Assembly (NCBI GenBank): GCA_000165345.1 | Contig: CM000436.1 | Coordinates: 672,001 to 736,000, forward strand | Length of the DNA: 64,000 bases | Reading direction: 5' to 3' | Part shown: piece by piece, positions 1 to 64,000 of the stretch | How positions within the stretch are numbered: position 1 is the first letter of the stretch | How the letters are laid out: every line of letters starts with the position of its first letter | Position numbers and translations under genes: made by a program | Notes under the pieces: generated by a model | The model's database searches: none | What the model saw: the letters and a program-made list of their open reading frames with translations, nothing else | Told to the model about the DNA's origin: nothing

Positions 1-1326
1 AATATTACATCAACTATTACAGCAAAAAGAAGAAAAGGAGTATTCAGTAAGTGTGTCGAGTTTCATGGCCAAAAAGAAAACTGTGAATCTTCACAAAACT
101 GTTTCTATGATTCAGTCTATGAAATGTGCCTATTTGACTGTACTTTACTAAATAAAAAGGATGCTTGCGAAGAATATTTAGAATGTAGATTTGATTTTGT
201 TGTTCCAAGAAAAGCGTGCGTAAACGATTGTTTCCAAAGTAGGAACTTTGCAAAGCAAGAATTAAATGGGATAATGAGAGGCTGTATGTGGTGCACGCAA
301 GAAGTTATGTGTAATACACTTTCTAGTTTGCAAAGGAAAAAGTTCCCAGATGCATCCCAAAGAGAATTCGACTGTAACTGGCAAATGCAAAATGGTTTAG
401 AAAATAATGATGAAAATGTTGAAAATTCACTCTGTGTCGATAGAAATTTGGGAAGATCAATGACTGATAAGGATTTGATTGCGGCAACATATATTTCGTC
501 CCAAACTAAATTAGTACATGAAGCAGCAGAAAGAATCAAGGTACAAATGGTTAATAGCGGTGAAACTGAAGAGAGTGCAAATTTGCATGTTCAAAACATT
601 AACTTACTTAAAATGAATATTTGTTATCCTCCAAATATTCCTTACTCCCAAGTAAAGCCTGAAAAAAAATACTATTTGAATGATGAAGTTATTGAAGTAG
701 ATTGTGATGATGGATACAAAATTACTGGAGCAAACAATCAACTACGTTGCGAAAATGGCATATTTTCACCAAAAGTATATTGTATTGCTATGAGAGAAAT
801 TGAGAGGCAAAAAAGTTCTATAAGCAAACATTTTAATAAGATCCTTAATTTGTTAATCAACTCAATTACAGGAGGTGGTGAATGGATTAATGTTGGTATT
901 GAAAAGATGAATGAATCTAAAGATCAAGAAAGAGGCGAATTTCCAGATGCTTTAATGGATGAAAGTGAAGAAAAAACTAATGATGAGAATAAAAACACAA
1001 AATCTGAAGAAGATATAGATAAAGCATCTTCCAATGATACTACTACCACTACTAGTACTACTACTTCCACCTCCACTGCTTCTATCAGTGATAAGGATGC
1101 CAAAAGTACTACAAAAGATGAATTAGGTAAAGAATCAGATAATAAAGAAGAAGAGAAAGGAATAAAAGTTAAAGATACAGATCAAGAAGAAAAGAAAAAC
1201 AACGAAACAAACAATGAGAAGGATAGTTTAGAATCATTAGAAGTTTCATCTGAATCTGGTGCAACAGGAAAGAATATTTTATTGGATAGGGTTACAGGAG
1301 CTCCAATTTTAGTGAAAAACAACTAA
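1..1326 (+). CDS. Extracellular cysteine-rich protein with one Sushi/CCP module and a Thr/Ser mucin-like, acidic tail; 5' end cut by the window edge
   Basis: The frame of ORF 124..1326 stays open back to nt 1 (NITSTITAKRRKGVFSKCVEFHGQKENCESSQNCFYDSVYE...), so the ATG at 124 is probably internal. The N-terminal part is Cys-rich with a PSI-like C-x-W-C-x5-C (GCMWCTQEVMC). nt 622-783 encode CYPPNIPYSQV...VDCDDGYKITGANNQLRCENGIFSPKVYC, a four-Cys Sushi spacing with F in place of the usual W. nt ~1027-1092 encode TTTTTSTTTSTSTAS. Confidence 0.75.
   Translation, partial: NITSTITAKRRKGVFSKCVEFHGQKENCESSQNCFYDSVYEMCLFDCTLLNKKDACEEYLECRFDFVVPRKACVNDCFQSRNFAKQELNGIMRGCMWCTQEVMCNTLSSLQRKKFPDASQREFDCNWQMQNGLENNDENVENSLCVDRNLGRSMTDKDLIAATYISSQTKLVHEAAERIKVQMVNSGETEESANLHVQNINLLKMNICYPPNIPYSQVKPEKKYYLNDEVIEVDCDDGYKITGANNQLRCENGIFSPKVYCIAMREIERQKSSISKHFNKILNLLINSITGGGEWINVGIEKMNESKDQERGEFPDALMDESEEKTNDENKNTKSEEDIDKASSNDTTTTTSTTTSTSTASISDKDAKSTTKDELGKESDNKEEEKGIKVKDTDQEEKKNNETNNEKDSLESLEVSSESGATGKNILLDRVTGAPILVKNN
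1036..1080 (+). repeat. Imperfect ACT/ACC/TCC trinucleotide tract encoding a poly-Thr/Ser (mucin-like) stretch
   Basis: Read directly: actactaccactactagtactactacttccacctccactgct. Confidence 0.8.
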
Positions 1327-1534
1327 AACTATAATAACTATTATATTTACTAGCACATTAAAATTGACATTTCTGATTAAAGGGTAATTTTCAGCTCTAA
1401 CTAAAAGAGAATAGGTACTTTTTGAACTGAGTTATTAAATAAACATTGGGATTACTAGAAGAACAATAATATATAATACATGAATAAAGAAACAAAATAT
1501 AATTAAAGCTAAGAATAAATATAGATAGGAAAAT

Positions 1535-2332
1535 TCAATTTAAAGCCTCTATTGCAAATTTTTTCTTACCAGCACGGAGTCTACTACCAATATTATCACC
1601 TTCTAGAACTAAAGCAAGCCTTCCTAGAGAATTTGGATCCGAAGATTCAACTCTTTCCCAGGCTTCAGAAAAAGCTGCAGCAAGAATAGCGACCAATGTT
1701 ACTGGTAGTGGATTATGTGGAACTTCTTGCTTTCCAGGTACATTTCTAATTACAAGAAGTAATTCTCCGCGTATTACTTCAAGTAAAGCCCTCCTTGCTG
1801 CTCTTCTAAGATCAACCAGAGAGAGACTTTCAGGTCTTCTTGTAGAGAATTCATCGGGAAGATCATCCAGAAATCCAATCCACATATCTTCTTCTCTTCT
1901 CCAAGTATCAGCAAGTAACACTTCAGTATTTGATTGTGAAAATTCTAAAAGAACCTGAAGCGATGAAATAGGAGTTCCTGACTGGACAGAGAACAACCAT
2001 GGAGCTGTAACACTTTCTTCTCCTGAAAGTAAAAGGCTGAGCTCATTTTTTAATTCTGGAATATTTTTTTCAAATTCATCCTCTTCTGGAAGTTTATATC
2101 CTAAATCTGTTACAATCTTAATTAAACTTTCTAAAGTCCGTTCAATCCTTGAAACTCTGTATTCAAGCCTTAATCTTTCCTTATCTGAAGATTGCAAATG
2201 GTCATTTAATTCTTTAACTATTGAAAGCAGAGGATCAAATTTTGTGACAATAAAACCTTGAATCTCAGGAGAAAAGGACATGGGAGGGAGTCCCGATCCA
2301 CTTAGTTTTGTCGACGATGAATTACCATCCAT
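1535..2332 (-). CDS. Hypothetical protein (265 aa), family not recognised
   Basis: The ORF 1535..2359 starts at TTG. The first in-frame ATG is at 2332 (MDGNSSSTKLSG...). It is a long ORF rich in R, L, G and P (more than its neighbours) with no repeats. GGCGCC motifs lie in its upstream spacer. Confidence 0.6.
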   Translation of the reverse strand: MDGNSSSTKLSGSGLPPMSFSPEIQGFIVTKFDPLLSIVKELNDHLQSSDKERLRLEYRVSRIERTLESLIKIVTDLGYKLPEEDEFEKNIPELKNELSLLLSGEESVTAPWLFSVQSGTPISSLQVLLEFSQSNTEVLLADTWRREEDMWIGFLDDLPDEFSTRRPESLSLVDLRRAARRALLEVIRGELLLVIRNVPGKQEVPHNPLPVTLVAILAAAFSEAWERVESSDPNSLGRLALVLEGDNIGSRLRAGKKKFAIEALN

Positions 2333-2628
2333 ACTTTTAAATTTGTTGAGATAAGTCAAAGTATTATGATTATTGTTCTAATATTTTTTTTTTATTTTAG
2401 ATCCACTTAATATAAACTAACTGGAATTATTTTATGTTGGGACAAGTTGATAACCTTTTAGATTATAAATAGTATATGCAGCCGGGAATGGCTCGCCCTA
2501 AATAATTAATCTTTTATTTGTTAAATTAGCTTTTCTTGTATTTATACTATATTAGTCTTTAATTTTTTCCTATTATTTAAATTCTAATGGTCCAAGATCA
2601 TCAAAAATGCATGAGAGCGCGTATTATA

Positions 2629-2662
2629 GGCGCCGTAGCCGTTTATGAGTAGATGGCGCCAA
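2629..2662. promoter_or_regulatory. Pair of GGCGCC (E2F-like) motifs 26 nt apart in a divergent promoter
   Basis: Read directly: taGGCGCCgtagccgtttatgagtagaTGGCGCCAAcgg (cores at 2629-2634 and 2655-2660), with TGCATG at 2608-2613. The pair lies between the ATG at 2332 (minus) and the ATG at 2741 (plus). Confidence 0.45.
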
Positions 2663-2740
2663 CGGTACTAGCTGAAAGAGTAAGTATATATTTTAAAATG
2701 AAAGGAAAGGAAAAGGGTTCGTAAGAATGAATGATTGGAG

Positions 2741-5700
2741 ATGATCGATCCATTGGGAATCGGGAAAATAATCAATGATAAGTTTGCTCAAATTGGGGAA
2801 AATGTGTTAGGAACAGTTATTGATCAAATTGTGGACAATTCAAGTGCTCACTTAAGCAGTTTGAATGATTTCCAGTCGGTAAGTTTGTGTGCGATTCATC
2901 GAAATAGCAAAATTTATTATTTTATACTTAGTCCTCAATTATGAAGCTTGTACGTAAAGTTGCAGGGTCAAAGTTTTTAAACAAACAGCCAATAGTTGAA
3001 GTTGAGCCAAATATTTATGCAGTAAGGGACGAACAATCGGGTATATATAAATCTGTTCGTGACTCTAGGAGTTTGGGAGTTCTGACAGTCTCTATTGAGA
3101 GAGCAATTATCTCACCTATGGGATTTGATCGTAATATTCGGAATTTTATTACTAAAGAAAATGCAGAATGGGTTTTTGAATTGGCTTTGCAAGGCCAAAT
3201 GCTTGTAAGCCAACCTGTAAGCACTAAAGACTTTATATTGGAGATTCCAGTTAATAGTCCTATGCTTTTGTCCCCAACTAAGAGCTATGGGAATACTTCT
3301 TTAGCTTTTCTGGATGAGAAGCATGAATCAAGGCCAAGTTTTGGAGTTGAAAGTAGGAACTCAAGCGCAGAGAGAGAAAAGGAAAAGGTTTCTGGAGTAG
3401 GTGCCAGAGAGGTTTTCTTTAATTTCAAAGAATCTTTCCAAGTCACTGATATCTCTTCTGATATGAATTTGGATCTGATTTGTAGAGTTCCAATACAATG
3501 TAAACTTACAATAAATCAAAAATTTAACGAAGAAATTGTGGATGAAGATTGCTACTACTCTAAAAACTCTGGATCTATTTTTGTGAATGAATGTGATGAG
3601 GATTCTTCTCTTGTATCAGAAAACATTACTTCTACTAGCTCAGCCAATGCAGATTCTATTTCAAATTTGGGTTCCAACCCTCCAACAAATTTAAACCATT
3701 CTGTTAGTTTACGAATTAACCAAGAACAGAACAATTCATCTGGGACATCTTTTAAGCAGTATAAGATTATTAGAATTGAAAGAAATAAGCCAAACTGTAA
3801 AGAAATATTTGATAAACCGGATGGCGACAATCGCCCTTCTTCTCAGGAAATCCCCTCTCAAGATCAAGAATGGGAAGTCTTATATGAATGTATCCATTTC
3901 GGAAAGGTTACTATTCCAATTTCCTCTGTTTTTCAAGACAAACTTGCCGAACTACCCGTCTTGGACTATTCATTCTACAAAAATTCAACGTTTTATAAGG
4001 CAAATGAGAATCTAGTTTCTGTGTTTTGGAAATCAAGAAACACCAATTGTACTCAAGGCCATGAGAGTAATCTTTTGAAAAGCAATACTGTGGAAGAATG
4101 GACTTTGATTCATGGCAAAAAGGCGGACTCCTGTGATTCAATTGTTGTTAATAGGCCAAATGATTCAAACTTAAAAGATAGCCGAGCATTTCTAAAAGAT
4201 ATAGATCATGAAAGAGAGCCAAAATTAAGGTCCAGATTCAAAAGTGAGAGTAGAATGCATGATGGTTTAATCTCTTCTGGGAATGAAAAAAATGAAAGCA
4301 ATTTTTGTGAATATCAAAATAGAGTTTATAGTGATGAAAGCTCTCAATTTGAGGTCGGATCGAATTTCAAGCATTTAAATTGGTACCATTTATACCCAAG
4401 AACTAGTGAAATGGTTAAATATGTCAGGCCAGTGCCAGGAATCACAGAATACGGGCTTTCAAATCCAATAAAAACTTTAGGATTTATTCAGATCGGACTA
4501 AATTTTGAGACAGAGTGCTGTTCTAAGATTAGCCTTTTAACTAGCTCCTATTTGAGTATGGTAACTGAGAAGCCTATCACAAGGTGGATCCTTCCTTCAG
4601 GGTTTGAGCCACAGTATTTTCAGATGTATGCTGAAAGTTTAAAAATGTTACTAGAGCATTATCCGAGATGGATACCCAAATTCTTCTTCTTACTGAACTT
4701 CAGAATTCCGAGATCTAGGTTTGATAGGGTAATGATTTCCTTATTTTGGGCAATAATTACGTTTGGAGCTTTCAAGGCTAACAGTTTTTTCTTTTTTTCA
4801 TGGATTTTTATGGTTATCCTCCCATTATTAATCTCTTTAACATATAGATTTGGGTCGCAGATTGCTTCTAGAATCCATCAAGACTTCCTTACCAGAATTA
4901 ATATTGAAGAACAAAAGAGAAAGAGTATAACAAGTGCTCTCTCGCAAAAAGGTAATGCTAATATTAAACAGAAAAGTAATATTAGTCAAAATAATAAGAC
5001 GATGAATCTGATAAACTCTACATCTGGAAATATCTGGAAGATGTTCCAGCCTATACTAAATATTAAATATCACTCATCATTAATGATAGGCGATGGAGAC
5101 TTTATTGAGGAGAATATAGATGTAAAACCATTAAATAATGGCACAGGAAAAGAAAAGAAGGATTCTTCCTTTACCAAAATTGTGGATGAAATCTGTGAAA
5201 AGGACTTTTCTAATCTCATTCCCAAAGAAGTATACTTTGGTGATAAAGTAACAAGCAGAGAATACTGTACACAATACGATCTATCCAATGGGGACGGATA
5301 TATATGTTTGGCTAGAACATTAAATAACTCATTGTTAGGGAATAAGGAGAAAGGTAGAGAGGAAGAACTGAGAAGATTGAATTTATCGAACAATGATGCA
5401 TCAAATTTATCTCCACAGTTTGAAAAGCAAAAGTGGGAAAGAGCCCAAGAACATAAAGAAGATTTGAAAACAGAAAAATCAATGGAAGACAAAAATGATG
5501 AGGCAAGGTTTCGACAAAACCTACAAGGAAGTGGAGGAATTGTAGAGACCCCATTTGGAGAGCTAAGATTGGGTCTCAAAATTCCTTATGATAATAAGGT
5601 TGTATCTATTTTCTTTGATGATCAAGATTTGGAGCCTATTCAAACTCAGCTTTCTAACCTATTGGCAATAGTAGAACTTGTTCAGCAATCATTTGCAAGC

Positions 5701-6894
5701 TTTTCTACGCTTCTGATGAAGCTTAAGAACTCCCTTAATTTCGAGGATCCTCTACTTCCTTTTTTAACTTTGTCAATTCTTGTTATTCTTACTATTATAC
5801 TGAATCTGGGTCTCTATTTATTTAATCTTATCATGGGGAACCAGAAAATGGCATTCTTATTAAGAGGATTTCTTCTTATTAAGTTTATTCGTTGGGTTAT
5901 AATGAAGGATCCATTCAATAACGTTCAACTGGAGATATTCAATAAGAAACAAAGAATCGATCCAGACATTTTTGGTCAAAATCGTATTATTAAACCTCTT
6001 TTTAACAGATACTTCAAGCTAATAAGTTCTGAAGACCAAAACATGCTAATTCTTTTAAGCAGTTTGGAAATATACGACTACTACCCAGATAGATTTGTAC
6101 ATAGACAAGGAAATCTATGTAAGCCTGATGACTTAACAGAAAGAAACAAAGAGAAAAGACGAGGAGTTACTGAACCCATCCGAATTTTATCCATTAATAT
6201 GGAAGAGTATTTATTTTTCTACGTAGTAAAGTTTACATGTATCTATGTGCTCTTACTGGGTTCCTTCATTAATACTCTACAGTACATTTTTACTAGTAAA
6301 TTTTCGGCCACCTTTGCGAGGATATTACTTCTTTGGTGGTATTCTATTCCAGATATTAGAGAAATTCAGCATCGTTGCATCGCATCTACCCAGCTGATAG
6401 GAAATCTTGATGATTTACTCAACGATAATGAAGAAAATCCAATACACTTTAAAGTCATAAACGGAAATAGTTACGGTATTGGAGAGAACAAAAAGGCCGA
6501 AGAAAGCAGACCTGAGGCTTCTGGAACCAAAGCAGATCTCTTTTTGAAACAATTCTATTTTGGAAAGAATTCTAATTATATCAAAAAGAGCACTATCACT
6601 ACAAGTTCGATGAGCCAAGGAGAACAACTGGATCAAGAATCTAGTGCACTGAGTAGATCATTGGGAAGCTTACCTAGTAAAAGCAAATATTCTGAAACAG
6701 GTACACCATCAGCAACCTCTAGCAAAAAAAGCCTAATTGAATATATACTCCCAATTAACAAAGAGCAAAATTCAAATGTGAGGCAGGAATCTGATTCAAA
6801 GAGTGAGAAGAACAACACGCAATCTAGCTATGAGGTACTTGAGAGCTTGTTAGAAGGAATCTACCCAATTAATAAGTCTAAAAAACAAGATTAA
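2741..6894 (+). CDS. Large multi-pass membrane protein (~1360 aa), two exons; function unassigned
   Basis: ORF 2735..2944 (first ATG at 2741) ends its coding sense at a GTAAGT donor and joins ORF 2941..6894 in frame through a 53-nt intron (...NDFQS|SSIMKLVRK...). Hydrophobic segments include AIITFGAFKANSFFFFSWIFMVILPLLISL, LTLSILVILTIILNLGLYLFNLI and FFYVVKFTCIYVLLLGSFINTL. The stretch LSNLLAIVELVQQSFASFSTLLMKLKNSLNFEDPLLPF followed by a hairpin loosely resembles reticulon-homology or PRT_C-type hairpin regions (weak recollection). Confidence 0.7.
2879..2931 (+). other. Intron (53 nt, phase 0)
   Basis: Donor cag tcg|gtaagt at 2879 and acceptor ttatacttag| ending at 2931. Exon 1 (2741-2878) is a whole number of codons, and exon 2 starts at 2932 in the frame of ORF 2941. 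Confidence 0.6.
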
Positions 6895-7162
6895 AAGGAT
6901 TAAATATTAATAAAGATGTTTAAAATTTCTTACTATATAAATTACGCATAACTGCTAAGTTCCAATAGATTAATTATTTGGAATTAAACTAAATATTTAA
7001 TTTTAACAATCGTTTGAATTGTAAAATTTCCTTTCAGTGAACATTTCTGTATAGAAGTAATAATGAGCTCGACCAATTCATAATCAGTGCAAATGAAGGA
7101 AATATTGTTATGAATTTAACTAAAGAAACGGATATTCAGTTAAATAAAATTTGTCTATACTG

Positions 7163-7423
7163 CTAATCATTACAAATTTTTTGATTATATGCCAAATTAG
7201 AAGAGAAAATTGACTTTGAAATCCACCTCCAGTAAATAAAGTAACAAAATACAATTATTAGAGCCATAAAAAGACCTGAAAAATACCATTTCTGCTTTTC
7301 TTCTTCATATGCTAAAAGGAAAAGCAAAGATATATAGATTACACAAGTTATTATGTAAGCCACTGCCACCCAAAATTTACTATATACTGGAATAGTTCCT
7401 TTAAGTTTGAATTGTGAACTCAT
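7163..7423 (-). CDS. Possible small two-TM membrane protein (86 aa)
   Basis: The ORF track starts at TTG (7441). The first ATG at 7423 gives MSSQFKLKGTIPVYSKFWVAVAYIITCVIYISLLFLLAYEEEKQKWYFSGLFMALIIVFCYFIYW... with two clear hydrophobic helices. No recognisable family, and a short ORF could be chance in AT-rich DNA. Confidence 0.35.
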   Translation of the reverse strand: MSSQFKLKGTIPVYSKFWVAVAYIITCVIYISLLFLLAYEEEKQKWYFSGLFMALIIVFCYFIYWRWISKSIFSSNLAYNQKICND

Positions 7424-7566
7424 AACGTTATAATTCTTCAAATTTTACGCAAAGAAAGGTTATTTGGGGCCCTTAATAGTGGAATAGTATGCTTGTAACT
7501 ATTTTCGTGTAACAAACTTCGGTAATGTAATAAATGGAGTAACCAAATTTAGTTTAGAAACCATTC

Positions 7567-7717
7567 AACTCTGATGATGGAATAATCTTTTAGACGTTAC
7601 AGGCTCCTTAACTATAAATTTGTATTAAAAAAAATGAAATAATGTCGAAGTATGATAGATGATTATCTCTAGCCTTGAATTGTTAATTTTTGTTAAAATT
7701 GATTACCTGCTGAAGTT
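7567..7717 (+). ncRNA. Weak box C/D snoRNA-like candidate
   Basis: TGATGA (C-box-like) lies at 7572-7577, one nt after AACT (7567-7570). CTGA (D-box-like) lies at 7710-7713, immediately followed by AGTT (7714-7717), which can pair with AACT. The element sits in a 1.1-kb gene-free interval. Against it: the C box is preceded by C rather than a purine, the length (~150 nt) is high, and no guide or target was identified. Confidence 0.12.
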
Positions 7718-8211
7718 AAATATTTTATTTAAAGTTACTATTCTTTCTGAAAATTTTCTATCCAATAAACTATTTCGCTTACACTCGTTTCAAATAAGCC
7801 AGCGATTTAGATTAAAAAATATATATTCATTAGATATAATTACTTAAGTTTTACAGTAAGTACTCTTAATCTTGTAAGCTTTAATCTCAAATGTAGTTCT
7901 CTTCAAATTTCTATATTAAAGAATAAATTTGCATTTAAATATAGAATAAAAATATATTTATATTTGTTAAAGAAATGTGTGTTCATATATGCAATATTCT
8001 TTTGAAAAAATTGTGCATTTACAACTGGATAAGCTATTTCGATTTAGAAAAGGAAATGCAATTCAATTAATTCAAACGAAAATATGGATCTAAAATTGCA
8101 ACTTATCAGATATAAACTTTACACAGTTGTAACATATACCACCACAATATACTAGTTGCTTTCACTAACAAATTACCAACCACCTTTTCTTTGAAAATAT
8201 TTTATACTTAA

Positions 8212-8220
8212 TTGGCGGGA
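8212..8220 (+). promoter_or_regulatory. E2F-like TTGGCGGGA element upstream of the HRD1-like gene
   Basis: Read directly: aaTTGGCGGGAtgaacTGGCGGtac, about 310 nt upstream of the ATG at 8529. It resembles the canonical E2F core TTTSSCGC and its variants. No functional evidence. Confidence 0.3.
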
Positions 8221-8528
8221 TGAACTGGCGGTACTTTTAATGAATATTTGGATAAAAAGAGTTGAGAGTATTTAGGTTAAAATAAGGCAGTAAGAACAAG
8301 GCTTATCTGATTTTTTTAAAAAAATATTGATATACTAATAAGATTAGACTACGCTTTGGCTGAATTACAGATTAGCCAAAACTCATCAGTTGTGTAATCG
8401 TATTAATTTAAAATAAAGCTGGATCATGAAAAGGCATTGTTAAGGTCTGTATGAAGTTCTTGCTATAAAGATACTATATTTTTAGGAAAGAACACGAATA
8501 GAACATTGAGAGTACGAAAAGAGTGAAA

Positions 8529-10415
8529 ATGTCTCCTATTACATTGAAGCAATATGTTTTGCTTAGTTTCGGGCTACTTTTGGGGCTTTTTGTACATTTA
8601 TTAAGTGTATACGATTTTTACTTTTACCACATAATCATGCACATAACTATAACCAAAGCGTCCACCATGATAATTACAAATGCAGGTTTATTGACTTTAT
8701 ACTTTTTGGGTAAGGTTATTTTGAATATGTTTGTGGGAAGATTAAGAGATATTGAACTGGAAGAAATCATTGATCAAGGGCGAATGTTTTTATTAGATAC
8801 AATCTTTTTTTTGTTATTTAGTAGCCCAACAATAGATAATATAGAAGTTGGAGCAATGGTCCTTTCAAGATACATTACTCTTATTTTGGTTTTAAAGCTT
8901 TTACATTTAATTTCCCATATTCGAATTAACCACATGTTTGAATTAGACAGACCAAAAACTACTGCAATTGTTAGAATGGCAGCTTTGCTTAATATTCTCC
9001 TGATTATTGACATAAGTTTAGTTTTCAAGTATTATGGCCTATTGTCAAAAGATTCTACTCTGAGGTTGTGGGTATTTTTCGAGAGTGTTTCTTTGCTTGT
9101 TTCATGTAGCACTTCTATTGGTAAATACCTCGTTCATGTTGTAGATTTGAAGCTCCAAGCCATTCAATTATTAATGAGACAAGAGGAGGATGGAACCCCT
9201 GAACAAGGAAATACTCATTCTTCGGGAATGCAAGCTCATAACTTTGTATGGTCGAATAAGAATGCTATATTATTTTATTTGGAGGTGTTTGGCGATATAT
9301 GCTCTTTAATTACTTACCTTCTCTTCATTATTCTCTTCCTTGTGCTAAATCCTTCCAGAATTCCATTATATATTATGGGAGATATCTTCCACGTCTTAAA
9401 AGCTTTGTACAGCAAGCTATCATCATTCAGGAGATATAGAAAGCTCACAAAAAATATTGAAACCAGACTTCAGGAAGCTACACTTGAAGAGATTGAGAGA
9501 ATTGATACTTGTATTGTTTGTAGGGACACTTTGTATATTGGCTCAAAAAAGATTCCTTGCGGTCATGTATTCCATCTGGATTGTCTAAAATCTTGGTTTA
9601 TTCAACAGCAAACTTGTCCAATATGTAGGGCTCCCATAACTATCAGAGATGAAGAGCCTGAACATTCAGCAACTACTGCAGAAGAAGATAACAACTCTCC
9701 ACAAATACCAGAGGACCAGGATGAAACTAATGATATTAAAGATCCCACTTCTTCAGACCAAGCGAAACCCAACATCAATTCAGAGCCTACTAGTGCACCA
9801 TCATCTTCAGCGTTTAATTCAAATGAATCCGGGAGCTCAACTGATGTTAGCTCTGACAGTTTTAAGAAAATCTTCAAGAACTGGATAGTAAGTGAGCATA
9901 AAGCTAAACCTGTTGAAGAAACAACATCAACAAGAATGGCGAAGGACTTGAAAGAAACCAAATTTCAGATATCGAAACACCCTTTGTTTAAAAGCAAGCG
10001 TGATGACTTATATAGAAAGGTTTCAAAAGCTGCAAATAGAGGGGATCATATAAATAGCCTTCCTCCTCAGTTACTTTCACTACAACCTCAAATTTTACTA
10101 GAATTAAATAAAAATTTGGAACAGAGAACATTTGGAAGTGAATATGGAAGTCAAGAGTTTTCTGAAATGATGAGCAAAATGTATAAGAAAAATGCAGATA
10201 TTTGGTTGAATATGGTTAGCGAGCTCATCAAAGCTAAAGAACAAAATTGTATCCAACATTCGGTACCAATTGAACGAAAAAGCAGTATTCACATACAAGG
10301 AGAAAGTTTATCTAATATGTATGAAAGTAGTTCTAGGGCAGACCCCTTGAGAAATCTAATGGATGCTGTCAATAATCAGCTTAACGAAACAAAAAATATT
10401 AATAAGGCTGCTTGA
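8529..10415 (+). CDS. HRD1: ERAD E3 ubiquitin ligase, HRD1/synoviolin-like (multi-TM N-terminus plus RING-H2)
   Basis: The N-terminal half has about 6 hydrophobic helices. The RING-H2 at nt 9510-9626 reads CIVCRDTLYIGSKKIPCGHVFHLDCLKSWFIQQQTCPICRAPI, with the spacing and the W/QQ-TCP motif typical of HRD1. The C-terminus is low-complexity. The track start at 8523 is GTG, and the ATG is at 8529. Confidence 0.85.
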   Translation: MSPITLKQYVLLSFGLLLGLFVHLLSVYDFYFYHIIMHITITKASTMIITNAGLLTLYFLGKVILNMFVGRLRDIELEEIIDQGRMFLLDTIFFLLFSSPTIDNIEVGAMVLSRYITLILVLKLLHLISHIRINHMFELDRPKTTAIVRMAALLNILLIIDISLVFKYYGLLSKDSTLRLWVFFESVSLLVSCSTSIGKYLVHVVDLKLQAIQLLMRQEEDGTPEQGNTHSSGMQAHNFVWSNKNAILFYLEVFGDICSLITYLLFIILFLVLNPSRIPLYIMGDIFHVLKALYSKLSSFRRYRKLTKNIETRLQEATLEEIERIDTCIVCRDTLYIGSKKIPCGHVFHLDCLKSWFIQQQTCPICRAPITIRDEEPEHSATTAEEDNNSPQIPEDQDETNDIKDPTSSDQAKPNINSEPTSAPSSSAFNSNESGSSTDVSSDSFKKIFKNWIVSEHKAKPVEETTSTRMAKDLKETKFQISKHPLFKSKRDDLYRKVSKAANRGDHINSLPPQLLSLQPQILLELNKNLEQRTFGSEYGSQEFSEMMSKMYKKNADIWLNMVSELIKAKEQNCIQHSVPIERKSSIHIQGESLSNMYESSSRADPLRNLMDAVNNQLNETKNINKAA

Positions 10416-10508
10416 TTAATTGTAGATGAAAGTTGTGATTAGAATATTGAGATAGAGAGATATAGGTAGTTTATATTATAATATCTGAATAAAGAAGTGT
10501 ATTCATAT

Positions 10509-11726
10509 CTATATAGTTATAACGTAACCGGGGGGAAGTATATCCATTGCAAGATGGATATTACTTCCGATTACTATTGAGACCAATAGGGCAAACCAAT
10601 TAGGGTTTAGCTCAAGAGCCATTGCGAACTTTTCTTTATGTAGAGCAAGGATAAGTGCTTGAATTGCCATCTCTTTCCCTTTTGAAGAGTTATTAAGCTC
10701 AATAAGTCTTCTTGTAAGTACCGGTAATGGCTGATATTTTGCGATTGAAATGATTCCAATAAATGTGGAAGAGCACGGTAGGGTTAGCACCTTAAGAGTA
10801 TCTTGAATGAAAAGAGGAAACTTGGCTAAACTTGGATATAGATTAAATCCAATTACGGACAGATCATTAAAGCATTCTAAATCTGTTGGAGGTGAATCTG
10901 GAGAAAAAATGCTCACGTACTTTTCTGAATAGTAAAAACTATTTATTTCGTTACATATAAAATCCTTGAGAATTTTGTCGGCAGAGCATAGTGGAAGGAG
11001 CGAAACCACCTCAACCTGAGCCTCTGAGAGGTAGACTTTGGATAATCGGTTTTGATCTTGATGATCACCTCCATAATTTAGAAGAAAGTATTTAACTTCT
11101 ACATTAGGGGTTAAACTGCTTTCACTTATATCTTGAAATCTTGGAAATCCACCATTATCCAGCCTTTTGAGGCAACTAGAAGAATCCATGAGCCAGATTA
11201 CAAGTAACTGTCTTTCCTTCCCAATGTTTTGGTGCTCTTCTGTCCAATTTATATTATTTGGTCCTGGAGCACCAAAACTGTTATCAGTTCCATTCTGTAA
11301 TTCAGATCTTTCAATAATAGCACCTTCTTTGAGGAAATCGCTAAAACAATCTGGAATTGGCCTTATTTCTTGTTGATTAATACTATTTTGCACCTCTGAC
11401 TTAATTGGAAAAGAGTCCTGTTCAGTCTTAAGCTCTATATTGCTACTTGTTATTTGCTCCATCAACATATCTATAATCGTAAGCGACGGTACTAATGAAC
11501 AGCTGCCAATTGGATACCAGCTCACCTCCTTAAATCTATGGTTAGCAAAAACTAACTCCCTCTTCATTTCATCCAAGACAAAATAAACAGAAATCAAACA
11601 CTCAGAGTATTCCCTATTAAACTCATCATCTAGAAACAACCGTTTCAGTGCATCTTTGAAATACTCCAGACGCAGAATGGAGTGCTCACTATTAAAATCA
11701 ATGTCAAAAACTATTAAAATCGACAT
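10509..11726 (-). CDS. Hypothetical protein (405 aa); the N-terminus faintly resembles a vWA-like fold
   Basis: The track ORF starts at TTG (11753). The first ATG at 11726 gives MSILIVFDIDFNSEHSILRLEYFKDALKRLF... It is a long clean ORF with TTGGCGCCA 53 nt upstream of the ATG. Confidence 0.6.
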   Translation of the reverse strand: MSILIVFDIDFNSEHSILRLEYFKDALKRLFLDDEFNREYSECLISVYFVLDEMKRELVFANHRFKEVSWYPIGSCSLVPSLTIIDMLMEQITSSNIELKTEQDSFPIKSEVQNSINQQEIRPIPDCFSDFLKEGAIIERSELQNGTDNSFGAPGPNNINWTEEHQNIGKERQLLVIWLMDSSSCLKRLDNGGFPRFQDISESSLTPNVEVKYFLLNYGGDHQDQNRLSKVYLSEAQVEVVSLLPLCSADKILKDFICNEINSFYYSEKYVSIFSPDSPPTDLECFNDLSVIGFNLYPSLAKFPLFIQDTLKVLTLPCSSTFIGIISIAKYQPLPVLTRRLIELNNSSKGKEMAIQALILALHKEKFAMALELNPNWFALLVSIVIGSNIHLAMDILPPGYVITI

Positions 11727-11778
11727 CTTACATAAAACAAACGCTCTTAGCAAGCAAGCTTTACAAAATAAAAACTAC

Positions 11779-11787
11779 TTGGCGCCA
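11779..11787. promoter_or_regulatory. E2F-like TTGGCGCCA motif in a 97-nt tandem-gene spacer
   Basis: Read directly at 11779-11787 (GGCGCC core 11781-11786), between the stop of the SHMT-like gene (11824) and the ATG at 11726. Confidence 0.45.
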
Positions 11788-11823
11788 TTAATACCGACGC
11801 ACTTCCCACATGTAGGTGGTTAG

Positions 11824-13140
11824 CTAATCAAAATAAATAGTCTCCAGCTCACTGATTATTCCCGAAACCCTATCAAATATCAGCTTTAGCTTATTACTTT
11901 TAGTTATTTCTTCGTGAAAGATGTTTTCCCTAGCCTCAATTGGAATATCTAACTTCCCAACTTTGTTGAAAATCTCTACGCCCACATTTATACAATCTGA
12001 GATCAAATTGCCTAAAATTGTCATCTGTGATACAGAACCTTCTCTAAATGTATAGACAAGGGTCCCAAACATTAAGGAGGATCTATTTTCTCCAAACTTT
12101 CTGTATGTGTGCCTGATCTTGCACTCCGTTAAAATTTTAGAAATCAGCTCGCACGGTACTCCGAGCCTTTCGCAATCAACTGAAACAAGATGTGTATCTG
12201 TTCCATCTCCAAGTAGAGGAATTCCTGAGTCAAGCATTGTCTGCGCTAGAACAGCAGAGTTATCAAGTGCTGCTGCTACAAACTCACTAGTTCGAGAAGT
12301 TAACATTCCTTGAATTTGGACAGCAAATGACCCAATTTGATGATTATGAGGGCCTCCTTGGAGGCCTGGAAATACTGCGGAGTTAACTTTCTGAAATAAT
12401 CCAGGATTTTTGCTGTTGTTCAACATCAAGAAGCCACCTTTAGGACCACCCAAACTGCTTTGAGTGTTAGAATAAATGATGTCGCAATATCTGTATGGAT
12501 TGTTGTCCTCCCTTCCATACCTATCAAATGATATCAAAAGTGCAATTTCGCTAATATCAGCGACTAAAAAGATTTTAAATTCATTGCAAATCTCACTAAG
12601 CAGTCTGTAGTCTATGAATAATGTTAATACATCGGATGGAACAAGTAACAACTTGGGCTTTAATATCTTACATTTCTCCCTCAGGTCAACTATATCAAAC
12701 CCCCTACCTTTTTTATCCAAATTATAATATTCAACTTGGTAATAATTTTCCAATACAGTGTCAGAATCACCCCTAATCCTCAAAATTCGATCCCCCTTAT
12801 TCAGTAATCCCATACAGATGGCCAACTCAGCATGGCTTCCACTATAACACTGGATATTAAATAGCCATTCGTCATTGCTTTTTTTGTCTAATTTTAGAAA
12901 TTGTTTTAATCTACTTGCGCAGAGCGTTTCTATCTTATCAATAACGTGTGTTCCACCATAATACCTTGTTCCAGGAAAACCCTCTGAATATTTGTTTGTA
13001 AGGATACTCCCAAGGACTTTTCTCGCAGCATTAATCATAACATTTTCCTTGGGGTGTAAGTTTAAATGAGAATTCTGAAAATCTTTTTCCTTATTAATAA
13101 TATTGAATAACTCTTGATCAGATTCAATTGTTGTATTCAT
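11824..13140 (-). CDS. SHMT-fold paralog lacking the PLP lysine (predicted pseudoenzyme or regulatory subunit)
   Basis: Clear SHMT family signatures are kept: LTNKYSEGFPGTRYYGGTHVIDKIETLC (nt 12952-12999 encode TNKYSEGFPGTRYYGG) and VNSAVFPGLQGGPHNH (FPGLQGGP = nt 12349-12372). The canonical TTTTHKTLRGPRGG is YSNTQSSLGGPKGG (Q227-S228 at nt 12457-12462 replace His-Lys). HGGHLTHG is replaced by RGDSDTVLENY. ADxAH is ADISE. The C-terminal substrate Arg (..G[LV]RLGT..) is ..SLMFGT... Confidence 0.85.
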   Translation of the reverse strand: MNTTIESDQELFNIINKEKDFQNSHLNLHPKENVMINAARKVLGSILTNKYSEGFPGTRYYGGTHVIDKIETLCASRLKQFLKLDKKSNDEWLFNIQCYSGSHAELAICMGLLNKGDRILRIRGDSDTVLENYYQVEYYNLDKKGRGFDIVDLREKCKILKPKLLLVPSDVLTLFIDYRLLSEICNEFKIFLVADISEIALLISFDRYGREDNNPYRYCDIIYSNTQSSLGGPKGGFLMLNNSKNPGLFQKVNSAVFPGLQGGPHNHQIGSFAVQIQGMLTSRTSEFVAAALDNSAVLAQTMLDSGIPLLGDGTDTHLVSVDCERLGVPCELISKILTECKIRHTYRKFGENRSSLMFGTLVYTFREGSVSQMTILGNLISDCINVGVEIFNKVGKLDIPIEARENIFHEEITKSNKLKLIFDRVSGIISELETIYFD

Positions 13141-13398
13141 ACCTAAATGATGACGAAATTAAGTTATTAATATCAAAGATACAGTCTGTTTAGTAATTTA
13201 TTTAAGATTCTTTTTTTTTGTTACTTATTTCTAAAAAAGTGCTCGCCCCCTTTATTTGATTAAATTTTTCCCCACATGCAAGCATGTTTAACAGTGTTAG
13301 TTTCATCGTATTTACATAAATAAAATACTTATATAAATTAATTAAAATAATGAATAATGTGGATGTAAAATAGAACCTCTTATTTTTAATTAATATAA

Positions 13399-14229
13399 TT
13401 AGAAAATGATTCTAAAAATAATTACTAATATTAGAAAAGCAGTTAAATAAAGAACTATTTTAGTTATTCTTCTCCTTCGATCTCTTTCAGAAATTACATT
13501 AATCTCGTGTAGTAGGTGAAAACTGTCTGTATTAATTTCTGTTTCCTTAATTTTATCTTGAAAAGTATCAATAGTAACTTGTTCAGAGGCAATCTCATTT
13601 AATAGAATATTCTGAATACTCATTAACTCTTTCGTGGACTCCTTTAATTTAATTAACTCTGCAAAACAATGATTGGTTAATATTGGGCAATAAATGAGTA
13701 AAATAAAACCAAACCTCTTCGTATAATAATGTCACTTACCTTGGTTTTGTTCAAATAAGAGTTGTTTTTCCAATTCTTTAAAATCTGGTAAAGGCATATA
13801 TTGGGAGGTATGGACGAAAGAAGAAACAGAAGAGACAGAGGTATTTGATAATGAATTCTTTTCTAATTGGTTTCTTAAACAATTATCAACTTCATATCTT
13901 TCTAAGGAGAAAATAGTCTGAAAATGAAATAATAGATTCTCAAATAACAGTTTATAATGAGGATTTATATTGTTTTCCTTTTCCAATAACATAATACAGT
14001 ACTTAAAAAGATGTTGAGTTTCTTTAATTTTGAGATCTCTCTCAATATAACAACTTTCATTGTTTAATGAGTTAATATTTTCTCCAAAGTTTAATTCTTT
14101 CAAGTAATCTATATTTTCCTTAACCTGCTTAAAACATTTGCAAACGATTTCGTCCATTCCTTCTTTAATTAGAGTACTTTTGAAATTTTCAAAGTCACTT
14201 TTCAATGACAAGCAATTACCATAATTCAT
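13399..14229 (-). CDS. Tail-anchored Qc-SNARE (syntaxin-6/8/Tlg1-like), two exons
   Basis: ORFs 13732..14229 and 13399..13623 join through an 81-nt intron to give ...LFEQNQ|ELIKLKESTKELMSIQNILLNEIASEQVTIDTFQDKIKETEINTDS...RRRRITKIVLYLTAFLILVIIFRIIF. E-x3-Q-x3-I-D-x-F-x3-I-x2-T matches the zero-layer region of Qc SNAREs (compare syntaxin 6 ELEEQAVMLEDFSHELEST). There is a single C-terminal TM anchor. Confidence 0.7.
13659..13739 (-). other. Intron (81 nt, phase 1)
   Basis: On the minus strand the donor is caa g|gtaagt (GT at 13739-13738) and the acceptor is ttgttttgcag| (AG at 13660-13659). The splice restores the frame into ORF 13399..13623 (G+AG = Glu, then LIKLKESTKELM). Confidence 0.7.
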
Positions 14230-14520
14230 TTCACAATTTAGATTTAGAGTAGTTCTTTTATTAATTACTTAAAGAATTTATTGCATTTTATTTCTTGTTT
14301 AATTTAATTATGAGTAATATAGCAATCTCTCCAAACATTCAAACTCTCCAATTCTGACTATCAGGTTTAAACACATACAAAATAGCCTGAAGGATTTCTA
14401 AAGTCTAAACTTGAATAACTTATCTAACTTAATCAGATTTTAACTTTTCTGACTTTTTCACTGGCTATCCATGTATTTTGTGAGGTACAGATAAATTTTG
14501 CGAGCTTAGAAAATGATGCT

Positions 14521-14530
14521 TTGGCGCCAA
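14521..14530. promoter_or_regulatory. Perfect palindromic E2F-like site TTGGCGCCAA in a divergent promoter
   Basis: Read directly at 14521-14530, in the 641-nt spacer between the divergent SNARE gene (ATG 14229, minus) and the acidic-protein gene (ATG 14871, plus). Confidence 0.45.
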
Positions 14531-14870
14531 TCGCTTTGCTAATACTGCATTTAGGAGTTGAAAAATTAAATAGTTAAAATTATTTAGACAAGAGCCTGTT
14601 GTTGAAGCTGAAAGGTATTTGATTATCTTAGACCGAATTTTCCTTTTCGTTCCTCTACAAATTACTGGAATAATAAGTCTGCATGCAATTTACATCTTTT
14701 GCGGGAACTGAAAGCAAAATTGTAGAAAAACAAAATTTACTGCTAAAAATAAGAATTAAACAAACTTCTCATTTTAAAGCACTAAAAGAATCAAATAGAG
14801 CGAACTGACCTACATAAATGTGTGTGCTTATTTATGAACCCCGAGTTTGAAAATCTATAAAATTAATCTT

Positions 14871-15290
14871 ATGGAAACAATGCAAAATTGGGAAATTATA
14901 GACGACTACGATATTGAGAAGGAAAATGAAAAGGTTAAAAATAGTGATATCTTATCAGATTTACTAAGTGATTATGAACTTGACAACAGCTTTATGAAAA
15001 AGGATATTAATCAGCAGCTTGAGGAAATTAATATATTGATTAAAGAAGTTAATCAAGAAAAGGTAGAATTATTGAATTCATTTCCATCTTGTTCATTAGC
15101 AATTATTAAGAGCTTAACCAGAGGTGATGAAATTGATGAAGAAAATATGGAGATTGATCAGATGTCACTCTCAAGCAGCGAGATCAACTCTAGCAATGAT
15201 TCACCTTTGTTTGAAACACGAGTAAATATCGACCTGCATCAGAGTCTTACGGACTCTCCAGGAAGCATGAATATATCAGACTTTCTTTAG
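14871..15290 (+). CDS. Small acidic hypothetical protein (139 aa)
   Basis: The track ORF begins at TTG (14847). The first ATG at 14871 gives METMQNWEIIDDYDIEKENEKV... The protein is D/E-rich with a predicted coiled segment. No family recognised. Confidence 0.5.
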   Translation: METMQNWEIIDDYDIEKENEKVKNSDILSDLLSDYELDNSFMKKDINQQLEEINILIKEVNQEKVELLNSFPSCSLAIIKSLTRGDEIDEENMEIDQMSLSSSEINSSNDSPLFETRVNIDLHQSLTDSPGSMNISDFL

Positions 15291-15358
15291 CCATGAAAAA
15301 AATGTAAATATTCAAAAGAAAGAAATTAACAATTCACAAACGAGAGTAAGCAAACGCA

Positions 15359-16696
15359 CTAATACTTATCTACGATAGAAACAAATTCAAACGATGAGGC
15401 AAACTTTCGCACTGTTTGCCTGATATTCTCTATTGCTGGAGAGGCCTTAATATTAGAAACAAACTCTGCAAGAGTCTCCCCATCCTTTTGAATATCTCGA
15501 GCAGTAGTTAAAACTTCTACAATTATCCTTGAAACGAATTTGAAATCATCCAACTCCATCCCTCTGCTCGCAAGGGCTGCAGTTCCAAGTCTGACGCCAC
15601 TGCAATTCATAGTTCTCCCATCACAAGGTAAAGAACTTCTACTTGTTGAAATTTCGCATACTTCTAGTGCTTTCTCAGCCTTAGCCCCAGAAATGTTCAA
15701 TGATCTTGTATCTATTAGAATTTTGTGGGAATCAGTTCCATTTGTAAGAATCTTGATTCCAGACTCCTCGAGCAATTTGCAAAGCAATTGAGAGCTTTCT
15801 AGCACTCTACTTGCATATTTAACCCAAGAAGCAGAAACTACTTGTTTCAGTTGGAAACAAAGGGCTGCAACTTGGTTGAAATGAATACTAGACTGAATTT
15901 CTTTAGAAACTGACTCATCAATCTTAACTCTGATCTTGGACTCTACGTCCTTTCTGTAAAATATTATTGCTGACCTTGGTCCTCTTAATGTCTTGTGAGA
16001 CGTTGTTGTAATGAAATCTGCGTAGTCTTTGGGTGACGGGTACTTCCCTGCAACCACCAAACCAGAGTAGTGAGCGATATCTACCATCAGGTAGGCCTTC
16101 ACTTTGTCGCAGATATCCCTAAACCTCTTAAAGTTGATCATTCTAGGATACCCACTAGCTCCTGCTATTATCATCTTTGGTCTAAATAGTATTGCATTTT
16201 CTTCCAACTTATCGTAATCTATCACTCCTTCTAAATCAGTTACATAAGGGAGTGACTCAAAATAGTGAGATGAACAGTTAACTCTCTTCAAATTTGTATA
16301 GTGTCCGTGAGTCAGGTGGCCTCCATGTTGTAATGACAATCCCATTATTCTATCATTAGGTTTTAATACTGCATTTAATACTGCAAAATTTGCAGGAGAG
16401 CCACTATGAGGCTTTACATTAGCACCCCATACTTCAGGATCTAGTCCATATGCTTTTAAGGCTCTTTCATTTGTGAGCTCTAATAGTTCTTGTGCAGAAG
16501 TTGAGTTTAATTCCATATTTTTATCATTATTAAACATTGAGAATGTACTTGACAAGCTGTCCAAGACTCCCTTCGATACAAAGTTTTCGGATGCTATCAT
16601 TTCTAGTCCATTAATCTGTCTATCATATTCTTCATTGATTAGCTCATACATAATGGGATCCAGCTCTTTTAATGATTTTTCCTGTAAAAATACCAT
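15359..16696 (-). CDS. SHMT: Serine hydroxymethyltransferase (PLP-binding core intact; trans-acting loops degenerate)
   Basis: Family signatures: GLEMIASENF, HSGSPANFAV, LQHGGHLTHG (nt ~16304-16327), MVDIAHYSGL, TTTSHKTLRGPR (Lys235 codon at 15992-15994) and CSGVRLGTAALASRG. However, the NKYSEG-PG-RYYGG loop is replaced by FSMFNNDKNMELNSTS (nt ~16499-16549), and VFPGLQGGPHNH is replaced by VSKEIQSSIHFN (nt ~15869-15913). Confidence 0.9.
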   Translation of the reverse strand: MVFLQEKSLKELDPIMYELINEEYDRQINGLEMIASENFVSKGVLDSLSSTFSMFNNDKNMELNSTSAQELLELTNERALKAYGLDPEVWGANVKPHSGSPANFAVLNAVLKPNDRIMGLSLQHGGHLTHGHYTNLKRVNCSSHYFESLPYVTDLEGVIDYDKLEENAILFRPKMIIAGASGYPRMINFKRFRDICDKVKAYLMVDIAHYSGLVVAGKYPSPKDYADFITTTSHKTLRGPRSAIIFYRKDVESKIRVKIDESVSKEIQSSIHFNQVAALCFQLKQVVSASWVKYASRVLESSQLLCKLLEESGIKILTNGTDSHKILIDTRSLNISGAKAEKALEVCEISTSRSSLPCDGRTMNCSGVRLGTAALASRGMELDDFKFVSRIIVEVLTTARDIQKDGETLAEFVSNIKASPAIENIRQTVRKFASSFEFVSIVDKY

Positions 16697-17104
16697 TTCT
16701 TAAGTGATTATTTATTACAGTTCTGTATTACACGGTCTTTATATTCCTAAATCTTTAGTAGCTTCACAAATTTTTATTTCTAGCGTTTAAACAAAGCTAT
16801 ATTCGAATTTCAACTTTGTTTTTTATATTTTGGTAATTGTGTTCAATTATTAAACTTTTTTGTCCAAATAAAGTACATGCGCCATGTGTGGGTAATTTAT
16901 CAGTAAATCGTTGAATGAATGCTAACCCAGAAATTTTTCTAATTTATAAAAATATTATTCTCTAAAAATTACTATGATCTCTGAATAAATTTCGCTCTTT
17001 AGATTTCTCAAGATAACTAGGACAGTACTAATCTACCAAAGATAGAATTTTATTACAAATCAATTATTATTGTCCTACTAGAAAAACCGGAAATGTATTG
17101 AAAA

Positions 17105-19741
17105 CTAATAGAAATCAATTAAATCGTGTTGATTAATTGAATTTGAAGCTAACCTCGAAAAAATGTGGCAATAACTCTGAACAGGGAATAAGCTAGCCAG
17201 AAATACATCTAACTTAGAAACCAAGTTCAGTTGGTTGCCGCATAAATTGAATAGTAGATTTCTTTGTTGAAATTTACTAGCAATAAAAATCTCCAGCAAT
17301 AGTGAAAGAGTCAAAAGATTTTCCCAGGTAAAATTGTTTTTGTTTAATATATCTTCTAAAATTTCTTGATCAAAAACGGATAGTTCATTAATGTTCTCAA
17401 TTGCAAGTTTAATAAGACCAGAAGTGGGGAAATGAACACTTTCTCGCTCACCTTGAAAGTTGTCTGACTCTATGAAAGATTTAAAAGAGCAAACCAACCC
17501 AAAAACGTTCTTCCATTCTATTAAAGAGTAAATAAGACGCCTAAAACCTGTTAAACTCTCATCTGCTTCTATATTTGGGTTTCCACTATCTAATACAAAC
17601 TCCATAATGTTTAGTGCAGATTTCATTGGCCTAATGTTACTGGAAACAAAGGCTGAAAGTAACTTTACGTCATTGCCAAGAAATGACAATCCAAGCAGAA
17701 TTTCTAAGTGTTCATTATTCTCTTTAAATCTAAAAATCTTATGGTATGAATCTGACTTGCTTTTCATAATTGCTTTTCTAAGAATAGAAATAACCTCTAC
17801 TGATTGGTTAATAGACCATGAATATAATACATTTGAAAAGTTAGTTAAGTTGTTTTTAGCAAATTCAAATAATCGTTTTTCAATTCCATTTTTGGTATAG
17901 ATATCAATAATGTTGAAAAACAAATTTATATCATTTCTATCCAGATTCTGAAAGTCCTGAATAGTTTTAATCGAATTCAATGCAATCCAAAGAGAAGTAG
18001 GTTTTGTAGATTTTGACTCAGGAGGCAATAAAGTGAGCCTCTTTAGTACATGAAGGTGCATTTGAGGAGTTTTCAAAATTGAATGTAAATTATTACTAAG
18101 GTAATTAAACACTCCCTCATACCAACAAGTGTAATTTACTTTAACGATATTCTGGTTTCCATTAGAGTCGCAAGCAAATGTTTTAATTGTGAAAGACATA
18201 CAGCTGTACCAATCATCTGGTAAATTTGTTATATTTTCGTTAGGTTTAATCCCAAGTACAGGAGGAAAAAAAAAGGGGAGACCAAAAAAGATGAATTGGT
18301 CCATATTCCTTAAAATGAAGTTATCTGAAGCCAAATTGCTTTCTTTTTTATATTTCAATACGGTTTTAGAACAACTTTTCTCACTCAAAAATATTGAGTC
18401 TATAATATTTTTGATCAGCTGTTCTTCTTTCTCAATATCTCTTACTTTAAGTGAATCTGAAAATATTCTACTATGTATCTTCAGAATTTCATTAGTTCTT
18501 TGACTTGAAGAGCTGAACTCAGATTCGTCAATATATATTAATGGAGCATCTCCATAAAGTAAGGATGCTAAATCTCTATAATTTGTCTTGTTAGAAAACT
18601 TTTTACCGTAGCTATCATCGCTTAAATGACTACTATAGTTTAAAAAAGACTTTTGAAAACCGTTGAAAAAATTATTAAAAACATTGACATAAATCTGATT
18701 GTTTGATTCCCAAATAACCCCTAACTGTCCATTTTCAAATACTTTGCATGATAGAATATGACAGAGTTTACCAGCATTCCCAATTGTTGATAATTTATCA
18801 AAGTGATATTCGCAAGCTCTTGAATCAATCTTAACTTTTAGCAAAGATAAATTTTTCAAACCAAAATGCTTTTCATCATCCTGTATTATATATATCAACT
18901 CGAATTGATCGCCATTAATTAATGTTTCATAAGATACTAAGTTATTTATCGATAAATTAAGGGATTTATTGCTTCTTTCTTCATCAATATCTAATATATA
19001 TACCTGTTTTAATTGAAAATCAGAAATTCGTTCTTTGTCTCCTTGTGGAAATTCTAGTTTAAAAATTTCATTGAAGCATGAAAAATAGAATCTTCCTAGT
19101 GATGTAACACAGCATTCTCCTAGCTCCCCATCAAAATCAGGTGTTACTTGTTTGTAATACCTCAATTTAAAGTCTGTTTCATTGATATTAAGGTTTTCCA
19201 TTGAATTTTGAGATTCATTTATCTGGCAAATAGCCTCAAAAGAACTATATTGAAAGTTTGAGATCAAGAATATATCTGAATCAGTCATTACTATCACAAT
19301 CAATATGCTGTTGTTCACTTTAAAAGCAGATACTTTTTTAATCAATCTTCCCACAAGAACCATGCAATTAAACAGAAAGCTTTTCCCATCGCAAAGAGAA
19401 TAAATCTCAACCCCACCATCTTTGTCTTCTATGAAAATTAGATCTCCATAATTTATTTCTTCGTTGAAACTTTTATCTTGATTAATATTTCGGTTACGTA
19501 CAAGATTTATATTTCTTACAGACTTAATACCATTTTTAAATGTTTTAATATGCGAATGGCCGCTAAGTGAGTCGTATATTTCCAAATAATGTTCGCTTGA
19601 CAATTCTTTATATTCTTTCAATGTGATGATGTACGCTCCAGATTGAGAATATCTAGAGTACGGTCTTACTAATGAACTGTCTGAAAATGAACCGCTTCCA
19701 AGCGAAGAACCACTGAATTTAGTTTCCTCAAGTCTTAACAT
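17105..19741 (-). CDS. Hypothetical protein (878 aa), family not recognised
   Basis: Uninterrupted 2.6-kb ORF with an ATG at 19741. The N-terminal half alternates short beta-like segments (possibly a beta-propeller) and the C-terminal half looks helical. No diagnostic motif seen. Confidence 0.7.
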   Translation of the reverse strand: MLRLEETKFSGSSLGSGSFSDSSLVRPYSRYSQSGAYIITLKEYKELSSEHYLEIYDSLSGHSHIKTFKNGIKSVRNINLVRNRNINQDKSFNEEINYGDLIFIEDKDGGVEIYSLCDGKSFLFNCMVLVGRLIKKVSAFKVNNSILIVIVMTDSDIFLISNFQYSSFEAICQINESQNSMENLNINETDFKLRYYKQVTPDFDGELGECCVTSLGRFYFSCFNEIFKLEFPQGDKERISDFQLKQVYILDIDEERSNKSLNLSINNLVSYETLINGDQFELIYIIQDDEKHFGLKNLSLLKVKIDSRACEYHFDKLSTIGNAGKLCHILSCKVFENGQLGVIWESNNQIYVNVFNNFFNGFQKSFLNYSSHLSDDSYGKKFSNKTNYRDLASLLYGDAPLIYIDESEFSSSSQRTNEILKIHSRIFSDSLKVRDIEKEEQLIKNIIDSIFLSEKSCSKTVLKYKKESNLASDNFILRNMDQFIFFGLPFFFPPVLGIKPNENITNLPDDWYSCMSFTIKTFACDSNGNQNIVKVNYTCWYEGVFNYLSNNLHSILKTPQMHLHVLKRLTLLPPESKSTKPTSLWIALNSIKTIQDFQNLDRNDINLFFNIIDIYTKNGIEKRLFEFAKNNLTNFSNVLYSWSINQSVEVISILRKAIMKSKSDSYHKIFRFKENNEHLEILLGLSFLGNDVKLLSAFVSSNIRPMKSALNIMEFVLDSGNPNIEADESLTGFRRLIYSLIEWKNVFGLVCSFKSFIESDNFQGERESVHFPTSGLIKLAIENINELSVFDQEILEDILNKNNFTWENLLTLSLLLEIFIASKFQQRNLLFNLCGNQLNLVSKLDVFLASLFPVQSYCHIFSRLASNSINQHDLIDFY

Positions 19742-19977
19742 ATTGTTTTCATCCAGAAAAAGCCGTTAAAACAACAAGGAAGAATAATGACTAAGTATTT
19801 AATTCATCTAAAGCAAAATATTTTTTGAAAATAATTTATACCGGTAAAAATCAGCATACGTATATTACATGAAATATTGGGGAGCTGACAAAATTGTTAA
19901 ATTAATTGAAAAGAAAATCAAAAATAAAGTGTAAAATATTGGTAACAGCTTGATAAAAAGATTTATGTTTTTATTTA

Positions 19978-20706
19978 ATGCAATCTATAACGCATAGATT
20001 AGCAGACCAATTCAGAAGTGTGGTGGGAAACTTTATCCCAATTGACTGTTCCAACTCCAAATTTGAATCTGATGGATTTCTAACTCCTAAAGAATTTGTT
20101 GATTCTGGGGACTATTTGATTCTTCAATTCCCGAACTGGTTTTGGAGAAGCGCTTCTGAAGAATATATTGTGAGGTGGCTTCCTCAAAATAAGCAATATC
20201 TGCATATAGATAACGTACCATGTAGAAAGAGACTTGACTCTTCTAAACTTTGTATTTCAAAAAACTGTCTCGATATTACATCAGATAGTAAAGGAGATGA
20301 ATGGATTTTACCCACAAACGAAAATGTAGAAAAGCTCGGTAACATCAATATAAATGATGATGTCAGATATTATGACATTAGTGTTACATATGACAAATTC
20401 TTTCAAACCCCAAGAATATGGCTTTTTGGATACAATAAGGAGGGATATCCTTTAAGTACTGAGGAAATGGTTGAAGATATCATTAGCGATTACGCAACTA
20501 AAACAATCACACTAGATCCCCATCCATTTACGGGAATATTATGTGTGTCTATTCACCCTTGTAACCACTCAAGCTTGCTTAAAAAAATGGCCAAGAACCA
20601 TCCGCCGCACCTTTCAATAGTTATATTACTGAAATTCATTACTACTGTTATTCCATCAATTGAGTTAGACAATACAATAGATATCGATATTAAGTTTGAT
20701 ACATAG
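19978..20706 (+). CDS. ATG3: Autophagy E2-like enzyme ATG3
   Basis: The N-terminus SKFESDGFLTPKEFVDSGDYLILQFPNWFW, then RYYDISVTYDKFFQTPRIWLFGYNKEGYPLSTEEMVEDIISDYATKTITLDPHP, the catalytic HPC motif SIHPCNHS (Cys codon at 20560-20562) and LLKFITTVIPSIELD all align closely with ATG3 as recalled from yeast and human. Confidence 0.9.
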   Translation: MQSITHRLADQFRSVVGNFIPIDCSNSKFESDGFLTPKEFVDSGDYLILQFPNWFWRSASEEYIVRWLPQNKQYLHIDNVPCRKRLDSSKLCISKNCLDITSDSKGDEWILPTNENVEKLGNININDDVRYYDISVTYDKFFQTPRIWLFGYNKEGYPLSTEEMVEDIISDYATKTITLDPHPFTGILCVSIHPCNHSSLLKKMAKNHPPHLSIVILLKFITTVIPSIELDNTIDIDIKFDT

Positions 20707-20733
20707 TTTATTCTTTAAACTTCAATTATTTCT

Positions 20734-21348
20734 CTAGTCTAATAAATTCTGTATACCTTCTTGAACTTCAGACTTAACTGCAGAATCACACTGAATCTGA
20801 TCAAGAACTTCTTGGTCTCTTTTTAAAAACTTCTTAACTACCAGAAAGTTGCATCCTGCAATCGGACAGATTTTTTTTTTGCTACTACCCAAATACTTAA
20901 GAAGGGCGTCCTTCTCGTAAATATGATTTTTGCACATATTCTCAACCTTTTCTGATGTGTCATATCTGTGTGATACAGGGTCCTTGAAAACATCTCTAGT
21001 CAAGCAACATACTTTAGGAAGAACTTTTCTTGATACTACAGAAACCTGGTCTTTTTCTTTATTTCTTCGTGTATTGCATGTTAACTCTAATCGTGCCATC
21101 AACATTTCTTTGAAATATTCAAACTCCGCACTCGGGGAATTAAAATTCTCAAATTGCTGATCATTTTCTCCATATAAAACACTTTTGATCCACAACTTCA
21201 TTCTTTCAAAGCTTACAAACAACTCATATAATTTTTTTCTTTCATCTTGACTCAAGTTTTCACCCAGCTTATATTTCTCTGATAATGAATCGTATTTTAT
21301 TGAAAGCCCATTCAAGCTATTCAAATAATTCCTAAGAATATCGTCCAT
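20734..21348 (-). CDS. NSE2: SP-RING SUMO E3 ligase, NSE2/MMS21-like (SMC5/6 complex)
   Basis: The C-terminal region (nt ~20854-21039) reads CCLTRDVFKDPVSHRYDTSEKVENMCKNHIYEKDALLKYLGSSKKKICPIAGCNFLV. This fits the SP-RING pattern C-x-[LI]-T...P...C-x-H...(I/Y)...CP-x-x-GC. The size (204 aa) and helical N-terminus also fit NSE2. Confidence 0.7.
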   Translation of the reverse strand: MDDILRNYLNSLNGLSIKYDSLSEKYKLGENLSQDERKKLYELFVSFERMKLWIKSVLYGENDQQFENFNSPSAEFEYFKEMLMARLELTCNTRRNKEKDQVSVVSRKVLPKVCCLTRDVFKDPVSHRYDTSEKVENMCKNHIYEKDALLKYLGSSKKKICPIAGCNFLVVKKFLKRDQEVLDQIQCDSAVKSEVQEGIQNLLD

Positions 21349-21622
21349 ATTTTTCTTAAAATTTCATTTTAGTAATATTCCTATTCTTAATTTCATGTTC
21401 CCACACAAAATATTTTTTTAGTAAAACTTCCAAATTACCGGCATTAACACGTTTCAATACGTCTCATATACCGGTATGCATGTCACATGCAAGAGTACTA
21501 AACAACTAAAAAAAATATATTTATTACTAAACTTTTTAAACATAAACTTAAATTAATAACTAAAAAATATGATTATATTCTAATAACTCCAAATAAATCA
21601 GGCCAACGCTTATCGATACTTT

Positions 21623-24600
21623 TTATGGTTTAAAAGAAATATAGACTAAATTGGCAAGAGCCTTTGCAAAACGGTGCCTGCTTGGAGACTGAGATTGAGC
21701 CACAAAAGTTGATATTTGCTTGCATATGGCAGCAACTAATGACTCTAATGAAAGCAACTTATCAATTGTTGCCATTAACTCCTCATTATCCAAACAGTTT
21801 GAAAGTTGTTCTCCGCTCAAGTGCTCTTCTAAATGAAAATCCGAATCTAGGTTAGAGTTTGTGCCTGAAATGGCGTCAACCTTAGAAATTTCTTTACATG
21901 CCATAAGCATGAACACTTCAGACGTGTATAAATGTTGAAATAGTTCAGTAGAAATGTATTTAATAAAAGTAGAAGCTAAGATGGCAGAAATTCCTTCTAT
22001 CTCTGCATTAATTTCTTCATTATCCTCTTTGTACTTTTCTAAGCTTTTAAATATGCTAGGATACTTTATATATTCAGAAATTAGCTCCATTTTTTTAATG
22101 TTTATTTGTTGTTCCAAACTTTCAGGCAGTCTATCGTCCTTTGGGATGAAGCTCAAAGAAACCGGCGAATTTAAGTCTTTATTTGTATTTTTAGAAGCGT
22201 CTTCCAAAAAGAACTCATTAGAAGAGTTCATATCCATTCTTTCATGACCAGAAGTATCTACTTTTCTAGATTCGAGCTCTTCAATTGTATTCAAAGAATT
22301 TGAACTCGATAAGTTATGCCCTAGCTTTTTTTTGTTAGAACAATTCTTGATATCCGTTGTTTCTTTGGATAACTCTGGCTCTATAGCTAAATCTGTGGCT
22401 TTTGCAACTTTTCTGGGTCCATCAAAGTCATCTTTTATAGCTCCTAATGCCTTATTATTGTTCCATAGAGTATTAAACCTAGATAAAGCTGTCTTTGCGA
22501 AAGTTGGAATTGAAATCATCCCAGAATTTGGAGAGTAGTTGCTAAATGAAAAGTGGTTACTTTGCGAATCAGAATACGGAGAAGAGTTTAAATCTGAAGT
22601 TTCAATATCTTTGTTTAGGAAGCTCTTTTGTCCCAAGACTCCAATCCCAACATTTGAGTCAAAGTAATCATTTACCATCTCGCCAAAAATGTTCCTATTA
22701 AACAGTAAATGCTGAGTCTCTGCCTCCTTTCTTATTCTATCCAGCTCCTTTGGAATTGTTGAAAAAGCTGTTTCTGTTATTTCCCAAACTTCCTTTGGGA
22801 AATAATAACGGCATTTATTCAAATACATATGGCAATCATCTATTTTTCTTCCTAGTTCCTTTAGAGTTAACTTGCTTAGTTTTGTTCCAAATCCTGTGAA
22901 ATCTTTCTCGCTCCTATCATGGCGATCCGAAACAGAAACAATCATATTTTTCCCACTTCCCCTTCTGAAATTTTGGTCAGACCTTTGGTATTCTGGCTTC
23001 AATTTCAAGGATCCATCCCTCAAAATCTCTGAATAAATAATGAAAGGAACTATGCAGTTTAGAAATTGCTGATAACTATTTGTTTCTACTGGATTAAGAA
23101 TAGGCAACAAGTAGTCATTTAATACTTCGCATTCACCTGAATACTTAATCTGGATAAACTTGTTTGAAGGATTGGCTTCACTACTTAAATTCGAATCAGT
23201 GATTCCGTTATGGAATATGTCCATTATTGTGCTAACTCCATCTTTAATTATTGTTTTGGAGATCTTACTATATTTACTTGGTAAAATATATTGATACATA
23301 TCATCGCCAAATAACTCATAAGATAAAGCAATGCTATCAACATTAATTACCTGAATATTATCTGCATTCGGCCTTTCGTCAGTCTGTAACCTACTATCAA
23401 TTCTTCTCAATGAGTCACTACTAGATAACTTTTCTGTATTTATTCCAGAAAGGCTTTTCGAGATCCTGACCTTGTTCATTGATGTGGGGCTCAAATTCGT
23501 GGAGATTGGCGAGCCTATTGAATTTTGATACCCCATTAAAGACAATGAGGAAGAGTTCTGAACAATCAGATCATCAAGAATCATCTTCCTATGGATTTCG
23601 TTAACGACTTTTGACCACTCATGTTCATCCAAAATTATTGACAAAATGAGTTGCACTGACCTCCAAACTGACCTACTCAGCTCTAGAGTAGGACCTTCTA
23701 GCCTAACTAAGAGAGGAATCAAAAGCTTTTTTATGCTAGATCTTAATTGTTCAATTTCTCCCAGAGATGGTTTCATCTTCTCCCAATTCTGCTTTATTAA
23801 AATCAAAATATCTAGCAAAAGGTACATTTTTTGGCTAGTTATATTCATATCCATGTCACTATTTGTGATGAAATCAACAAATATTTCCGGAATTTTATTC
23901 TTACATGTCAGAGCTTTAGAGAGTTCTTCAGATTCAAATACAGCAGTTTGGAAGCTTTCAACTTGTACCTGGCCATCATAAGATTCTCCTTGAGATAAAA
24001 ATAGTAGTTCAATGAATTCTATGTAAAAAGAATCCCCTTCTTCTGTACCAGTTGGAACTCTTTCTTCTTGAACATACTTAAGATATATTGTAGGATGATC
24101 TGGAATAAATTGAAGAGAAAATCCTATACTTATTTTTGAAATTAAGCAAACCAAGTATCTAAGACAAACAAGGCACTCCTTCAAATAATCTGCAAATACT
24201 AATCTATTTCTTGTAGTAATTGGAGTTTCTGTTAAATCAAATTTATCCAAACTCGATTTTCTTCTTCCAAACTCTTCCGGATCAATTTCATTTGAGCTTT
24301 CCCCCCCGCTTAAATCTGTAAATGAATTTGACATAGAATCATTTTCATCAGTATCCTTATTAATTGATTCATCAGAATTTTCTTTTTCATGTTCGCTGAC
24401 TCCTAGTTTAATTCTGTTTCTAAAATCTGCATTATCTTCATCATCAGTTCCATTTCTAGATTTATATTCCTCAAAGGTATCAAAATCTCTAGAGCCATTA
24501 AATTCTTCTCGACTTTCGTTAAGTTCTTGGTAATTTTTTTCTTTCAATCTAAAACCTCTCAGATTTAGATTTCCCCTAGCAGTTTTATTTGTTTCTCTTC

Positions 24601-27600
24601 TAAACAGTGAACTTCCTATCACGTTTGTAAAGCAAATATTTACAAACTTGAGTAGAAAGTCTTTGCTCGGGTATCTTCTTGATTCTAAGCAATACCAAAA
24701 GTACCATTGGAAAAATATAAACCCACTCTTTTTTGAATATGGGTTATTTGAAGTCTTGATAATATTCAAAATGCAATCTAAGAAATCCAAATTATAAATA
24801 TTGTCTGGATTATTCTCGTCAGAAGAGACATGGATTTCCGAGTTCGACTCTTCAGTAGCTTTCTCATAAGGCTTTGTGTATTTCATGAAATCCTTATAGT
24901 AAATGCCTAAAGGAGTTGGGGCAAGTAGAATTAATGCACTCATACTGTAAATTGAATTCACTCTTTTTAAGAAAGGCTTAATAAAAGAGATCATGGATGT
25001 TGTGATGTCTGGGTTATGAATGAATAAATAGCACAAAAGCTTTCCAATAGCATAATCAAATTCGTTTGGCTTTATTAATGATAACTTAAGTTGGTTCGCG
25101 TCAAAGAATGTTAGAATTGCGTCCGAATCATTTAAAGCAAGGAACAATGATCTCAAAGCGTTGCTGCTTTCTAAAGCTCCCATATTGATGTATCCCAATG
25201 TTGAACAGCATCTTAAAAGAATGGTTGAAATAAGCTCTGGAAAATGTCGCTTTGCAAGAATTTTAATTGCTGAATCATTTGTCTGAAGAAGGATATCCAA
25301 AGCAAGAGTACTAGACCGAACATTAATATGTTCACTAGATAATATTGAAAATATTGAAAATGGAAAGAGTAAAGACTTATTTGCCAAAGAGAAGGAACCT
25401 GCTGAAGCAACGCCGCCAGCACTAGCAGCAATCCCCATAGAGAAAGTGCCACTAACTACTATTCCAGTTCCAATAAGATTTGTAACAGAATTATGCGTAG
25501 GAGACATTGCAGTGTTTAAAGGTGCTTGAGTACTAGAGTTAGTGCTTGAAATATTAATATTTGAAGACGAAAGTATTTTAATGCACAATTTCTCATTCAT
25601 CTCAATTATATCCAAGTACTTCTGCTCAGTGTTATTTAGCACGTCCGTAAGGTATCGGAAAGACTCCAACAAAAGGGATTTGTCCTTACCAATATAAGAG
25701 ATGGCTTTTGAGTAGATAGGATCTACTATGCAAATTACATTTATCATATTTTTTAGGCCTCTTACCATCGCTGAGTTTGCTGAGCCTTCTAAAGTATTCG
25801 TATTCGATTTTCCATTTTCCAATGGAATTTCCACTGTTGTCCATTCGCTGCTCAGACCTCCACTGTTATTTGTCAAAGCATCTCCAATGAAATCTCCGCT
25901 CAAAGAGTCATTAGCAACAATATGATTGATATACTTTTGAGGCTGGATACATTTCCTAAATATCTCTGATATAGCTGCCTGGAATTTGAAAGAAACAACA
26001 TTTCTTATGAGCAAATAGACAAAGTGCTGAAGTTCAGAATCTTTAATTGATGATATTTCTTCAAATAAAGATGAGACAATTTTGCAAGCAAATGATTCGC
26101 TTTCTAATATATTCTTGTTTATGGAAAAAAGAACTCTAACAGTCTCCACGCTGGAACGAGCAGTTATCTTATCTGCATCGTGGAATGATGGAAGGATATG
26201 TTGGCACAATGGTCTTAAACAGTACGCTGGAATGCAGCTCGCCAAATTATACAATAAGTCCAGATAAGTGGGCGGAAGAATCAGAGATTGGATATCTGAA
26301 AGTATTTTTTGTTGGTCCCCCGTTGGCTCGCCATTTATTCTTTTTTGATCGTTTTCAGATTCAACTTCCAAGTTATTAGAAAATGAAGCCCAAGACATTC
26401 TGTTATTTGAATACTTAAGGCTATCATCCGCTCCAAAATCAATCACCATTATTTGTGACAAATCAATTTTCTGAGTCCATATACATCTCTTCATACATTC
26501 TTTAATACATTCAAAGGCTATTAAGCGTACATATAGACAGGAATCACATGTTCTACCCAAAACTAGAGCTATACAATGCATCCAAGAAACCCATGTTCCT
26601 TTTGGTGGAACTCCTTCAGAGTTTTTATTATTAAACAAGACAGAATCATTTTCAGGCTTTTGGATGATTTGGGATTGCTGGAATATTTCAACAAGAGGGG
26701 CCTCACACAGCAAGCAATACACAACATGGATGCAAATGCACCTTAATACTGAAGAAGTTGATGTAGCTGCAAGTCCAAGTAGACCCTCAAGAAGATGAGT
26801 TAGTCCTGCCCAAGAAGGCATGTGCGACTTATATATGCTCAGATATAGCCTATCAAGAGATTCAAGTATTTTGAATACTGAAACCTCAGAGCTACTAGAT
26901 GGGACAGAAGAGTCTTCAATAATATTCATCATCTCTTCCAACCTGTATCCTCCATCAATAATATTCAATGAAGGAGTTGGAAGATTGAATGTATCAATAT
27001 TCCTTTTGTAAAATATCGAGAAATCCTCTCTTGTTAAACATCTGAACTGAATCCTAGAAGATACAGTTACCAAAATAGTCAGACAAGAGCTAAGAACCAA
27101 AGGGATATGTTGCGGTAAAAGCGGAGAAGGGAATGATATTAGTGATATAGAAGCATCCAATGCATCTAGCAGAAGCTTATTAAAGACAACCGAATTTGCC
27201 TGGCTGTTTGTATTTCCAGTAGCGGAATTATTGTTACTATTTGATAAATTACCTGAACTAGAGATTAGACCACCACTAGTTCCAGTTGTTGTATTATTTC
27301 CTGTTGTATTTCCGCTTGTTGTATTGACATTTGAATTGTTTCCGGAATTCATTGTGTTAGCAGGGCCTATATTAGCACTCCCAGTAGCTGTGTTGTTTGA
27401 TGTATTAAGGTTAATATTACTCAAGTTCTTGGTTTGACCAGAAGTTCCAAGACTATTGGGGAAAGTATTGGATATTCCAGAAGGCTGTTGAGTTGAAGAT
27501 GATATATTCGAATTAATCTTTGAATCGACAGAAGTAAGTCCGCTTATTTCAGTGGAGCCACTACCCGAAAAAGAGTTAGTTTGTTTAAATGTGTCAGAAA

Positions 27601-30600
27601 GCCTCTTATTTCCATCATGAGAACTTTTTGACAGAGAATTACCATTCTGAATTCCGTTGTAATGGTATCTGGCCAATCCTATTTTAGCTCCGCCTGGTGA
27701 GATTTCAATAGAAGAACAGCTATCTCCAAAAGAACCATTCCTGCTGTTAATCCCCAAGCTATTCTTATTTTTCATATAGCTAAGGTTTGAAATCACATTC
27801 TTTAAGGCAGGGTTTGCAGAGATAGTGCTGCTGCCTAGATTGGGAGACATATCTAAAGATGAGCAGAAAACATCTGAAAAATTAACATTTCCAGAATCTG
27901 AAATCATATGTGGGTTTTCACTTAGAACCGATAAGACAGAAAGAGTCAAATTAAAAGGACCAAACTTTGCATCTTCGCTTTCCGAATATTGATTAGAGCC
28001 ACGTCCTAGCTTTTCTGAAGATGGAATTTCCCCACAAGGAGTATCAAAATCATTTATTGTGTTAATAGTTCCCAAATCTTCATGTGAATACTCCAGACTT
28101 TCAAAACTACCTATGGAAATATCTCTATACTTCACCATGCTTCTAATGTAGGAACCAGAGGGATCTGTGTGAATCCTTTGAGAAGAAATTGAACTAGATG
28201 TGCTGTATGGCATTCCAGATGCAGCCTTGAGCAATAACATAGAGTTTAGGGGAGCAGGTGGGAGTTCGATACTAGCTGAAAATACAATAATGGTGAGCAA
28301 ATATGGGAATATACGATCTCTAAAAGAGCTGAATAGTTCCAAGGAAATGTCTCCACAGTCAAGCCCATAAATACCCTTTTTGAGTTTGGTATTTCCTTCT
28401 CCAGAATGGAATCTACTGAGAACTGAATTAATTCTAGATGACAAAGTAAGCTCTTGATTACTCTCAGAAGAGGACAATGCCTGAAAAGCTACTTGGATTG
28501 CCTTCAATGCGGAGCATTGTAATTGTAATTCTTTCTCCTCCTTTACAGCAGTTTCTAGTACTTGAAGTATTTTTCTTACAGTTTCTGTGGCAGAATTGAA
28601 TAATAGAATTGGTACTTCTCCTATCGAATGACCAAGTGAAAGGATTAGTGTAGATCTGAGTTGTTCTGCTTGTACAACCGCTAATGATTTTCCGAAAAAG
28701 CTAAAAGCCCCAGAGCGCTTGTTCGCTGCATCTGACCTAATTAAATCCAATAGATACTCAGATATATGAACGAAATGGTTCTGGTGACTACTTGCATACC
28801 CAATACCCCTGCCACAGCTTCTTTGCAATATAGTTGAGTTGATTCCAATGGCATGGAAGAAATGTTGAAGATCAGAAAATCGCTTAGAAAGATCTTTGAA
28901 TATTTGAATCTCATTTGAACTTAATAAATCTTTGCTTAGTTCACCGCCGCTTCTACCCTGTGATCCAGCCAAACTCCCTCCAGATGCAGCTGCAACATTA
29001 GTCACGTTAGATTCATTTGAATTAATAATATCAGGAGTTAGTAGTCCATCAAGAATATTTGAAATAAGAGTTTCTCTCAAAAAGTTTAAATTTGTTTCCT
29101 CCGGCTTTTCAGAATCTGAAGATTCATGTGAGCTAATTTCTCTTAATAAAAGCCCTAATAGAGAATACATTCCTGCTCTCTGAAGCTCTGTAGGAGTTTC
29201 AGAACTTTTTTGTAATTTATCAGACCTAATGTCTTTGCAGGCAGAAAACAAAGCTAATAACAGATTGGTCAATGTATCGTTAACAATATCAGAGCTTTTA
29301 ATTCCGGCTTTATGTTCCTTCTCAGCTTCTCCAGTAGATGAATCTGTCTTTTTTGTTAGCAAGTCTTGCCTTTCAACTTGATTTAATGGACTGGATGAAA
29401 CTCCACCACCAGAAATCCCTGAAAATATATAGGAAATGCACTCATCAACAAGTGGAAACCAACAGTCAATATCAATTTTTGACGAGAGGTTAGATATTTC
29501 ACTTGCTTCATGTAATGAATTTGAGAATGTTTGAGCAGAAACGCAATTTTGAGAATCTTTAACTTTTGCGGGAGATATTATTGTGTCAGCTATCTCTATA
29601 AGTGATTGAAGTCGTTGGGAAGGAATACAAGCCCAAATACAGCTTGGAGTGGAAACTACCATTGGAGATATCCATTGAAGGCATTGGAGTGACCAATATG
29701 CGAGTACACCATTATAAATATGAGGATCATGTGCATACATGCAAAGCCAAATAAAAATTTTGAATGGGTCGCTAACTGTTAAATATTTCGTACTTTGAAA
29801 CTTAAATGCTCTGATAAACACCTCCGGTGTTGTCTTTCGATACAGGTTCTGGCAGGATTTAGACAGTGATTCGCAAACGGTAGGCATAGCAGATCCAAGC
29901 TTCAAGTGATTAACAGCGTCAATTAATAATGGCCACAGCAAATCTGGAACTAATGCTGTTAACTCTTCAGATAAAATTAACTGCGCATTACACCTGAGAT
30001 CCCAAAGGCTCGGAGGATAAATCACAGGTATTTTAGTTCCCTCGCACCCCTGAATTGTCTTAAGGTAATCTGCCTTTTGTCTTTGTAAATGTCTTAAGTG
30101 TTCATTCTTAGCTTTTTGTTCAGGAACTGCAAGCAATCTTAGAAAATATGTTAACATTTCTGCTGAAGAAGGGGATGGTGAAATCCAAATATCTTTATTT
30201 CCGCCTTTATTTGTTAAATGAATACCTTCTTGCTCTTCTGATTCATTCGCTCCTTGCTCAGTCTTTGAACTTCCTTTTCCTAAATCTTCAACAATAGAAC
30301 ATTCTGAAGTTGCGCCAATATGCAAAAATCCGTGTTGGGATAGCTCGCAAATTATTCTGCATAATATAAATGCTATCGAATAGTCCAATCCCTGTTCAAG
30401 AGTGGTTCTGGCGAGTCGAAACATAAGGCATCCAAAAGGCGAATTAGAGTTTTCTGCAACTGTAATCTCAGATTCACCGATTCTAGAAACTTTTTCAAAT
30501 GGAATATCTTCAATAACATTACTTAATATGAACATTGTCGAGAGACGATTAGCTGACTTTATATCAATATTTTCAAATAAAAACCTAATTACTGTTTCTC

Positions 30601-32089
30601 GAGTATTGTCTTGTTTAATTAGAGACTTCCAACACAAAATTAGTTCATAATGAGCAGTAATAATTTCTCTTACTGCTTGTATATCCCAGCAAAAGTACTT
30701 AAGTCCATTCTTTGATTCAAAAAGCTCTTTTTCAATTACAACTCCTTCATTTGAAGTATCAGTATAAGCTGTGTGCCCAGGTAATATTGCAGGAGCATAA
30801 AGTCTATGGAAAATAGCGCAATACTGAGTAAGCACATTTAATAGCGAGCTGATCGTATCTTGGTCTTGGAAGACACTACTAAAGATGCAGTGGCATCTAT
30901 CTAGAAAAAGCTTAAATCCTGAAAGAATGGAATAATGTAGTGATACTGCAATTGTTTCAGATTTACTATTTAAAAGTGGTGTGAGAGCTGAAGCCGCAAC
31001 TGCATGGTACTGTCTCCACCTAACAGTATAAATGTTGTTTTGTAGTAGATCTTCACATTTATTATTTTCCTTGAGAGGTTCTGAAAACACGCCGACAAAA
31101 GTTGGAAAATATTTGCTTTTCTTACTCAATAAAGAATTCAAAATTTGAAGATAGACTGAAAGAAGCTTTGGAGCATGTTGCTTTAACTGCTCATCATCAA
31201 TTACTTGAGCAAGGTGGCCAAGAGTCTCCAAAGTTGGAAATGAAAGAAAAAAAGCTTCTTTGTCTTTTTGTATTGCTGGAACCCAATCATTTAGAAGTGC
31301 ATCAAAGGCCGTTCCAATTAACCCAGCAAGCGCTGCCCTCTCTATGCTACTGCTTCTAAGTGCGTCTGCAACATCTGCTAAACAACGAACAAGTTCTACC
31401 TTTGAAATAAAATTGACGGATGTGTTCTTAGATCCAGAATCCCCACTGGCAGCTTTGTGTAAAAGTGAGAGTAACTCCACTATTATATCATGGCCTTTTC
31501 TACAAACTAATTCTGGGAAAATCTTAGAAATTGCAGAAATCGCAACAAGAGCCGAAGATACCCCACCGCTTGAACAATTTGTACGTGACTCTTCAGCAAC
31601 AATAAGAAGAATCTCAATTAGTTTGTCTGGAATTAAAAATACCAAGCTAACAATTACCTGTAGAAGTGCAACTCTTCTTGGATCATTATTCTTCAAAAAT
31701 ATGTATTCGTTCAGCACAAATCTGGTAAGACCCTCAAAAAACTCAATATCTTCTGCTGAAATATCACTGTTAATACTAAAATTTGTAGCATTTATTATCC
31801 CAATCCCTTCCACATCTCCTTCTGCCTGATTTAGAACAGCATCACCGGATATTGCGTAGCTAGAAATGATCAAAGATAGAAGTCTAAGTAAACTTAGTTG
31901 ATGATTTACTGAAGTATGGCTAACTTGTAGAAAAGATGTAATCGCATTTGAGACCAACCCCACACAATTAGATGAAGCTGTAGTACTTTTTGCAAAGTCC
32001 ACAACAGTCGAATAAACAGAAGCTTCGGTCACTAAATCACAGTTATCCAACGAGTCCAACAAGCAGAACAAAATTTCCGCTGAATCCAT
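21623..32089 (-). CDS. Giant (3488 aa) alpha-helical, HEAT/ARM-repeat-like protein with low-complexity inserts; unassigned
   Basis: A single 10.5-kb ORF with an ATG at 32089. The repetitive amphipathic helical character (L/I/S-rich pairs of helices) suggests a solenoid. No kinase, GEF, ATPase or other catalytic motif was recognised. An N/S/T/G-rich insert lies at nt ~27180-27500. Confidence 0.8.
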   Translation of the reverse strand: MDSAEILFCLLDSLDNCDLVTEASVYSTVVDFAKSTTASSNCVGLVSNAITSFLQVSHTSVNHQLSLLRLLSLIISSYAISGDAVLNQAEGDVEGIGIINATNFSINSDISAEDIEFFEGLTRFVLNEYIFLKNNDPRRVALLQVIVSLVFLIPDKLIEILLIVAEESRTNCSSGGVSSALVAISAISKIFPELVCRKGHDIIVELLSLLHKAASGDSGSKNTSVNFISKVELVRCLADVADALRSSSIERAALAGLIGTAFDALLNDWVPAIQKDKEAFFLSFPTLETLGHLAQVIDDEQLKQHAPKLLSVYLQILNSLLSKKSKYFPTFVGVFSEPLKENNKCEDLLQNNIYTVRWRQYHAVAASALTPLLNSKSETIAVSLHYSILSGFKLFLDRCHCIFSSVFQDQDTISSLLNVLTQYCAIFHRLYAPAILPGHTAYTDTSNEGVVIEKELFESKNGLKYFCWDIQAVREIITAHYELILCWKSLIKQDNTRETVIRFLFENIDIKSANRLSTMFILSNVIEDIPFEKVSRIGESEITVAENSNSPFGCLMFRLARTTLEQGLDYSIAFILCRIICELSQHGFLHIGATSECSIVEDLGKGSSKTEQGANESEEQEGIHLTNKGGNKDIWISPSPSSAEMLTYFLRLLAVPEQKAKNEHLRHLQRQKADYLKTIQGCEGTKIPVIYPPSLWDLRCNAQLILSEELTALVPDLLWPLLIDAVNHLKLGSAMPTVCESLSKSCQNLYRKTTPEVFIRAFKFQSTKYLTVSDPFKIFIWLCMYAHDPHIYNGVLAYWSLQCLQWISPMVVSTPSCIWACIPSQRLQSLIEIADTIISPAKVKDSQNCVSAQTFSNSLHEASEISNLSSKIDIDCWFPLVDECISYIFSGISGGGVSSSPLNQVERQDLLTKKTDSSTGEAEKEHKAGIKSSDIVNDTLTNLLLALFSACKDIRSDKLQKSSETPTELQRAGMYSLLGLLLREISSHESSDSEKPEETNLNFLRETLISNILDGLLTPDIINSNESNVTNVAAASGGSLAGSQGRSGGELSKDLLSSNEIQIFKDLSKRFSDLQHFFHAIGINSTILQRSCGRGIGYASSHQNHFVHISEYLLDLIRSDAANKRSGAFSFFGKSLAVVQAEQLRSTLILSLGHSIGEVPILLFNSATETVRKILQVLETAVKEEKELQLQCSALKAIQVAFQALSSSESNQELTLSSRINSVLSRFHSGEGNTKLKKGIYGLDCGDISLELFSSFRDRIFPYLLTIIVFSASIELPPAPLNSMLLLKAASGMPYSTSSSISSQRIHTDPSGSYIRSMVKYRDISIGSFESLEYSHEDLGTINTINDFDTPCGEIPSSEKLGRGSNQYSESEDAKFGPFNLTLSVLSVLSENPHMISDSGNVNFSDVFCSSLDMSPNLGSSTISANPALKNVISNLSYMKNKNSLGINSRNGSFGDSCSSIEISPGGAKIGLARYHYNGIQNGNSLSKSSHDGNKRLSDTFKQTNSFSGSGSTEISGLTSVDSKINSNISSSTQQPSGISNTFPNSLGTSGQTKNLSNINLNTSNNTATGSANIGPANTMNSGNNSNVNTTSGNTTGNNTTTGTSGGLISSSGNLSNSNNNSATGNTNSQANSVVFNKLLLDALDASISLISFPSPLLPQHIPLVLSSCLTILVTVSSRIQFRCLTREDFSIFYKRNIDTFNLPTPSLNIIDGGYRLEEMMNIIEDSSVPSSSSEVSVFKILESLDRLYLSIYKSHMPSWAGLTHLLEGLLGLAATSTSSVLRCICIHVVYCLLCEAPLVEIFQQSQIIQKPENDSVLFNNKNSEGVPPKGTWVSWMHCIALVLGRTCDSCLYVRLIAFECIKECMKRCIWTQKIDLSQIMVIDFGADDSLKYSNNRMSWASFSNNLEVESENDQKRINGEPTGDQQKILSDIQSLILPPTYLDLLYNLASCIPAYCLRPLCQHILPSFHDADKITARSSVETVRVLFSINKNILESESFACKIVSSLFEEISSIKDSELQHFVYLLIRNVVSFKFQAAISEIFRKCIQPQKYINHIVANDSLSGDFIGDALTNNSGGLSSEWTTVEIPLENGKSNTNTLEGSANSAMVRGLKNMINVICIVDPIYSKAISYIGKDKSLLLESFRYLTDVLNNTEQKYLDIIEMNEKLCIKILSSSNINISSTNSSTQAPLNTAMSPTHNSVTNLIGTGIVVSGTFSMGIAASAGGVASAGSFSLANKSLLFPFSIFSILSSEHINVRSSTLALDILLQTNDSAIKILAKRHFPELISTILLRCCSTLGYINMGALESSNALRSLFLALNDSDAILTFFDANQLKLSLIKPNEFDYAIGKLLCYLFIHNPDITTSMISFIKPFLKRVNSIYSMSALILLAPTPLGIYYKDFMKYTKPYEKATEESNSEIHVSSDENNPDNIYNLDFLDCILNIIKTSNNPYSKKSGFIFFQWYFWYCLESRRYPSKDFLLKFVNICFTNVIGSSLFRRETNKTARGNLNLRGFRLKEKNYQELNESREEFNGSRDFDTFEEYKSRNGTDDEDNADFRNRIKLGVSEHEKENSDESINKDTDENDSMSNSFTDLSGGESSNEIDPEEFGRRKSSLDKFDLTETPITTRNRLVFADYLKECLVCLRYLVCLISKISIGFSLQFIPDHPTIYLKYVQEERVPTGTEEGDSFYIEFIELLFLSQGESYDGQVQVESFQTAVFESEELSKALTCKNKIPEIFVDFITNSDMDMNITSQKMYLLLDILILIKQNWEKMKPSLGEIEQLRSSIKKLLIPLLVRLEGPTLELSRSVWRSVQLILSIILDEHEWSKVVNEIHRKMILDDLIVQNSSSLSLMGYQNSIGSPISTNLSPTSMNKVRISKSLSGINTEKLSSSDSLRRIDSRLQTDERPNADNIQVINVDSIALSYELFGDDMYQYILPSKYSKISKTIIKDGVSTIMDIFHNGITDSNLSSEANPSNKFIQIKYSGECEVLNDYLLPILNPVETNSYQQFLNCIVPFIIYSEILRDGSLKLKPEYQRSDQNFRRGSGKNMIVSVSDRHDRSEKDFTGFGTKLSKLTLKELGRKIDDCHMYLNKCRYYFPKEVWEITETAFSTIPKELDRIRKEAETQHLLFNRNIFGEMVNDYFDSNVGIGVLGQKSFLNKDIETSDLNSSPYSDSQSNHFSFSNYSPNSGMISIPTFAKTALSRFNTLWNNNKALGAIKDDFDGPRKVAKATDLAIEPELSKETTDIKNCSNKKKLGHNLSSSNSLNTIEELESRKVDTSGHERMDMNSSNEFFLEDASKNTNKDLNSPVSLSFIPKDDRLPESLEQQINIKKMELISEYIKYPSIFKSLEKYKEDNEEINAEIEGISAILASTFIKYISTELFQHLYTSEVFMLMACKEISKVDAISGTNSNLDSDFHLEEHLSGEQLSNCLDNEELMATIDKLLSLESLVAAICKQISTFVAQSQSPSRHRFAKALANLVYISFKP
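27180..27500 (-). repeat. Low-complexity Asn/Ser/Thr/Gly-rich coding insert in the giant gene
   Basis: The translation reads ...NLSNINLNTSNNTATGSANIGPANTMNSGNNSNVNTTSGNTTGNNTTTGTSGGLISSSGNLSNSNNNSATGNTNSQANS... The opposite strand produces the artefactual ORF 27231..27437. Confidence 0.8.
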
Positions 32090-32291
32090 ACCTATAAATC
32101 AAATTTGCCTTGACTCTCCGCTCGTCAAAATACTGCAAATTTAATCCAGAATATTGTATTTGGCTATTACTTTATATTTTAAATATTCATTAATATGTAT
32201 TTCCAAATGTTCTACTCGAAATGAAAACTATAAATTCCTTTGTATTCGCCTCTTCATATTTGCCCCCCTTTAAATAATTGTATGACATTTG

Positions 32292-32297
32292 GGCGCC
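32292..32297. promoter_or_regulatory. GGCGCC (E2F-like core) in a divergent promoter
   Basis: Read directly (tttGGGCGCCtga), 203 nt upstream of the giant gene ATG (32089, minus) and ~500 nt upstream of the ATG at 32793 (plus). Confidence 0.4.
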
Positions 32298-32792
32298 TGA
32301 ATCTTCAAAATTTCTTTGAATACATGCAAGTAAAAATAGAATTCAAAACTAATGGGATACTATAGTAACACTATCATAAAATATAAAGGTTTAAATTTCA
32401 TGAAAATTTTGAAGAAGTGTCATTTAATTTATGACGACAATCGTCTCATTAACCCAAATGATATTGTTGGATCTTTTTCTCAACTAGTTTAATAATAGAA
32501 TATTCAAGGATTAGCTTAAAAAGCTGAAATTAATTTAAATATTTAAAGCTTAGACTTTATTAGATACAAATTTATTGTTTTTATGCTTAAAACTTGACAT
32601 TATGTTAATGTAGTTTCTGTATTTGATTCTTTAAATCACTAGAAAAAAAAATAAAAATAAATTAATGTCAGATGTGATATGCCGCTTGCGGTATTTTAAA
32701 TTGATTGTAGGATTTTATATAAGTAACTTTCGATATCCAAGTATAAGTGAAAAGGAGTGAAGTATTCACATACAAAACCAAATTATTGTATA

Positions 32793-34079
32793 ATGAGGCA
32801 GTATTCTCCTATAGATATTGCACTAGATGATGACCTATTTTACTCTTTTAGGATATCTATGGGTATATTTGACTCGTTAATTTCCAAAGATGAAGAGGAA
32901 AAGGTCAAACGTATATTTCAGAATAAGAAATCCTTAAAGGTTAATGATATTGACTTATACAGACAAGGTTTTTTGAAGAAAATTGATTTAGGTGAAAATG
33001 ATCTGACTTCTGAGGTGTTTACAGAAACCAATAATTTTCTGTCCTGTATTGGGAAACTTGACGATGAATTTATACATCTTCTATTTCAGTTTAGTGAAAT
33101 AATCATATTGGATAATTCTAGTTCAAAACTAGTGTTGGCTGTGAATGAATCAATTTCATATAATTCAGGTATAGATGAAAGTTGCGAATGCAAAGTTTTA
33201 CCCATAAACTCTTCAATATTTGGTTTTGTAGATTATATTGATACGAGAAATGATACCATAAAAAGTTTTATATCCAAATTTAATAAGAAAATGTTTGACT
33301 CATCCCCATTCTTAGATAATAAACATAAACACAATAAAAATGAATTTATTACATATATTAAACTCCTCCTCAGAGTTTCATTTATAAAATCGATTTGTCT
33401 TTTAAAAATGTACGGGAAAAAACTTCCGATTTATTTGTTTGATGGAAGTCAGCTATTAATTAAAATTGAACCGATATTTAATTCTTTGAATGAGAACTGT
33501 ATGATTTCGTACAAAGTGATTGATGGGCAAATAGATTCATCAATAGTGAAGGTAGATTTAGATTACTACCAATTCAAATGGTTTCATTCATGGAAAAAAA
33601 TGCTTAGGAACTCAAGTGGCTATTTATTCCCTCACAAAAATAGCATGTCTCAATTTCTACCGAATAAAAAACTGTGTTTGCAAAACACCAACAACTTTGA
33701 ACACACTTTAACCCCATTAAGAAAATCCTTATCTAATTTGAATTATGAGGATTCAAATTTTAGTCCTAATAATGAAAAACCAAGTAAAAAAACGTCCAAA
33801 TCTAATCAAGTTCACACGCAAAACAAAGATATTGATACTGAAGAAGAAAATGATAGTTCCTTGAAAACAAATGATGAAAGCAATCCTAATTCTCCATCTT
33901 TGTCCAAGACGACTAATGACGTTATAAACGAATTGCTAAATAAGCCCAACCCTAATATACAATCTTCTAAACAAAAAAAAAAGAGATCTAAACAAAGTGA
34001 ATCTTCAGATATTGAAAATTCCCAAGACTACGTGGATAAATTGATTCAACAACAAACAATGCAGCTCTTTAACCTTTAA
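32793..34079 (+). CDS. Hypothetical protein (428 aa) with a basic, Ser-rich C-terminus
   Basis: The track ORF starts at GTG (32757) and the first ATG is at 32793 (MRQYSPIDIALDDDLFYSF...). Clean ORF, no family recognised. Confidence 0.6.
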   Translation: MRQYSPIDIALDDDLFYSFRISMGIFDSLISKDEEEKVKRIFQNKKSLKVNDIDLYRQGFLKKIDLGENDLTSEVFTETNNFLSCIGKLDDEFIHLLFQFSEIIILDNSSSKLVLAVNESISYNSGIDESCECKVLPINSSIFGFVDYIDTRNDTIKSFISKFNKKMFDSSPFLDNKHKHNKNEFITYIKLLLRVSFIKSICLLKMYGKKLPIYLFDGSQLLIKIEPIFNSLNENCMISYKVIDGQIDSSIVKVDLDYYQFKWFHSWKKMLRNSSGYLFPHKNSMSQFLPNKKLCLQNTNNFEHTLTPLRKSLSNLNYEDSNFSPNNEKPSKKTSKSNQVHTQNKDIDTEEENDSSLKTNDESNPNSPSLSKTTNDVINELLNKPNPNIQSSKQKKKRSKQSESSDIENSQDYVDKLIQQQTMQLFNL

Positions 34080-34323
34080 AATATTTAAAAACTACCAAAA
34101 TACAATCTTAACACTTTTTTGTCAGTTATGTTTAACCAAAATTCCATCTTGATTACTTTAAACTGCATTGTCTTATTGCATGTATTATTAATTAATTTGA
34201 TGCCCCCCATTATGTAAATATTATAACTTATCTCGAACAAAAGTTCAAAGAAGTAGAAATAAATATAATAGATAAACATGATTAATTTACTAGTATTTTC
34301 AAGGTATCTTGTTAAATGTAAAA

Positions 34324-36420
34324 ATGGGTTTTAATATTTTTTTTCTTGGGATTTGTATCTCAATATTAATATTCTCCATAAGCGGCGTAAAATGTAGATT
34401 ATACTATGAAGATAATTTACTTGTTACTGATGAAGAATACGATGTAATTATTATTGGAGCAGGAGTTTCAGGCTGTTCAATGGCTAATGTTTATGCTAAT
34501 AATGGGAAAAAGGTTCTCCTTTTAGAAAGAGGTGGGCCAAGAGAGAAACATCCAAAAACCTTATTGACAAAGGGAGCTCCAGGAGTAATCACAGATGAAT
34601 CTATAAGTGAAGCTATTACGACATCAAACGGAACTCTGATGAATGTTGCAAACATTGTTGGAGGTGGGGCCAGTATTAATGGAGGATTTTATGTTGAACC
34701 ATCTACAGAATTTATGCGCAAAACTATTGAAAGCAGCGGTGCTACGTTTGATCAAGAGAAATACCTAAATGCAAAGGAAATTATTCGTAACTCAGGTATT
34801 TTAAACACCGACAACCGTCTCGAAGATAACACTTTTCCAAAAGCAATGTTTGAGGCTATGAAAAATATTAAAGAGTACTCTGGAAATGTTAGCGAAGTTC
34901 CTATTTATTATCCTGAAGGAAGTAATACATTTGTTACTGTTTCCCAGTTTAACGAAACAAATAGGTCATCAGCAGATATTCTTCTTTCTCATGAAAATAT
35001 AAAAATTTACCCCTATGCAGTTGTAGAATCCATACAGTTTAACACGACGGATGAAAACCGTGATCCGTATAGCTTAAAAAAGAAAGTAACTGCTCAATGC
35101 ATTTTGGGAAGAATGAGGTCCGAAAGTGATGGTTTTGTAAGTGTAAGTTCTGGAATGACACATAGAACTATTTATAACAATAATGGCCCTAAGTTCAAAA
35201 TTTGTCTCAATAAACCTGATTCATTTATCGTTCTTGCTTCAGGTGCTATTTACAGTCCTGCGATACTTATGAAAAGTGGTATTGGCCCAACTGAAGTTCT
35301 TAGAAAGCATGGCATTCCTCCAATTAAAATTCTAGAACAAGTTGGTAAAAATTATCATGATCATTTACAATTCGGTTTGTTTGGAATTTTGAAAGAAAAG
35401 CAGCCTATGTCTATTCAAAAAGTATATAGTTATAGCAATTGTTCAAAATATTATCCAGATCCTCCTAATATTTATGATGAACTCAGTCTATTCCACCATA
35501 AGGAGTCTGAACAAAAAAATGGTAGTTCAACTCTTTCTAAAAATTCGTTTGATTTACTACTAGAACCAATTTTAAGTAACCCCGAATCGCCATTGTTTGT
35601 TCCACCGGAACCAACTGGGCCACAATACGAAGATGGAAATTGCTACTCTACAATACTGAACGAAGTTTCTGGAGAATTGTGGATTCCTTTTGCAATATCT
35701 CAAATAATTTATAGAAAGTCTAAAGTTTTAATGAATCCTCTCTTGAATTATCTTTCTCTTTCACTTAGGACCAAAATTCTTAATGCTTTGGAAAGCAATA
35801 ATACAAGAATTTCTGATGATGGTTTTAATAAAATGTTACAGCCTATGAATGATTGTTTTGAAAATGGATCAGCCGCATTATCCTTCCTTACAATACCAAA
35901 GAGTAGAGGATCAATCACTCTAGACGAGATGGGACTCCCAGAAATTAATAGTTCAGACTTTTCAGATCCCATGGATGTTGAGGCAGCAATTGTTGGAATG
36001 AAACACTTAATTCAAGTAATGACTTCACAAAGTGTCTCCTCAATTCTTGAGAGTGAATTGAACTCATGTATCGCATCTATTAGAAATATTTGGGATTCTT
36101 TCCCATTGTTTGGAGGAATCAACGAGAATAATGTTATTGGATTTTCTTCAAGAGAACAAAATGTACCAGCTCTTATTCCCCCTCTACCGAAGATTATAAA
36201 TGATAAAACAGCATTTGATATGGTTAAGGAGTCTTACTCAACAATTTGGCACCCAACCGGTACCTGTTCATTAGGTTCTGTTGTTGATAGTGATTTTAAC
36301 GTGAGAGGGACTACAAATTTGAAAATAGGTGATGCATCTATTTTCCCCGAAGTTTCAGATGTAAGCCCACTTGGATCAGTATTTCTTTTGGCAACGTATA
36401 TTGCTTTAGTAACATCTTAA
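34324..36420 (+). CDS. GMC-family (glucose-methanol-choline) FAD oxidoreductase with an N-terminal signal or anchor sequence
   Basis: The first ATG at 34324 gives MGFNIFFLGICISILIFSISGVKC (signal-like). YDVIIIGAGVSGCSMANVYANNGKKVLLLERGG is the ADP-binding beta-alpha-beta motif plus the GMC N-terminal signature context. The C-terminal HPTGTCSLGSVVDSDFNVRGTTNLKIGDASIFPE matches the GMC C-terminal substrate and His region. Confidence 0.85.
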   Translation: MGFNIFFLGICISILIFSISGVKCRLYYEDNLLVTDEEYDVIIIGAGVSGCSMANVYANNGKKVLLLERGGPREKHPKTLLTKGAPGVITDESISEAITTSNGTLMNVANIVGGGASINGGFYVEPSTEFMRKTIESSGATFDQEKYLNAKEIIRNSGILNTDNRLEDNTFPKAMFEAMKNIKEYSGNVSEVPIYYPEGSNTFVTVSQFNETNRSSADILLSHENIKIYPYAVVESIQFNTTDENRDPYSLKKKVTAQCILGRMRSESDGFVSVSSGMTHRTIYNNNGPKFKICLNKPDSFIVLASGAIYSPAILMKSGIGPTEVLRKHGIPPIKILEQVGKNYHDHLQFGLFGILKEKQPMSIQKVYSYSNCSKYYPDPPNIYDELSLFHHKESEQKNGSSTLSKNSFDLLLEPILSNPESPLFVPPEPTGPQYEDGNCYSTILNEVSGELWIPFAISQIIYRKSKVLMNPLLNYLSLSLRTKILNALESNNTRISDDGFNKMLQPMNDCFENGSAALSFLTIPKSRGSITLDEMGLPEINSSDFSDPMDVEAAIVGMKHLIQVMTSQSVSSILESELNSCIASIRNIWDSFPLFGGINENNVIGFSSREQNVPALIPPLPKIINDKTAFDMVKESYSTIWHPTGTCSLGSVVDSDFNVRGTTNLKIGDASIFPEVSDVSPLGSVFLLATYIALVTS

Positions 36421-36665
36421 CAAAAAGTTATTCTTGATATATTAGTTAATGCATTGTAATGAAACAAACATATCTTTTATTTAACAAAAATAATTATTGA
36501 TTTCTTCTTTAAGTTTAATTATTTGATTAATAATATTAGATATTTGCTGATGCAAAATTTTGATATTTTTTTGATATTTTAGATCCTTCCCTCGTGCATT
36601 ACTCGAAAAACGCAATTTCAATAACAAAAATATTCCAACAAAACAAAAATTTACTTATTAGAAAA

Positions 36666-37562
36666 ATGAAAAATTTGAAATATAAATTTCTTTTATTTAT
36701 TGCAATTAGTCTTTTGTTTATTTCTAAAGTTAAGAGCAGCCGTATAATCTATTTAGATGAAAATGCAACAAGACTAGAAAGTAATGCAACTGAACCTATA
36801 TCTAACAATAAATTTCCATATCTTCCTAATATTAGTAATGATACTTTTAATAATATGCAAGAGAATATTATTAAAGCAGTTGTCGGATTCGATAGCTTTA
36901 TCTTCGATATTGCTAAAAATATTACAAGCGGAATGAGAATAGCACAATTTTTCATTTTAAACAAGACGAAGACTTTTATTCTTCCATTTGTTATGTTTCC
37001 AGACGAAAAAAGTTTTGAAAATTTTAAAAATTCTACTTCGAATGAGACAGAAGTTGACAATCTCAAGTTAGAGAAACTTTTTCCAATAAATATTAATTTA
37101 CTAAGTCCTAACAAAAGTAATTTCACAAATTCCACTCTTGAAGAAACTTTAATTAAACCTGAAATGCTCATTCCATATCTGAGAGGTAGTCACAAAACGA
37201 TAAGATACAATGACACAACAAATGAAAATTTAAAGAATTTTACAACTGTAAATTCAACGGATGATTCAGAAAAAATAATCAATTCAACATTGATCCGGCT
37301 GAATAAGTACTTATTAACACCAAATAATGGTTCATTGAACATAAATAATCAAACAAGTAGACTTAGATTTCTTCAGTTTACTTCAGCTTATGGATTAGAA
37401 GATATTAGTGATCAGCAATTTGGACAAGATTTAAATTATTTAGATGGAATCCCAAATGTAGGAGGTATTTCTTCATTTGCTCAAGATTATGATCAGTGGA
37501 TACCTTCTAATAATTTCGATTTTTATAATGGTTACGGATTTGACTTTTTGTTCATGGAATGA
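36666..37562 (+). CDS. Secreted protein extremely rich in N-glycosylation sequons (298 aa)
   Basis: The first ATG at 36666 gives the signal peptide MKNLKYKFLLFIAISLLFISKVKS. I counted 17 N-x-S/T sequons: NAT, NAT, NIS, NDT, NIT, NKT, NST, NET, NKS, NFT, NST, NDT, NFT, NST, NST, NGS, NQT. There are no Cys residues after the signal and no TM or obvious GPI tail. Confidence 0.65.
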   Translation: MKNLKYKFLLFIAISLLFISKVKSSRIIYLDENATRLESNATEPISNNKFPYLPNISNDTFNNMQENIIKAVVGFDSFIFDIAKNITSGMRIAQFFILNKTKTFILPFVMFPDEKSFENFKNSTSNETEVDNLKLEKLFPININLLSPNKSNFTNSTLEETLIKPEMLIPYLRGSHKTIRYNDTTNENLKNFTTVNSTDDSEKIINSTLIRLNKYLLTPNNGSLNINNQTSRLRFLQFTSAYGLEDISDQQFGQDLNYLDGIPNVGGISSFAQDYDQWIPSNNFDFYNGYGFDFLFME

Positions 37563-37570
37563 AAATAACG

Positions 37571-38107
37571 TCATCTTCTAAGTGAGATATCACTAACTAT
37601 AGAATCATAGGTGTTTTTATAAGTTTTGAATTCTTCTCCTAAGCTTTCAGCTACTAATTCTGTAAATTCGGCAAATAATTTATCTTTATCTTTGGAATCC
37701 TCATCCATAATAAGTGCCAAAGCTTCCGTTTTATTTTCAGAATGTTCAATAAACTTTATCATTTCCACTAATCTCGGGTTATTTCTTAAAAGAGATGAAA
37801 GTCTTTCGTTAGAATTCAATGCTTCTTTTTCCTTTTCAGTCAAATCGAATTGCTCTGTTTCCTCAATAGCGCTTTCTAATTTCATTTCATTGCATATTTC
37901 TTCAAAATTTTGATCTGATTGAAGTGAGTCACTTATTTGATTACTTTTAAGGCTACATTCTTCTCTTGAGTGAATCTGAAAACATTCCAACGAACAAAAT
38001 TTCCTTAAACAACACTTAAATTTATATTTTCCTATGTTAACTCCACAAATCACACAAATTTTATCATTGATAAGAGATCCTGTCTCAGATCCTTCCATTT
38101 TACTCAT
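37571..38107 (-). CDS. HIT-type zinc-finger protein (ZNHIT3/Hit1-like, box C/D snoRNP assembly family)
   Basis: The N-terminal CVICGVNIGKYKFKCCLRKFCSLECFQIHSREEC matches the zf-HIT pattern (C-x2-C...Y-[KR]-C-x2-C...CS-x2-C-x3-H). The following LSSLLRNNPRLVEMIKFIEHS resembles the ZNHIT3 middle region. Confidence 0.75.
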   Translation of the reverse strand: MSKMEGSETGSLINDKICVICGVNIGKYKFKCCLRKFCSLECFQIHSREECSLKSNQISDSLQSDQNFEEICNEMKLESAIEETEQFDLTEKEKEALNSNERLSSLLRNNPRLVEMIKFIEHSENKTEALALIMDEDSKDKDKLFAEFTELVAESLGEEFKTYKNTYDSIVSDISLRR

Positions 38108-38397
38108 TTTTATTGATGTTTATTACCATTTTTTTAATTATAACTAAAATGAAAAGTATCTTACCATCTTTATTACAAATTTTTAGTTCGGCGGTTTGGA
38201 AATCAAAATATAATTTTGATTTATTGATCCTAAATGTGTTTTATTCTTAACGAAAGATGTTAGTAATAAGGAATTATCCGAACCAAAAGGAAATAAATAT
38301 AAAAGCAGTGATTTACTATCTTATCAAAAATTAAAATAATAAAATATTACAAGCCTTTTTAATATTCAGGGTATTTTTACTTGATTAGCATGTAATT

Positions 38398-38405
38398 TGC
38401 ATGCA
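38398..38405. promoter_or_regulatory. Palindromic TGCATGCA motif in a divergent promoter
   Basis: Read directly: gCATGtaatTTGCATGCAaac (38388-38407), between the zf-HIT gene (ATG 38107, minus) and the monooxygenase gene (ATG 38625, plus). Confidence 0.35.
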
Positions 38406-38624
38406 AACTAATTAGATTTTAATGAAATTAAATTATGATTTTAGAAATAAAACAAGCAAAAAAATAAATTAAAACTTTAAGATTTTAACTTATTCGTATT
38501 TTATTTGAAAAATAAAAATGTTTTGAAGGCGCTGTAATATAATTCAGTTAAAATTAAAACTAAATGAATTTGTAAATAGGTTAATCAAAGAGATAAGATA
38601 TGATTTTGGAGATTGCTCATAAAT

Positions 38625-40712
38625 ATGGGTGTTATAAAAAGAACTCAGGTATTGATTGTTGGGATGGGCCCCGTAGGTATGACATTAAGCAATTTGCTTA
38701 ATTTATATAAAGTCGACAATATTATTGTTGACAAATTGACACAATTTTCGCCTATTCCAAAAGCCCACTACATTTCAAATCGCTCAATGGAGATATTTAG
38801 ATTCTGTAACAACTTAGATCAAGAAATATATAGGCTTCAACAACCTTTAGAATTTTGGAGAAGAATAACTTATCTAACTTATTTTAATAACTGCAAATTT
38901 GGTATTTTAGGAACTAAAGATGAATTCAGTAATTATAAGACAATTAATGGTTACTACTTAGATTTGGATAGCCAATCAGGAGTGGCAAATTATGATCAAA
39001 GCAAACTAAATAATTTATTGTACAAAAATTTGAAACAGTGTAAATATTCGCAGATAATGCTTGGAACATCTTGGAAAGGATATGAATTTGTTTCTAAAAG
39101 TGGAAAAGAAAAGGTAATTTCAAAGTTAGAGAAATCAAATTCAAATTTGGAATTTACTATAGAGAGCGATTTTTTAGTGGGAGCGGATGGAGCAAAGAGC
39201 CAGGTAAGGAAAGCTTTAAATAAAAATTTTAAAGGGCATGAATCTCTTCAAAAACTTCTAAATATTAATTTTATCTCAAAAGATTTGGCAAAAGTTTGTC
39301 TGGAACTCAAGCAAGAAATTATTGATGAGTGTAATAATATTAAATTAGTTCCCACCACAAGTATGTTATACTTTATTCTAAATCCAAGTTTAATAGGCGT
39401 AATGGTACTTCACGATATTAGTCAAGGCAACTTCGTGATCCATATTCCTTTAGTTGGTTCAAGCTCCGAGAAATTTGATTTAGATTTTTTTAAGCATATT
39501 TTCCCAAGTTTAATTAGCCAAGTATGCAAGAAAAACATTAATTTAGAGGTAAAATCTATTGAAACATGGAATATGTCAGCTCAAGTACTTGATTCGTTTG
39601 TTGATGAAAAAACAAATCGAATAGTTTTAATAGGAGATTCTGCTCATAGACTTCCCCCATCTGGAGGATTTGGGATGAATTTAGGAATTCAAGATTCCCT
39701 TAACTTAGCATGGAGATTAGCATTTGTATTAAAAAACAAATACGAAGAAGATATTAAAAAACAATTGAATGAGTTTAACATGGAGAGAATCCAACATGCG
39801 CAATATGCCTGTAATAACTCTATTCGGAATTTTTATAGGTCCCTATTTATTCCTAAAGCTATCGGATTGGACTGGAAAATAATATCTAGTATGCAGAAGT
39901 TAATATCTAATGCCGATAAATATATTCCTAATAAAATTTTAGAAGAGAAACCAGTCATGGATTACATTTATAAGTTAGGAATGTTTAGATTTTCAAAAAT
40001 ACTAAGGAATGAAAATAAAATGGAAAAGATAAAGATGCTTATTCAGGTTAGTTTAGTACTCCAGCTATATTAATATAAAACACTTTTTTAGGGATATATT
40101 AATTCAAGGGAAAATTCTTTATCTATCAACTTCAAAGGTCTTGATCTTGCATATGCATATAACTTTAATGCAGGAAATACAAAAGCATCTTTTGTGGCTC
40201 CAAAATCGCCGTTTAATTATTCCCCAAATACTTTACTAGGAATGAGAATCCCTCATGAATATGTTTATTTTCAAAGCCTAGATAAAATATTCAGAATCTC
40301 AACAGTAGACATTCCAATTGTATTTTCAGAAAGAGAGCCAAAGAATGTAATACTGATGTTTAGTGAAAAAAGGTAAGCAAAAAAAAGTATTACACAAAAA
40401 TTATTTGACTAAAAAATTAGTCTCGATAAAGTTAGAAAAACTTTTCCGAATCACGTTGTTGTATTTTGGACGTTAAAAAATGAAATCAATCAAAGTCAAT
40501 CAAAAATTTACACAAATCTAGAAATTTTGCCAACTGGAAAAATTAATAAAATTTGGACCTCAAAGCAGGTTAGAGAAAAATATTTGGAGAAATTGAATAA
40601 TATAAACAAAAATTCTATAATAAAAAATTATCGAGAACTAAATTTAAAAGATTTAGATAATTTATTTTTTGAAATTAGACCAGATGGTCATATAAAAAAT
40701 ATAGGATGCTAA
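38625..40712 (+). CDS. Class A FAD-dependent aromatic-ring monooxygenase (PHBH fold, FAD_binding_3-like, with a C-terminal RPDG domain); three exons
   Basis: Signatures: VLIVGMGPVGMTLSNLL (GxGxxG), LVGADGAKSQVRKAL (DG motif) and LIGDSAHRLPPSGGFGMNLGIQDSLNLAWRLA (GD motif). ORF 38613..40073 joins ORF 40194..40376 in frame through a 45-nt intron. ORF 40527..40712 carries the family-typical C-terminal motif FFEIRPDGHI, so it belongs to the same gene. The exact second splice junction is unresolved. Confidence 0.75.
40047..40091 (+). other. Intron 1 of the monooxygenase gene (45 nt, phase 0)
   Basis: Donor att cag|gttagt at 40047 and acceptor cacttttttag| ending at 40091. Exon 2 starts at 40092 (GYINSRENSLSINFKGLDLAY...) in the same frame as ORF 40194. 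Confidence 0.7.
40347..40430 (+). other. Intron 2 of the monooxygenase gene; boundaries ambiguous
   Basis: Frame 0 is closed only by TAA at 40374-40376 and reopens immediately. The best-looking donor (aag|gtaagc at 40373, phase 2) and best-looking acceptor (ctaaaaaattag| at 40419) are mutually out of frame. In-frame options are aat|gtaata (40347) with ataaag| (40430), or a weak gtgaaa donor (40363) with the 40419 acceptor. Confidence 0.3.
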
Positions 40713-42316
40713 GCTTCAACATTCTTAGGAGGCATTTTTTTTAGCAAACTTAATATTTCATTACCAAGTGTGAGTGATTTTTGAAGCGCAATATTAAGAT
40801 CTCCTTTACTATTAGTTTCCATCCAACCAGTTTTAAAAATAGGACAGGGAAAACAATTATTTTCAAATGAATAATCTTTATTTCCATTAAAAATATAATC
40901 ATATTTTGGTTTGAATCCCAATGATGTGATCAATAATTGGCAAGGTAAATAATATTTCTCCTTCTCATTTAACTTTGTTTTATCAGTAATTGGTTTAGAA
41001 TCACGAATATTTCTCGCTAATTCTATTCCTTTGATAAACGGGATTGATTTTTTTTTCACATTATTCTCTGGAATATTGACTTCTTCAGTTTTAATATTTA
41101 CAGTAGAGAAGAGGTTTTTAAAATGTATGTTTATTGTTTTATCATTATGGAATATGTTATCATTATTGGCTATGTATTCTTGGTGATTATTAACCATTTC
41201 CTGAAATATAGACTTCATTTTCAAAAATCTTCTTTTTATTTCTGGTCCGCTTCTTTCTAATTCGAATAAGCTAGTTCGGTCCTGTGAAAGCTCAAAATCT
41301 TCTTGAGACATCATTACTCTGATATTCATTCCATTAGTAGAATTGTATTTTGATTTCCTAGACTTATCAATAAATTCCTTTAATAATGGATATTTAAAGG
41401 AATTTTGAATCCAACCTCTCCGTCCAATAATAAATATGTTTTTGAACAAAGGTCGATAGATATCGGAGTTTGAATATTTAGATGATGTGTCAATTAAATT
41501 TAAATAATCAGGATTCAAATATTTGTTTTTTGAAAGTTGTTCATGGGTATAGAAAGATAAAAGTCTAGTAATATCCAATGAAACATTGCCATTTCCAATG
41601 ATAACCGCATTCCTCTCACTGGAGTTTAATATATAATTTCTAAGTATATCAGAACCATATCCATATTTAAAGTCTTCATTTTCGTTTTTAAATGGGACGC
41701 TAATTTCAGTAGAAGATAAAGGACTCTTATATTCAAAAAATTGATTGTTTTTTTTTTTAAGGTAATTCAACTCTATATCCATATCAATTCTCTCATTATC
41801 AATAAGTTTATTATTGATCGAATTAGAGTGTTCATTTTTTGTTGGATATAGCATTTTTTTAAACATTGGGTGGCTATTATAATAAAACACCCAATCTCTA
41901 GAAGAAAATACTCCTCCTATAATTTTATTCTGTAATTCATTATTCATATATTTCACTGGAAGAGTATGGAAACTTTGTAATCCACCAACTGCTAAAACCA
42001 CTACATCGTATTTCCTCTTTAATTCTTCTAATTTAACATCATATCCCAAAGTCACATTTCCATAGAATTTAATATCATCAGAATATTTTTTAAAAAGAGA
42101 GTTATCAATACTAGAAATCGATTTTTTTAGATCATGTCTATCTGGTGCAATTCCATATCTGAGTAGCCCAAATGGTTTATCTAAGGAATCTAATAAATCT
42201 ATTTTGATTGCAATGTTTTCCTTTTTTGATCTTGCCAGCAAATATTTGGCCAAGTAACAACCTGATGGGCCTGCACCAACAATACATAACTTATATATTG
42301 GCTTGTAAGGTCTCAT
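40709..42316 (-). CDS. ARH1: Adrenodoxin (ferredoxin)-NADP+ reductase, ARH1/FDXR-like, with low-complexity insertions
   Basis: The first ATG at 42316 (the track starts upstream at a non-ATG codon) gives MRPYKPIYKLCIVGAGPSGCYLAKYLL...PFGLLRYGIAPDRHDLKKSI...YDVVVLAVGG. This aligns with FDXR ICVVGSGPAGFY...PFGLVRFGVAPDHPEVKNV...YHAVVLSYGA. The C-terminal GWMETNSKGDLNIALQKSL resembles GWVKRGPTGVIATTMTDSF. Confidence 0.85.
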   Translation of the reverse strand: MRPYKPIYKLCIVGAGPSGCYLAKYLLARSKKENIAIKIDLLDSLDKPFGLLRYGIAPDRHDLKKSISSIDNSLFKKYSDDIKFYGNVTLGYDVKLEELKRKYDVVVLAVGGLQSFHTLPVKYMNNELQNKIIGGVFSSRDWVFYYNSHPMFKKMLYPTKNEHSNSINNKLIDNERIDMDIELNYLKKKNNQFFEYKSPLSSTEISVPFKNENEDFKYGYGSDILRNYILNSSERNAVIIGNGNVSLDITRLLSFYTHEQLSKNKYLNPDYLNLIDTSSKYSNSDIYRPLFKNIFIIGRRGWIQNSFKYPLLKEFIDKSRKSKYNSTNGMNIRVMMSQEDFELSQDRTSLFELERSGPEIKRRFLKMKSIFQEMVNNHQEYIANNDNIFHNDKTINIHFKNLFSTVNIKTEEVNIPENNVKKKSIPFIKGIELARNIRDSKPITDKTKLNEKEKYYLPCQLLITSLGFKPKYDYIFNGNKDYSFENNCFPCPIFKTGWMETNSKGDLNIALQKSLTLGNEILSLLKKMPPKNVEA

Positions 42317-42534
42317 TTTTATAAATGATCCAAAAACAAATTCAAATTCATTTCCTAGATTTAATATAATTATTACAACTACTTCACTAATCAAATCAAA
42401 AAGCAAACATATATTTCTGAAAGATTAACAAAATTAATTAGTGATGAAGTTGTCGATATATTTTGAATTTTTATGTTTAGAATGAAGTTAGAAAATTTGT
42501 TAGATTGGAAAACTGCATATTCCCCACATACCGC

Positions 42535-45500
42535 CTAAATTTCAACATTTTTTAGTGTTTCTTTTAAAAATTCAGAGTATGAAATGACACTAAATCTAAA
42601 ATTTGGGTAATCTTTTAGAACTTCCATTGCATCAATAGCAGAATTTTCTCCACCGCAAAGAGCTATGCAACTTGAAGGCATCATATTTGTGGTATTAGGT
42701 AAGAAATGTTTAAGGTACTTGATTGAAACTCTTTTTATATCTTCAACTGTAACTTCAGATATTTTCTTTATAATAAAACTGTCAAACTTTGGAGAAATAC
42801 CAACATTAAGATCAAAATTTAGCTGTTTTGCCCAAGAATTGAATTTTTTGTGCTTTGAAATAAATTTATAAGCAGCGATCCTTTTTGCTTCATCAAGATC
42901 TAGACTGTTATAAAAGCTTTCATAGTAATTAGGTAATTTGTTAGTTTTCTTAATCTCTTCATAAACCTCATTTTCATCCATTGATAACTCTCTGAAAATT
43001 TCCCAAGTCTTGATTAAAGACTGACCAATTGATGTTGATTCATACACACAATTTGAAAACTGACCAGTAGTCATACAAAGATCCAAACTTCCACTATATG
43101 CTAAACCACTGCCCCTAATTGAATCAAAGAGTAGTGAGCAAGGATCCCAAAGATAGTTTGAAAGTACGAGAAGAGCTGGAACATCTGGATTGAAAAAATG
43201 AGATCCTTTTGGGAAGAAAGTACCAAATGTATTTAAATTGATTGACTGAATAAAGCACGCTGTATTTGAGCTTGGAACCTTTAGGTAAATTGAATAGCCA
43301 TATTTTTCAGGTATTCTAAATTTTTGTGAGCTGTTTGAATTAAAGTCTATACCTAGATCCAATGGGAGTGCTCTTGAAAGTATTTCCCATGGAAGTAAAT
43401 TTATGTTGGGGGTGTTCTGTATTTGGTTATTAATTAAGTATTGGCTTTTGTAGTTTTTATTGATAGAAAAATATTTAAATAAATTTATTTTGTTGGCCTC
43501 CTCTTTTCCAATAACAAATAACGAAAACTTTGTGTTACTAGCTGGAATAACTTCTGATTTCCCAAGAGCGAATGGTCTAATAAGAACTGAATGAAGCCTT
43601 TCTAGTTCAACCAAGTAATTTTTTGGTTCTTTTATCAATCTTTTGGAAATATGATCAAAGTTTGGAATATTTGAAATATTAAAAATTGATTGATCGCAGA
43701 AACAAAGAGAGTTCGAAACAGAAGTAATTAAACCTTCTTCACTCAATTTTAGTTCGCTGATTGTTCCTTTGATAGTTCTGGCTATTGTAGAAATTCTTTC
43801 AGCATTCAATCTCATGCCACAAATTCCACTCATAATTAATATTGAGGAAAACTCAGTATATTCTATTGGGGTTGTCCAATTTACTTTAATTTGGTTTGGA
43901 ATTGTATTAGAATCCAAAATCCATCCATCGCTGAATTCTGCATAGTAATCGATACAAAAAGTATTTAAAAGTTTATCAAAATCATCGAAGTTAATTAGTT
44001 CTCCGTCTGACCAATTAACATCAGGTAGGAAGACTTTTGACTCTCTCAATTTTGAATATTTTTCAGAAATTTGTGGGCCAATTAAATTTATAACTTTAAC
44101 AGATGTTTGAAATAATAATTCTACTAGAAGGGATGAAAGTAGTTTTTCAGTGTTAGATAGATTTTCGTTCAAATTAATCCTCAGTTGTGCGTGTACAAAC
44201 TCAGTATTTGAGTTTTCTAAAAAAAAGTACAAACAATTATCTATTGTTTGTGATTCTAAGTCATGGTCCATATTTAACTTTTTAAATATTATGTCGCTCC
44301 CTTCATTAATCTCTGCTAGTTTGGCTTCTGAGTAATTCACATTTGTGGTAATATTTGCTTTATTAAGACCAATACAGTTTAAATCGAAAGATATATTAAA
44401 ATTATTAAGTATTTCGAGACTAATAGCACGTTTTTTATTATTTATTATGGACTCCTCCAACTTCGCCTTACAAATCTGAAAAAAACGTTTACCTTTCTTA
44501 CTTATTCTTTCTTTTCTTTCTTCCTTGAATCTCTTTGTCATTTCTTTTGATAATTTTTTGCTTGGAACAAATTCAAGTATGTTCATTTTTTGTAAACAAA
44601 AGGCTTTGTTAAAAAGCGTTTTCCAATATTCTAATCCCTCTGAAAGTAATTTTTTGAGAATAAAATGCAGATTACAGTATTCGGTGAGATCATCCATATT
44701 ATTAATTCCATAGTTAATAAAACCAGATAGCTGGTTAAATACTGTATCAATTGTCTTATTTTCCAATGAAACAAGGTGTCCGTAGTATAGACCTTCTATC
44801 TTACATTTTAAGTCATTAATATCAAAACTTCGTTCACCATTGTGGAATTCAGAAATTATTCTCTTAAATAAATCCACTATCTTATTAATCTTTGTTGTTT
44901 CTACCCCATGAAGTAAAATTTGGTGGTACCTATTTTTTTCGCAAACATTTGACATGTCTACATCTGAGCAGTAAGATTTACCTTCTACGAGTTCTTTCAT
45001 CAATGGGGAGTCGTTTCCAATACATAAATAATGCAATAATACGGTAATTGATAACATTTCTTTAAAGTTCGAAAATGCTCCAAATCTCCATGAAAAACTA
45101 ATGGTACTTAAATCCTCTTCTTCGCTAGGGAATGGGATCTCTAGATGCCATGGAAAAGATTGTTCTTTTAAATTTTCATTAAAACAAAGCTTTTTATTTA
45201 ATGGTCTTTGGTTTATTGGGGAATCTGAAATTCGAATTTTCTTACAGGTTTTATGATCATTAACAAGTTCTGCTTCGCTAATAAATTTCCCAATTGTTCC
45301 AAAAATATTATTTATATTAATACTTTCATTCCCATGTATGAAGATTAACATATTATCCAAACTATAAAAGTTTGCATGAAATTCCTTTAGTTCATCTAAT
45401 GAAAGTTTTTGAAGTCCAGTTGTTCGACCAGTGCATGAAAATACACTAGATTGGCTTCCATCATATTTTTCAGTGATTTCATCGTAAAGCTCCCATGTAG

Positions 45501-46140
45501 AGTGAAGCTTGATTTTTTTTTTCTCAGTAGGGCTCTCACATAAAGTATGAAACTTAGAAAGAGTTGTGACAACCTCATCATAGTTTCTCTCGAAAGAAGA
45601 AACTTCTGAATAAACTACTCCATGGTACTCTGCATTTTCATTTAAATGTACGATCTCTGTAAGAAATGATTCTTCCGACAAAATTGGATGAAATAAATGA
45701 TCTAGCCAAACTTCCAACATTCGTAAAAGGCTCCATTCTGTTGTACATTCAAATTCAAATGTAGTCGAATCATCTATAGTGAAAGCATTTGTGTATGGAC
45801 AACACAGTCTGTTAGAGATCTTATCAATGCTATCATTATATGGAAAGCGTTTGCTACCATTAAAAATGACATGCTCTAGCGCATGCGGTATCCCTTTATT
45901 GTTGTTTGGCACAGTTGTAAAACTTAATTTACAGTGAGTAAAAGATGGCCCACAAATAGTAAAAGTCTTCATGAATGCTACAATGACTCCCTTTTGGTGC
46001 TGGTAGAGTTCCAATATTCCAACATTTGAGACTTTGATCGATTTAATAAAAGAGAAGTTATATTTTGTTTCATCTCGAATAAATTCCTCTTTATTTAGGT
46101 CTCCAAGTTTAACTTTAAATAAATTAGCCACTTCATTCAT
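42535..46140 (-). CDS. M16-family (pitrilysin/insulinase-like) zinc metallopeptidase, 1201 aa
   Basis: The inverted zinc motif HxxEH is seen in GIPHALEHVIFNGSKRFPYNDS. A downstream Glu lies in AEYHGVVYSEVSS (compare GVVxNEM in M16C). The large four-domain size is consistent with clam-shell M16 enzymes. Confidence 0.85.
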   Translation of the reverse strand: MNEVANLFKVKLGDLNKEEFIRDETKYNFSFIKSIKVSNVGILELYQHQKGVIVAFMKTFTICGPSFTHCKLSFTTVPNNNKGIPHALEHVIFNGSKRFPYNDSIDKISNRLCCPYTNAFTIDDSTTFEFECTTEWSLLRMLEVWLDHLFHPILSEESFLTEIVHLNENAEYHGVVYSEVSSFERNYDEVVTTLSKFHTLCESPTEKKKIKLHSTWELYDEITEKYDGSQSSVFSCTGRTTGLQKLSLDELKEFHANFYSLDNMLIFIHGNESININNIFGTIGKFISEAELVNDHKTCKKIRISDSPINQRPLNKKLCFNENLKEQSFPWHLEIPFPSEEEDLSTISFSWRFGAFSNFKEMLSITVLLHYLCIGNDSPLMKELVEGKSYCSDVDMSNVCEKNRYHQILLHGVETTKINKIVDLFKRIISEFHNGERSFDINDLKCKIEGLYYGHLVSLENKTIDTVFNQLSGFINYGINNMDDLTEYCNLHFILKKLLSEGLEYWKTLFNKAFCLQKMNILEFVPSKKLSKEMTKRFKEERKERISKKGKRFFQICKAKLEESIINNKKRAISLEILNNFNISFDLNCIGLNKANITTNVNYSEAKLAEINEGSDIIFKKLNMDHDLESQTIDNCLYFFLENSNTEFVHAQLRINLNENLSNTEKLLSSLLVELLFQTSVKVINLIGPQISEKYSKLRESKVFLPDVNWSDGELINFDDFDKLLNTFCIDYYAEFSDGWILDSNTIPNQIKVNWTTPIEYTEFSSILIMSGICGMRLNAERISTIARTIKGTISELKLSEEGLITSVSNSLCFCDQSIFNISNIPNFDHISKRLIKEPKNYLVELERLHSVLIRPFALGKSEVIPASNTKFSLFVIGKEEANKINLFKYFSINKNYKSQYLINNQIQNTPNINLLPWEILSRALPLDLGIDFNSNSSQKFRIPEKYGYSIYLKVPSSNTACFIQSINLNTFGTFFPKGSHFFNPDVPALLVLSNYLWDPCSLLFDSIRGSGLAYSGSLDLCMTTGQFSNCVYESTSIGQSLIKTWEIFRELSMDENEVYEEIKKTNKLPNYYESFYNSLDLDEAKRIAAYKFISKHKKFNSWAKQLNFDLNVGISPKFDSFIIKKISEVTVEDIKRVSIKYLKHFLPNTTNMMPSSCIALCGGENSAIDAMEVLKDYPNFRFSVISYSEFLKETLKNVEI

Positions 46141-46222
46141 CGATTATTATTAAACTACAAGAATTTAGGAATAAACTCAAGCAACAAAAATAGTAATTTT
46201 CAAGTCTGTCAAATTGAAATGT

Positions 46223-46228
46223 GGCGCC
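46223..46228. promoter_or_regulatory. GGCGCC (E2F-like core) in a divergent promoter
   Basis: Read directly (aatgtGGCGCCtatt), in the 249-nt spacer between the M16 peptidase ATG (46140, minus) and the SET-gene ATG (46390, plus). A second partial site, aaaGGCGCAcc, lies at ~46329-46336. Confidence 0.45.
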
Positions 46229-46389
46229 TATTAGTTTGGATAAAATACATATTAACGAGTAGATAACAGTGCTGTGAGTAAATAGAGAATTAAATAAACA
46301 TATTTAAAAGTTTCAAACGATGTAGAAAAGGCGCACCTGTTTATCACACAGTATTTGCAGCATAACCAAAGAATACCGTCGTAGAATAA

Positions 46390-49300
46390 ATGACGGTAGA
46401 AAGTGCTAGGAATTCAAAGAGAAAGGGTGCCAATACTAATTTTAGAGACGGGGAACTTGTTGGAGAGAATAAAAAGAGAAGATGCTCTCATTCCTCATCA
46501 AGCAAGAATTCTAATTTGCAATCTAAAAGAAGGGTTCAGTCAAGATCAAGGAAAAATGAAAGCTGCATGAATGTTTTTGTTCAAGCCGATGACAATAATG
46601 AAACTGAATTAGTTAAACTGAATACAATAGAGATAAAAAATTTAAAGGATGGGTTTAAATATGTAGGTTATAGATGTAGAGTTGCTGTATCCAGACAAAA
46701 AACGAAGGAATTAAAAAACAACTCTCCTAATGCATTCAACTGGGTGGAGGGAATAATTAAATTTTGGGATCCAAAATTTAAGTTATTCTTTATACACTTT
46801 TTGCTTTCACCTTCAATAAATTCATTCAGAAACATTAACAATACTCCCAAACATGAATGGAAATACTTGGCTACTCAAAATAATTCTCCCCCAGCAAATA
46901 CTGATATAAGAAATCTTGTACTTTCACCTTTTGCAATTGATAGAGGCTGGTTTGATCCAAATCCAATAACTATGAAATTATATGGGAGTCTTCCTTTAAA
47001 AGATATCTCTTCTATTTCATTTCAAGACAAAGCGGAACTAACTAAATCTGAAAAATTTTCCAGCGAAGTCTGCACAAGATGTAAATTACCAATAGTTGAG
47101 GAAGAAGTAATTTACTCATGTGAGCTTTGTTCCAGGAAGTTTCATCAAAATTGTGTAAATATGAGCAATACAAGTATACAGGATCTAAAAGATTCAGATA
47201 TTACTACATTGAGACAATACAACTCCCCAAATAACTTGGAATTGTTATTAATTGCAAATGAGCATAACCAATATATCCGTGAAAGAAAAAGACTTTGGAA
47301 GCGTAATTATAATGTATCTCACGATTCTGAAGGAAATTTAAGTTTATATAACAAGTGTTTTAATGATGGGCAACTTCCATATGATCTCGTTGACGTAGAA
47401 GAACTGGAGAGAGCTCTGCCAAATGAAGTAAAAAAAATCATTTTGGAAAATTATAATATGTCTCATACTGGTATAAGAAAATTACTCTCCAAATTGCCCG
47501 ATAAAATGGGTTCTATAATTGGTGATCATCAAGTTAAGCTTTTGTGCAGGAATTACAGATATAACAAAAGAAATAAGTCAATTATGCTCACACAGTCATA
47601 TAAGGAAGAAGACTATTCAAGTACAATCACATCATTGGAATCGACACCTTCAAAAATTTGTTCGAGAAACGAGCCTAGTGTTCAAAAAAGTGATTTAATT
47701 GATGATATTGATTCAAAATCGGTTTTTAATAAGGGCGAATATAATTCCGAATCATCTTTTATTGAAACTATGGAATTGGAAAAAACTGATTTCACAAAAG
47801 ATGAAAATAATCCTATTCAAATATCTATAGACGATGCAAAAGACGAGCAGCTAAAAACAAATGAGTACAAATATAGATGTAAGGACTGTATACCCTGTAT
47901 TTATTGTAAAGAGCCACTATTGCGCATTCCGGTGATTCTTAAACCAAACGAATTACCAAATAGATCGTTGGTATATTCACAAATTCCTACAAAGTTGGAG
48001 GAATTTGTTGTTTGTGGAACTTGTGGGATTTGTTACCATGGTAGCTGCGGAAATTCTTTTGTTCCACCATTGTTATTTGGTGGAAATAATTTCAATTGTT
48101 CCAATTGTTGTAAGTGTATACACTGCGGATATAGAGATAATGGTTTCATGGATTATGCTTCTTGGGACTCAACCTTTTCGAGCTGTATTAGGTGCTGTAA
48201 AGGTTTTGAAAGGGGGCAATTCTGTTCAATTTGCAGAAAAATATGGACATCTTCATGGGAAGGAGAATGGCTCCAATGCGACATTTGCAAGTTTTGGGTC
48301 CACTATGATTGCGATAAGGATTTAAATGAGCCAATAGAATTCTATTCAAATGTTAAAAACCTTTATAACTGTCCAGCATGTAGAAGCAATGATAACTCAG
48401 TTAAATATCAAAGGATTCTGGATCATTTTATTTGTTTGGACAAAAACAAAGACTTTGCCTCAACTCCTCTTCCTTCATACCAAAATTATTGGAAAGTGGT
48501 AAAAATTCCAATGGATATTATGACGGTCACAAACAATTTAGAAAGTAAAAAGTATGATTCAGATGAATATTCATTTATTAGGGATATATTCAGAATAATA
48601 TACAATGCCCAAATATCTCATATGCCTAACCATAGGATTTTCAAACTTGCAGCAAATATTTTAAAGAAAATAACCCATTTATTTAAGCTCTTATTTGGGG
48701 AAAATTTATTGTTGAGATTTTTCAACGTTATAAAAAAAGAGGAATCTTCGATGTCAATTTTGGTAGAACAAATAGATACTAATGATCTTAGAAGTAAAAT
48801 AGGCGATGAAATATTTGAAAATACAAATTCAAATATAAATGTTAAGCTTTCCCAAGATTATAGAGCTAACAATTTATCATGTGAGAACAACGTTGAAAAT
48901 GAGCTCGCTATTGATCTAGCCGAAGCTGTGTTAAATCATACAAAGCTGAACTTAGATATTAGCGGTAACTTGAGAAATACAATATCCAGAAAGCAATTTT
49001 CATGCTTAAAGGGCGATAATAATCTGAATTCAGTATTTGGAAAGCTCTTTGCTGAATTTAAGAAGTGCACAATTTGCCAACAAAAAAGTGATGAACTCCT
49101 TCATTGCTTAAAATGCGGAGTAAATATCCACTCTAAGTGTTCAGAAGTAGTAAATGGTTCATTTGTTTGCAACTCATGTACAGCTTGTCATATTTGTTCT
49201 GAGCTAATGGCTGATTCAAGTATACCAGTTATTTCATGTTATACATGCAATAAAAGAGTACATTATACATGTATTTGGCAGGATTATGAGAGGTTTATAG

Positions 49301-52300
49301 AGCAATCAAAATATTCAGACATACCTTCAAGGAATAAGAAAAGAAATGAAGGTGGGTATAATTTTGCTAATTTATCCGGAAATTTGAAAGATAATAGGGA
49401 TTATATCTGTCTTTGGAAAATTATTTCTTCCACTGCATCTCCAAACAAATCTAAAGTTTTGATTAATTCTCCGCTTACAGCAGTTTTTGGCAAAGGGTAT
49501 TATCAATATTTGATCAATGAGATTTATTTATGCACAGAATGCTTTGAAGCAAAGAGATATTTACATTCGAATCTGTTTATGCAGAAGTACGCAAATGAAT
49601 ACAACAGATTCTTATTTACTAAGGTGGTAGAGTTCCAAAAGTTGATTGACGAAATCATTACAAAAGATTTTTCAGAAATATATTTTAGTGAGGGAACAAA
49701 AGAAAGAGAAATAAATAAAATTTTAGAGACAATTTCAAGGGTAGAGTTGAAGCCTTTTGATATGTCTTTCAAAGAAGAAAATATTATCATTTGTAATTTA
49801 TGCTCTGATCGCTTTTATTGCAAAGATTTTGAGGATCTAGTTGAAATTGCGAATGATAACGCTATTTGTTCGGTTTCCCTCAATTACATTTGTAATAACT
49901 GTAATAAATTGTCAAATAAGATTTCAAAAAATCAATACTATAAGAAAAATGTTGAATTACCACAAGCAAACATTATTACAATGGCACAAGAAAGCTTGAA
50001 AGAACCAACATATCCAAACAGTAATTTTCCTTTGATTTTAAATACATTGATTTCTGCATCACAATTCAGAGTAACTTTATCTAAGGACGTTGATCTACTT
50101 CTAAGAGTCATTTTGAGCCCTTTTCTTGATCAATCAATCTCAGTTATAAAGAAGTATGAATTGTACTTAGAAATTGATAAAGAAAATATTAGAAGCGACA
50201 TAATTAATAAGTATTTCAATTCTGTATATTTTGCAAGAATAATAAAACAGACTTTACAATCTTCTTTATTACAATGGTTTCTGTTTTATATCCACCAAAA
50301 TGGCTTATTTGATTTTTCCAACTTGAGAAAAGACTATCTTCAACACTTTTACAAACAAAATAATGTAAGCTTGGATGATTTGATTCAAAACAACACTATA
50401 TCCGTAATTATTGCCTCTATTGAAAAGATGGTCCTTTCTAACGACTTGAATAGTAAAACTAACCAAAATAAATTGATTAAAAATAATCTGTACGATCCAG
50501 ATTACTTGTCTTTTCTAGGATTATATTCAAATTTATTATTTCCAGCAAGTAATTTTCAGATGTTTGGATTAGGGAACTTAAACTTGATGAATTACCAAGC
50601 TATAATTGATACAAAAATGTACCTTGAAATTAATGATTCTTTTAAAGAATATGTATTGAATTACCAAAACTCGCAAAGAAATTCTATTTTAGTTACTAAA
50701 CATAAAGCTTTGAAGGATGAAATAACGCAAGGATTAACTCTAATAAAAGACCAAATAGAAATGGACAAACAAGAATTTAAATTACCTAAATTATCATTTT
50801 TTGTATTAATTTATAGCTTCATTCTAAGCAAATTAAGCAAAATAGATGATAATTTCAGCGGTGTCGATTCTAATAGATGTAAATATTGTGGAAGGAGCCA
50901 AAACTTATTACTTGGGGATCAGTTGATTAATGTTCTTGAAAATGTTGCTCTACACAAAGAATGCGTATTATGGTCTCTCCCATTTGTTTTAGAACCAATT
51001 TTAAATAATTTAGATATGGGTTATGAGTCAAAGTTTGAAACAAATAAAAAAAAAAGTGAGATTTATTCACCTAAGTACCCCACTTTCGGAAGTATTTCTT
51101 GGCCAATTCTCAGGAAACCAATTCACGTAGATATCAATGACATTATAATAACATTGAACGATTTAAACGCTCTTAAATGTTTCTTCTGTGGGAATTCGGG
51201 TGCTACCATCAAATGTTCTGGAAATGATAAATGTTTTAAATATTATCATATTGATTGTATTTTTAAAGGTTTTCAAAAGAATAATTTTGAATATTATTCC
51301 AGTTACCAATTTAATAATATATTTCGAGAGGAAAGCAATAGTAATTTAGATTTGAGTATTAGTACAGATAAGGAATCGATGATTCATATTAGATTAAAAT
51401 ATAGAAGAGTTTGGTGTAATGAGTGCTGGGGAATCTACAAAACAATAATTGAGCCAGAAACTAGTTTTTCAGAGGGATTAACTGGCGGAATCTTAAATAC
51501 ATTTGTTAGTATGTTATTGGTCGATATTAAAATTGTAAATAATTTTGAATTTCAAGAGAGATTACAAATAGTTAATAAAAACACAATTATTGATTCGTTT
51601 ATAGAAAAGATAATTACTGTTTTTAGTACAAAGAAAAAATATAACTCAAAGATAAAGACCCTAATTCAGAAATTAAAAAGAATCCGTGATTCTATTCAAT
51701 ATAGCGATTTAAAATTTGAATCAAATATAGTCAATAATTCAATTATTTTATTGGACCCAGGTGTAATTATTGAAAATAAGGATTTCGTAGATGGGAAAGA
51801 AATAATGATTTTCCTTGTTAACTATAGGGCACTTCGAATTTGGAAGAGTTGCAGAATAATAAATAATATATTTGAAATCGACAATGCTCTTTCTTTATAT
51901 CTCTGTTCAACATTTGAGATTAATGGAAGCGTCAGATTTCAAATAGATTGGATCCCAACTACCCATTTCGAAATGAAGAAAGTGAATGAATGGTTGATTA
52001 CAAATGATTTTAAAGATGATGAATTCTGGAGTAAAATTTACATTAATGGAATTTGCCATAAATTATTCGGCATTCCATTGCTTAGAGATATAAATTTGAA
52101 AAATTTATTTAACAGTTTTTCTGAATTACTATGCTCAGAATCTCTTAAAGATGTAAGCCGTAGTACATTTGAATGCATTATTTATCCAAATTATTTATCA
52201 AGTAATTCTTACTTGGACTACTCTAACACAAAAAAAATGCAATTCGTAAGTGATTGTGATGCAAGATCACAAATATTCTTTGGGTTTAGAGAGGAATTCA

Positions 52301-53124
52301 TTTACAGTTTGGTCAAACGTAAAATAGACAGATTCAGTATAAAAAAGCTCATTTCTGTATTTTACTATAGGAAGATATTCGCTGATATAATGCATCCTGA
52401 GTTATGGACTAGTCACAGGCAATATCCTTACCCTGACAAGTTGTCAAAGTATAAAGGATTCGAATTTGAATACTGTAAACTTGGAAGAAATGAAATGAAA
52501 GGAGGCAGAATAAACGAGGATTTATTTACTATCATACATGCAGGCAATAATAAAGATCCTGATAACGTGGAATTGATGAATTCTATTCACCAAAGTTTCC
52601 AAGAGTCATCTAAAAGAAATAAGATTCTGCTGGAGGATATGGGTCCCACAAAGTTATATAGATATTTAGACTCACTTCCTTATGATAAACGCTTAAATAT
52701 CAAGAAATCAAGTATTCATGGATTTGGGCTCTTTGCAAAAGAACTGATTAAAACAGGAGAGCCAATTATTGAATATGTTGGCGAGCTAATACGTAATAGC
52801 GTTGCAGATAAAAGAGAAAGTCTTTATAAGTCAAACGGAAATCGGGATGGGTCATGCTATATGTTTAGGCTAGATGAATCCAGCGTAATAGATGCGACTA
52901 ATATTGGAAATCATGCCAGATTTATGAATCATTGCTGTGATCCAAATTCAATTTGTAAAGTTATAAGTATTGATTCGCAAAACAAGCATATTGTAATATT
53001 CTCCAAAAAAACAATTAATAAGGATGAAGAGATTACTTATGACTATCAGTTCAATGTTGAGGAGGCTTCAGAGAAAATTATATGCCATTGCGGTGCAAGC
53101 AATTGCCTTGGAAGGATGAACTAA
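46390..53124 (+). CDS. Histone lysine methyltransferase of SET1/MLL (trithorax) type: PHD fingers, bromodomain-like region, extended PHD, SET and post-SET
   Basis: The C-terminus (nt ~52693-53121) reads IHGFGLFAKELIKTGEPIIEYVGELIR...GNHARFMNHCCDPNSICKVI...EEITYDYQFN...CHCGASNCLGRMN*, which is SET plus post-SET with the family-typical terminal N. Multiple Cys4-His-Cys3 PHD fingers lie at nt ~47050-48400 (for example CSICRKIWTSSWEGEWLQCDICKFWVHYDCD). The bromodomain-like stretch is YWKVVKIPMDIMTVTNNLESKKYDSDEYSFIRDIFRIIYNAQ. The ePHD is CKYCGRS...HKECVLWS...CFFCGNSGATIKCSG..CFKYYHIDC. Confidence 0.9.
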   Translation: MTVESARNSKRKGANTNFRDGELVGENKKRRCSHSSSSKNSNLQSKRRVQSRSRKNESCMNVFVQADDNNETELVKLNTIEIKNLKDGFKYVGYRCRVAVSRQKTKELKNNSPNAFNWVEGIIKFWDPKFKLFFIHFLLSPSINSFRNINNTPKHEWKYLATQNNSPPANTDIRNLVLSPFAIDRGWFDPNPITMKLYGSLPLKDISSISFQDKAELTKSEKFSSEVCTRCKLPIVEEEVIYSCELCSRKFHQNCVNMSNTSIQDLKDSDITTLRQYNSPNNLELLLIANEHNQYIRERKRLWKRNYNVSHDSEGNLSLYNKCFNDGQLPYDLVDVEELERALPNEVKKIILENYNMSHTGIRKLLSKLPDKMGSIIGDHQVKLLCRNYRYNKRNKSIMLTQSYKEEDYSSTITSLESTPSKICSRNEPSVQKSDLIDDIDSKSVFNKGEYNSESSFIETMELEKTDFTKDENNPIQISIDDAKDEQLKTNEYKYRCKDCIPCIYCKEPLLRIPVILKPNELPNRSLVYSQIPTKLEEFVVCGTCGICYHGSCGNSFVPPLLFGGNNFNCSNCCKCIHCGYRDNGFMDYASWDSTFSSCIRCCKGFERGQFCSICRKIWTSSWEGEWLQCDICKFWVHYDCDKDLNEPIEFYSNVKNLYNCPACRSNDNSVKYQRILDHFICLDKNKDFASTPLPSYQNYWKVVKIPMDIMTVTNNLESKKYDSDEYSFIRDIFRIIYNAQISHMPNHRIFKLAANILKKITHLFKLLFGENLLLRFFNVIKKEESSMSILVEQIDTNDLRSKIGDEIFENTNSNINVKLSQDYRANNLSCENNVENELAIDLAEAVLNHTKLNLDISGNLRNTISRKQFSCLKGDNNLNSVFGKLFAEFKKCTICQQKSDELLHCLKCGVNIHSKCSEVVNGSFVCNSCTACHICSELMADSSIPVISCYTCNKRVHYTCIWQDYERFIEQSKYSDIPSRNKKRNEGGYNFANLSGNLKDNRDYICLWKIISSTASPNKSKVLINSPLTAVFGKGYYQYLINEIYLCTECFEAKRYLHSNLFMQKYANEYNRFLFTKVVEFQKLIDEIITKDFSEIYFSEGTKEREINKILETISRVELKPFDMSFKEENIIICNLCSDRFYCKDFEDLVEIANDNAICSVSLNYICNNCNKLSNKISKNQYYKKNVELPQANIITMAQESLKEPTYPNSNFPLILNTLISASQFRVTLSKDVDLLLRVILSPFLDQSISVIKKYELYLEIDKENIRSDIINKYFNSVYFARIIKQTLQSSLLQWFLFYIHQNGLFDFSNLRKDYLQHFYKQNNVSLDDLIQNNTISVIIASIEKMVLSNDLNSKTNQNKLIKNNLYDPDYLSFLGLYSNLLFPASNFQMFGLGNLNLMNYQAIIDTKMYLEINDSFKEYVLNYQNSQRNSILVTKHKALKDEITQGLTLIKDQIEMDKQEFKLPKLSFFVLIYSFILSKLSKIDDNFSGVDSNRCKYCGRSQNLLLGDQLINVLENVALHKECVLWSLPFVLEPILNNLDMGYESKFETNKKKSEIYSPKYPTFGSISWPILRKPIHVDINDIIITLNDLNALKCFFCGNSGATIKCSGNDKCFKYYHIDCIFKGFQKNNFEYYSSYQFNNIFREESNSNLDLSISTDKESMIHIRLKYRRVWCNECWGIYKTIIEPETSFSEGLTGGILNTFVSMLLVDIKIVNNFEFQERLQIVNKNTIIDSFIEKIITVFSTKKKYNSKIKTLIQKLKRIRDSIQYSDLKFESNIVNNSIILLDPGVIIENKDFVDGKEIMIFLVNYRALRIWKSCRIINNIFEIDNALSLYLCSTFEINGSVRFQIDWIPTTHFEMKKVNEWLITNDFKDDEFWSKIYINGICHKLFGIPLLRDINLKNLFNSFSELLCSESLKDVSRSTFECIIYPNYLSSNSYLDYSNTKKMQFVSDCDARSQIFFGFREEFIYSLVKRKIDRFSIKKLISVFYYRKIFADIMHPELWTSHRQYPYPDKLSKYKGFEFEYCKLGRNEMKGGRINEDLFTIIHAGNNKDPDNVELMNSIHQSFQESSKRNKILLEDMGPTKLYRYLDSLPYDKRLNIKKSSIHGFGLFAKELIKTGEPIIEYVGELIRNSVADKRESLYKSNGNRDGSCYMFRLDESSVIDATNIGNHARFMNHCCDPNSICKVISIDSQNKHIVIFSKKTINKDEEITYDYQFNVEEASEKIICHCGASNCLGRMN

Positions 53125-53170
53125 ATATGGAAAATATTTATTTCTCATAGATTTTCTCAGATATTCAGAA

Positions 53171-54196
53171 TTAGGTTTGGTTTGCACTAATATTTTCTTT
53201 GATTTCAGTAGATTTTGTGAGTCCTTTGTAGCTTTCAATTAACTTCAAATATTTGTCTTTATCAAGTTTTGCGTCTGAAATAATAGATGAATTATTTCCA
53301 TTAATAACCGTTCCTGCTCTTCTGTATAGTTTATGCATTCTATTTTTATTGATAATTGGTTCAGACTTCTGAGAAATATCTGAGTCAACATCATCTATAT
53401 TGCTATTGTCACTGGAGTCATTTTCAGTTCCATTCATAATTTGTTCACCTCCGATTGCTGATCTTAGGGAAGAATTATCGTTTAGATCGAAGTGATTCAT
53501 TTCTTTATCCGGGCTAGTGTTGCCTTGATAATCTTGAGTCTTTTTAGATGCAGCTAATTCAATAATCTTGTTATTGCTGCTGATATCATGGATCTTTTGC
53601 TCAAAGCTAACTTCAGATTCTATTTGAGATGAACCTTTAAATCCATCATTGACTTTGGACTCACTCTTAACCTTATTTAAATTAAAAAATTCTTCAGTTT
53701 CACTTTCAGAACAATGAAAGTCTGTTTTTTTTTTCAATAACCAATAAATAAAGTCGATTGACTTTTGGATTTTTTTCTTATACTCTATGTTAGGACCAAA
53801 CTTTTTAATATTATTTTCGAAGTTTGAAGTTATAAAAATTTTCAAATTCTCTATTTCTTTATTAATTGAACCTATTTTCTGAAGAAAGTCGACGTCCAAA
53901 GATAAAAACTCATTTATCATTTCTTTAAGCCGATTCAAGTTTAATGGTATGTTCAAGTTGGATGTTTTTATATAAGTTTTAAGTAAATTAATCCTTTTCA
54001 ATAAAATTTGCGAAGGAAATCGATGATAATTTTCTGAATCATCAATAAACTCAGTTCTTTGATATATATAATAGTAACTACCCAAGTTTAGTTTAATAGC
54101 CTCTTCAAATTCCCTATCATTGCTACATTCATCTTTGTGCAATATTATTAAATAATCGTCCTCTTGATAAGTTTTATCATTGTTCGAACAGGACAT
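53171..54196 (-). CDS. Hypothetical protein (341 aa)
   Basis: The track ORF starts at TTG (54223) and the first ATG is at 54196 (MSCSNNDKTYQEDDYLIILHKDE...). No family recognised. Confidence 0.55.
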   Translation of the reverse strand: MSCSNNDKTYQEDDYLIILHKDECSNDREFEEAIKLNLGSYYYIYQRTEFIDDSENYHRFPSQILLKRINLLKTYIKTSNLNIPLNLNRLKEMINEFLSLDVDFLQKIGSINKEIENLKIFITSNFENNIKKFGPNIEYKKKIQKSIDFIYWLLKKKTDFHCSESETEEFFNLNKVKSESKVNDGFKGSSQIESEVSFEQKIHDISSNNKIIELAASKKTQDYQGNTSPDKEMNHFDLNDNSSLRSAIGGEQIMNGTENDSSDNSNIDDVDSDISQKSEPIINKNRMHKLYRRAGTVINGNNSSIISDAKLDKDKYLKLIESYKGLTKSTEIKENISANQT

Positions 54197-54520
54197 TTTA
54201 AATCTATTTGTATTACCCCACAATAGATAATTACAGGAAACGTAAAGGGTTTTCTCTAATTTTGTTTGTCGAATCCTTTGATTTTTTTGTTGACCTTTTA
54301 AGTGGATTAAATGGCCTTTTAATTTTAATAGACATATAACTTTACACTAATTCCAGATTTGTCCACATGAAAATTATTGTCAATAATGCCAATAATAAAT
54401 TTACACAAAGAAAAAATAGATAGCTTTTATATATGCACCGAATTAATTCTTTGATGCCTTATTAATCCTTGAAATGATTTCTACTGATTGAAATGGCTTT
54501 TTGTTTCGAGAAAAAAGTGG

Positions 54521-55468
54521 ATGAACGTGATTTTTGAATTAATTAGAAATGGAATAAGGCTAGTTCGACTAAAAGTTGGGTCCTTTTCAAGGGACAATTT
54601 CGAAGAGTTTACGAGAGTTGTTTATGACGAATATTCAGGATTCCATATAGTTGAAGAATTTGATATTGCTGAAAGTGAGTCTTTTTTAATAGTTTCTAAG
54701 GAATGTTTAATACAAAACTGCGAATTTAAATGTTGTTCTTCTAATTCTTCTGAATATGTCAGGGAAATTAAAAGTGGAGCAAATCAAATAAATTTGGATC
54801 CAAATTGTAAAAGCTTATCAAGACAACAACAATTTCTTGATTTTGAATCCACTAAGATAAATGCGCATGAAAGCGGAAGCGCATTAGCATGCATTACCCC
54901 CACAAAAACGAGTAGCATGGATATAAGTAGGAATAGGAGGGATGATTTTTTAATAAACTCAATATTTGAAGATACAAATGAGCCATATTTTTTAAAAGGT
55001 TTAATAAATTCTGAAAAAGAAAAGTTTGAATTAACTAACTTTGTAGATACACCTATTTTATTTCGAGAAGATTGCGTGACTCCGAAGCTCCCAGATTCAA
55101 AATATAGACAAAATTTAAAAAATGATAAAATTTGTTTTACTCCAGATGGCTTTGATTGCCACTTTGACGATAATACAAAACTAAACGATGATTTTAAAAA
55201 GTCTGATATATTACTGCTTCTGAGATTAAAGAGAAAAAAACTGGCTATGCTCGAAAGCCAGTTAAAAAGAGATGTAAAACTATTAAATATAAACGGTTCT
55301 TCTGAAAATGAAAGCAAACCTGATAACCTCAGCTCAATAGAAAAAATGGTGAGGTGCCCTGCTCAGCTTTATTTCATTAAAAGAAGGATTGAAAATATTA
55401 AGGAAAATATTGAAAATACAGAAAGGGATATTGCTATATTAGAAGAAAAGACTTCTGAAACTTACTAG
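54521..55468 (+). CDS. Hypothetical protein (315 aa) with a C-terminal coiled-coil
   Basis: The track ORF starts at TTG (54488) and the first in-frame ATG is at 54521 (MNVIFELIRNGIRLVRLK...). The C-terminal LKRKKLAMLESQLKRDVKLL...IKRRIENIKENIENTERDIAILEEK is heptad-like. Confidence 0.55.
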   Translation: MNVIFELIRNGIRLVRLKVGSFSRDNFEEFTRVVYDEYSGFHIVEEFDIAESESFLIVSKECLIQNCEFKCCSSNSSEYVREIKSGANQINLDPNCKSLSRQQQFLDFESTKINAHESGSALACITPTKTSSMDISRNRRDDFLINSIFEDTNEPYFLKGLINSEKEKFELTNFVDTPILFREDCVTPKLPDSKYRQNLKNDKICFTPDGFDCHFDDNTKLNDDFKKSDILLLLRLKRKKLAMLESQLKRDVKLLNINGSSENESKPDNLSSIEKMVRCPAQLYFIKRRIENIKENIENTERDIAILEEKTSETY

Positions 55469-55469
55469 G

Positions 55470-56573
55470 TTATTCAGGGCCAAATATGTATGTTAGTATG
55501 CAGTAGGTAACTAATTCTGACTCAAAATTGCGAAAAGTGTACTTATTTTTATTTAAATCAGCTATTACCAGCTTATCGTCAGATAATTCAAGTTCTACTG
55601 ATTTTTTTGTTTTGTTGTTTTGGCAATTAATTTTTATTTTTTCTTTACAGGAGAAGTAAATTATTCCTATTTTACTCCCTGGAATAAAAGATTCTGAATC
55701 TTTTCCTATAATAAACCCGGTATTTGCAGGCTCTATTGATAAAATATAAATAGATTTTGATAAGATATTTAGATTTCTCCCAAGCTTGGCATTCAGCTCG
55801 TTTGGAAGATATTCTATTGCGTTAAAATAAACAAGCATTTCATCTTGAATCTCGTCGCTTTCTAATACAGCATATCTGAAATTTGAACTAAAACTGGATT
55901 TTGAAACTGAATTATTGGTCAATAAACCTTGATAATCCATCTTAATTAAAGCTTTGTTAATTTTATTTCTCATCTCTTCACCGAACCAAGTCGATTTCAT
56001 AGTTATTCCAAATTCATTAAGTTCATATAACATTTGATTGTCAATGATATTCACTATATCTTTAATTATATATGGAGATGCCCACCTAGAAATATCGCAA
56101 GTTTTAGAGCTGTAATTGTTTTTCACTTCATCCATAATTTTATCAACACAGTAGTAAATAATTGATTCTGAAAATACCGTAATCATCAGGTTGTACTCCG
56201 AAATATCTAATTCATTCTCTTTGTAAATATTATTCGATTTTCCAGTACATATTTCCTTGAGAGAATTGTATGCAAGAAATGCCTTTTTGATTATCATAGG
56301 TAATAACATATAAATAAAGTTTTTTTTCAAATATTTATCGATCAAGTTCCCAATTTTGTCTTCTTTTGATCTACTAAAATTTTTTATCCCAATAAAGCCT
56401 TCAATCTTTGAATTACAACTTGAATCTTGATGGTAGGAGCTGCATCTTGTCCCCGTCCTTTTTTGAACTCTCTCCATTATTTTATTTCGGGTTTCACAAC
56501 CGTTAAGCAATTTAACAACCAATTGGAATATCTTCTCAGTTTCCTCATCACTCCATACCATTAATTTATCCAT
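55470..56573 (-). CDS. Hypothetical protein (367 aa); the N-terminus is weakly Myb/SANT-like
   Basis: The ATG at 56573 gives MDKLMVWSDEETEKIFQLVVKLL..., and W-[ST]-x-EE-x2-[LIF] recalls a Myb/SANT first helix. The rest is unassigned. Confidence 0.6.
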   Translation of the reverse strand: MDKLMVWSDEETEKIFQLVVKLLNGCETRNKIMERVQKRTGTRCSSYHQDSSCNSKIEGFIGIKNFSRSKEDKIGNLIDKYLKKNFIYMLLPMIIKKAFLAYNSLKEICTGKSNNIYKENELDISEYNLMITVFSESIIYYCVDKIMDEVKNNYSSKTCDISRWASPYIIKDIVNIIDNQMLYELNEFGITMKSTWFGEEMRNKINKALIKMDYQGLLTNNSVSKSSFSSNFRYAVLESDEIQDEMLVYFNAIEYLPNELNAKLGRNLNILSKSIYILSIEPANTGFIIGKDSESFIPGSKIGIIYFSCKEKIKINCQNNKTKKSVELELSDDKLVIADLNKNKYTFRNFESELVTYCILTYIFGPE

Positions 56574-56869
56574 GATTTTTAACTTAAATAAAATATGTTA
56601 GCATGTGCGAATGTAAGGAAAAATTTGTTAAATTATATTTCAAGACTTCGAATATTAAAAATTTCCCTCATAAGCGCCTGTATTGTTTGCATGCGGACTG
56701 ATTTTTCAACTATATTACATGTAAAATTGAAAATTGTTACTAAGAACCTCATTCATGGGATTTCTAAATAAAAAAAGACTTAAAGAAACAAGCGAAAATG
56801 AGTAAGTAAATTATTTGGATAATTAGTGATTATTATTACTCGTACAGAAAAAGAGGCATTTGTAATAAT

Positions 56870-57785
56870 ATGACTCATATTAAGTCAAAAATAACAGGAA
56901 TGATAATTGAAACTAGTAATCAGGCAGGAAACAACTCACCAATGTCTCTAGAAGATCCAGATGAACCATCTCCTTCACCAATAAATCCAATTACTCTTAA
57001 GCACACTCTTAGACTTGCTTCAAGAGTAAGTATTTCGAATAATGCTAAGGTAAGTCAAAAAAATTTAGTTGACGCGTTTATTTTAATTATTAAAATGATA
57101 AAACTTTTAGATTGAAGAAAAATATTTTGAAGAATATCCTAATTCATCTTTGCTTACAGAACTTGGCGAGACTTTGAAGGCGATTTCAGTCAATGATTTT
57201 TCATTTTCTCCATCTCCAACAAAGTTATCTAAACTACCAGAAGATACAGAAGCTAAATTTATAAAGTCAATATTACCTAAAAGTAATTATAGAGAAAAGG
57301 TAAAGAAGTCTCAAAAGTTGTGCAAAAAAAATAATAGAAGGTCAAAGCTTGAGGAGGAAAAAACAAAGAAACATATCAGAAAAGATTCGCTAAATGAAAA
57401 CATTGAATGTTGCGAAATATTTGATTTAAATGTTCAAGAAACTGCTGGCGAAGTTGAAATCCAAAGTTATGAGAGTATATTGGGTCAAACTATAAATAAA
57501 TCTCAGTCTACCGATGGAAAAGAAACAAATGATTCAGAAATTAAAAAATCCACTCCATTATCATTCGGGAGTAATGAATCATTCAGATATTCGAGATGGA
57601 TAAAAAAAAATAGTATTAAAAATTTCATTAGTAGGTATATACCAAGGTTCTTGATTCCTGCATTTAAGGCAATCGAAAATTTAAGGATAAAATTTGCAAT
57701 TCCAACAAAAATAGTAGAATATCGACGAGAAGTAGGGCAAAAAAAAGAAAAAGTAAAAAAGAAAATAAAGCTCAAGAGGAAATAA
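56870..57785 (+). CDS. Hypothetical basic (Lys-rich) protein, two exons
   Basis: ORF 56870..57115 and ORF 57150..57785 join in frame. The acceptor aaacttttag| ends at 57110, and exon 2 from 57111 reads IEEKYFEEYPNSSLLTELGE... into ORF 57150. Two phase-0 GTAAGT donors are available (57026 or 57050). Confidence 0.55.
57050..57110 (+). other. Intron (61 nt; an alternative donor at 57026 gives 85 nt), phase 0
   Basis: The donors are gct aag|gtaagt (57050) and tca aga|gtaagt (57026), with a shared acceptor ending at 57110. Both keep the reading frame, and I cannot choose between them from sequence alone. Confidence 0.5.
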
Positions 57786-57920
57786 TTTAGGACAAGAACC
57801 CGCCTATAGTTGGAAATCGAAGTCCTTAATAACTGATAATTAGAATAGAAGAGGCTGAAACTATTACATAGTTTGCTGATAGCAAAGAATTCCAACTATT
57901 TAGTTTATCCAGCTTTATGT

Positions 57921-61847
<3,927 letters not shown>

Positions 61848-62053
61848 ATTCACTCACTAGTTAATACCTTTGGTTTTTAGAGAGTCTTTAAGTGCTTTTT
61901 TAATTTTAATATTTTCTTATGTTACTCAGACTAGTAAAATAAACATTGCGCGAATTTTTTTGTTTTCTGTAACTAATGAGGGCCAAAAGCACTGGAGGCT
62001 GAATATAACAAAAGAGTTTAAGATAAAGTAAAAAAATAGAGTGGGTTCAAGTA

Positions 62054-63011
62054 ATGTACCTGGATAAGAAAATACTATATTGGTGTACAATTCCCGTTAC
62101 CATATTAGTTTTTTGTGGAGTTATTTTAAGAACAATTCTTCAAACATCCTCGCAAAAAAAGAAAAAGAAAAGGTTGCCTTTTAAGAATGAGAAAAATTTG
62201 AATGATTGCTTGATGTCCACTCAACGCGTGTCTTTGAGAAATCAAGAGTTCCAAAATCACCTCAATAGGAGTGCATTAATAAGGTCTAGAAGATTTTTAA
62301 TTCCAGAAGATTCATTTTTGAAAAGAAAGCTGTTTTATTGTGAACTAGAGAGTGGATATTTTCATAACTCTCCAGAATCTCCAAGCCCATTGGCTGCACT
62401 CTCAAACCCAGGTATGTTTACGTGCTTAATTCTTATGACTTCATAATTTTTCAACAATTTAGACCACTCTGCACTTACAGATATGATGAAAAACCAATTT
62501 GGGTTTCTGATTTTGAATGGAGGGATGGGATACTTAGTCAACACATTATTTTCGGGATTTCTAGTTGTTTATATTCCTTTCCCACTTTCTTATTCATTTA
62601 AGGGAATGCTTCAAAGAGGAATAGAATCAAATCCAAATATAAGCGCCTCATTTTTGTCAGCTCTATCATTTTATTTCATTGCATTACTCTGTTGTGGAGA
62701 GGTTGTTCATCTTTTCCTTTCTATTATTGGGTTTGAAGGAGTTTCAGGTCCGCAAATTGATCTACCAATGATGAATCAGCAAGGTAAGTAAATCATAAAA
62801 TTTTCTTAAAAAAAAAAATTTGCCGTAGTTTCTCCTCTGGGGAATCAAACAGATTACTCTAAGCTCTTTAAAGAAGAGGTAGAGTCATTACAGATTACTG
62901 TAAGTTTTTGATAGATAATTGCAAGGCATTTTAACTTAAATTTACCTACAGCCAATAGAATGCGCGCTAGACCAAATGGAAGAGATGGCAATAAAACTGC
63001 TAGAAATTTGA
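62054..63011 (+). CDS. EMC3: ER membrane protein complex subunit 3 (EMC3/TMEM111 family), four exons
   Basis: The spliced product aligns along its length with EMC3 as recalled. ALIRSRRFLIPEDSFLKRKLFY..ESGYF resembles VLIRSRVL...IPKQSFLTRKYYF..EDGFF. P|D|MMKNQFGFLILNGGMGYLVNTLFSGFLVVYIPFPLSYSFKGMLQRGIE resembles TDMMKGN...[57 protein letters not shown] resembles [24 protein letters not shown]. The junction residues fit the alignment. The stop TGA is at 63009-63011. Confidence 0.85.
62412..62480 (+). other. EMC3 intron 1 (69 nt, phase 1)
   Basis: Donor cca g|gtatgt at 62412 and acceptor gcacttacag| ending at 62480. G+AT gives Asp, then ATG ATG AAA of ORF 62483. Confidence 0.8.
62784..62828 (+). 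other. EMC3 intron 2 (45 nt, phase 1)
   Basis: Donor caa g|gtaagt at 62784 and acceptor ttgccgtag| ending at 62828. G+TT gives Val, then [23 protein letters not shown]. Confidence 0.7.
62900..62951 (+). other. EMC3 intron 3 (52 nt, phase 0)
   Basis: Donor att act|gtaagt at 62900 and acceptor tttacctacag| ending at 62951. The last exon reads [19 protein letters not shown]. Confidence 0.7.
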
Positions 63012-63176
63012 GTTAACGTGTACACGGATTGAATTGCTCTATTTTTCGTGTGCTAGTTAACGAATTTTTTAATTGCTATAAAATACTAACCTATTTCTGT
63101 TTTAACCCCGTTGAATTTTAAAAGCTTCCAAATAACTTTTGAATTGGTGTTTTTTGGATTCAATTGCATGTATAAT

Positions 63177-63182
63177 GGCGCC
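63177..63182. promoter_or_regulatory. GGCGCC core followed by a C-run (atGGCGCCCCCCaaaa) in an intergenic spacer
   Basis: Read directly, in the ~890-nt spacer between the EMC3 stop (63011) and the next ATG (63902). Confidence 0.3.
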
Positions 63183-63901
63183 CCCCAAAACTAATAATTC
63201 CCAATTGCTAACTAAAATTTTAAAAAATGATTTAGTATTTATATATTTAAATGCATAGCTTACGATATATCTAATTTCTTTCTGCATTTTTCACGGCCCT
63301 ATAGCTATTAGAAATTTGAATTTATTTGAATGTGCCAGTAACAAGGAATTAGTAGAACACTATAAAGATGTAAGGGCTTAGACATGTAATGCACGCAGTT
63401 CTTGTCTTGTCTAACTTAACCACACTTTTTATCGAATAAATTGATAAATAATACCCCATTAACGCCATATCGTGGGATAGTTGGAATATTCCATTTAATT
63501 TGAATTTTTGTTCGTTTTATTCATATTAAAACATATTTTGAGGAGATACAATTTACGCTATTCGAGATTGTACACTTTTTAAAGTGAATTGCCAGATTCT
63601 TACTACATTGAATATTTCTGGATAATTCCGGTGAAAAAGTCTAACAACTTATTTTTCAGAAAGCAGTACATATTCTCTAAACTATTAATAACTTTAATAG
63701 CTTTAAACAATTTTCATCTATTGCTTTTGGCGAATCTTGAAATTTGAATAATTTCTAGATCTAAGAGTTTTGCAGTTTGATATAAAGCGTTCGTTATTAA
63801 TCCAATAAAAATTTCAATTTCTGGTAAACTTGAATATTGTATAAGCTAATATTTATATACAAACTTAAAAATAAAAAAAAATATATTTAAAGCTATTAAC
63901 T

Positions 63902-64000
63902 ATGAGCGACAATTTACAATCAGAAAAAATTAATCAAGACTCCAGCCCGAGAGAGTCTAAATTTACCGAAATAAAAATCAATTCTGGTGAAAACCCAGTA
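63902..64000 (+). CDS. Start of a further protein-coding gene, truncated by the window end
   Basis: The ATG at 63902 opens a frame that runs to nt 64000 (MSDNLQSEKINQDSSPRESKFTEIKINSGENPV). Only 33 codons are visible, so support is weak. Confidence 0.35.
   Translation, partial: MSDNLQSEKINQDSSPRESKFTEIKINSGENPV

What the first reader, a model, noticed from the sequence alone, without database searches (positions are those of the whole stretch)
2629..63182. GGCGCC (E2F-like TGGCGCCA family) appears confined to intergenic spacers, especially divergent promoters
I found the hexamer at 2629, 2655, 11781, 14523 (perfect palindrome TTGGCGCCAA), 32292, 46223 and 63177, all intergenic. Relaxed versions lie at 8212 (TTGGCGGGA), 16878 (TGCGCCA), 38528 (AGGCGCT) and 56673 (AGCGCC). 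In DNA with roughly 15% G and 15% C, fewer than one GGCGCC is expected by chance in 64 kb. I noticed none inside coding sequence while checking the GCGC-containing sites I could spot, but that scan was not exhaustive. TGGCGCCA-type motifs have been reported as over-represented upstream elements in Cryptosporidium. Their placement here supports both that taxonomic guess and a shared regulatory input for several genes: the SHMT-B neighbour, the SNARE, the M16 peptidase, the SET methyltransferase and the giant gene.
Basis: partly seen in the sequence, partly recalled or inferred. Interest (0 to 1): 0.5.

Follow-up and report, generated by a model that had tools for sequence, protein, structure and literature searches.

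The report
E2F-type promoter motif in Cryptosporidium spacers
The rare GGCGCC sites between genes in this Cryptosporidium parvum chromosome 8 stretch are real, far above chance and conserved across species, but they are the E2F-type upstream motif already described as the commonest promoter motif in this parasite, so the finding is correct and ordinary.

Summary
GGCGCC occurs exactly 7 times, at the stated coordinates, and all 7 lie outside coding sequence. About 0.1 would be expected in the 9-10 kb of non-coding DNA. In an unbiased ranking it is the most over-represented hexamer there (P=4e-11).

The window is C. parvum chromosome 8, around cgd8_2720/2730. In orthologous loci of four other species the motif is again purely intergenic: chipmunk genotype I 5:0, C. 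ubiquitum 7:0, C. canis 5:0, C. muris 3:0. The sites sit in the same spacers, mostly at aligned positions. 20 of 25 orthologous instances keep an E2F-class core. Four of nine window sites are invariant, against a 3% background.

The best explanation is binding sites for the parasite's E2F/DP factors in promoter and bidirectional-promoter spacers. This matches published work (Bankier 2003; Oberstaller 2013; Xiao 2025 ATAC-seq). Binding itself has never been shown.

Three sub-claims weaken:
- Absence from coding DNA is just what chance predicts (0.7 expected).
- The preference for divergent spacers is not significant.
- The motif marks about 2,400 genes with no common expression pattern, so it implies no specific co-regulation.

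Novelty: already known. The cross-species site conservation is a modest addition.

The parts
2629..2634 (.). GGCGCC core, divergent spacer between the 265-aa gene (ATG 2332, minus strand) and the 1366-aa membrane protein gene (ATG 2740, plus strand)
   Evidence: Kept in chipmunk genotype I and C. ubiquitum; AGCGCC in C. canis.
2655..2660 (.). TGGCGCCA, second site in the same divergent spacer, 85 bp upstream of ATG 2740
   Evidence: Flank gatGGCGCCaacggtactag is nearly invariant in four species; C. ubiquitum has GGCGCT.
2616..2621 (.). Relaxed third site (AGCGCG) in the same spacer
   Evidence: Aligned to GGCGCG in C. ubiquitum and C. canis.
8214..8219 (+). GGCGGG (TTGGCGGGA), 310 bp upstream of the synoviolin-like RING gene (ATG 8529), tandem spacer
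   Evidence: The orthologous position carries full GGCGCC in chipmunk genotype I, C. ubiquitum and C. canis, and C. muris has a GGCGCC in the same spacer.
11781..11786 (.). TGGCGCCA in the 97-bp tandem spacer between the SHMT-B stop (11824) and the 405-aa gene (ATG 11726, minus strand)
   Evidence: The hexamer is invariant in four species inside a spacer that is otherwise 28% invariant. C. muris has GGCGCC and C. bovis has TTTGGCGC in the same spacer.
14521..14530 (.). TTGGCGCCAA palindrome in the divergent spacer between the 165-aa gene (ATG 14229, minus strand) and the 139-aa gene (ATG 14871, plus strand)
   Evidence: TGGCGCCAA is invariant in four species.
16878..16884 (+). Relaxed site TGCGCCA, 182 bp upstream of SHMT-A (ATG 16696, minus strand)
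   Evidence: Sits in an invariant block caTGCGCCatgtgtggg in four species.
32292..32297 (.). GGCGCC in the divergent spacer between the 3488-aa gene (ATG 32089, minus strand) and the 428-aa gene (ATG 32793, plus strand)
   Evidence: Identical site and flank in C. ubiquitum at the same distance (202 against 203 bp); GGCGGT in C. canis.
38527..38533 (+). Relaxed site AGGCGCT in the divergent spacer between the zf-HIT gene and the FAD_binding_3 gene
   Evidence: Kept in C. canis, absent in C. ubiquitum. This is the weakest member.
46223..46228 (.). GGCGCC in the 249-bp divergent spacer between M16 peptidase cgd8_2720 (ATG 46140, minus strand) and SET1-like cgd8_2730 (ATG 46390, plus strand)
   Evidence: tGGCGCCt is invariant in C. 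ubiquitum and C. canis; C. felis has only AGCGCCG nearby.
56673..56678 (+). Relaxed site AGCGCC in the divergent spacer between the 367-aa gene (ATG 56573, minus strand) and the 274-aa gene
   Evidence: tttccctcataAGCGCC is invariant in four species, and a TGCATG lies 15 nt downstream.
57799..57804 (-). CCCGCC (GGCGGG on the minus strand), 117 bp upstream of the SNF2/ISWI gene (ATG 57921), in a 135-bp tandem spacer.
   Evidence: Invariant in chipmunk genotype I, C. ubiquitum and C. canis at the same distance, 118-121 bp.
61947..61953 (.). Relaxed site TGCGCGA, about 100 bp upstream of the EMC3-like gene (ATG 62054)
   Evidence: Aligned to TCGCGCGA in C. canis at the same distance; the same in chipmunk genotype I; lost in C. 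ubiquitum.
63177..63182 (.). GGCGCC, 720 bp upstream of the ATG (63902) of a gene of about 4,180 aa that runs off the window, downstream of the EMC3-like gene
   Evidence: Kept in C. ubiquitum at 715 bp; GGCGGC in chipmunk genotype I and GTCGCC in C. canis.

Best explanation
The GGCGCC sites, their GGCGGG variants and their half-site variants of the TTTGGCGC type are cis-regulatory elements in the 5' spacers of C. parvum genes. They are most likely bound by the parasite's E2F/DP winged-helix heterodimers.

Because the core is palindromic and the spacers are only 100-700 bp, one site can serve both genes of a divergent pair. It can also sit in the short gap between tandem genes as an internal promoter.

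**Shown here:** the excess, the exclusive placement in promoter-bearing spacers, and purifying selection on the sites across species.

**Taken from the literature:** the organism encodes E2F and DP proteins, and open-chromatin peaks at 5' ends are dominated by this motif.

**Inferred, not shown by anyone:** E2F/DP actually binds these sites and activates transcription.
For: **Excess**
- 7 observed against about 0.1 expected in non-coding DNA; the top-ranked hexamer.
- Control palindromes of the same composition behave oppositely. Pooled non-coding:coding counts are 1:10 for GGGCCC and 1:3 for GCCGGC.

**Replication in other species**
- GGCGCC non-coding:coding is 5:0 in chipmunk genotype I, 7:0 in C. 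ubiquitum, 5:0 in C. canis and 3:0 in C. muris.
- GGCGCC or its overlapping neighbour GCGCCA tops the non-coding hexamer ranking in each of those four species.

**Placement**
- Every site in every species lies in a divergent or tandem spacer, that is, one bearing a promoter. None lies in a convergent 3'-3' spacer.

**Purifying selection**
- 20 of 25 orthologous instances keep an E2F-class core, and the 5 exceptions are single-base variants.
- 4 of 9 canonical window sites are fully invariant, against 3.0% of background 6-nt spacer windows (binomial about 9e-5).
- Distances to the ATG are also kept: 203 against 202 bp, 720 against 715 bp, and 117 against 118-121 bp.

**Match to the classical consensus**
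- C. bovis and C. muris carry the classical E2F consensus TTTGGCGC / GCGCCAAA in the same spacers.

**Literature**
- Two to three E2F and two DP genes are present, uniquely among apicomplexans.
- E2F is the top motif in sporozoite ATAC-seq regulatory peaks. More than half of those peaks are bidirectional promoters, and 160 of 201 internal spacers of polycistrons carry the motif.
Against: - No direct binding evidence (EMSA, protein-binding microarray, ChIP, CUT&RUN) exists for any Cryptosporidium E2F/DP protein in the library I could search.
- The T/A-rich flanks of the classical 12-bp E2F site are only partly present. At the 14 half-site flanks, T (or A on the other side) occurs 8 times.
- About half of the promoter-bearing spacers in the window have no canonical site, so the motif is not required for every promoter.
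- The orthologous C. bovis and C. felis spacers lack the full hexamer.
- No transcription start or chromatin data were available for these particular loci.
Confidence: 0.8

Rival explanations
1. The sites are real, selected promoter elements, but a factor other than E2F/DP reads them. Candidates are another GC-box-binding protein or a general promoter or nucleosome-excluding factor. On this view the resemblance to E2F sites is coincidental.
For: The assignment to E2F rests only on motif similarity. The motif is linked to no particular expression pattern, which suits a general promoter element. The classical T/A flanks are imperfect.
Against: The core matches the symmetric [C/G]GCGC[G/C] contacted by conserved E2F and DP residues. 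The variants seen here (GGCGGG, TTTGGCGC) are exactly the classical E2F variants. Cryptosporidium is the only apicomplexan that has both the factors and the motif excess. None of the AP2 domains tested on microarrays was assigned this motif.
Confidence: 0.12
2. The sites act at another level than transcription initiation, for example as RNA elements in UTRs, or as replication or chromatin-boundary elements that happen to lie between genes.
For: The site at 11781 lies in a 97-bp gap that must overlap the SHMT-B 3' UTR. The site at 63177 is 720 bp from the next ATG. Mullapudi et al. did not exclude post-transcriptional roles for upstream motifs.
Against: A palindromic DNA core, no strand preference, absence from 3'-3' spacers in all species examined and coincidence with ATAC-seq peaks at 5' ends genome-wide all point to a DNA-level promoter role.
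Confidence: 0.06
3. Chance or composition: the hexamer count is an artefact of local GC-rich patches, or of codon bias that keeps it out of genes.
For: Absence from coding sequence is fully explained by composition and codon usage (expected 0.7).
Against: Non-coding DNA is more AT-rich than coding DNA (GC 0.26 against 0.33) yet holds all 7 sites, about 70-fold over expectation. The pattern recurs in four other species at aligned positions.
Confidence: 0.01

Closest known systems
C. parvum 'E2F' upstream motif family (Oberstaller et al. 2013 motifs 3 and 4; noted on chromosome 6 by Bankier et al. 2003; written 5'-[A/T][C/G]GCGC[G/C][A/T]-3' in Gunasekera 2025)
   Same: Same organism, same core (GGCGCC, TGGCGCCA, GGCGGG), and the same placement in upstream and bidirectional spacers and in short gaps between tandem genes. 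The window's sites are simply instances of this family.
   Different: Nothing substantive. This analysis adds site-by-site conservation in C. sp. chipmunk genotype I, C. ubiquitum, C. canis and C. muris. The only comparison I found in the papers read was with C. hominis, at 95% spacer identity.
Canonical animal and plant E2F/DP site TTTSGCGC(S), with the E2F4-DP2-DNA structure of Zheng et al. 1999 as cited
   Same: Symmetric CGCGCG/GGCGCC-type core. The variants GGCGGG and TTTGGCGC both occur here. The location is promoter-proximal.
   Different: In the C. parvum group the fully palindromic GGCGCC predominates and the T-tract flank is weak. No Rb-family partner is known in the organism. The target set looks near-global rather than cell-cycle specific.
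ApiAP2 'AP2_1' motif TGCATGCA
   Same: Also a palindromic motif over-represented in C. parvum non-coding DNA. CATGCA ranks fourth in this window's non-coding hexamers and tends to lie near the E2F-type sites.
   Different: It has a different sequence and a different, experimentally shown binder (AP2 domains). It is not confined to non-coding DNA here (12 non-coding against 14 coding).

Membership tests
E2F/DP binding-site motif (C. parvum E2F upstream motif family) | Core sequence [C/G]GCGC[G/C] or GGCGGG | tested here: met
   7 GGCGCC and 2 GGCGGG/CCCGCC in the window.
E2F/DP binding-site motif (C. parvum E2F upstream motif family) | Statistical over-representation in non-coding or upstream DNA | tested here: met
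   7 against 0.10-0.11 expected; ranked first of 1616 hexamers. Replicated in four other species.
E2F/DP binding-site motif (C. parvum E2F upstream motif family) | Location in 5' (promoter-bearing) spacers rather than 3'-3' spacers | tested here: met
   All window sites and all orthologous sites lie in divergent or tandem spacers, and none in convergent ones. Convergent spacers total only 1.1 kb in the window, so the window alone is weak evidence (P(0) about 0.3).
E2F/DP binding-site motif (C. parvum E2F upstream motif family) | T-rich 5' and A-rich 3' flanks (TTTSGCGCSAAA) | tested here: inconclusive
   T/A at the immediate flank in 8 of 14 half-sites. Clear TTGGCGCCAA at 14521. C. muris and C. 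bovis show TTTGGCGC.
E2F/DP binding-site motif (C. parvum E2F upstream motif family) | Evolutionary constraint on the site (functional element) | tested here: met
   20 of 25 orthologous instances retained. 4 of 9 fully invariant against a 3% background.
E2F/DP binding-site motif (C. parvum E2F upstream motif family) | Cognate E2F and DP proteins encoded by the organism | not tested
   Literature only: cgd1_1560, cgd6_1430 (E2F); cgd7_3650, cgd8_1850 (DP).
E2F/DP binding-site motif (C. parvum E2F upstream motif family) | Physical binding by E2F/DP and effect on transcription | not testable with these tools
   No published binding assay found. Genome-wide ATAC-seq enrichment is indirect support.
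   cgd8_2720 is in cluster 4, cgd8_2570 in cluster 50, cgd8_2660 in cluster 72, and cgd8_2550 and cgd8_2600 in cluster 53. Only the 2720 and 2730 gene IDs are verified; the others are inferred from gene order. Genome-wide, E2F clusters show no particular expression pattern.

The most novel reading that the evidence does not exclude
Individual E2F-type sites are positionally conserved across the genus. Two of the spacers keep a site even in the gastric species C. muris.

The form of the site may differ by lineage. The intestinal C. parvum/ubiquitum/canis clade uses the full palindrome GGCGCC. C. bovis and C. felis show only single half-sites (TTTGGCGC, AGCGCC) in the same spacers.

Several sites also abut longer invariant blocks: 14462-14505, 16875-16893, 56662-56678 and 63378-63495. 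These could be composite promoter modules or unannotated small RNAs driven by the E2F site.

If this held genome-wide, it would give a genus-wide map of ancient promoters and a case of change in binding-site architecture (dimer site to half-site).
Probability: 0.3. Interest if true: 0.35.

Novelty: already known. Interest (0 to 1): 0.15.

Why it matters
Cryptosporidium is the only apicomplexan that kept E2F/DP factors, and this motif appears to mark a large share of its promoters. Recognising it helps annotate promoters, bidirectional gene pairs and internal promoters of polycistrons in a parasite where regulatory genetics is hard. For this window it adds nothing beyond published genome-wide analyses. 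The exception is the demonstration that the individual sites are under purifying selection across species that differ by 12-55% at the protein level. That supports function and picks out good targets for mutagenesis, such as the 249-bp cgd8_2720/cgd8_2730 spacer.

Tried and rejected
1. **Coding avoidance.** Dinucleotide shuffles and synonymous-codon shuffles both expect only about 0.7 GGCGCC in 53-54 kb of coding DNA, so zero is uninformative.
2. **Divergent-spacer preference.** 5 of 7 sites fall in 43% of promoter-bearing spacer length (P about 0.12). The preference disappears when the GGCGGG-type sites are added.
3. **Co-expression of the motif-bearing genes.** The traceable genes fall in four different clusters of Oberstaller 2013. 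The stored supplement is truncated, and the gene-ID mapping is inferred from gene order except for cgd8_2720 and cgd8_2730.
4. **Polycistron and ATAC tables of Xiao 2025.** I looked for these loci, but no supplement is held.
5. **Structured RNA at the conserved blocks.** Rfam at gathering thresholds over the whole window, Rfam at E<=1 over 63100-63901, and a tRNA scan all found nothing. RNAalifold on the 63360-63510 block gives a 7-bp hairpin but no covariation, because the block is invariant.
There is only a faint Sec20 hit (E=0.26) on the ORF piece 13399-13731.
7. **C. bovis and C. felis.** They have no full hexamer in 3.1 and 2.3 kb of non-coding DNA, only half-sites. The samples are too small to claim loss.
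Full report
**Observation.** GGCGCC occurs exactly seven times in the 64-kb window, at 2629, 2655, 11781, 14523, 32292, 46223 and 63177. Whole-window dinucleotide shuffles give 0.83, with a maximum of 3 in 100. TTGGCGCCAA at 14521-14530 is a perfect palindrome.

**Gene map and organism.** The window is densely packed with long ORFs on both strands. Pfam identifies these among others:
- two SHMT paralogues
- a synoviolin-like RING ligase
- an Atg3-like protein
- a GMC oxidoreductase
- an M16 peptidase
- a 2244-aa SET/PHD/bromodomain protein
- an ISWI/SNF2 ATPase
- an EMC3-like protein

An exact-sequence look-up places the SHMT-B protein on 1.34-Mb chromosomes of NCBI assemblies. Its names are C. 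parvum Iowa II and related C. parvum entries. The SET gene is cgd8_2730 (CpSET1, chromosome 8, 718,307-725,208, plus strand). The M16 peptidase is cgd8_2720.

NCBI gene calls for the identical record and for orthologous loci refined four boundaries:
- The 1366-aa gene starts at 2740.
- A 274-aa gene with an intron precedes SNF2.
- The EMC3-like gene has a further exon reaching about 63019.
- A gene of about 4,180 aa starts at ATG 63902 and runs off the window.

**Coding versus non-coding.** With either gene map, non-coding DNA is 9.1-10.0 kb (14-16%) and is more AT-rich than coding DNA (GC 0.26 against 0.33). All seven hexamers are non-coding, as are both GGCGGG-type sites (8214 and 57799).
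- Shuffling the non-coding DNA alone gives 0.10 GGCGCC.
- Under a first-order Markov model the expectation is 0.11 (P=3.8e-11).
- GGCGCC ranks first of 1616 hexamers. It is followed by its overlapping neighbours GCGCCA and AGGCGC, and then by CATGCA, the ApiAP2 motif.

Zero sites in coding DNA is what chance predicts. Dinucleotide shuffles give 0.68 (P(0)=0.52) and synonymous-codon shuffles give 0.71 (P(0)=0.48). The 'confinement' is therefore an intergenic excess, not exclusion from genes.

**Spacer classes.**
- Five hexamers lie in four of the eight divergent spacers.
- Two hexamers and both GGCGGG-type sites lie in four of the eleven tandem spacers.
- None lies in the eight convergent spacers, which total only 1.1 kb (and the refined map).

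The divergent preference is not significant (binomial about 0.12). Distances to the nearest ATG range from 55 to 720 bp.

**Related sequences.** Orthologues of three anchor proteins gave syntenic loci from C. sp. chipmunk genotype I, C. ubiquitum, C. canis, C. felis, C. bovis and C. muris.

GGCGCC counts, non-coding:coding:

| Species | Non-coding | Coding |
|---|---|---|
| chipmunk genotype I | 5 | 0 |
| C. ubiquitum | 7 | 0 |
| C. canis | 5 | 0 |
| C. muris | 3 | 0 |
| C. bovis | 0 | 0 |
| C. felis | 0 | 0 |

- Control palindromes of equal composition lie mostly in genes: GGGCCC 1:10 and GCCGGC 1:3.
- GGCGCC or its overlapping neighbour GCGCCA tops the non-coding hexamer ranking independently in chipmunk genotype I, C. 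ubiquitum, C. canis and C. muris.
- In the 21-kb SHMT locus, each of the four intestinal-clade species has exactly five E2F-class cores, in the same four spacers.

**Footprinting.** Spacer alignments show the following:
- The hexamer is invariant at 11781, 14523, 46223 and 57799.
- It is 5/6 conserved at 2629 and 2655, and 4/6 at 32292 and 63177.
- Only 3.0% of 6-nt spacer windows are fully invariant, so 4 of 9 has a binomial probability of about 9e-5.
- 20 of 25 orthologous instances keep an E2F-class core. The five exceptions are single-base variants.
- The relaxed sites at 16878 and 56673 are invariant in four species.
- The relaxed site at 38528 is kept only in C. canis.
- Spacing to the ATG is kept: 203 against 202 bp, 720 against 715 bp, and 117 against 118-121 bp.
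- C. bovis, C. felis and C. muris carry TTTGGCGC/GCGCCAAA-type half-sites in the same spacers. That is the classical E2F consensus.

**Mechanism.** The best explanation is that these are E2F/DP binding sites acting as promoter elements. They would often be bidirectional, because the core is palindromic and the spacers are short.
- Shown here: the excess, the placement and the selection.
- From the literature: 5'-TGGCGCCA-3' / [C/G]GCGC[G/C] and GGCGGG are the most abundant upstream motifs of C. parvum, in 163 of 200 expression clusters covering 2,379 genes.
- From the literature: Cryptosporidium alone among apicomplexans retains E2F and DP genes.
- From the literature: E2F is the top motif in sporozoite ATAC-seq regulatory peaks. 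More than half of those peaks are bidirectional promoters, and 160 of 201 internal spacers of polycistronic transcripts carry the motif.

The 97-bp SHMT-B/405-aa-gene gap (site 11781) and the 135-bp gap upstream of SNF2 (site 57799) fit that last architecture. This is an inference, because I could not retrieve the paper's tables.

Binding by E2F/DP has not been demonstrated experimentally, so a different reader protein remains a live rival. Chance is excluded.

**Co-regulation.** The motif does not define a regulon. E2F-containing clusters peak at all time points. The traceable window genes fall in clusters 4, 50, 72 and 53 (two genes in 53). Apart from cgd8_2720 and cgd8_2730, the gene IDs are inferred from gene order.

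**Verdict.** The phenomenon is already published, so novelty is 'already known' and interest is low. The modest addition is site-level conservation across species much more divergent than the C. parvum/C. hominis pair compared previously, which share 95% spacer identity.

Noticed in passing
window 63378-63495 (EMC3-like gene to giant-gene spacer): A block of about 50 nt, TTAGACATGTAATGCACGCAGTTCTTGTCTTGTCTAACTTAACCACAC, is invariant in C. parvum, chipmunk genotype I and C. ubiquitum, and differs in C. canis only by a 1-nt deletion. A second conserved stretch follows (ATAATACCCCATTAAC..ATCGTGGGATAGTTGGAAT). It lies about 200 bp downstream of the GGCGCC at 63177 and about 400 bp upstream of the giant gene's ATG. 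The C. canis deletion argues against coding. A 7-bp hairpin (UUAGACA/UGUCUAA) is predicted but shows no covariation, and there is no Rfam match. It could be an unannotated small RNA or a 5'-UTR or promoter module.
   Followed up: partly
window 14462-14505: Immediately beside the invariant TGGCGCCAA at 14523, on the side of the 165-aa gene, lies a block of about 45 nt: GCTCGCAAA..TGTACCTCACAAAATACATGGAT. It is almost invariant in four species. The same spacer also holds a conserved TTCCCGCAA (an E2F-like half-site) and AATTGCATGCA.
   Followed up: no
window 16875-16893 and 56662-56693: The relaxed sites sit inside longer invariant strings. These are CATGCGCCATGTGTGGG, and TTTCCCTCATAAGCGCC followed 15 nt later by TGCATG. 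That suggests composite elements rather than isolated weak E2F sites.
   Followed up: no
window-wide; for example 2608, 32323, 56688, 63165: The ApiAP2-type motif TGCATG/CATGCA lies within 60 nt of 4 of the 9 canonical E2F-type sites. Random non-coding positions give an expectation of 1.1 (P about 0.02). The sample is small. CATGCA is also the fourth most over-represented non-coding hexamer.
   Followed up: partly
L008 (C. bovis) and L012 (C. felis), orthologous spacers: Neither locus has a full [CG]GCGC[CG] core in non-coding DNA. They have only half-sites such as TTTGGCGCA, AGGCGCA and AGCGCCG in the same spacers. This may be a lineage difference in site architecture, but only 3.1 and 2.3 kb of spacer were sampled.
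   Followed up: partly
window 32680-32700; L010 8329-8336; L011 8354-8363: A second E2F-class site about 100 bp upstream of the 428-aa gene is CGCGCG in C. ubiquitum and C. canis. In C. parvum it has degenerated to CCGCTTGCGG. This is an example of site decay next to a retained GGCGCC.
   Followed up: no
window 13399-14229: The C. parvum record annotates a 165-aa protein here, while orthologues are annotated at 249-279 aa. In the window, the ORF that follows the in-frame stop (13399-13731) has a faint Sec20 (SNARE) match at E=0.26.
   Followed up: partly
window 6895-8528: This 1.6-kb spacer has no long ORF and no Rfam or tRNA hit, and is unusually long for this compact genome. Its only E2F-class site (8214) is near the downstream RING gene.
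   Followed up: no
Oberstaller 2013 supplement, cluster 72: cgd8_2660 is inferred to be the 428-aa gene beside the 32292 site. It is listed in the same expression cluster as the DP1 gene cgd7_3650, with a low membership of 0.57.
   Followed up: no
L010 13824-16411 (C. ubiquitum): The C. ubiquitum annotation has no gene call where C. parvum and C. canis encode the FAD_binding_3 (UbiH/squalene-epoxidase-like) protein. I treated about 14345-15800 as coding by analogy and did not verify it.
   Followed up: no

Follow-up and report, generated by a model that had tools for sequence, protein, structure and literature searches.

Two SHMT paralogs with reciprocal active-site losses in Cryptosporidium parvum: a candidate obligate heterodimer

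The SHMT Locus

The window, that is the whole stretch of 64,000 nucleotides of DNA that was analysed, comes from Cryptosporidium parvum and carries two SHMT genes, SHMT-A and SHMT-B (Table 1). As the sequence-only reading had described, both are minus-strand ORFs about 2.2 kb apart (measured gap 2218 nt), and two small genes separate them. The minus-strand small gene is annotated in other species as one product of ~252 aa; these two genes (13399-15290) are given as context, and no link to the SHMT pair is implied. Both SHMT proteins match Pfam SHMT PF00464 (408.7 bits for A and 252.3 bits for B) and belong to the same Pfam family and fold as canonical SHMTs, to which A is 34–45% and B 29–35% identical. 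The AF2 models, with a pLDDT of 91.5 for A and a pLDDT of 93.4 and pTM of 0.92 for B (TM ~0.9 against solved SHMTs), predict with confidence that each folds as an SHMT. Relative to canonical SHMTs, A and B are not extended at the N-terminus, so there is no argument from this for separate compartments.

Table 1. Genes and active-site segments of the SHMT locus (positions in the window; residue numbers of the named protein).
Feature	Positions	Strand	Description
SHMT-A	15359-16696	minus	445 aa; C. parvum "cytosolic SHMT", EAK89448 / CPATCC_004087
A residues 49-67, SSTFSMFNNDKNMELNSTS	16496-16552	minus	degenerate, shortened trans loop 1 remnant (Tyr55/Glu57/Tyr64/Tyr65)
A residues 124-131, HGGHLTHG	16304-16327	minus	intact cis; PLP-stacking His, backbone contacts to folate pterin
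A residues 230-241, TTTSHKTLRGPR	15974-16009	minus	intact; Schiff-base Lys235 (E. coli Lys229)
A residues 261-274, ESVSKEIQSSIHFN	15875-15916	minus	degenerate FPGxQGGPxxH remnant (trans loop 2)
A residues 350-372, STSRSSLPCDGRTMNCSG-VRLGT	15581-15649	minus	altered folate loop, then intact carboxylate Arg (E. coli Arg363)
Small gene between A and B	14847-15290	plus	no Pfam match
Small gene between A and B	13399-14229	minus	no Pfam match; probably spliced
SHMT-B	11824-13140	minus	438 aa; C. parvum "mitochondrial SHMT", EAK89612 / CPATCC_004084
B residues 44-63, GSILTNKYSEGFPGTRYYGG	12952-13011	minus	intact trans loop 1 (Tyr55, Glu57, Tyr64, Tyr65 equivalents)
B residues 121-132, RIRGDSDTVLEN	12745-12780	minus	site of deletion of HGGHLTHG and following flap (~14 residues)
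B residues 195-198, DISE	12547-12558	minus	Asp200 retained, His203 to Glu
B residues 223-236, YSNTQSSLGGPKGG	12433-12474	minus	in place of TTTTHKxLRGPR
B residues 254-267, SAVFPGLQGGPHNH	12340-12381	minus	intact trans loop 2 (Phe257, Pro258, Gly262, Gly263 equivalents)
B residues 356-360, LMFGT	12061-12075	minus	substrate Arg363 to Met

Reciprocal Loss of Active-Site Residues

The structure of Medicago SHMT3 (MtSHMT3) shows that Tyr134, Glu136, Tyr143/Tyr144 and Gly354/Gly355 of the other subunit touch the PLP phosphate and the substrate, while the subunit's own chain contributes Lys, Asp, His, Ser and Arg residues (PMC5958214). These trans residues are E. coli Tyr55, Glu57, Tyr64/65 and Gly262/263, and the cis and trans assignment of the sequence-only reading agrees with this crystal-structure paper (PMC5958214). 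Tyr55, Glu57, Tyr64, Tyr65, Gly262 and Gly263 are each 100% invariant among 68 canonical SHMTs.

SHMT-A appears to be the PLP-binding half of the pair, with the cis residues retained and the trans loops gone. All of the motifs quoted for it (HSGSPAN, HGGHLTHG, DIAH, TTTSHKTLRGPR and VRLGT) are present, and TTTSHKTLRGPR also includes the equivalents of His228 and Arg235 (E. coli numbering). SSTFSMFNNDKNMELNS stands where canonical SHMTs have NKYSEGYPGxRYYGG, and pLDDT in the A model is lowest at the remnant of this loop; ESVSKEIQSSIHFN stands in place of FPGLQGGPHN, with Ser-Ser replacing Gly262/Gly263. The whole length of A is colinear with canonical SHMT, so the missing loops are not hidden in another part of the protein. 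The folate loop is changed from NKN to SRS, with two conserved Cys, and this segment is nearly invariant in the A family (0.93 pairwise identity).

SHMT-B is the putative pseudoenzyme half, which lacks the Schiff-base Lys and has intact trans loops, TNKYSEGFPGTRYYGG and VFPGLQGGPHNH. Its cis motifs are altered, with HGGHLTHG deleted and DISE, SNTQSS and LMFGT present; the changes in YSNTQSSLGGPKGG are Thr226Asn, His228Gln and Lys229Ser. The deletion site varies among B orthologs (0.39 pairwise identity), and C. muris B retains Arg at position 363. The sequence-only reading had called B the mirror image of A, and the quoted motifs bear this out.

Counting gave the same picture. By E. coli numbering, 19 active-site positions are cis and 11 trans. 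SHMT-A retains 18/19 cis and 1/11 trans positions (Fisher p = 4e-6), and SHMT-B 5/19 cis and 11/11 trans (p = 9e-5), a reciprocal pattern that is far from chance. In an unbiased scan of the 123 columns with at least 93% invariance among the 68 canonical SHMTs, both proteins retain 34, A alone 50 and B alone 27, and 12 are retained in neither. The columns kept by B alone cluster in Ec48-75 and Ec257-273, which are the trans-loop regions.

Conservation Across Cryptosporidium and Other SHMTs

The reciprocal substitutions were searched for in related genomes and are genus-wide, from the gastric species (C. muris, C. andersoni) through the intestinal species including C. parvum. More than 10 independent species or assemblies of Cryptosporidium have the same intact ORFs with the same substitutions. 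In C. parvum, C. muris, C. ubiquitum and C. bovis alike, the genes follow one another as A, two small genes and B. In the C. bovis A gene a poly-T run contains a frameshift from the assembly. One record, which bears the label C. serpentis, has an A-like gene in which Lys229 is Met and 113 aa are inserted; the gene is non-syntenic, and no B lies within ~5-8 kb of it. Provided that this record is genuine, catalysis has not been kept in every case.

Purifying selection on A and B is strong. A comparison of C. parvum with C. ubiquitum gave dN/dS values of 0.079 (A) and 0.097 (B), and the four neighbouring genes tested all lie above these values (0.13–0.22). No segments of B are better conserved than its trans loops, with pairwise identities of 0.90 (loop 1) and 0.91 (loop 2) against 0.60 for the whole protein. 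Such conservation in a protein that cannot bind PLP is hard to explain unless the loops serve a partner. In the A family the same loops are the least conserved segments (0.55 for the loop 1 remnant, the lowest, and 0.66 for loop 2), compared with 0.69 overall and 0.81–0.95 for the cis motifs. Gastric A proteins retain Tyr55 and Pro258-Gly259, and all A orthologs have Asp at the Glu57 position; the decay appears to be progressive and limited to the predicted dead site.

A separate canonical SHMT in the genome had been named as a possible source of all cellular activity. Among the best 120 hits to each of A, B and Plasmodium SHMTc, the Cryptosporidium proteins are of the A and B families only, and no third, canonical Cryptosporidium SHMT is among them. 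Other apicomplexans have canonical orthologs with 51–56% identity to Plasmodium SHMTc. No specific relatives of B were found outside Cryptosporidium, and PfSHMTm is not specifically related to it (BLAST E 0.9 or worse). Sporadic SHMT-like proteins without the Lys but with the trans loops occur in Papaver and in further contigs.

The same reciprocal split was found in an uncultured bacterium, in which two SHMT genes overlap by 10 nt. In the upstream gene the trans loops are lost and the cis residues remain; in the downstream gene it is the other way round. Over the same 123 columns, both bacterial proteins keep 40, the upstream only 48, the downstream only 20 and neither 15; the downstream-only columns fall, with five exceptions, within Ec48-72 and Ec257-264. 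The bacterium is unrelated to Cryptosporidium, and this recurrence is independent, convergent support for a split active site.

A Proposed Composite Active Site and Its Alternatives

Since A and B each lack the opposite half of the active site, they probably function only as a mixed pair. The reading that we consider probable is an obligate A:B heterodimeric SHMT with one composite and one dead active site; that A and B pair, and that only the pair is active, is what we infer from their sequences. The tight dimer of any SHMT holds two sites, each made of the cis residues of one chain and the two trans loops of the other, loop 1 bringing Tyr55', Glu57', Tyr64' and Tyr65' and loop 2 Phe257', Pro258', Gly262' and Gly263'. 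A would give the cis half (the Schiff-base Lys235, the Asp and His residues, the Ser-Gly-Ser phosphate loop, the carboxylate Arg and the modified folate loop) and B the trans half of one working site. The second site, formed by the cis half of B and the trans loops of A, would be dead from both sides and decaying. The earlier proposal that pairing rebuilds exactly one complete site stands as regards the complementary cis and trans halves, and the PLP, substrate-carboxylate and folate-pABA contacts are all present across the pair. It does not stand for the folate loop. Asn345 and Asn347, which never vary in the canonical sample, have become Ser in A and are missing from B, and folate must therefore be bound differently; this caveat is softened by the SHMT of Theileria orientalis, otherwise canonical, which has S-K-S at the same positions. 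The product, 5,10-methylene-THF, would presumably feed the parasite DHFR-TS. DHFR-TS has been reported to be dispensable in C. parvum (PMC8612570), so the demand for SHMT activity may be low.

It is unlikely that A is instead self-sufficient, a homodimer (A:A) whose trans loops have diverged and whose activity is reduced or altered, with B a pseudoenzyme that has a separate non-catalytic role. Such a role could be regulation, scaffolding or RNA binding, in line with suggestions made for dead SHMT paralogs elsewhere. Dead paralogs are indeed known elsewhere (PfSHMTm and the Lys-less proteins of Papaver and other contigs), and A keeps its cis residues, Lys included, as well as Asp at Glu57 in all orthologs and Tyr55 in the gastric species. 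However, A lacks Tyr55, Glu57, Tyr64, Tyr65, Gly262 and Gly263, the PLP phosphate and substrate contacts, and mutation of their equivalents in bacterial or mammalian SHMT abolishes or cripples THF-dependent activity. The trans loops are also the fastest-evolving parts of A, and a homodimer leaves unexplained both why B, which cannot bind PLP, has 0.90 pairwise identity in exactly these loops and why the same two halves occur as overlapping bacterial genes.

Neither would a tetramer of A2 and B2 supply the trans residues to A, because SHMT sites form only inside the tight dimer. This bears on the possibility, which we rate as very improbable, that B, in a heteromer with A, works as a prozyme that activates A allosterically or stabilises it and donates no catalytic residues, modelled on the trypanosome AdoMetDC-prozyme (PMC5201418) and on the (A2)(B2) heterotetramer hypothesised for PfSHMTc/PfSHMTm (PMC3014972). 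Conservation in B is specific to the catalytic trans residues, beyond interface surfaces alone, which points to a direct contribution to the site. It is quite improbable that A and B, singly or paired, are no longer SHMT and now serve in a different PLP reaction or in a role that is not enzymatic, the thymidylate cycle being dispensable in the parasite. The folate-loop Asn residues are gone from both, DHFR-TS is reported to be dispensable (PMC8612570) and the A-like gene of the C. serpentis-labelled record lacks the Lys; but the pair retains all PLP, substrate-carboxylate and folate-pABA contacts, the altered folate loop is nearly invariant in A and has its S-x-S counterpart in Theileria, and purifying selection on both genes is strong. 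An artefact of annotation, assembly or alignment, for which the frameshift of C. bovis A could be cited, is effectively refuted by the recurrence of the same ORFs and substitutions in independent assemblies and by the colinearity of A.

Comparison with Known Systems

Canonical SHMT/GlyA homodimers (E. coli GlyA, human SHMT1/2, Plasmodium SHMTc and Medicago SHMT3) are like A and B in family and fold, and their two-chain active-site architecture is assumed for the Cryptosporidium pair. Each canonical chain has both the cis and the trans residues and forms two identical sites, whereas the Cryptosporidium chains carry one half each, which allows at most one site per dimer. The folate-loop Asn residues, kept in canonical SHMT, are changed in A and B.

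PfSHMTm of Plasmodium falciparum is an apicomplexan SHMT paralog that lacks most active-site residues. A hetero-oligomer of PfSHMTm and PfSHMTc has been proposed for Plasmodium, with the AdoMetDC-prozyme analogy (PMC3014972). The sequence-only reading knew of no such system for SHMT; an earlier description of the reciprocal Cryptosporidium split was not found in the literature, but the pairing with a dead paralog and the prozyme parallel had thus already been put forward. Unlike A, PfSHMTc is complete and active alone. Unlike B, PfSHMTm has lost the cis residues and both trans loops (supplement), so complementation is impossible. In trypanosomes the dead prozyme paralog activates the parasite AdoMetDC (PMC5201418). 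This is allosteric relief of autoinhibition in which, unlike the role proposed for B, the dead subunit gives no catalytic residues.

Closer parallels have one site rebuilt from two chains. In engineered or interallelic complementation (for example, mutant heterodimers of ornithine decarboxylase or thymidylate synthase), two subunits that are dead in different ways together restore one site; these subunits come from alleles or were constructed in the laboratory, whereas A and B are fixed paralogs conserved genus-wide. Trypanosomatid DHSc and DHSp are an impaired and a dead paralog that are functional as a heteromer, with activity increased ~3000-fold (PMC3663545). The active sites of human DHS are at the monomer-monomer interface. 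DHS differs from SHMT in fold and chemistry (NAD-dependent, not PLP), and the DHS pair has been demonstrated biochemically whereas the SHMT pair is read from sequence. In a later structure of DHSc/DHSp the active site is reportedly complemented jointly by two pseudoenzyme paralogs. Serine palmitoyltransferase LCB1/LCB2 (SPTLC1/SPTLC2) belongs, like SHMT, to the PLP fold-type I superfamily and is a paralog heterodimer with the PLP-binding Lys missing from one subunit and a single site at the subunit interface. Unlike the SHMT pair, it is a membrane-bound member of the alpha-oxoamine synthase family and an ancient eukaryotic arrangement. The Cryptosporidium SHMT pair would be a case of pseudoenzyme complementation as in trypanosomatid DHS and serine palmitoyltransferase.

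Cis and Trans Residues of the SHMT Active Site

The two-chain active site of the paralogs SHMT-A (A) and SHMT-B (B) was mapped by alignment to homologous SHMT structures, not to a structure of their own. In Medicago SHMT3, the chain that binds PLP holds its ring, O3', N1, and phosphate through His209, His292, Ser264, Asp289, Ser180, Ser182, His317, and Lys318, and the PLP is also contacted by Tyr134, Glu136, Gly354, and Gly355 of the tight dimer's other chain; the substrate carboxylate is bound by Arg454 and Ser114 together with Tyr144 of the other chain (PMC5958214). By motif position, the equivalents in E. coli GlyA, whose numbering is used throughout, are His126, His203, Ser175, Asp200, Ser97, Ser99, His228, Lys229, Arg363, and Ser35 for residues serving the chain's own site (cis), and Tyr55, Glu57, Gly262, Gly263, and Tyr65 for those given to the partner's site (trans). 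The trans residues lie in two loops, one around Tyr55, Glu57, Tyr64, and Tyr65 (trans loop 1) and the other in the FPGxQGGPxxH region (trans loop 2). The sequence-only reading had assigned these loops to the partner's site, and the Medicago SHMT3 structure paper shows the assignment to be correct (PMC5958214). On the Medicago map, the elements retained in A and B together make up one physical pocket and the degenerate elements of both make up the symmetry-related pocket.

The Two Genes and Their Surroundings

The window comes from Cryptosporidium parvum. Both A and B belong to the SHMT family by full-length profile match and by fold, scoring 408.7 and 252.3 bits, respectively, against Pfam SHMT PF00464 (PLP fold-type I; cut-off 27). 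The closest solved structure is human SHMT2 for A (6e-105) and Plasmodium SHMT for B (1e-55). Both chains are predicted to fold confidently, B with a pLDDT of 93.4 and a TM of ~0.9 vs SHMT structures, and A with a pLDDT of 91.5 that dips at both degenerate loops. The genes are separated by 2218 nt holding two small genes, of which the minus-strand one appears in the window as ORFs of 165 and 74 aa vs ~252 aa in annotated orthologs. GCATGT-type elements, which resemble apicomplexan AP2-type motifs in sequence, occur upstream of A (ATGGCGCATGT, window 16870-16890) and, together with a G-rich box, upstream of B (TTGCATGTGGGG, window 13270-13290). These motifs are too short and weak to speak for co-regulation of A and B.

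Location of the SHMT genes, their neighbors, and the bacterial SHMT pair
Feature	Location	Strand	Length	Remarks
SHMT-A	15359-16696	minus	445 aa	100% identity to C. parvum Iowa II 'cytosolic serine hydroxymethyl transferase'
SHMT-B	11824-13140	minus	438 aa	The protein annotated 'mitochondrial serine hydroxymethyl transferase' in C. parvum Iowa II
Small gene 1 between A and B	13399-14229	minus		No Pfam match; apparently spliced
Small gene 2 between A and B	14847-15290	plus		No Pfam match
HRD1/synoviolin-like RING E3 ligase	8523-10415	plus		Neighbor; syntenic across genus
ATG3	19978-20706	plus		Neighbor; syntenic across genus
Upstream bacterial SHMT	L005:8766-10010, ena:ERZ26050963:contig_3		414 aa	50% identity to E. 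coli GlyA
Downstream bacterial SHMT (P0486)	L005:10001-11185, ena:ERZ26050963:contig_3		394 aa	40% identity to GlyA

Reciprocal Active-Site Losses

A, B, and their orthologs were aligned with E. coli GlyA (MG1655 genome) and canonical eukaryotic SHMTs, and the known active-site positions were read off. A retains the cis residues Ser35, Ser97-Gly98-Ser99, Leu121, Gly125, His126, Leu127, Ser175, Asp200, His203, Thr226, His228, Lys229, Arg235, Arg363, and Arg372. Its trans loop 1 carries Tyr55Asn, Glu57Asp, Tyr64Met, and Tyr65Glu, and in its trans loop 2 Phe257, Pro258, Gly259, Gly262, Gly263, and Pro264 have become Ser, Lys, Glu, Ser, Ser, and Ile. B is identical to the canonical consensus at 11 of 11 trans-loop positions and has lost His126 with its loop by deletion, besides carrying His203Glu, His228Gln, Lys229Ser, and Arg363Met; Ser35, Ser175, and Thr226 are likewise replaced. 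Lys229, His126, Ser175, Asp200, His203, His228, and Arg363 are all found in every A ortholog of the named Cryptosporidium species; in B the set is incomplete. The required cis residues are thus complete in A only and the trans loops in B only, no single chain having both, and retention differs between cis and trans positions in each chain (Fisher test, p = 4e-6 for A and 9e-5 for B).

As a guard against cherry-picking, an unbiased scan was made of the 123 alignment columns that are >=93% invariant among 68 canonical SHMTs. In 34 of these columns the canonical residue is present in both families, in 50 it is present in A but not in B, in 27 in B but not in A, and in 12 it is missing from both; the columns kept by B alone cluster in Ec48-75 and Ec257-273 (E. 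coli numbering). The mirror-image pattern described from the sequence alone is borne out by the alignment, the scan, and the Fisher tests. The sequence-only reading had also considered that the lost loops might lie hidden at another place in A; they do not, since A follows canonical SHMT collinearly from end to end.

Here, complementary losses would have turned a duplicated homodimer into one that can only work as a heteromer. In an obligate A:B heterodimer, A would contribute the cis half and B the trans half of a single composite active site, and the symmetry-related pocket would gather all the degenerate elements of both chains. From the alignments, Cryptosporidium SHMT is probably such a heterodimer with one composite site.

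Conservation and Selection in Cryptosporidium

Every ortholog that comes from a named Cryptosporidium species shows the reciprocal pattern, as do several SRA-derived orthologs that carry no species name, so that both paralogs and their substitutions proved to be conserved when related genomes were compared. A adjoins the B locus in C. parvum, C. ubiquitum, C. bovis, and C. muris, and both families occur in many further species. In C. muris, C. ubiquitum, and C. bovis, A and B also lie on one strand in the order A, two small genes, B, with the position and orientation of both small genes kept; the arrangement is therefore older than the divergence of gastric from intestinal species. A comparison of C. 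parvum with C. ubiquitum gives dN/dS values of 0.079 (A) and 0.097 (B), and of 0.13–0.22 for four neighboring genes. Among B orthologs, no segment is better conserved than the trans loops (pairwise identity 0.90 and 0.91 vs 0.60 overall), and the remnant of the HGGHLTHG region stands at 0.39. Among A orthologs, conservation is lowest in the trans loops (0.55 and 0.66 vs 0.69 overall), and the cis motifs reach 0.81–0.95. A of gastric species retains Tyr55 and Pro258-Gly259, and B of C. muris retains Arg363; compared across gastric and intestinal species, these sequence states indicate progressive decay of the predicted dead pocket.

Two records depart from this picture. In C. bovis (GCA_009768925.2, L004, 7240-7250), a one-base frameshift in a T run splits the SHMT-A frame, and in the deposited annotation SHMT-A is joined to the 883-aa gene lying upstream, giving a product of 1263 aa; the frameshift is most likely an assembly error. 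A record labeled C. serpentis (GCA_051169045.1, L160:8001-9680; P0012) holds an A-like SHMT with 55% identity to C. andersoni A, which carries Lys229Met (ATG), Ser35Ala, and an in-frame 113-aa insertion replacing trans loop 1. Its flanks are unrelated to the C. parvum/C. muris locus, and no B-like ORF was found within ~5-8 kb. This record is a possible exception to the co-occurrence of A and B under selection in member genomes.

The Altered Folate Loop

Asn345 and Asn347 are invariant in the canonical SHMT sample, and the folate-loop motif Asn345-x-Asn347 expected of a THF-dependent SHMT reads SRS in A and is absent in B. The composite A+B site is, as far as its sequence goes, not fully canonical, Asn345 and Asn347 being Ser in A. 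The proposal that an A:B dimer rebuilds exactly one complete site consequently stands for the retained cis and trans elements, which fall in one pocket, but not for the folate loop. The A loop SRSSLPCDGRTMNCSG is almost invariant within the A family (pairwise identity 0.93), and the otherwise canonical SHMT of Theileria orientalis (P0297) has ISKSTLPGD, in which S-K-S is the same S-x-S as in A. A plausible reading of these sequences is that the folate site of A is altered but functional. Another otherwise canonical SHMT (P0039) has Ser at the folate-binding Asn347, as in the T. orientalis protein. The altered loop of A also contains two Cys (LPCDGRTMNCSG; A residues 350-367, window 15596-15649), both kept in nearly all A orthologs, the second being Ser in C. 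felis. Plasmodium SHMT has a redox switch with a Cys pair, and the pair in A is out of register with it.

Other SHMTs and the Relatives of B

Among the best 120 matches to A, B, or Plasmodium SHMTc, no third Cryptosporidium SHMT outside the A and B families was found, and canonical orthologs of Toxoplasma, Neospora, Besnoitia, Theileria, the gregarine Porospora, and Vitrella have 51–56% identity to Plasmodium SHMTc. These best-120 lists are suggestive of there being no canonical SHMT besides A and B in Cryptosporidium. A neighbor-joining tree of 38 SHMTs places B beside PfSHMTm, one of the two P. falciparum paralogs, a grouping that is most likely due to long-branch attraction. Orthology of B and PfSHMTm was rejected, with BLAST E-values of 0.9 or worse, and B is not a fully dead paralog of the PfSHMTm type, as both trans loops are present in B and neither in PfSHMTm. 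The same tree neither supports nor excludes a Cryptosporidium-specific A/B duplication, and each of the two is the weakest match of the other (22–27% identity). When a B-family profile was run against 1.84 billion representative proteins, Cryptosporidium B proteins scored 856, 704, and 520 bits and the next match 263 bits; by this gap from 520 to 263 bits, B is a genus-specific family, found in Cryptosporidium only within the proteins searched.

Weaker matches of the same search include a few SHMT-like proteins without the Lys in which the trans loops are kept. Such proteins turn up sporadically in other lineages. Two Papaver 'SHMT2-like' proteins (P0380 and P0382) keep the trans loops and have Lys229Arg with His126 deleted; P0419 (L161) keeps the trans loops and has Lys229Cys, and P0455 (L006/L007) keeps them and has lost cis residues. 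No partner SHMT gene was seen beside P0419 or P0455. An Ichthyophthirius protein (P0348) keeps the trans loops and the Lys and has Ser35Phe, His203Asp, and Arg363His.

A Bacterial Pair with the Same Split

On a 104-kb bacterial metagenome contig (uncultured bacterium, 37% GC), the SHMT gene P0486, whose protein is also one of the weaker matches of the B-family profile search, directly follows another SHMT gene with a 10-nt overlap. Overlapping reading frames are typical for subunits of a single complex. The upstream protein keeps all cis residues, including HGGHLTHG, TTTTHK, NKN, and Arg363, and has lost Tyr55, Tyr65, Phe257, Pro258, Gly262, and Gly263. The downstream protein keeps the trans loops (TNKYAEGYPFKRYYGG and FPGLQGGP) and carries His126Phe, His203Val, His228Tyr, and Lys229Gly, with Arg363 lost. 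Over the same 123 columns, both proteins keep 40, the upstream one only 48, the downstream one only 20, and neither 15; all except five of the downstream-only columns lie within Ec48-72 and Ec257-264. Both proteins are of bacterial type, and the bacterial split is therefore a convergence, independent of Cryptosporidium. A search of GTDB genomes and JGI metagenomes found no further tandem pairs related to P0486, only canonical glyA (33–53% identity).

The wider reading, held somewhat less firmly than the heterodimer itself but still favored, is that Cryptosporidium SHMT would exist only as an obligate, reciprocally degenerate heterodimer with a single composite site, that a bacterium with overlapping genes would represent at least one further, independent origin of the same split, and that complementary degeneration within one active site, by subfunctionalization or constructive neutral evolution, would be a recurrent natural process.

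Implications and Comparison with Known Systems

Overall, the reciprocal loss is confirmed, and the heterodimer interpretation is supported at the level of sequence analysis. If A:B is the only Cryptosporidium SHMT, the 'cytosolic SHMT' expressed alone would be a dead or misleading protein in assays and inhibitor screens. The dimer would then be asymmetric and would have parasite-specific features in its changed folate loop and in the degeneracy of its second pocket. It would also be a clean natural case of a homodimer duplicate turned heteromer by complementary loss, for which there are intermediate states (gastric vs intestinal species) and, in the bacterial pair, an independent replicate. 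The therapeutic value is tempered because, according to a statement in PMC8612570, the DHFR-TS/thymidylate cycle of C. parvum has been reported to be dispensable.

A search of the literature found no published account of a Cryptosporidium SHMT heterodimer or of such a split in any SHMT, in agreement with the sequence-only reading, which knew of no such description, and found no expression or proteomic data for A and B; the matches on Cryptosporidium and SHMT that were opened concerned host SHMT2 or Plasmodium only. SHMT is a textbook homo-oligomer and a drug target in apicomplexans and in cancer, and to our knowledge it has always been described as a homo-oligomer. Engineered dominant-negative cSHMT mutants reportedly follow the same cis/trans logic, and serine palmitoyltransferase LCB1/LCB2 is a precedent within PLP fold-type I.

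In Plasmodium, 16 of 21 active-site residues are absent from PfSHMTm, and a PfSHMTm/PfSHMTc heterotetramer has been proposed with the AdoMetDC-prozyme as analogy (PMC3014972). The Plasmodium pair resembles A and B in being an apicomplexan case of a dead SHMT paralog; it differs in that PfSHMTc is complete and PfSHMTm, which is without the trans loops, is akin to B at the family level only. The likeness to the trypanosomatid deoxyhypusine synthase paralogs DHSc/DHSp is that the active site is drawn from two chains (for A and B, by alignment to SHMT structures, PMC5958214), that A and B each lack essential residues with complementary losses, and that the two co-occur under selection (dN/dS 0.08 and 0.10), with the C. 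serpentis-labeled record as a possible exception. By analogy, the closest mechanistic precedents for the predicted A:B pair are DHSc/DHSp (PMC3663545) and LCB1/LCB2.

Follow-up and report, generated by a model that had tools for sequence, protein, structure and literature searches.

Canonical SHMT (GlyA/SHMT, PF00464) is a homodimer or homotetramer in which each tight dimer holds two shared sites. The active site is situated where the two subunits of the tight dimer meet and receives residues from both, and an account that refers to the E. coli structure assigns these residues to monomer A or monomer B (PMC7916883). According to this assignment, the PLP pocket is provided by the own subunit and comprises Ser35, Gly98, Ser99, His126, Ser175, Asp200, His203, Thr226, His228, Lys229, Arg235 and Arg363, accompanied by the own-subunit folate residues Leu121, Gly125, Leu127 and Asn347, while Tyr55, Glu57, Tyr64, Tyr65 and the Gly262-Gly263 loop reach in from the other subunit (PMC7916883). 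Canonical residues are numbered throughout as in E. coli GlyA, the numbering sequence being identical to PDB 1dfo_A in 417/417 residues.

Serine palmitoyltransferase belongs to the alpha-oxoamine synthase group of fold-type I. Its PLP lysine and key catalytic residues are present only in LCB2, LCB1 keeps other catalytic residues, and the working model for LCB1/LCB2 (SPTLC1/SPTLC2) envisages one active site per heterodimer, placed at the interface (PMC3794620). Similarly, DHSc/DHSp of T. brucei forms heterodimers in which one shared site is functional and the other dead (PMC7581365); one paralog is devoid of the catalytic lysine, and the two proteins have distinct, complementary roles (PMC7581365; PMC3663545). 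Among apicomplexan SHMTs, Plasmodium harbors the 'enigmatic' inactive paralog PfSHMTm (PF14_0534), for which association with the active isoform was proposed (PMC3014972).

Two linked SHMT paralogs in Cryptosporidium

The window analyzed here, a stretch of 64,000 nucleotides of Cryptosporidium parvum DNA to which all coordinates refer, contains two SHMT genes on the minus strand. Paralog B (11824-13140) is a protein of 438 aa with an SHMT fold and no PLP lysine, encoded by an uninterrupted ORF with an ATG start and free of frameshifts and stops, as a sequence-only reading of this DNA had stated; it exactly matches C. parvum Iowa II protein EAK89612.1 / CPATCC_004084, which is annotated as 'mitochondrial SHMT'. 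Paralog A (15359-16696), located 2.2 kb from B, is a 445-aa SHMT with an intact PLP pocket of its own and degenerate partner-directed loops, and is 100% identical to EAK89448.1 / CPATCC_004087, annotated as 'cytosolic SHMT'. Both resemble canonical SHMT in that they match its family (PF00464; B with 252 bits, E = 8e-75, profile positions 3-372 of 399; A with 409 bits, profile positions 1-399) and are predicted to adopt its fold, the AF2 models reaching a pLDDT of 91.5 and a pTM of 0.91 for B and a pLDDT of 89.3 for A. Moreover, Foldseek aligns the B model to solved SHMTs of soybean, human, Plasmodium and others with TM values of 0.86-0.90. An N-terminal extension is absent from both proteins, which thus give no hint of different compartments.

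In paralog B, the minus-strand codons 227-228 (12457-12462), caa at 12462-12460 and agc at 12459-12457, encode Gln227-Ser228. Upon alignment with E. coli GlyA and eight canonical eukaryotic SHMTs these residues fall on His228-Lys229 of the motif TTTTHKTLxGPR, whose version in B is YSNTQSSLGGPKGG; codons and alignment therefore bear out the earlier observation that caa agc occupies the invariant His-Lys position. The Schiff-base Lys229 preceded by His228 is hence absent from B, and present in A as His234-Lys235. Gln-Ser is invariant in ten out of ten full-length B orthologs examined as well as in a C. felis fragment, and the Ser228 codon varies synonymously (AGC/AGT) among the orthologs, which indicates that the replacement is old and fixed and not a sequencing error.

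The remaining pocket of B is depleted as well. Besides Lys229 and His228, the protein lacks His126, His203, Ser175 and Ser35, with Arg363 absent in most species, and in total 13 of the 16 own-pocket residues listed in PMC7916883 are lost and 3 kept. A deletion of about 15 residues, located by alignments at IRGDSDTVLENYY (12739-12777, minus strand), takes out the GGHLTHG loop with His126, Leu121, Gly125 and Leu127. In the motif DISEIA (12541-12558, minus strand) Asp200 is retained and His203 is replaced by Glu198, and this residue is invariant among B orthologs, as are the replacements Gln227 and Ser228; Ser97-Gly98-Ser99 likewise persists. The possibility that a different Lys takes over Schiff-base formation, raised earlier, was checked on the sequence and rejected: the genus-invariant lysines of B are confined to K50, K69, K79, K163 and K251, none of which lies in the pocket segments, and the lysine at the position of Arg235 is Arg in two species. 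Overall, B is about 31-35% identical to canonical SHMTs and has lost 58 of the 111 columns that are invariant in nine canonical SHMTs, 49 of these 58 being retained by A. The description of the ORF as 'otherwise well-conserved' consequently holds only in part, as its near-canonical stretches are real but consist mainly of the two loops NKYSEGFPGTRYYGG and NSAVFPGLQGGPHNHQI.

Both loops are fully canonical and, by the residue table and the subunit assignment of PMC7916883, directed toward the partner subunit. NKYSEGFPGTRYYGG (residues 49-63; 12952-12996, minus strand) contains Tyr51, Glu53, Tyr60 and Tyr61, which correspond to E. coli Tyr55, Glu57, Tyr64 and Tyr65 acting in the partner's active site, and NSAVFPGLQGGPHNHQI (residues 253-269; 12334-12384, minus strand) contains Gly262-Gly263-Pro264, the phosphate-binding loop given to the partner's PLP. 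The partner-directed residues Tyr55, Glu57, Tyr64, Tyr65 and Gly263 are kept in B without exception (5/5, or 9/9 with loop neighbors). Over seven species, 12 of 15 codons of the former loop and 13 of 17 of the latter are invariant at the amino acid level, with synonymous changes in 9 and 11 of these, respectively; pooled, this amounts to 25/32 invariant codons, 20 of the 25 with synonymous changes. Across the genus, invariant positions make up 73% and 68% of the two loops, compared with 27% of the whole protein.

The reciprocal defect of paralog A had been overlooked in the sequence-only reading. Its motif SHKTLRGPR (15974-16000, minus strand) carries His234-Lys235, the latter being the Schiff-base lysine, together with Arg241, and 15/16 own-pocket residues are kept, Lys included. 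Nonetheless, this Lys-bearing paralog is itself incomplete, since all residues acting in trans are absent (0/5). In place of NKYxEGxPGxRYYGG it has FSMFNNDKNMELNSTS (16496-16543, minus strand), which is 4 residues shorter, is devoid of Tyr55, Tyr64 and Tyr65, and matches Glu57 at best by an Asp; the AF2 model of A has its lowest confidence in this segment, with a pLDDT below 50 for residues 57-60. In addition, ESVSKEIQSSIHFNQV (15869-15916, minus strand) takes the place of SAVFPGLQGGPHNHQI, with the consequence that Phe257, Pro258, Gly262, Gly263 and Pro264 are lost, and the predicted confidence for residues 261-270 is a pLDDT of 59. Viewed by blocks, confidence is lowered around the loops in both models, and in that of A the only blocks with still lower values are 131-140 and the C-terminal one. 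The partner-directed loops of A are 23% and 32% invariant across the genus, as opposed to 40% for the whole protein. Finally, STSRSS (15632-15649, minus strand) replaces the folate-contacting xNKNx, with Asn345 and Asn347 changed to Ser (NKN to SRS) in all A orthologs; these two asparagines are lost in both paralogs, and the change of Asn347 sets A and B apart from canonical SHMT.

Reciprocal loss, selection and distribution

The pattern was evaluated by Fisher tests on the residue list of PMC7916883, in which A keeps 15/16 own-subunit and 0/5 partner-directed residues (p = 3e-4) and B 3/16 and 5/5 (p = 3e-3). An extended list of our own yields 19/20 versus 0/9 for A and 4/20 versus 9/9 for B. 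An unbiased test on the 111 columns invariant in nine canonical SHMTs points in the same direction, as only 9 columns are lost in both paralogs versus 16.7 expected (odds ratio 0.24, p = 0.0016), and the 23 columns lost in A and kept in B are clustered at positions 53-75 and 255-269. The reciprocal pattern is present in every species examined. Together, A and B hold nearly the whole canonical active-site inventory, and neither polypeptide is complete alone.

Locus DNA was available for seven species, namely C. parvum, the chipmunk genotype, C. ubiquitum, C. canis, C. bovis, C. muris and C. andersoni. In all seven, A and B occur together, the ORF of B is intact and syntenic, and the gene order A, two small genes, B, a 400-aa gene and SYVN1 is shared; from C. 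felis only a fragmentary B was retrieved. The comparison with related species, which the sequence-only reading had suggested, revealed purifying selection, with no neutral evolution and no disrupted frames. NG86 dN/dS of B is 0.079 between C. parvum and the chipmunk genotype (dS 0.71) and 0.097 relative to C. ubiquitum (dS 0.96), that of A is equal (0.083 and 0.079, respectively), and the two flanking genes have higher values of 0.13-0.16. The partner-directed residues have been kept in B, and 15/16 pocket residues in A, since the split of the gastric and intestinal clades.

Two homology searches, each represented by its best 120 matches, list 240 homologues. Among these, only the Cryptosporidium B proteins and the aberrant P0132 of C. 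serpentis are without His-Lys; YEY and QGGP are missing only from Cryptosporidium A-type proteins, and all remaining proteins keep all three motifs. P0132, from a C. serpentis assembly, is an A-like protein that carries Met instead of Lys plus an insertion of 120 aa. Neither a canonical third Cryptosporidium SHMT nor a C. serpentis B was found among the matches listed in these searches. A profile of B orthologs run against 1.84 billion representatives retrieved no close relative of B outside the genus, the scores falling from 521 to 261 bits. In a neighbor-joining tree (100 bootstraps) A groups with B plus PfSHMTc, at a support of only 38% and 59% and with long branches involved, and BLASTP finds B 31-34% identical to PfSHMTc (E = 2e-58). 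Half-dead SHMT paralogs are also scattered in Papaver, Paramecium and unnamed metagenomic sequences, which suggests that the same route was perhaps taken more than once.

Competing explanations of the pair

The retention of partner-site residues in B under purifying selection at the amino acid level, combined with the loss of exactly those residues in A, makes B look like an essential half of a composite catalytic site rather than a protein taken up for some unrelated task. With the pocket half kept in A and the reaching-in half in B, an A:B dimer would have one complete site, and we regard an obligate heterodimer, in which one site is composite and active and the other dead, as the most probable arrangement, at a probability of roughly 0.65. 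The sequence-only reading had instead assigned a non-catalytic role to B. On such a view B would be a stand-alone pseudoenzyme, for instance in binding, regulation or scaffolding, next to which A would be a working homodimer with unusual loops. Precedents come from PfSHMTm, which is devoid of 16/21 active-site residues and inactive as recombinant protein (PMC3014972), and from Arabidopsis SHM7, which reportedly does not share the activity of the remaining SHM isoforms (PMC10243980); in addition, the invariance of Glu198, Gln227 and Ser228 hints at a constraint of B's own. Yet a pseudoenzyme leaves unexplained why purifying selection preserved 9/9 partner-directed residues in B whereas the protein's own pocket was given up, and why A-type proteins, alone among the matches listed, lost exactly those residues, and it demands an A homodimer that operates without Tyr55, Tyr64, Tyr65 and a true Glu57. 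PfSHMTm is, like B, an SHMT-like paralog of an apicomplexan and devoid of the PLP lysine, but has lost both halves of the site, retaining neither the YEY loop nor FPGLQGGP, whereas the partner-directed half of B is fully intact. Orthology of the two was rejected, as PfSHMTm lacks both halves and BLASTP gave no match to B below E = 0.6, the PfSHMTm sequence having been rebuilt from the supplementary alignment of PMC3014972 with OCR noise present. Furthermore, PfSHMTm possesses a mitochondrial presequence, unlike B, and is paired with PfSHMTc, an enzyme that is complete and self-sufficient. A non-catalytic B is therefore unlikely, and the claim is probably wrong or at least incomplete, given that B keeps exactly the partner-site residues, including Glu57 and Tyr65, that A lost.

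Heteromers could also form without any exchange of catalytic residues, B acting as a prozyme-type allosteric activator that alters the conformation or stability of A. Such a mechanism is established for T. brucei AdoMetDC/prozyme (PMC5201418) and was proposed for PfSHMTc/PfSHMTm heterotetramers (PMC3014972), but allostery alone gives no reason for Glu57, Tyr65 and Gly263 to be strictly kept in B and would leave the residues lost from A unreplaced, which renders it a rather improbable account. Slightly less credit still is given to the view that neither protein performs the SHMT reaction, owing to drift toward another PLP-dependent or non-enzymatic function or to an ongoing loss as thymidine salvage makes the thymidylate cycle dispensable. 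The absence of Asn345 and Asn347 from both paralogs, the Lys to Met change and 120-aa insertion in C. serpentis, for which no B is among the matches listed, and the parasite's tolerance to the loss of classical nucleotide-pathway targets (PMC8612570) would fit; on the other hand, dN/dS is 0.08-0.10 in both genes, and the long-term persistence of the pocket in A and of all partner residues in B is the signature of a maintained SHMT-type site. That B is a decaying pseudogene or an artefact of annotation or sequencing might be suspected from the missing catalytic Lys and many missing pocket residues. However, the dN/dS of about 0.08-0.10 and the intact ORF in seven species refute pseudogene decay, in agreement with the earlier view that B is under selection, and the confident AF2 fold and the synonymous turnover over invariant residues leave this explanation a negligible probability.

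The putative A:B enzyme and its meaning

In the favored heterodimer, A would give the pocket half and B the reaching-in half, such that the complete site would combine the Lys235-PLP pocket of A with Tyr51, Glu53, Tyr60, Tyr61 and Gly262-Gly263 of B, and the second site, formed by the pocket of B and the loops of A, would be doubly degenerate and dead. Judged from the residues present, an A homodimer is expected to be inactive without the trans residues, and physical heterodimerization of A and B, an active composite site and inactive homodimers are what the reciprocal pattern predicts. The pair probably originated from a duplication before the radiation of the genus, followed by complementary loss that would have tied both copies together, and the enzyme would supply 5,10-methylene-THF to the DHFR-TS thymidylate cycle of the parasite. 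The broader proposition, that this obligate heterodimer of reciprocally half-degenerate paralogs accounts for the only SHMT activity of Cryptosporidium and is the first natural SHMT so built, locked by complementary loss after duplication, is held at little better than even odds. Full-text literature yielded nothing on subunit structure, activity or expression of Cryptosporidium SHMT, and no paper describing a reciprocal half-site SHMT paralog pair was found; the SHMT matches in a C. parvum proteomics paper are host SHMT2.

Several features qualify this model. Asn345 and Asn347 are also replaced in A, and even the composite site would not be fully canonical. A weakly active A homodimer is possible, as a conserved Asp in the A loop may align with Glu57 and the contacts of Gly262/Gly263 are main-chain, and the Lys to Met change in P0132 means that the catalytic role of A may not be genus-wide. 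A third, canonical SHMT may also exist elsewhere in the genome, given that each search covered its best 120 matches. Likewise, the 'dead' site may have some function beyond the model, in view of Ser97-Gly98-Ser99 and Asp200 kept in B and the invariance of its replaced pocket residues.

Compared with canonical SHMT and its two shared sites, A:B is predicted to have one active site per dimer. It shares the hallmark of complementation of the DHSc/DHSp and LCB1/LCB2 type, in that the lysine-less paralog retains the residues acting in trans. The trypanosomatid pair DHSc/DHSp (PDB 6DFT) parallels A/B as a paralog pair with a lysine-less member and shared-site complementation, but has an unrelated fold, depends on NAD instead of PLP, and is demonstrated biochemically and structurally, whereas A/B is deduced from sequence. 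LCB1/LCB2 is PLP-dependent with an interface site and one subunit without the PLP lysine, like A/B; it differs in belonging to another PLP family, in being membrane-bound with extra small subunits, and in being ancient and pan-eukaryotic, while A and B are split within one genus.

If confirmed, A:B would be an unusually clean natural case of complementary half-site degeneration, with both partners pseudoenzymes when alone, and the natural counterpart of an experiment in which two point mutants of a shared-site dimer, each inactive, are combined. Moreover, sequence alone suffices to recognize the pattern, and the same residue test is thus usable on other enzyme families with interface sites. 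For Cryptosporidium, which has few validated drug targets, the implications are practical, as SHMT feeds the thymidylate cycle hit by antifolates and is pursued as a drug target in Plasmodium. Should the heterodimer exist, the 'cytosolic' and 'mitochondrial' annotations would mislead, and either gene expressed alone would yield inactive protein and misleading screens. Features particular to the parasite would then be the dead site, the A:B interface and the folate pocket altered by the change of Asn347 to Ser, the latter two being possible drug targets.

Two neighbouring SHMT paralogs under selection

The minus strand of the window encodes two members of the SHMT family separated by 2.2 kb, namely the lysine-less paralog B (11824-13140; 438 aa; Pfam SHMT PF00464, 252 bits) and the lysine-bearing paralog A (15359-16696; 445 aa; PF00464, 409 bits). 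Despite the common Pfam match they share only 23% identity. A corresponds to EAK89448.1 at 100% identity (Cryptosporidium parvum Iowa II, "cytosolic serine hydroxymethyl transferase"), and B is an exact match to EAK89612.1 of the same strain, annotated as "mitochondrial", a label found in several genome annotations. In the alignment, neither protein has an N-terminal extension beyond canonical SHMTs, hence the "mitochondrial" label of B is without sequence support; its 5' end (13100-13140, minus strand) starts later than in canonical SHMTs and is devoid of a presequence-like extension. These matches identify the window, which has a GC content of about 32%, as C. parvum DNA.

The codons caa agc at 12462-12457 (minus strand) are indeed codons 227-228 of B, and the encoded Gln227-Ser228 align with His228-Lys229 of E. 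coli GlyA, whose numbering is used here (sequence identical to PDB 1dfo_A over 417/417 residues), and of eight canonical eukaryotic SHMTs. Accordingly, the B motif reads YSNTQSSLGGPKGG in place of the canonical TTTTHKTLxGPRGG. The description of B as otherwise well conserved needs qualification: 58 of the 111 columns invariant in these nine canonical SHMTs are lost, 49 of which are kept by A, and a deletion of about 15 residues has removed the GGHLTHG loop. The Gln-Ser pair is invariant in every B ortholog while the Ser codon alternates synonymously between AGC and AGT, which makes the replacement older than the split of the gastric and intestinal clades.

Orthologs of B occur in C. tyzzeri, C. 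hominis, C. meleagridis, chipmunk genotype I, C. ubiquitum, C. canis, C. felis and C. bovis, and also in C. muris and C. andersoni (45% identity). The order A, two small genes, B, a ~400-aa gene and a synoviolin/Hrd1-type RING ligase is common to the loci of all seven species compared. Nei-Gojobori estimates, for which synonymous sites are saturated in deeper species pairs, yielded dN/dS for B of 0.079 between C. parvum and the chipmunk genotype (dS 0.71) and 0.097 against C. ubiquitum (dS 0.96). The respective values are 0.083 and 0.079 for A, and 0.13-0.16 for two flanking genes in both comparisons. Together, orthologs across the genus, conserved gene order and low dN/dS rule out that B is a decaying pseudogene, and selection on B, as proposed by the sequence-only reading, is thereby borne out.

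The ~400-aa ORF adjoining B downstream (10509-11753, minus strand) keeps its position in 7/7 species (dN/dS 0.13-0.20) and has no Pfam match. The conserved syntenic block ends with the ER-associated RING E3 ligase (8523-10415, plus strand; PF25563 and RING-H2). In C. bovis, a T9 homopolymer within A shifts the frame by one base (GCA_009768925.2, L002:~5240-5265), and the annotation merges A into a 1263-aa product. If a single T is removed, a conserved ORF of 446 aa is recovered; since the frame downstream of the T9 run is conserved, the frameshift is probably an assembly error.

Reciprocal active-site defects

The SHMT active site is located at the tight-dimer interface, and its residues have been assigned to monomers in the E. 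coli structure (PMC7916883). One monomer contributes Ser35, Gly98, Ser99, His126, Ser175, Asp200, His203, Thr226, His228, Lys229, Arg235 and Arg363, as well as the folate contacts Leu121, Gly125, Leu127 and Asn347, while the other provides Tyr55, Glu57, Tyr65 and Gly263, and Glu57 and Tyr64 for folate (PMC7916883).

Measured against this assignment, the defects of A and B are reciprocal. A keeps 15/16 residues of its own PLP/folate pocket and 0/5 of those directed to the partner's site (Fisher p = 3e-4), whereas B keeps 3/16 and 5/5, respectively (p = 3e-3). Inclusion of neighbouring loop residues gives 19/20 own-pocket versus 0/9 partner-directed residues for A and 4/20 versus 9/9 for B. The partner-directed loops NKYSEGFPGTRYYGG and NSAVFPGLQGGPHNHQI are canonical in B; in their place A has FSMFNNDKNMELNSTS, which is four residues shorter, and ESVSKEIQSSIHFNQV, respectively. 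A conserved Asp within the degenerate loop of A may align with Glu57. In an unbiased count over the 111 invariant columns, A and B have both lost only 9 versus 16.7 expected (odds ratio 0.24, p = 0.0016), and the 23 columns kept in B and lost in A cluster at positions 53-75 and 255-269.

The reciprocal pattern is present in every ortholog of A and B. Moreover, conservation within B peaks in the partner-directed loops (73% and 68% invariant columns versus 27% overall), and the same loops are among the least conserved of A (23% and 32% versus 40% overall). Of 32 loop codons in B, 25 are invariant in amino acid in seven species, 20 of them with synonymous differences, which is direct evidence of selection on the loop residues.

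AlphaFold2 models of B (pLDDT 91.5, pTM 0.91; TM 0.86-0.90 to solved SHMTs) and A (pLDDT 89.3, pTM 0.89) are less confident in the partner-directed loop blocks (about 75-79 in B, 59-72 in A). In A, residues 57-60 fall below 50, and only block 131-140 and the C-terminus score lower than the loop blocks. In these monomer models, low loop confidence fits segments that would be ordered only against a partner and that, in A, have also degenerated.

Occurrence beyond the pair

Among the 240 matches listed for A and B queries, His-Lys is missing only from Cryptosporidium B proteins and one anomalous C. serpentis protein, and YEY and QGGP only from Cryptosporidium A-type proteins; in the rest, each of the three motifs is present. 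A canonical SHMT from Cryptosporidium was not among these matches, and a third, canonical enzyme elsewhere in the genome is unlikely. A B-ortholog profile run against 1.84 billion representative proteins scored Cryptosporidium B at 856-521 bits and the next protein at 261 bits. Half-degenerate SHMT-like proteins are scattered lower in the profile list (P0276, P0280, P0314, P0379 and P0269 in the alignment-based table), comprising pocket-dead, loop-intact forms in Papaver somniferum, P. armeniacum and two further assemblies, and a pocket-intact, loop-degenerate form in Paramecium primaurelia. A neighbour-joining tree on the origin of the A/B pair gave support of only 38% and 59%.

The A-like C. 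serpentis protein P0132 (GCA_051169045.1, L006:8001-9680) is 55% identical to C. muris A, carries THM for THK (Schiff-base Lys to Met) and a ~120-aa low-complexity insertion at the place of A's degenerate loop, and resides in a non-syntenic context with ThiF upstream and a ubiquitin-like gene downstream. No C. serpentis B ortholog was among the matches listed in homology searches. This state could stem from decay of the entire system in this lineage, or be artefactual.

A predicted heterodimeric SHMT

As the simplest reading, we consider it fairly probable (about 0.65), judging from sequence, that A and B form an obligate heterodimer with one composite and one dead active site. A would provide Lys235-PLP and the pocket of the composite site, to which B would add Tyr51, Glu53, Tyr60, Tyr61 and Gly262-Gly263; the second site, built from the B pocket and the A loops, would be degenerate from both sides and hence dead. 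Heterodimerisation, activity of the composite site and inactivity of the homodimers are what we infer from these residues. All A orthologs have SRS in place of NKN, the motif that contacts folate (Asn345, Asn347; 15632-15649, minus strand), and B also lacks NKN. The composite site would thus not be fully canonical and would have an altered pteridine pocket. In the pocket of B, Ser97-Gly98-Ser99 and Asp200 are still present, and the residues that have taken the place of the canonical ones, Glu198, Gln227 and Ser228, do not vary within the genus (12433-12474 and 12541-12558, minus strand). This absence of drift in the dead pocket may point to a constraint, either structural or related to ligand binding, which the heterodimer model leaves unexplained.

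Complementary paralogs are known from the trypanosomatid DHSc/DHSp heterodimer, which has one functional and one dead shared catalytic site (PMC7581365, PMC3663545). Serine palmitoyltransferase is, like SHMT, a PLP enzyme with an interfacial active site; LCB2 alone bears the PLP lysine, LCB1 keeps other catalytic residues, and a single active site has been inferred (PMC3794620). For Arabidopsis SHM7, also of the SHMT family, the activity of the other isoforms is reported to be absent (PMC10243980). The relative closest by taxonomy, Plasmodium PfSHMTm, is inactive, with 16/21 active-site residues missing, and its authors proposed heterotetramers with the self-sufficient PfSHMTc (PMC3014972). 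In the published alignment, however, neither half of the site is preserved in PfSHMTm (PMC3014972), whereas each Cryptosporidium paralog keeps one, and BLAST detected no similarity of B to PfSHMTm as rebuilt, with OCR noise, from that alignment. Hence, Cryptosporidium constitutes a different case, with two incomplete paralogs whose losses are reciprocal.

A literature search found no paper on the A/B arrangement. Cryptosporidium possesses DHFR-TS, and 5,10-methylene-THF is needed for dTMP synthesis. The sequence-only reading had B selected for a non-catalytic role; with its partner-directed residues intact and those of A lost, the non-catalytic part probably does not hold. An A:B heterodimer would explain both the strong selection on a lysine-less B whose reaching-in residues are intact and how the lysine-bearing A could afford the loss of its own. 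The predicted half-site-complementing, heterodimeric SHMT would be of more interest than the role originally proposed for B.

Follow-up and report, generated by a model that had tools for sequence, protein, structure and literature searches.

We propose that the serine hydroxymethyltransferase (SHMT) of Cryptosporidium is an obligate heterodimer of two paralogs, SHMT-A and SHMT-B, in which one active site is composite and the other doubly dead, a reading to which we assign, from sequence comparison, a probability of about 0.7. Both genes lie on the (-) strand of the window, i.e., the whole 64,000-nucleotide stretch of Cryptosporidium parvum DNA that was analysed and to which all positions refer. 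According to the ORF list, the SHMT-A CDS occupies 15359..16696 (445 aa) and the SHMT-B CDS 11824..13140 (438 aa), SHMT-B being located 2218 bp downstream of SHMT-A. The former looks like a 'cis-competent, trans-dead' subunit and the latter like its mirror image, a 'cis-dead, trans-competent' subunit. The support for the heterodimer is strong but inferential: we infer that A binds B, that the composite site would be active, and that A alone would be inactive.

The two active sites of SHMT lie at the tight-dimer interface, each one being built from a cis half provided by one subunit and two trans loops provided by the other. In the PLP site, Tyr55, Glu57, Tyr65, and Gly263 (E. coli numbering, used throughout) are supplied by the other monomer, as are Glu57 and Tyr64 in the folate site, and the Gly262-Gly263 turn and Tyr55 reach the PLP phosphate from the partner subunit (PMC7916883). 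We scored eight trans positions (Y55, E57, Y64, Y65, F257, P258, G262, and G263) and 12 cis positions (S35, G98, S99, H126, S175, D200, H203, T226, H228, K229, R235, and R363). Among 219 SHMTs from outside Cryptosporidium, seven of these trans residues and P264 are invariant and Y64 is present in 218, as the earlier note had anticipated when it placed the loops among the most conserved parts of SHMTs; the trans residues are likewise kept in 119 further bacterial SHMTs. Homologues of the α-methylserine hydroxymethyltransferase type have Thr and His at positions 55 and 65 (PMC6411801), with the remainder of both loops intact, so that lone changes at these two positions are no proof of inactivity.

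SHMT-A is a full-length SHMT (Pfam PF00464, E = 2.6e-122, 408.7 bits vs a cut-off of 27), and the protein is 100% identical to that annotated as 'cytosolic serine hydroxymethyl transferase' in C. parvum Iowa II. All 12 same-subunit PLP-site residues are retained, including Lys235, equivalent to K229 in E. coli. The PLP-lysine motif TTTSHKTLRGPR (15974..16009, (-) strand) is intact, with Thr232, His234, Lys235, and Arg241 corresponding to T226, H228, K229, and R235. The GGHLTHG loop (16304..16324, (-)) is also intact and contains His127, the equivalent of H126 that stacks on PLP, next to residues equivalent to L121, G125, and L127 of the folate pocket. Similarly, the intact SGVRLGT motif (15581..15601, (-)) carries Arg369, the equivalent of R363, which binds the substrate carboxylate. 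The claim that A keeps the rest of its catalytic apparatus holds for the PLP site, with the caveat that the folate pocket is altered in the segment ISTSRSSLP (15626..15652, (-)): N345, K346, and N347 are replaced by S, R, and S in every Cryptosporidium A ortholog, N345 and N347 being Asn in 218-219 of the 219 SHMTs outside this genus.

The situation is opposite in the two partner-directed loops, where none of the eight residues is retained (Fisher exact test for cis residues kept vs trans residues lost, p = 8e-6). The loops were placed by two independent alignments, phmmer against human SHMT2 and MAFFT of 243 SHMTs including E. coli GlyA, which both set the SHMT-A segments opposite NKYSEGYPGxRYYGG and VFPxLQGGPHNH. 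The degenerate loop 1, FSMFNNDKNMELNSTS (aa 52-67; 16496..16543, (-)), stands in place of NKY(55)xE(57)GxPGxRY(64)Y(65)GG, with 4 residues fewer, and the degenerate loop 2, VSKEIQSSIHFN (aa 263-274; 15875..15910, (-)), stands in place of VF(257)P(258)xxQG(262)G(263)PHNH. At the eight scored positions SHMT-A shows, in order, N, D, L, a gap, S, K, S, and S, and P264 is changed to Ile. The alignment with diverse SHMTs thus confirms the joint loss described in the earlier note, i.e., a first loop devoid of the Tyr/Glu/Tyr-Tyr residues and about 4 residues shorter, together with an aberrant second loop; only the approximate limits given there, ~16499-16549 and ~15869-15913, had to be replaced by the exact ones above.

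AF2 monomer models confidently predict an SHMT fold for both proteins (pLDDT 88, pTM 0.89, and Foldseek TM ~0.92 to solved SHMTs for A; pLDDT 91.5, pTM 0.91, and TM ~0.9 for B), and the top PDB matches found by Foldseek for both models are exclusively SHMTs, with TM ~0.9. In SHMT-A, the predicted confidence is lower in the two loops, with pLDDT values of 68 and 75 for the 10-residue blocks covering aa 51-70 (loop 1) and 57 for block 261-270 (loop 2).

SHMT-B also matches the Pfam SHMT family (E = 8.4e-75, 252.3 bits vs a cut-off of 27), and shows the reverse inventory: all eight trans residues are kept, along with only three of the 12 cis residues (Fisher exact test, p = 1.4e-3). Its intact loop 1, LTNKYSEGFPGTRYYGG (12952..13002, (-)), holds Tyr51, Glu53, Tyr60, and Tyr61, equivalent to Y55, E57, Y64, and Y65 of E. 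coli, and its intact loop 2, VFPGLQGGPHNH (12340..12375, (-)), contains the residues corresponding to Phe257, Pro258, Gly262, and Gly263. The PLP motif YSNTQSSLGGPKGG (12433..12474, (-)) is dead, T226, H228, K229, and R235 being replaced by Asn, Gln, Ser, and Lys, respectively, and the GGHLTHG loop with His126 is deleted at the segment RILRIRGDSD (12760..12789, (-)). Across the B orthologs, Lys229, His228, His203, Thr226, Ser175, Ser35, and the His126 loop have been lost, as has Arg363 in most species; the C. parvum protein lacks the PLP lysine, the His126 loop, and Arg363. At positions 345 and 347, C. parvum SHMT-B has T and R, which are found in 9/11 and 8/11 of the B orthologs, respectively.

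The reciprocal pattern extends from C. parvum to C. andersoni/muris, species in which identity to the C. parvum proteins falls to 55% for A and 46% for B, and is shared by the syntenic A orthologs and by every B ortholog covering these positions; the trans residues are retained in all 10 B orthologs that cover them. Most of the 12 recovered Cryptosporidium A-type sequences share the loop losses of A, with three exceptions: in the C. andersoni A ortholog, Tyr is found opposite Y55 and Pro at position 258, and P0012, a non-syntenic paralog from C. serpentis, has kept Tyr64 as well. Conservation of the loops differs accordingly between the two sets of orthologs. In A, loop 1 is at the 16th percentile and both loops are at the 16th-27th, below the A average, whereas in B loops 1 and 2 are at the 97th and 99th percentiles. 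Both genes are under purifying selection, with dN/dS values between C. parvum and C. ubiquitum of 0.08-0.09 for A and 0.10-0.14 for B.

A and B share one contig in every species checked, and their order, strand, and neighbours are retained in C. ubiquitum and C. andersoni. The idea that A and B arose by a recent tandem duplication received no support from a neighbour-joining tree, which groups them as sisters in only 3/100 bootstraps. The mean identities of A and B to the two match sets were uninformative regarding this origin.

Since each chain carries one half only, a complete site is possible only in a mixed dimer, and only once per dimer. In the proposed A:B heterodimer, A would contribute the cis half, i.e., the cofactor-holding pocket, and B the trans loops, and this single composite site would convert serine and tetrahydrofolate into glycine and 5,10-methylene-tetrahydrofolate. 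The second site, made of the B pocket and the A loops, would consist of two decayed halves. An A:A dimer is predicted to lack the phosphate, carboxylate, and folate contacts, and a B:B dimer would be unable to bind PLP covalently. Compared to E. coli GlyA, neither protein has an N-terminal extension that would point to separate compartments for A and B. The composite site would not be fully canonical, given that the Ser residues of A at 345 and 347 are not compensated by Asn from B. The suggestion that the loop loss in A makes sense only if another polypeptide supplies the loops is supported by the fact that B keeps exactly those residues.

A second reciprocal pair occurs on a contig of an uncultured bacterium (ENA ERZ26050963, contig_3), where two adjacent SHMT genes (L005:8766-10010 and 10001-11185) share 10 nt. 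Both trans loops are lost from the product of the upstream gene, in which 12/12 cis residues persist, and the downstream gene shows K229G, H228Y, and no His126 loop, with 8/8 trans residues kept. As in Cryptosporidium, the split is reciprocal, with the lysine lost in one gene and the trans loops in the other; unlike in Cryptosporidium, the proteins are of the bacterial GlyA type, the overlapping genes form an operon, and N345 and N347 are retained. The bacterial split apparently evolved independently of that of Cryptosporidium, and we lean towards the view that a reciprocally half-dead, obligate SHMT heterodimer with one composite site arose at least twice, in Cryptosporidium and in this bacterium.

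The bacterial pair is a singleton lineage among the relatives searched. A second SHMT gene was found near ordinary bacterial glyA at none of 144 loci, the 119 nearest relatives of the live subunit are all canonical with no split among them, and relatives of the dead subunit (P0375) in GTDB genomes and JGI metagenomes correspond only to ordinary glyA loci, with 33-53% identity. Three divergent SHMT-like proteins retrieved with a B profile (P0349, P0362, and P0265 from Paramecium) have no adjacent partner. The same search also returned Papaver K229R paralogs and long plant SHM6/7-like proteins.

Could A instead be a self-sufficient homodimer with a remodelled site, catalyzing a folate-independent aldolase reaction or other PLP chemistry, with B as a regulatory, targeting, or scaffolding pseudoenzyme, as was proposed for PfSHMTm in Plasmodium (PMC3014972)? 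We consider this unlikely. The retention of every cis residue and the strong purifying selection would fit such an enzyme, the altered N345 and N347 hint at a changed folate handling, the Thr/His homologues mentioned above reveal some plasticity at positions 55 and 65, and Plasmodium does pair a dead SHMT paralog with a complete, active one. Nevertheless, a self-sufficient A leaves unexplained why B, its own pocket destroyed, keeps all eight trans residues as its most conserved segments, and PfSHMTm, the model for such a pseudoenzyme, has lost both cis and trans residues. A also lacks the Gly262-Gly263 turn and Tyr55, which are the partner-side ligands of the PLP phosphate, and the same reciprocal split recurs in the tightly packed bacterial operon. 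Glu57 is missing from A as well, and the rabbit E75L and E75Q SHMT mutants are reported to have lost the folate-dependent reaction. Both were solved as mechanistic mutants (PDB 1rv3 and 1rvu).

A still less likely explanation is that neither protein is catalytic, the thymidylate cycle being dispensable via thymidine kinase, and that both are kept for a non-enzymatic role, for example in RNA binding or scaffolding. DHFR-TS, the main consumer of the SHMT product, can indeed be deleted in C. parvum owing to thymidine kinase (PMC6800313, PMC12368253), so selection for SHMT catalysis could be weak, a point that also weighs against the A:B heterodimer; moreover, N345 and N347 are lost in A and B alike, and a non-syntenic A-like copy in C. 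serpentis carries K229M. Random decay, though, would not spare all 12 cis residues in one protein and all eight trans residues in the other throughout the genus, dN/dS is about 0.1 in both, and the retained residues have catalytic or cofactor roles rather than being obvious surface features. As for a sequencing, assembly, or gene-model artefact in the loops of A, the first two of which the earlier note had named as a possible objection, its probability is negligible and we rejected it: six contigs of varied provenance encode the identical SHMT-A protein, C. hominis and C. tyzzeri have proteins with 99-100% identity, the same loop state is seen in 8 further species or assemblies, and no interruption breaks the ORF, whose product can be aligned with SHMTs over its entire length. 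Identical or near-identical proteins thus come from many independent assemblies.

To our knowledge, SHMT, which is among the most studied PLP enzymes, has always been described as a homodimer or a homotetramer, and we found no relevant report of a heteromeric or pseudoenzyme-partnered SHMT, in Cryptosporidium or elsewhere, in the searchable literature. If the A:B heterodimer is correct, the SHMT family would gain a new type of quaternary structure, in which a live site sits beside a doubly dead one, and the mixed-mutant experiments performed on shared active sites would have a natural counterpart. The heterodimer would also provide a clean natural case in which a shared active site has undergone complementary degeneration (a constructive-neutral ratchet), and two apparently independent origins would make it a simple and testable case of duplicated homodimer subunits turning mutually dependent. 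On the practical side, the annotations of A as 'cytosolic SHMT' and of B as 'mitochondrial SHMT' are probably misleading, and metabolic models should count one enzyme. Drug screens and structural genomics projects would naturally choose recombinant SHMT-A by itself, a protein that we predict to be inactive. Antifolate selectivity could be affected by the replacements in the folate pocket (N345S, N347S), but since DHFR-TS is dispensable in C. parvum, SHMT is of limited value as a drug target.

A and B share with canonical SHMTs (GlyA/SHMT1/SHMT2, PF00464) the family, the fold, and an interface site made of cis residues and two loops (PMC7916883), but in the canonical enzymes, whether homodimers or tetramers built from homodimers, each chain carries both halves and the two sites are equivalent. 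Within the Apicomplexa, PfSHMTm (PF14_0534) resembles B as an SHMT paralog without the PLP lysine. Its partner PfSHMTc is complete and enzymatically active alone, and the association of PfSHMTm with the active isoform was hypothesised in the form of a (c)2(m)2 heterotetramer with a role in targeting (PMC3014972), not of a shared active site as in the A:B proposal. Furthermore, the published alignment shows that PfSHMTm has also lost the YxE...YY and QGG trans loops, all eight scored residues of which are kept in B, and we thus rejected B as an equivalent of PfSHMTm.

The closest analogues of the Cryptosporidium pair are the eukaryotic serine palmitoyltransferase (SPT) LCB1/LCB2 and the trypanosome deoxyhypusine synthase, which we count in favour of the proposal as precedents for a heterodimer of paralogs with a single site. 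SPT is a heterodimer of paralogs in which the PLP lysine is present in LCB2 alone; LCB1 lacks it, yet keeps other predicted catalytic residues, the working model is a single interface site, and the bacterial homologue is a homodimer (PMC3794620). SPT (SPTLC1/SPTLC2), a fold-type I PLP enzyme, shares with the proposed A:B enzyme the paralog heterodimer and the single-site model, and, as in SPT, the Cryptosporidium paralogs co-occur, one with the cofactor lysine and the other without it but with the partner-reaching residues. In the Cryptosporidium pair, scoring of both subunits showed the loss to be reciprocal. Unlike A:B, SPT is a membrane-bound α-oxoamine synthase with small activating subunits. 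In Trypanosoma brucei, deoxyhypusine synthase works only when its catalytic paralog, itself impaired, is in complex with a dead one (DHSc/DHSp), both genes being essential (PMC3663545). This system, with its AdoMetDC prozyme counterpart, resembles the A:B proposal as a parasite enzyme with active sites at subunit interfaces (PMC3663545). Its fold and chemistry are unrelated and its prozyme is described as an allosteric activator, whereas in A:B we predict that catalytic and cofactor-binding residues come directly from the dead paralog.

The window is Cryptosporidium parvum DNA. SHMT-A (hereafter A), encoded by a 445-aa ORF (15359-16696, minus strand), fits the Pfam profile PF00464 over its full length (E = 2.6e-122) and matches human SHMT2 at E about 1e-104 (phmmer). 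It has 100% identity to the C. parvum Iowa II protein annotated 'cytosolic serine hydroxymethyl transferase' and 99-100% identity to those of C. hominis and C. tyzzeri. Its two partner-directed loops were placed by phmmer against human SHMT2 and by a MAFFT alignment of 243 SHMTs including E. coli GlyA (MG1655), whose residue numbers are used unless otherwise indicated. Loop 1, FSMFNNDKNMELNSTS (aa 52-67, nt 16496-16543, minus strand), lies opposite NKYxEGxPGxRYYGG and has four residues fewer than the canonical loop, and loop 2, VSKEIQSSIHFN (aa 263-274, nt 15875-15910, minus strand), lies opposite VFPxxQGGPxxH. Both peptides, quoted in the earlier note, are present a few bases from where it had placed them. 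Its description of A as devoid of the conserved Tyr/Glu/Tyr-Tyr and about four residues short is borne out by the two alignments, and the diverse 243-sequence set confirms both losses.

[quoted passage not shown] What A lacks is thus precisely the pair of loops that an SHMT chain contributes to the site of its partner. The earlier note's view of these loops as among the most conserved parts of SHMTs is accurate, as Y55, E57, Y65, F257, P258, G262, G263, and P264 are invariant in 219/219 sampled non-Cryptosporidium SHMTs and Y64 is kept in 218. A has N, D, L, a gap, S, K, S, and S at Y55, E57, Y64, Y65, F257, P258, G262, and G263, respectively, and Ile at P264. All 12 same-subunit (cis) residues scored are kept (S36, G99, S100, H127, S181, D206, H209, T232, H234, K235, R241, and R369 in A numbering), whereas none of the eight partner-directed (trans) residues is (Fisher p = 8e-6). 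The loop segments of A show below-average conservation (16th and 27th percentile of sliding windows), the reverse of ordinary SHMTs, in which every chain has these loops among its most conserved parts.

The losses recur across Cryptosporidium A-type sequences with three exceptions, in C. andersoni, whose A retains a Tyr aligned to Y55 and Pro at 258, and in P0012, a non-syntenic C. serpentis paralog that retains Y55, Y64, and P258. P0012 (559 aa, L162:8001-9680) is A-like, with K229M, S35A, and an insertion of roughly 100 aa in loop 1. No B gene adjoins it, its neighbors encoding ThiF and a ubiquitin-like protein. It may represent an additional dead paralog, or else a fast-evolving copy with a faulty gene model. 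An assembly error in the A loops was looked for and is excluded, because the protein occurs on several independent assemblies. The loop loss in A is real and highly non-random.

The view that A keeps the rest of the catalytic apparatus holds for the 12 cis residues but not for two residues of the folate pocket. Elsewhere Asn345 is kept in 219/219 SHMTs and Asn347 in 218/219; both are replaced by Ser in all Cryptosporidium A sequences (segment ISTSRSSLP, aa 349-357, nt 15626-15652), and B supplies neither Asn. Judging from these substitutions, folate or antifolate binding may be altered, and a composite site may handle folate differently.

SHMT-B (hereafter B), a 438-aa ORF at 11824-13140 on the minus strand, 2218 bp downstream of A (Pfam E = 8.4e-75), is the mirror image of A, with which it shares only 23% identity. 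All eight trans residues are kept, in loop 1 LTNKYSEGFPGTRYYGG (nt 12952-13002, minus strand) and loop 2 VFPGLQGGPHNH (nt 12340-12375, minus strand), and few segments of B are better conserved than these loops (97th and 99th percentile of sliding windows). Its pocket has K229 replaced by Ser, H228 by Gln, T226 by Asn, H203 by Glu, S175 by Asp, S35 by Lys, and R363 by Met, and the entire GGHLTHG (His126) loop is deleted, so that only Gly98, Ser99, and Asp200 are left of the 12 cis residues. This pattern, with R363 lost in most species, is common to 10/10 orthologs in which the positions are covered, with identity as low as 46% in C. andersoni and C. muris.

Comparison of C. parvum with C. ubiquitum gives a dN/dS of 0.08-0.09 in A and of 0.10-0.14 in B (dS about 0.7-0.96), and neither gene is decaying as a pseudogene. 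Local gene order is identical in C. ubiquitum and two C. andersoni assemblies: zf-Nse, Atg3-like, an 830-885-aa protein, A, small genes, B, a 394-405-aa protein, and an HRD1-like RING protein. In the window, the neighbors of A (17105-21348) include an 878-aa protein with no Pfam match, the Atg3-like protein (Autophagy_act_C, 19978-20706, plus strand), and the Nse2/MMS21-type zf-Nse protein (20734-21348, minus strand). The A-B interval (13399-15290) holds three small ORFs, two on the minus strand (74 and 165 aa) and one on the plus strand (147 aa); the 165- and 147-aa ORFs have no Pfam match. C. ubiquitum and C. andersoni have predicted genes of comparable length and placement, indicating that the interval is conserved and not empty. 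The motif GCATGT occurs upstream of both A (about 16872-16885) and B (13270-13285) on the minus strand, within GC-richer patches (catggcGCATGTac and cttGCATGTgggg) in AT-rich intergenic surroundings. These patches, a post-hoc observation, could be a shared regulatory element.

B is annotated 'mitochondrial SHMT' or 'SHMT 2' in other Cryptosporidium genomes. In the alignment, A and B begin in the same column as E. coli GlyA and hence have no N-terminal presequence, and we found no sequence support for the 'mitochondrial' label or for separate compartments. AlphaFold2 monomers are confident for both A (pLDDT 88, pTM 0.89) and B (pLDDT 91.5, pTM 0.91), and their best PDB matches are all SHMTs (TM about 0.9); the PDB copy searched held no Cryptosporidium SHMT structure. 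The lowest-confidence parts of A, leaving aside an insertion after GGHLTHG, are the degenerate loops (block means 68, 75; 57); the B loops score 77-82.

We searched a profile of B orthologs against 1.84 billion cluster representatives and scored the best 147 non-Cryptosporidium proteins at the same 20 positions. Most are canonical, and the few with a dead pocket and intact loops, like B, are two Papaver paralogs, P0308, and P0375. The last lies on a bacterial-looking contig of an uncultured organism (ENA ERZ26050963 contig_3, 104 kb, 37% GC; L005:10001-11185) and combines K229G, H228Y, and a degenerate His126 loop with 8/8 trans residues. Its gene is overlapped by 10 nt by that of a second SHMT immediately upstream (L005:8766-10010), which keeps 12/12 cis residues and has lost both trans loops, NSRNEVPYNKEQ replacing NKYAEGYPGKRYYGG and AVNSIQDDTF replacing AVFPGGQGGPL. 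The two proteins share 32% identity, and 119 ordinary bacterial SHMTs, each of them canonical, show 55-62% identity to the upstream one. A second SHMT ORF was found at 0/144 ordinary bacterial glyA loci, and the pair is a singleton lineage, with Asn345 and Asn347 retained. A reciprocal split recurring in an unrelated organism, in genes that are translationally coupled, is as expected if the products formed one enzyme, and this replica is probably the strongest indirect support, short of experiment, for an A:B enzyme.

P0308 (Logan SRR32380747, L006:1417-2742, a short contig) is a eukaryote-like SHMT homologue with an N-terminal extension of roughly 45 aa, a dead pocket (K229C, H228F, H203D), 8/8 trans residues, and 28% identity to Cryptosporidium B. 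The Papaver proteins P0271 and P0275 (P. somniferum and P. armeniacum; 'SHMT2, mitochondrial-like') have K229R and H228Q and lack His126. They carry long N-terminal extensions, and their partner-directed loops are almost intact; as possible plant pseudo-SHMTs, they might pair with canonical isoforms. P0265, an SHMT-like paralog of the ciliate Paramecium primaurelia (L163:6001-7425), keeps 12/12 cis residues and carries E57P, Y65A, F257A, and G262A, with no partner gene adjoining this locus.

From direct observations, namely the pattern of residues kept and lost and how well it is conserved, selection on the two genes, their linkage, and the bacterial replica, we infer with a probability of roughly 0.7 that A and B form an active heterodimer with one working composite site. 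They would pair as a tight SHMT dimer in which the A pocket is closed by Tyr51, Glu53, Tyr60, and Tyr61 (B numbering) and Gly262-Gly263 of B, while the ruined B pocket would face the ruined A loops in a dead site. Were the mixed dimer the main species, mutations in the unused halves would no longer be selected against, and each gene would come to need the other. Both proteins belong to the SHMT family by sequence and fold, and A is predicted not to be a self-sufficient subunit. The earlier note had considered the joint loop loss unexpected unless another polypeptide supplies the loops, and every test run favors such a putative supply.

A could instead be self-sufficient with changed chemistry, B being an unrelated pseudoenzyme. 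Homologues of the alpha-methylserine hydroxymethyltransferase type, with Thr/His at positions 55 and 65 (PMC6411801), show that single substitutions there are tolerated; in those scored here, Glu57 is retained, the loop is not shortened, and the FPxxQG turn is largely preserved, and their losses are therefore not comparable to those of A. A self-sufficient A, which we consider unlikely, leaves unexplained the absence of the phosphate-binding Gly-Gly turn and the exact retention in B of residues without a known role outside a partner's site. Still less probable is that both proteins are non-catalytic, as this would leave unexplained why retention is complete (12/12 and 8/8) throughout the genus. 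C. parvum tolerates DHFR-TS deletion, with thymidine kinase as the other route to dTMP (PMC6800313, PMC12368253), and SHMT may thus not be essential under laboratory conditions; the dN/dS values nevertheless argue for a function of A and B in nature.

A and B are joined in only 3/100 bootstraps of a neighbor-joining tree, both on long branches. The bacterial copies are likewise less alike than each is to canonical SHMTs, and tandem duplication is the obvious reading for that pair. The SHMT of the archigregarine Filipodium (P0076) is canonical, which suggests that the reciprocal split arose within the Cryptosporidium lineage.

We found no description of a heteromeric SHMT in literature that was short of most subscription journals, so that an earlier account is possible. 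The sequence-based arrangement proposed for A and B would surprise PLP enzymologists and is directly testable; its practical weight for Cryptosporidium therapy is limited. In Plasmodium, a heterotetramer of the dead paralog PfSHMTm with active PfSHMTc has been proposed (PMC3014972). This case differs from A/B, as PfSHMTm, unlike B, has also lost the partner-directed loops and PfSHMTc, unlike A, is complete. A and B are predicted to function in the manner of half-site heterodimers described in other families. Their nearest functional counterparts are eukaryotic serine palmitoyltransferase, in which the PLP lysine is confined to LCB2 and the LCB1/LCB2 heterodimer probably has just one active site, at the interface (PMC3794620), and Trypanosoma brucei deoxyhypusine synthase, in which an impaired catalytic paralog is activated 3000-fold in complex with a dead one (PMC3663545).
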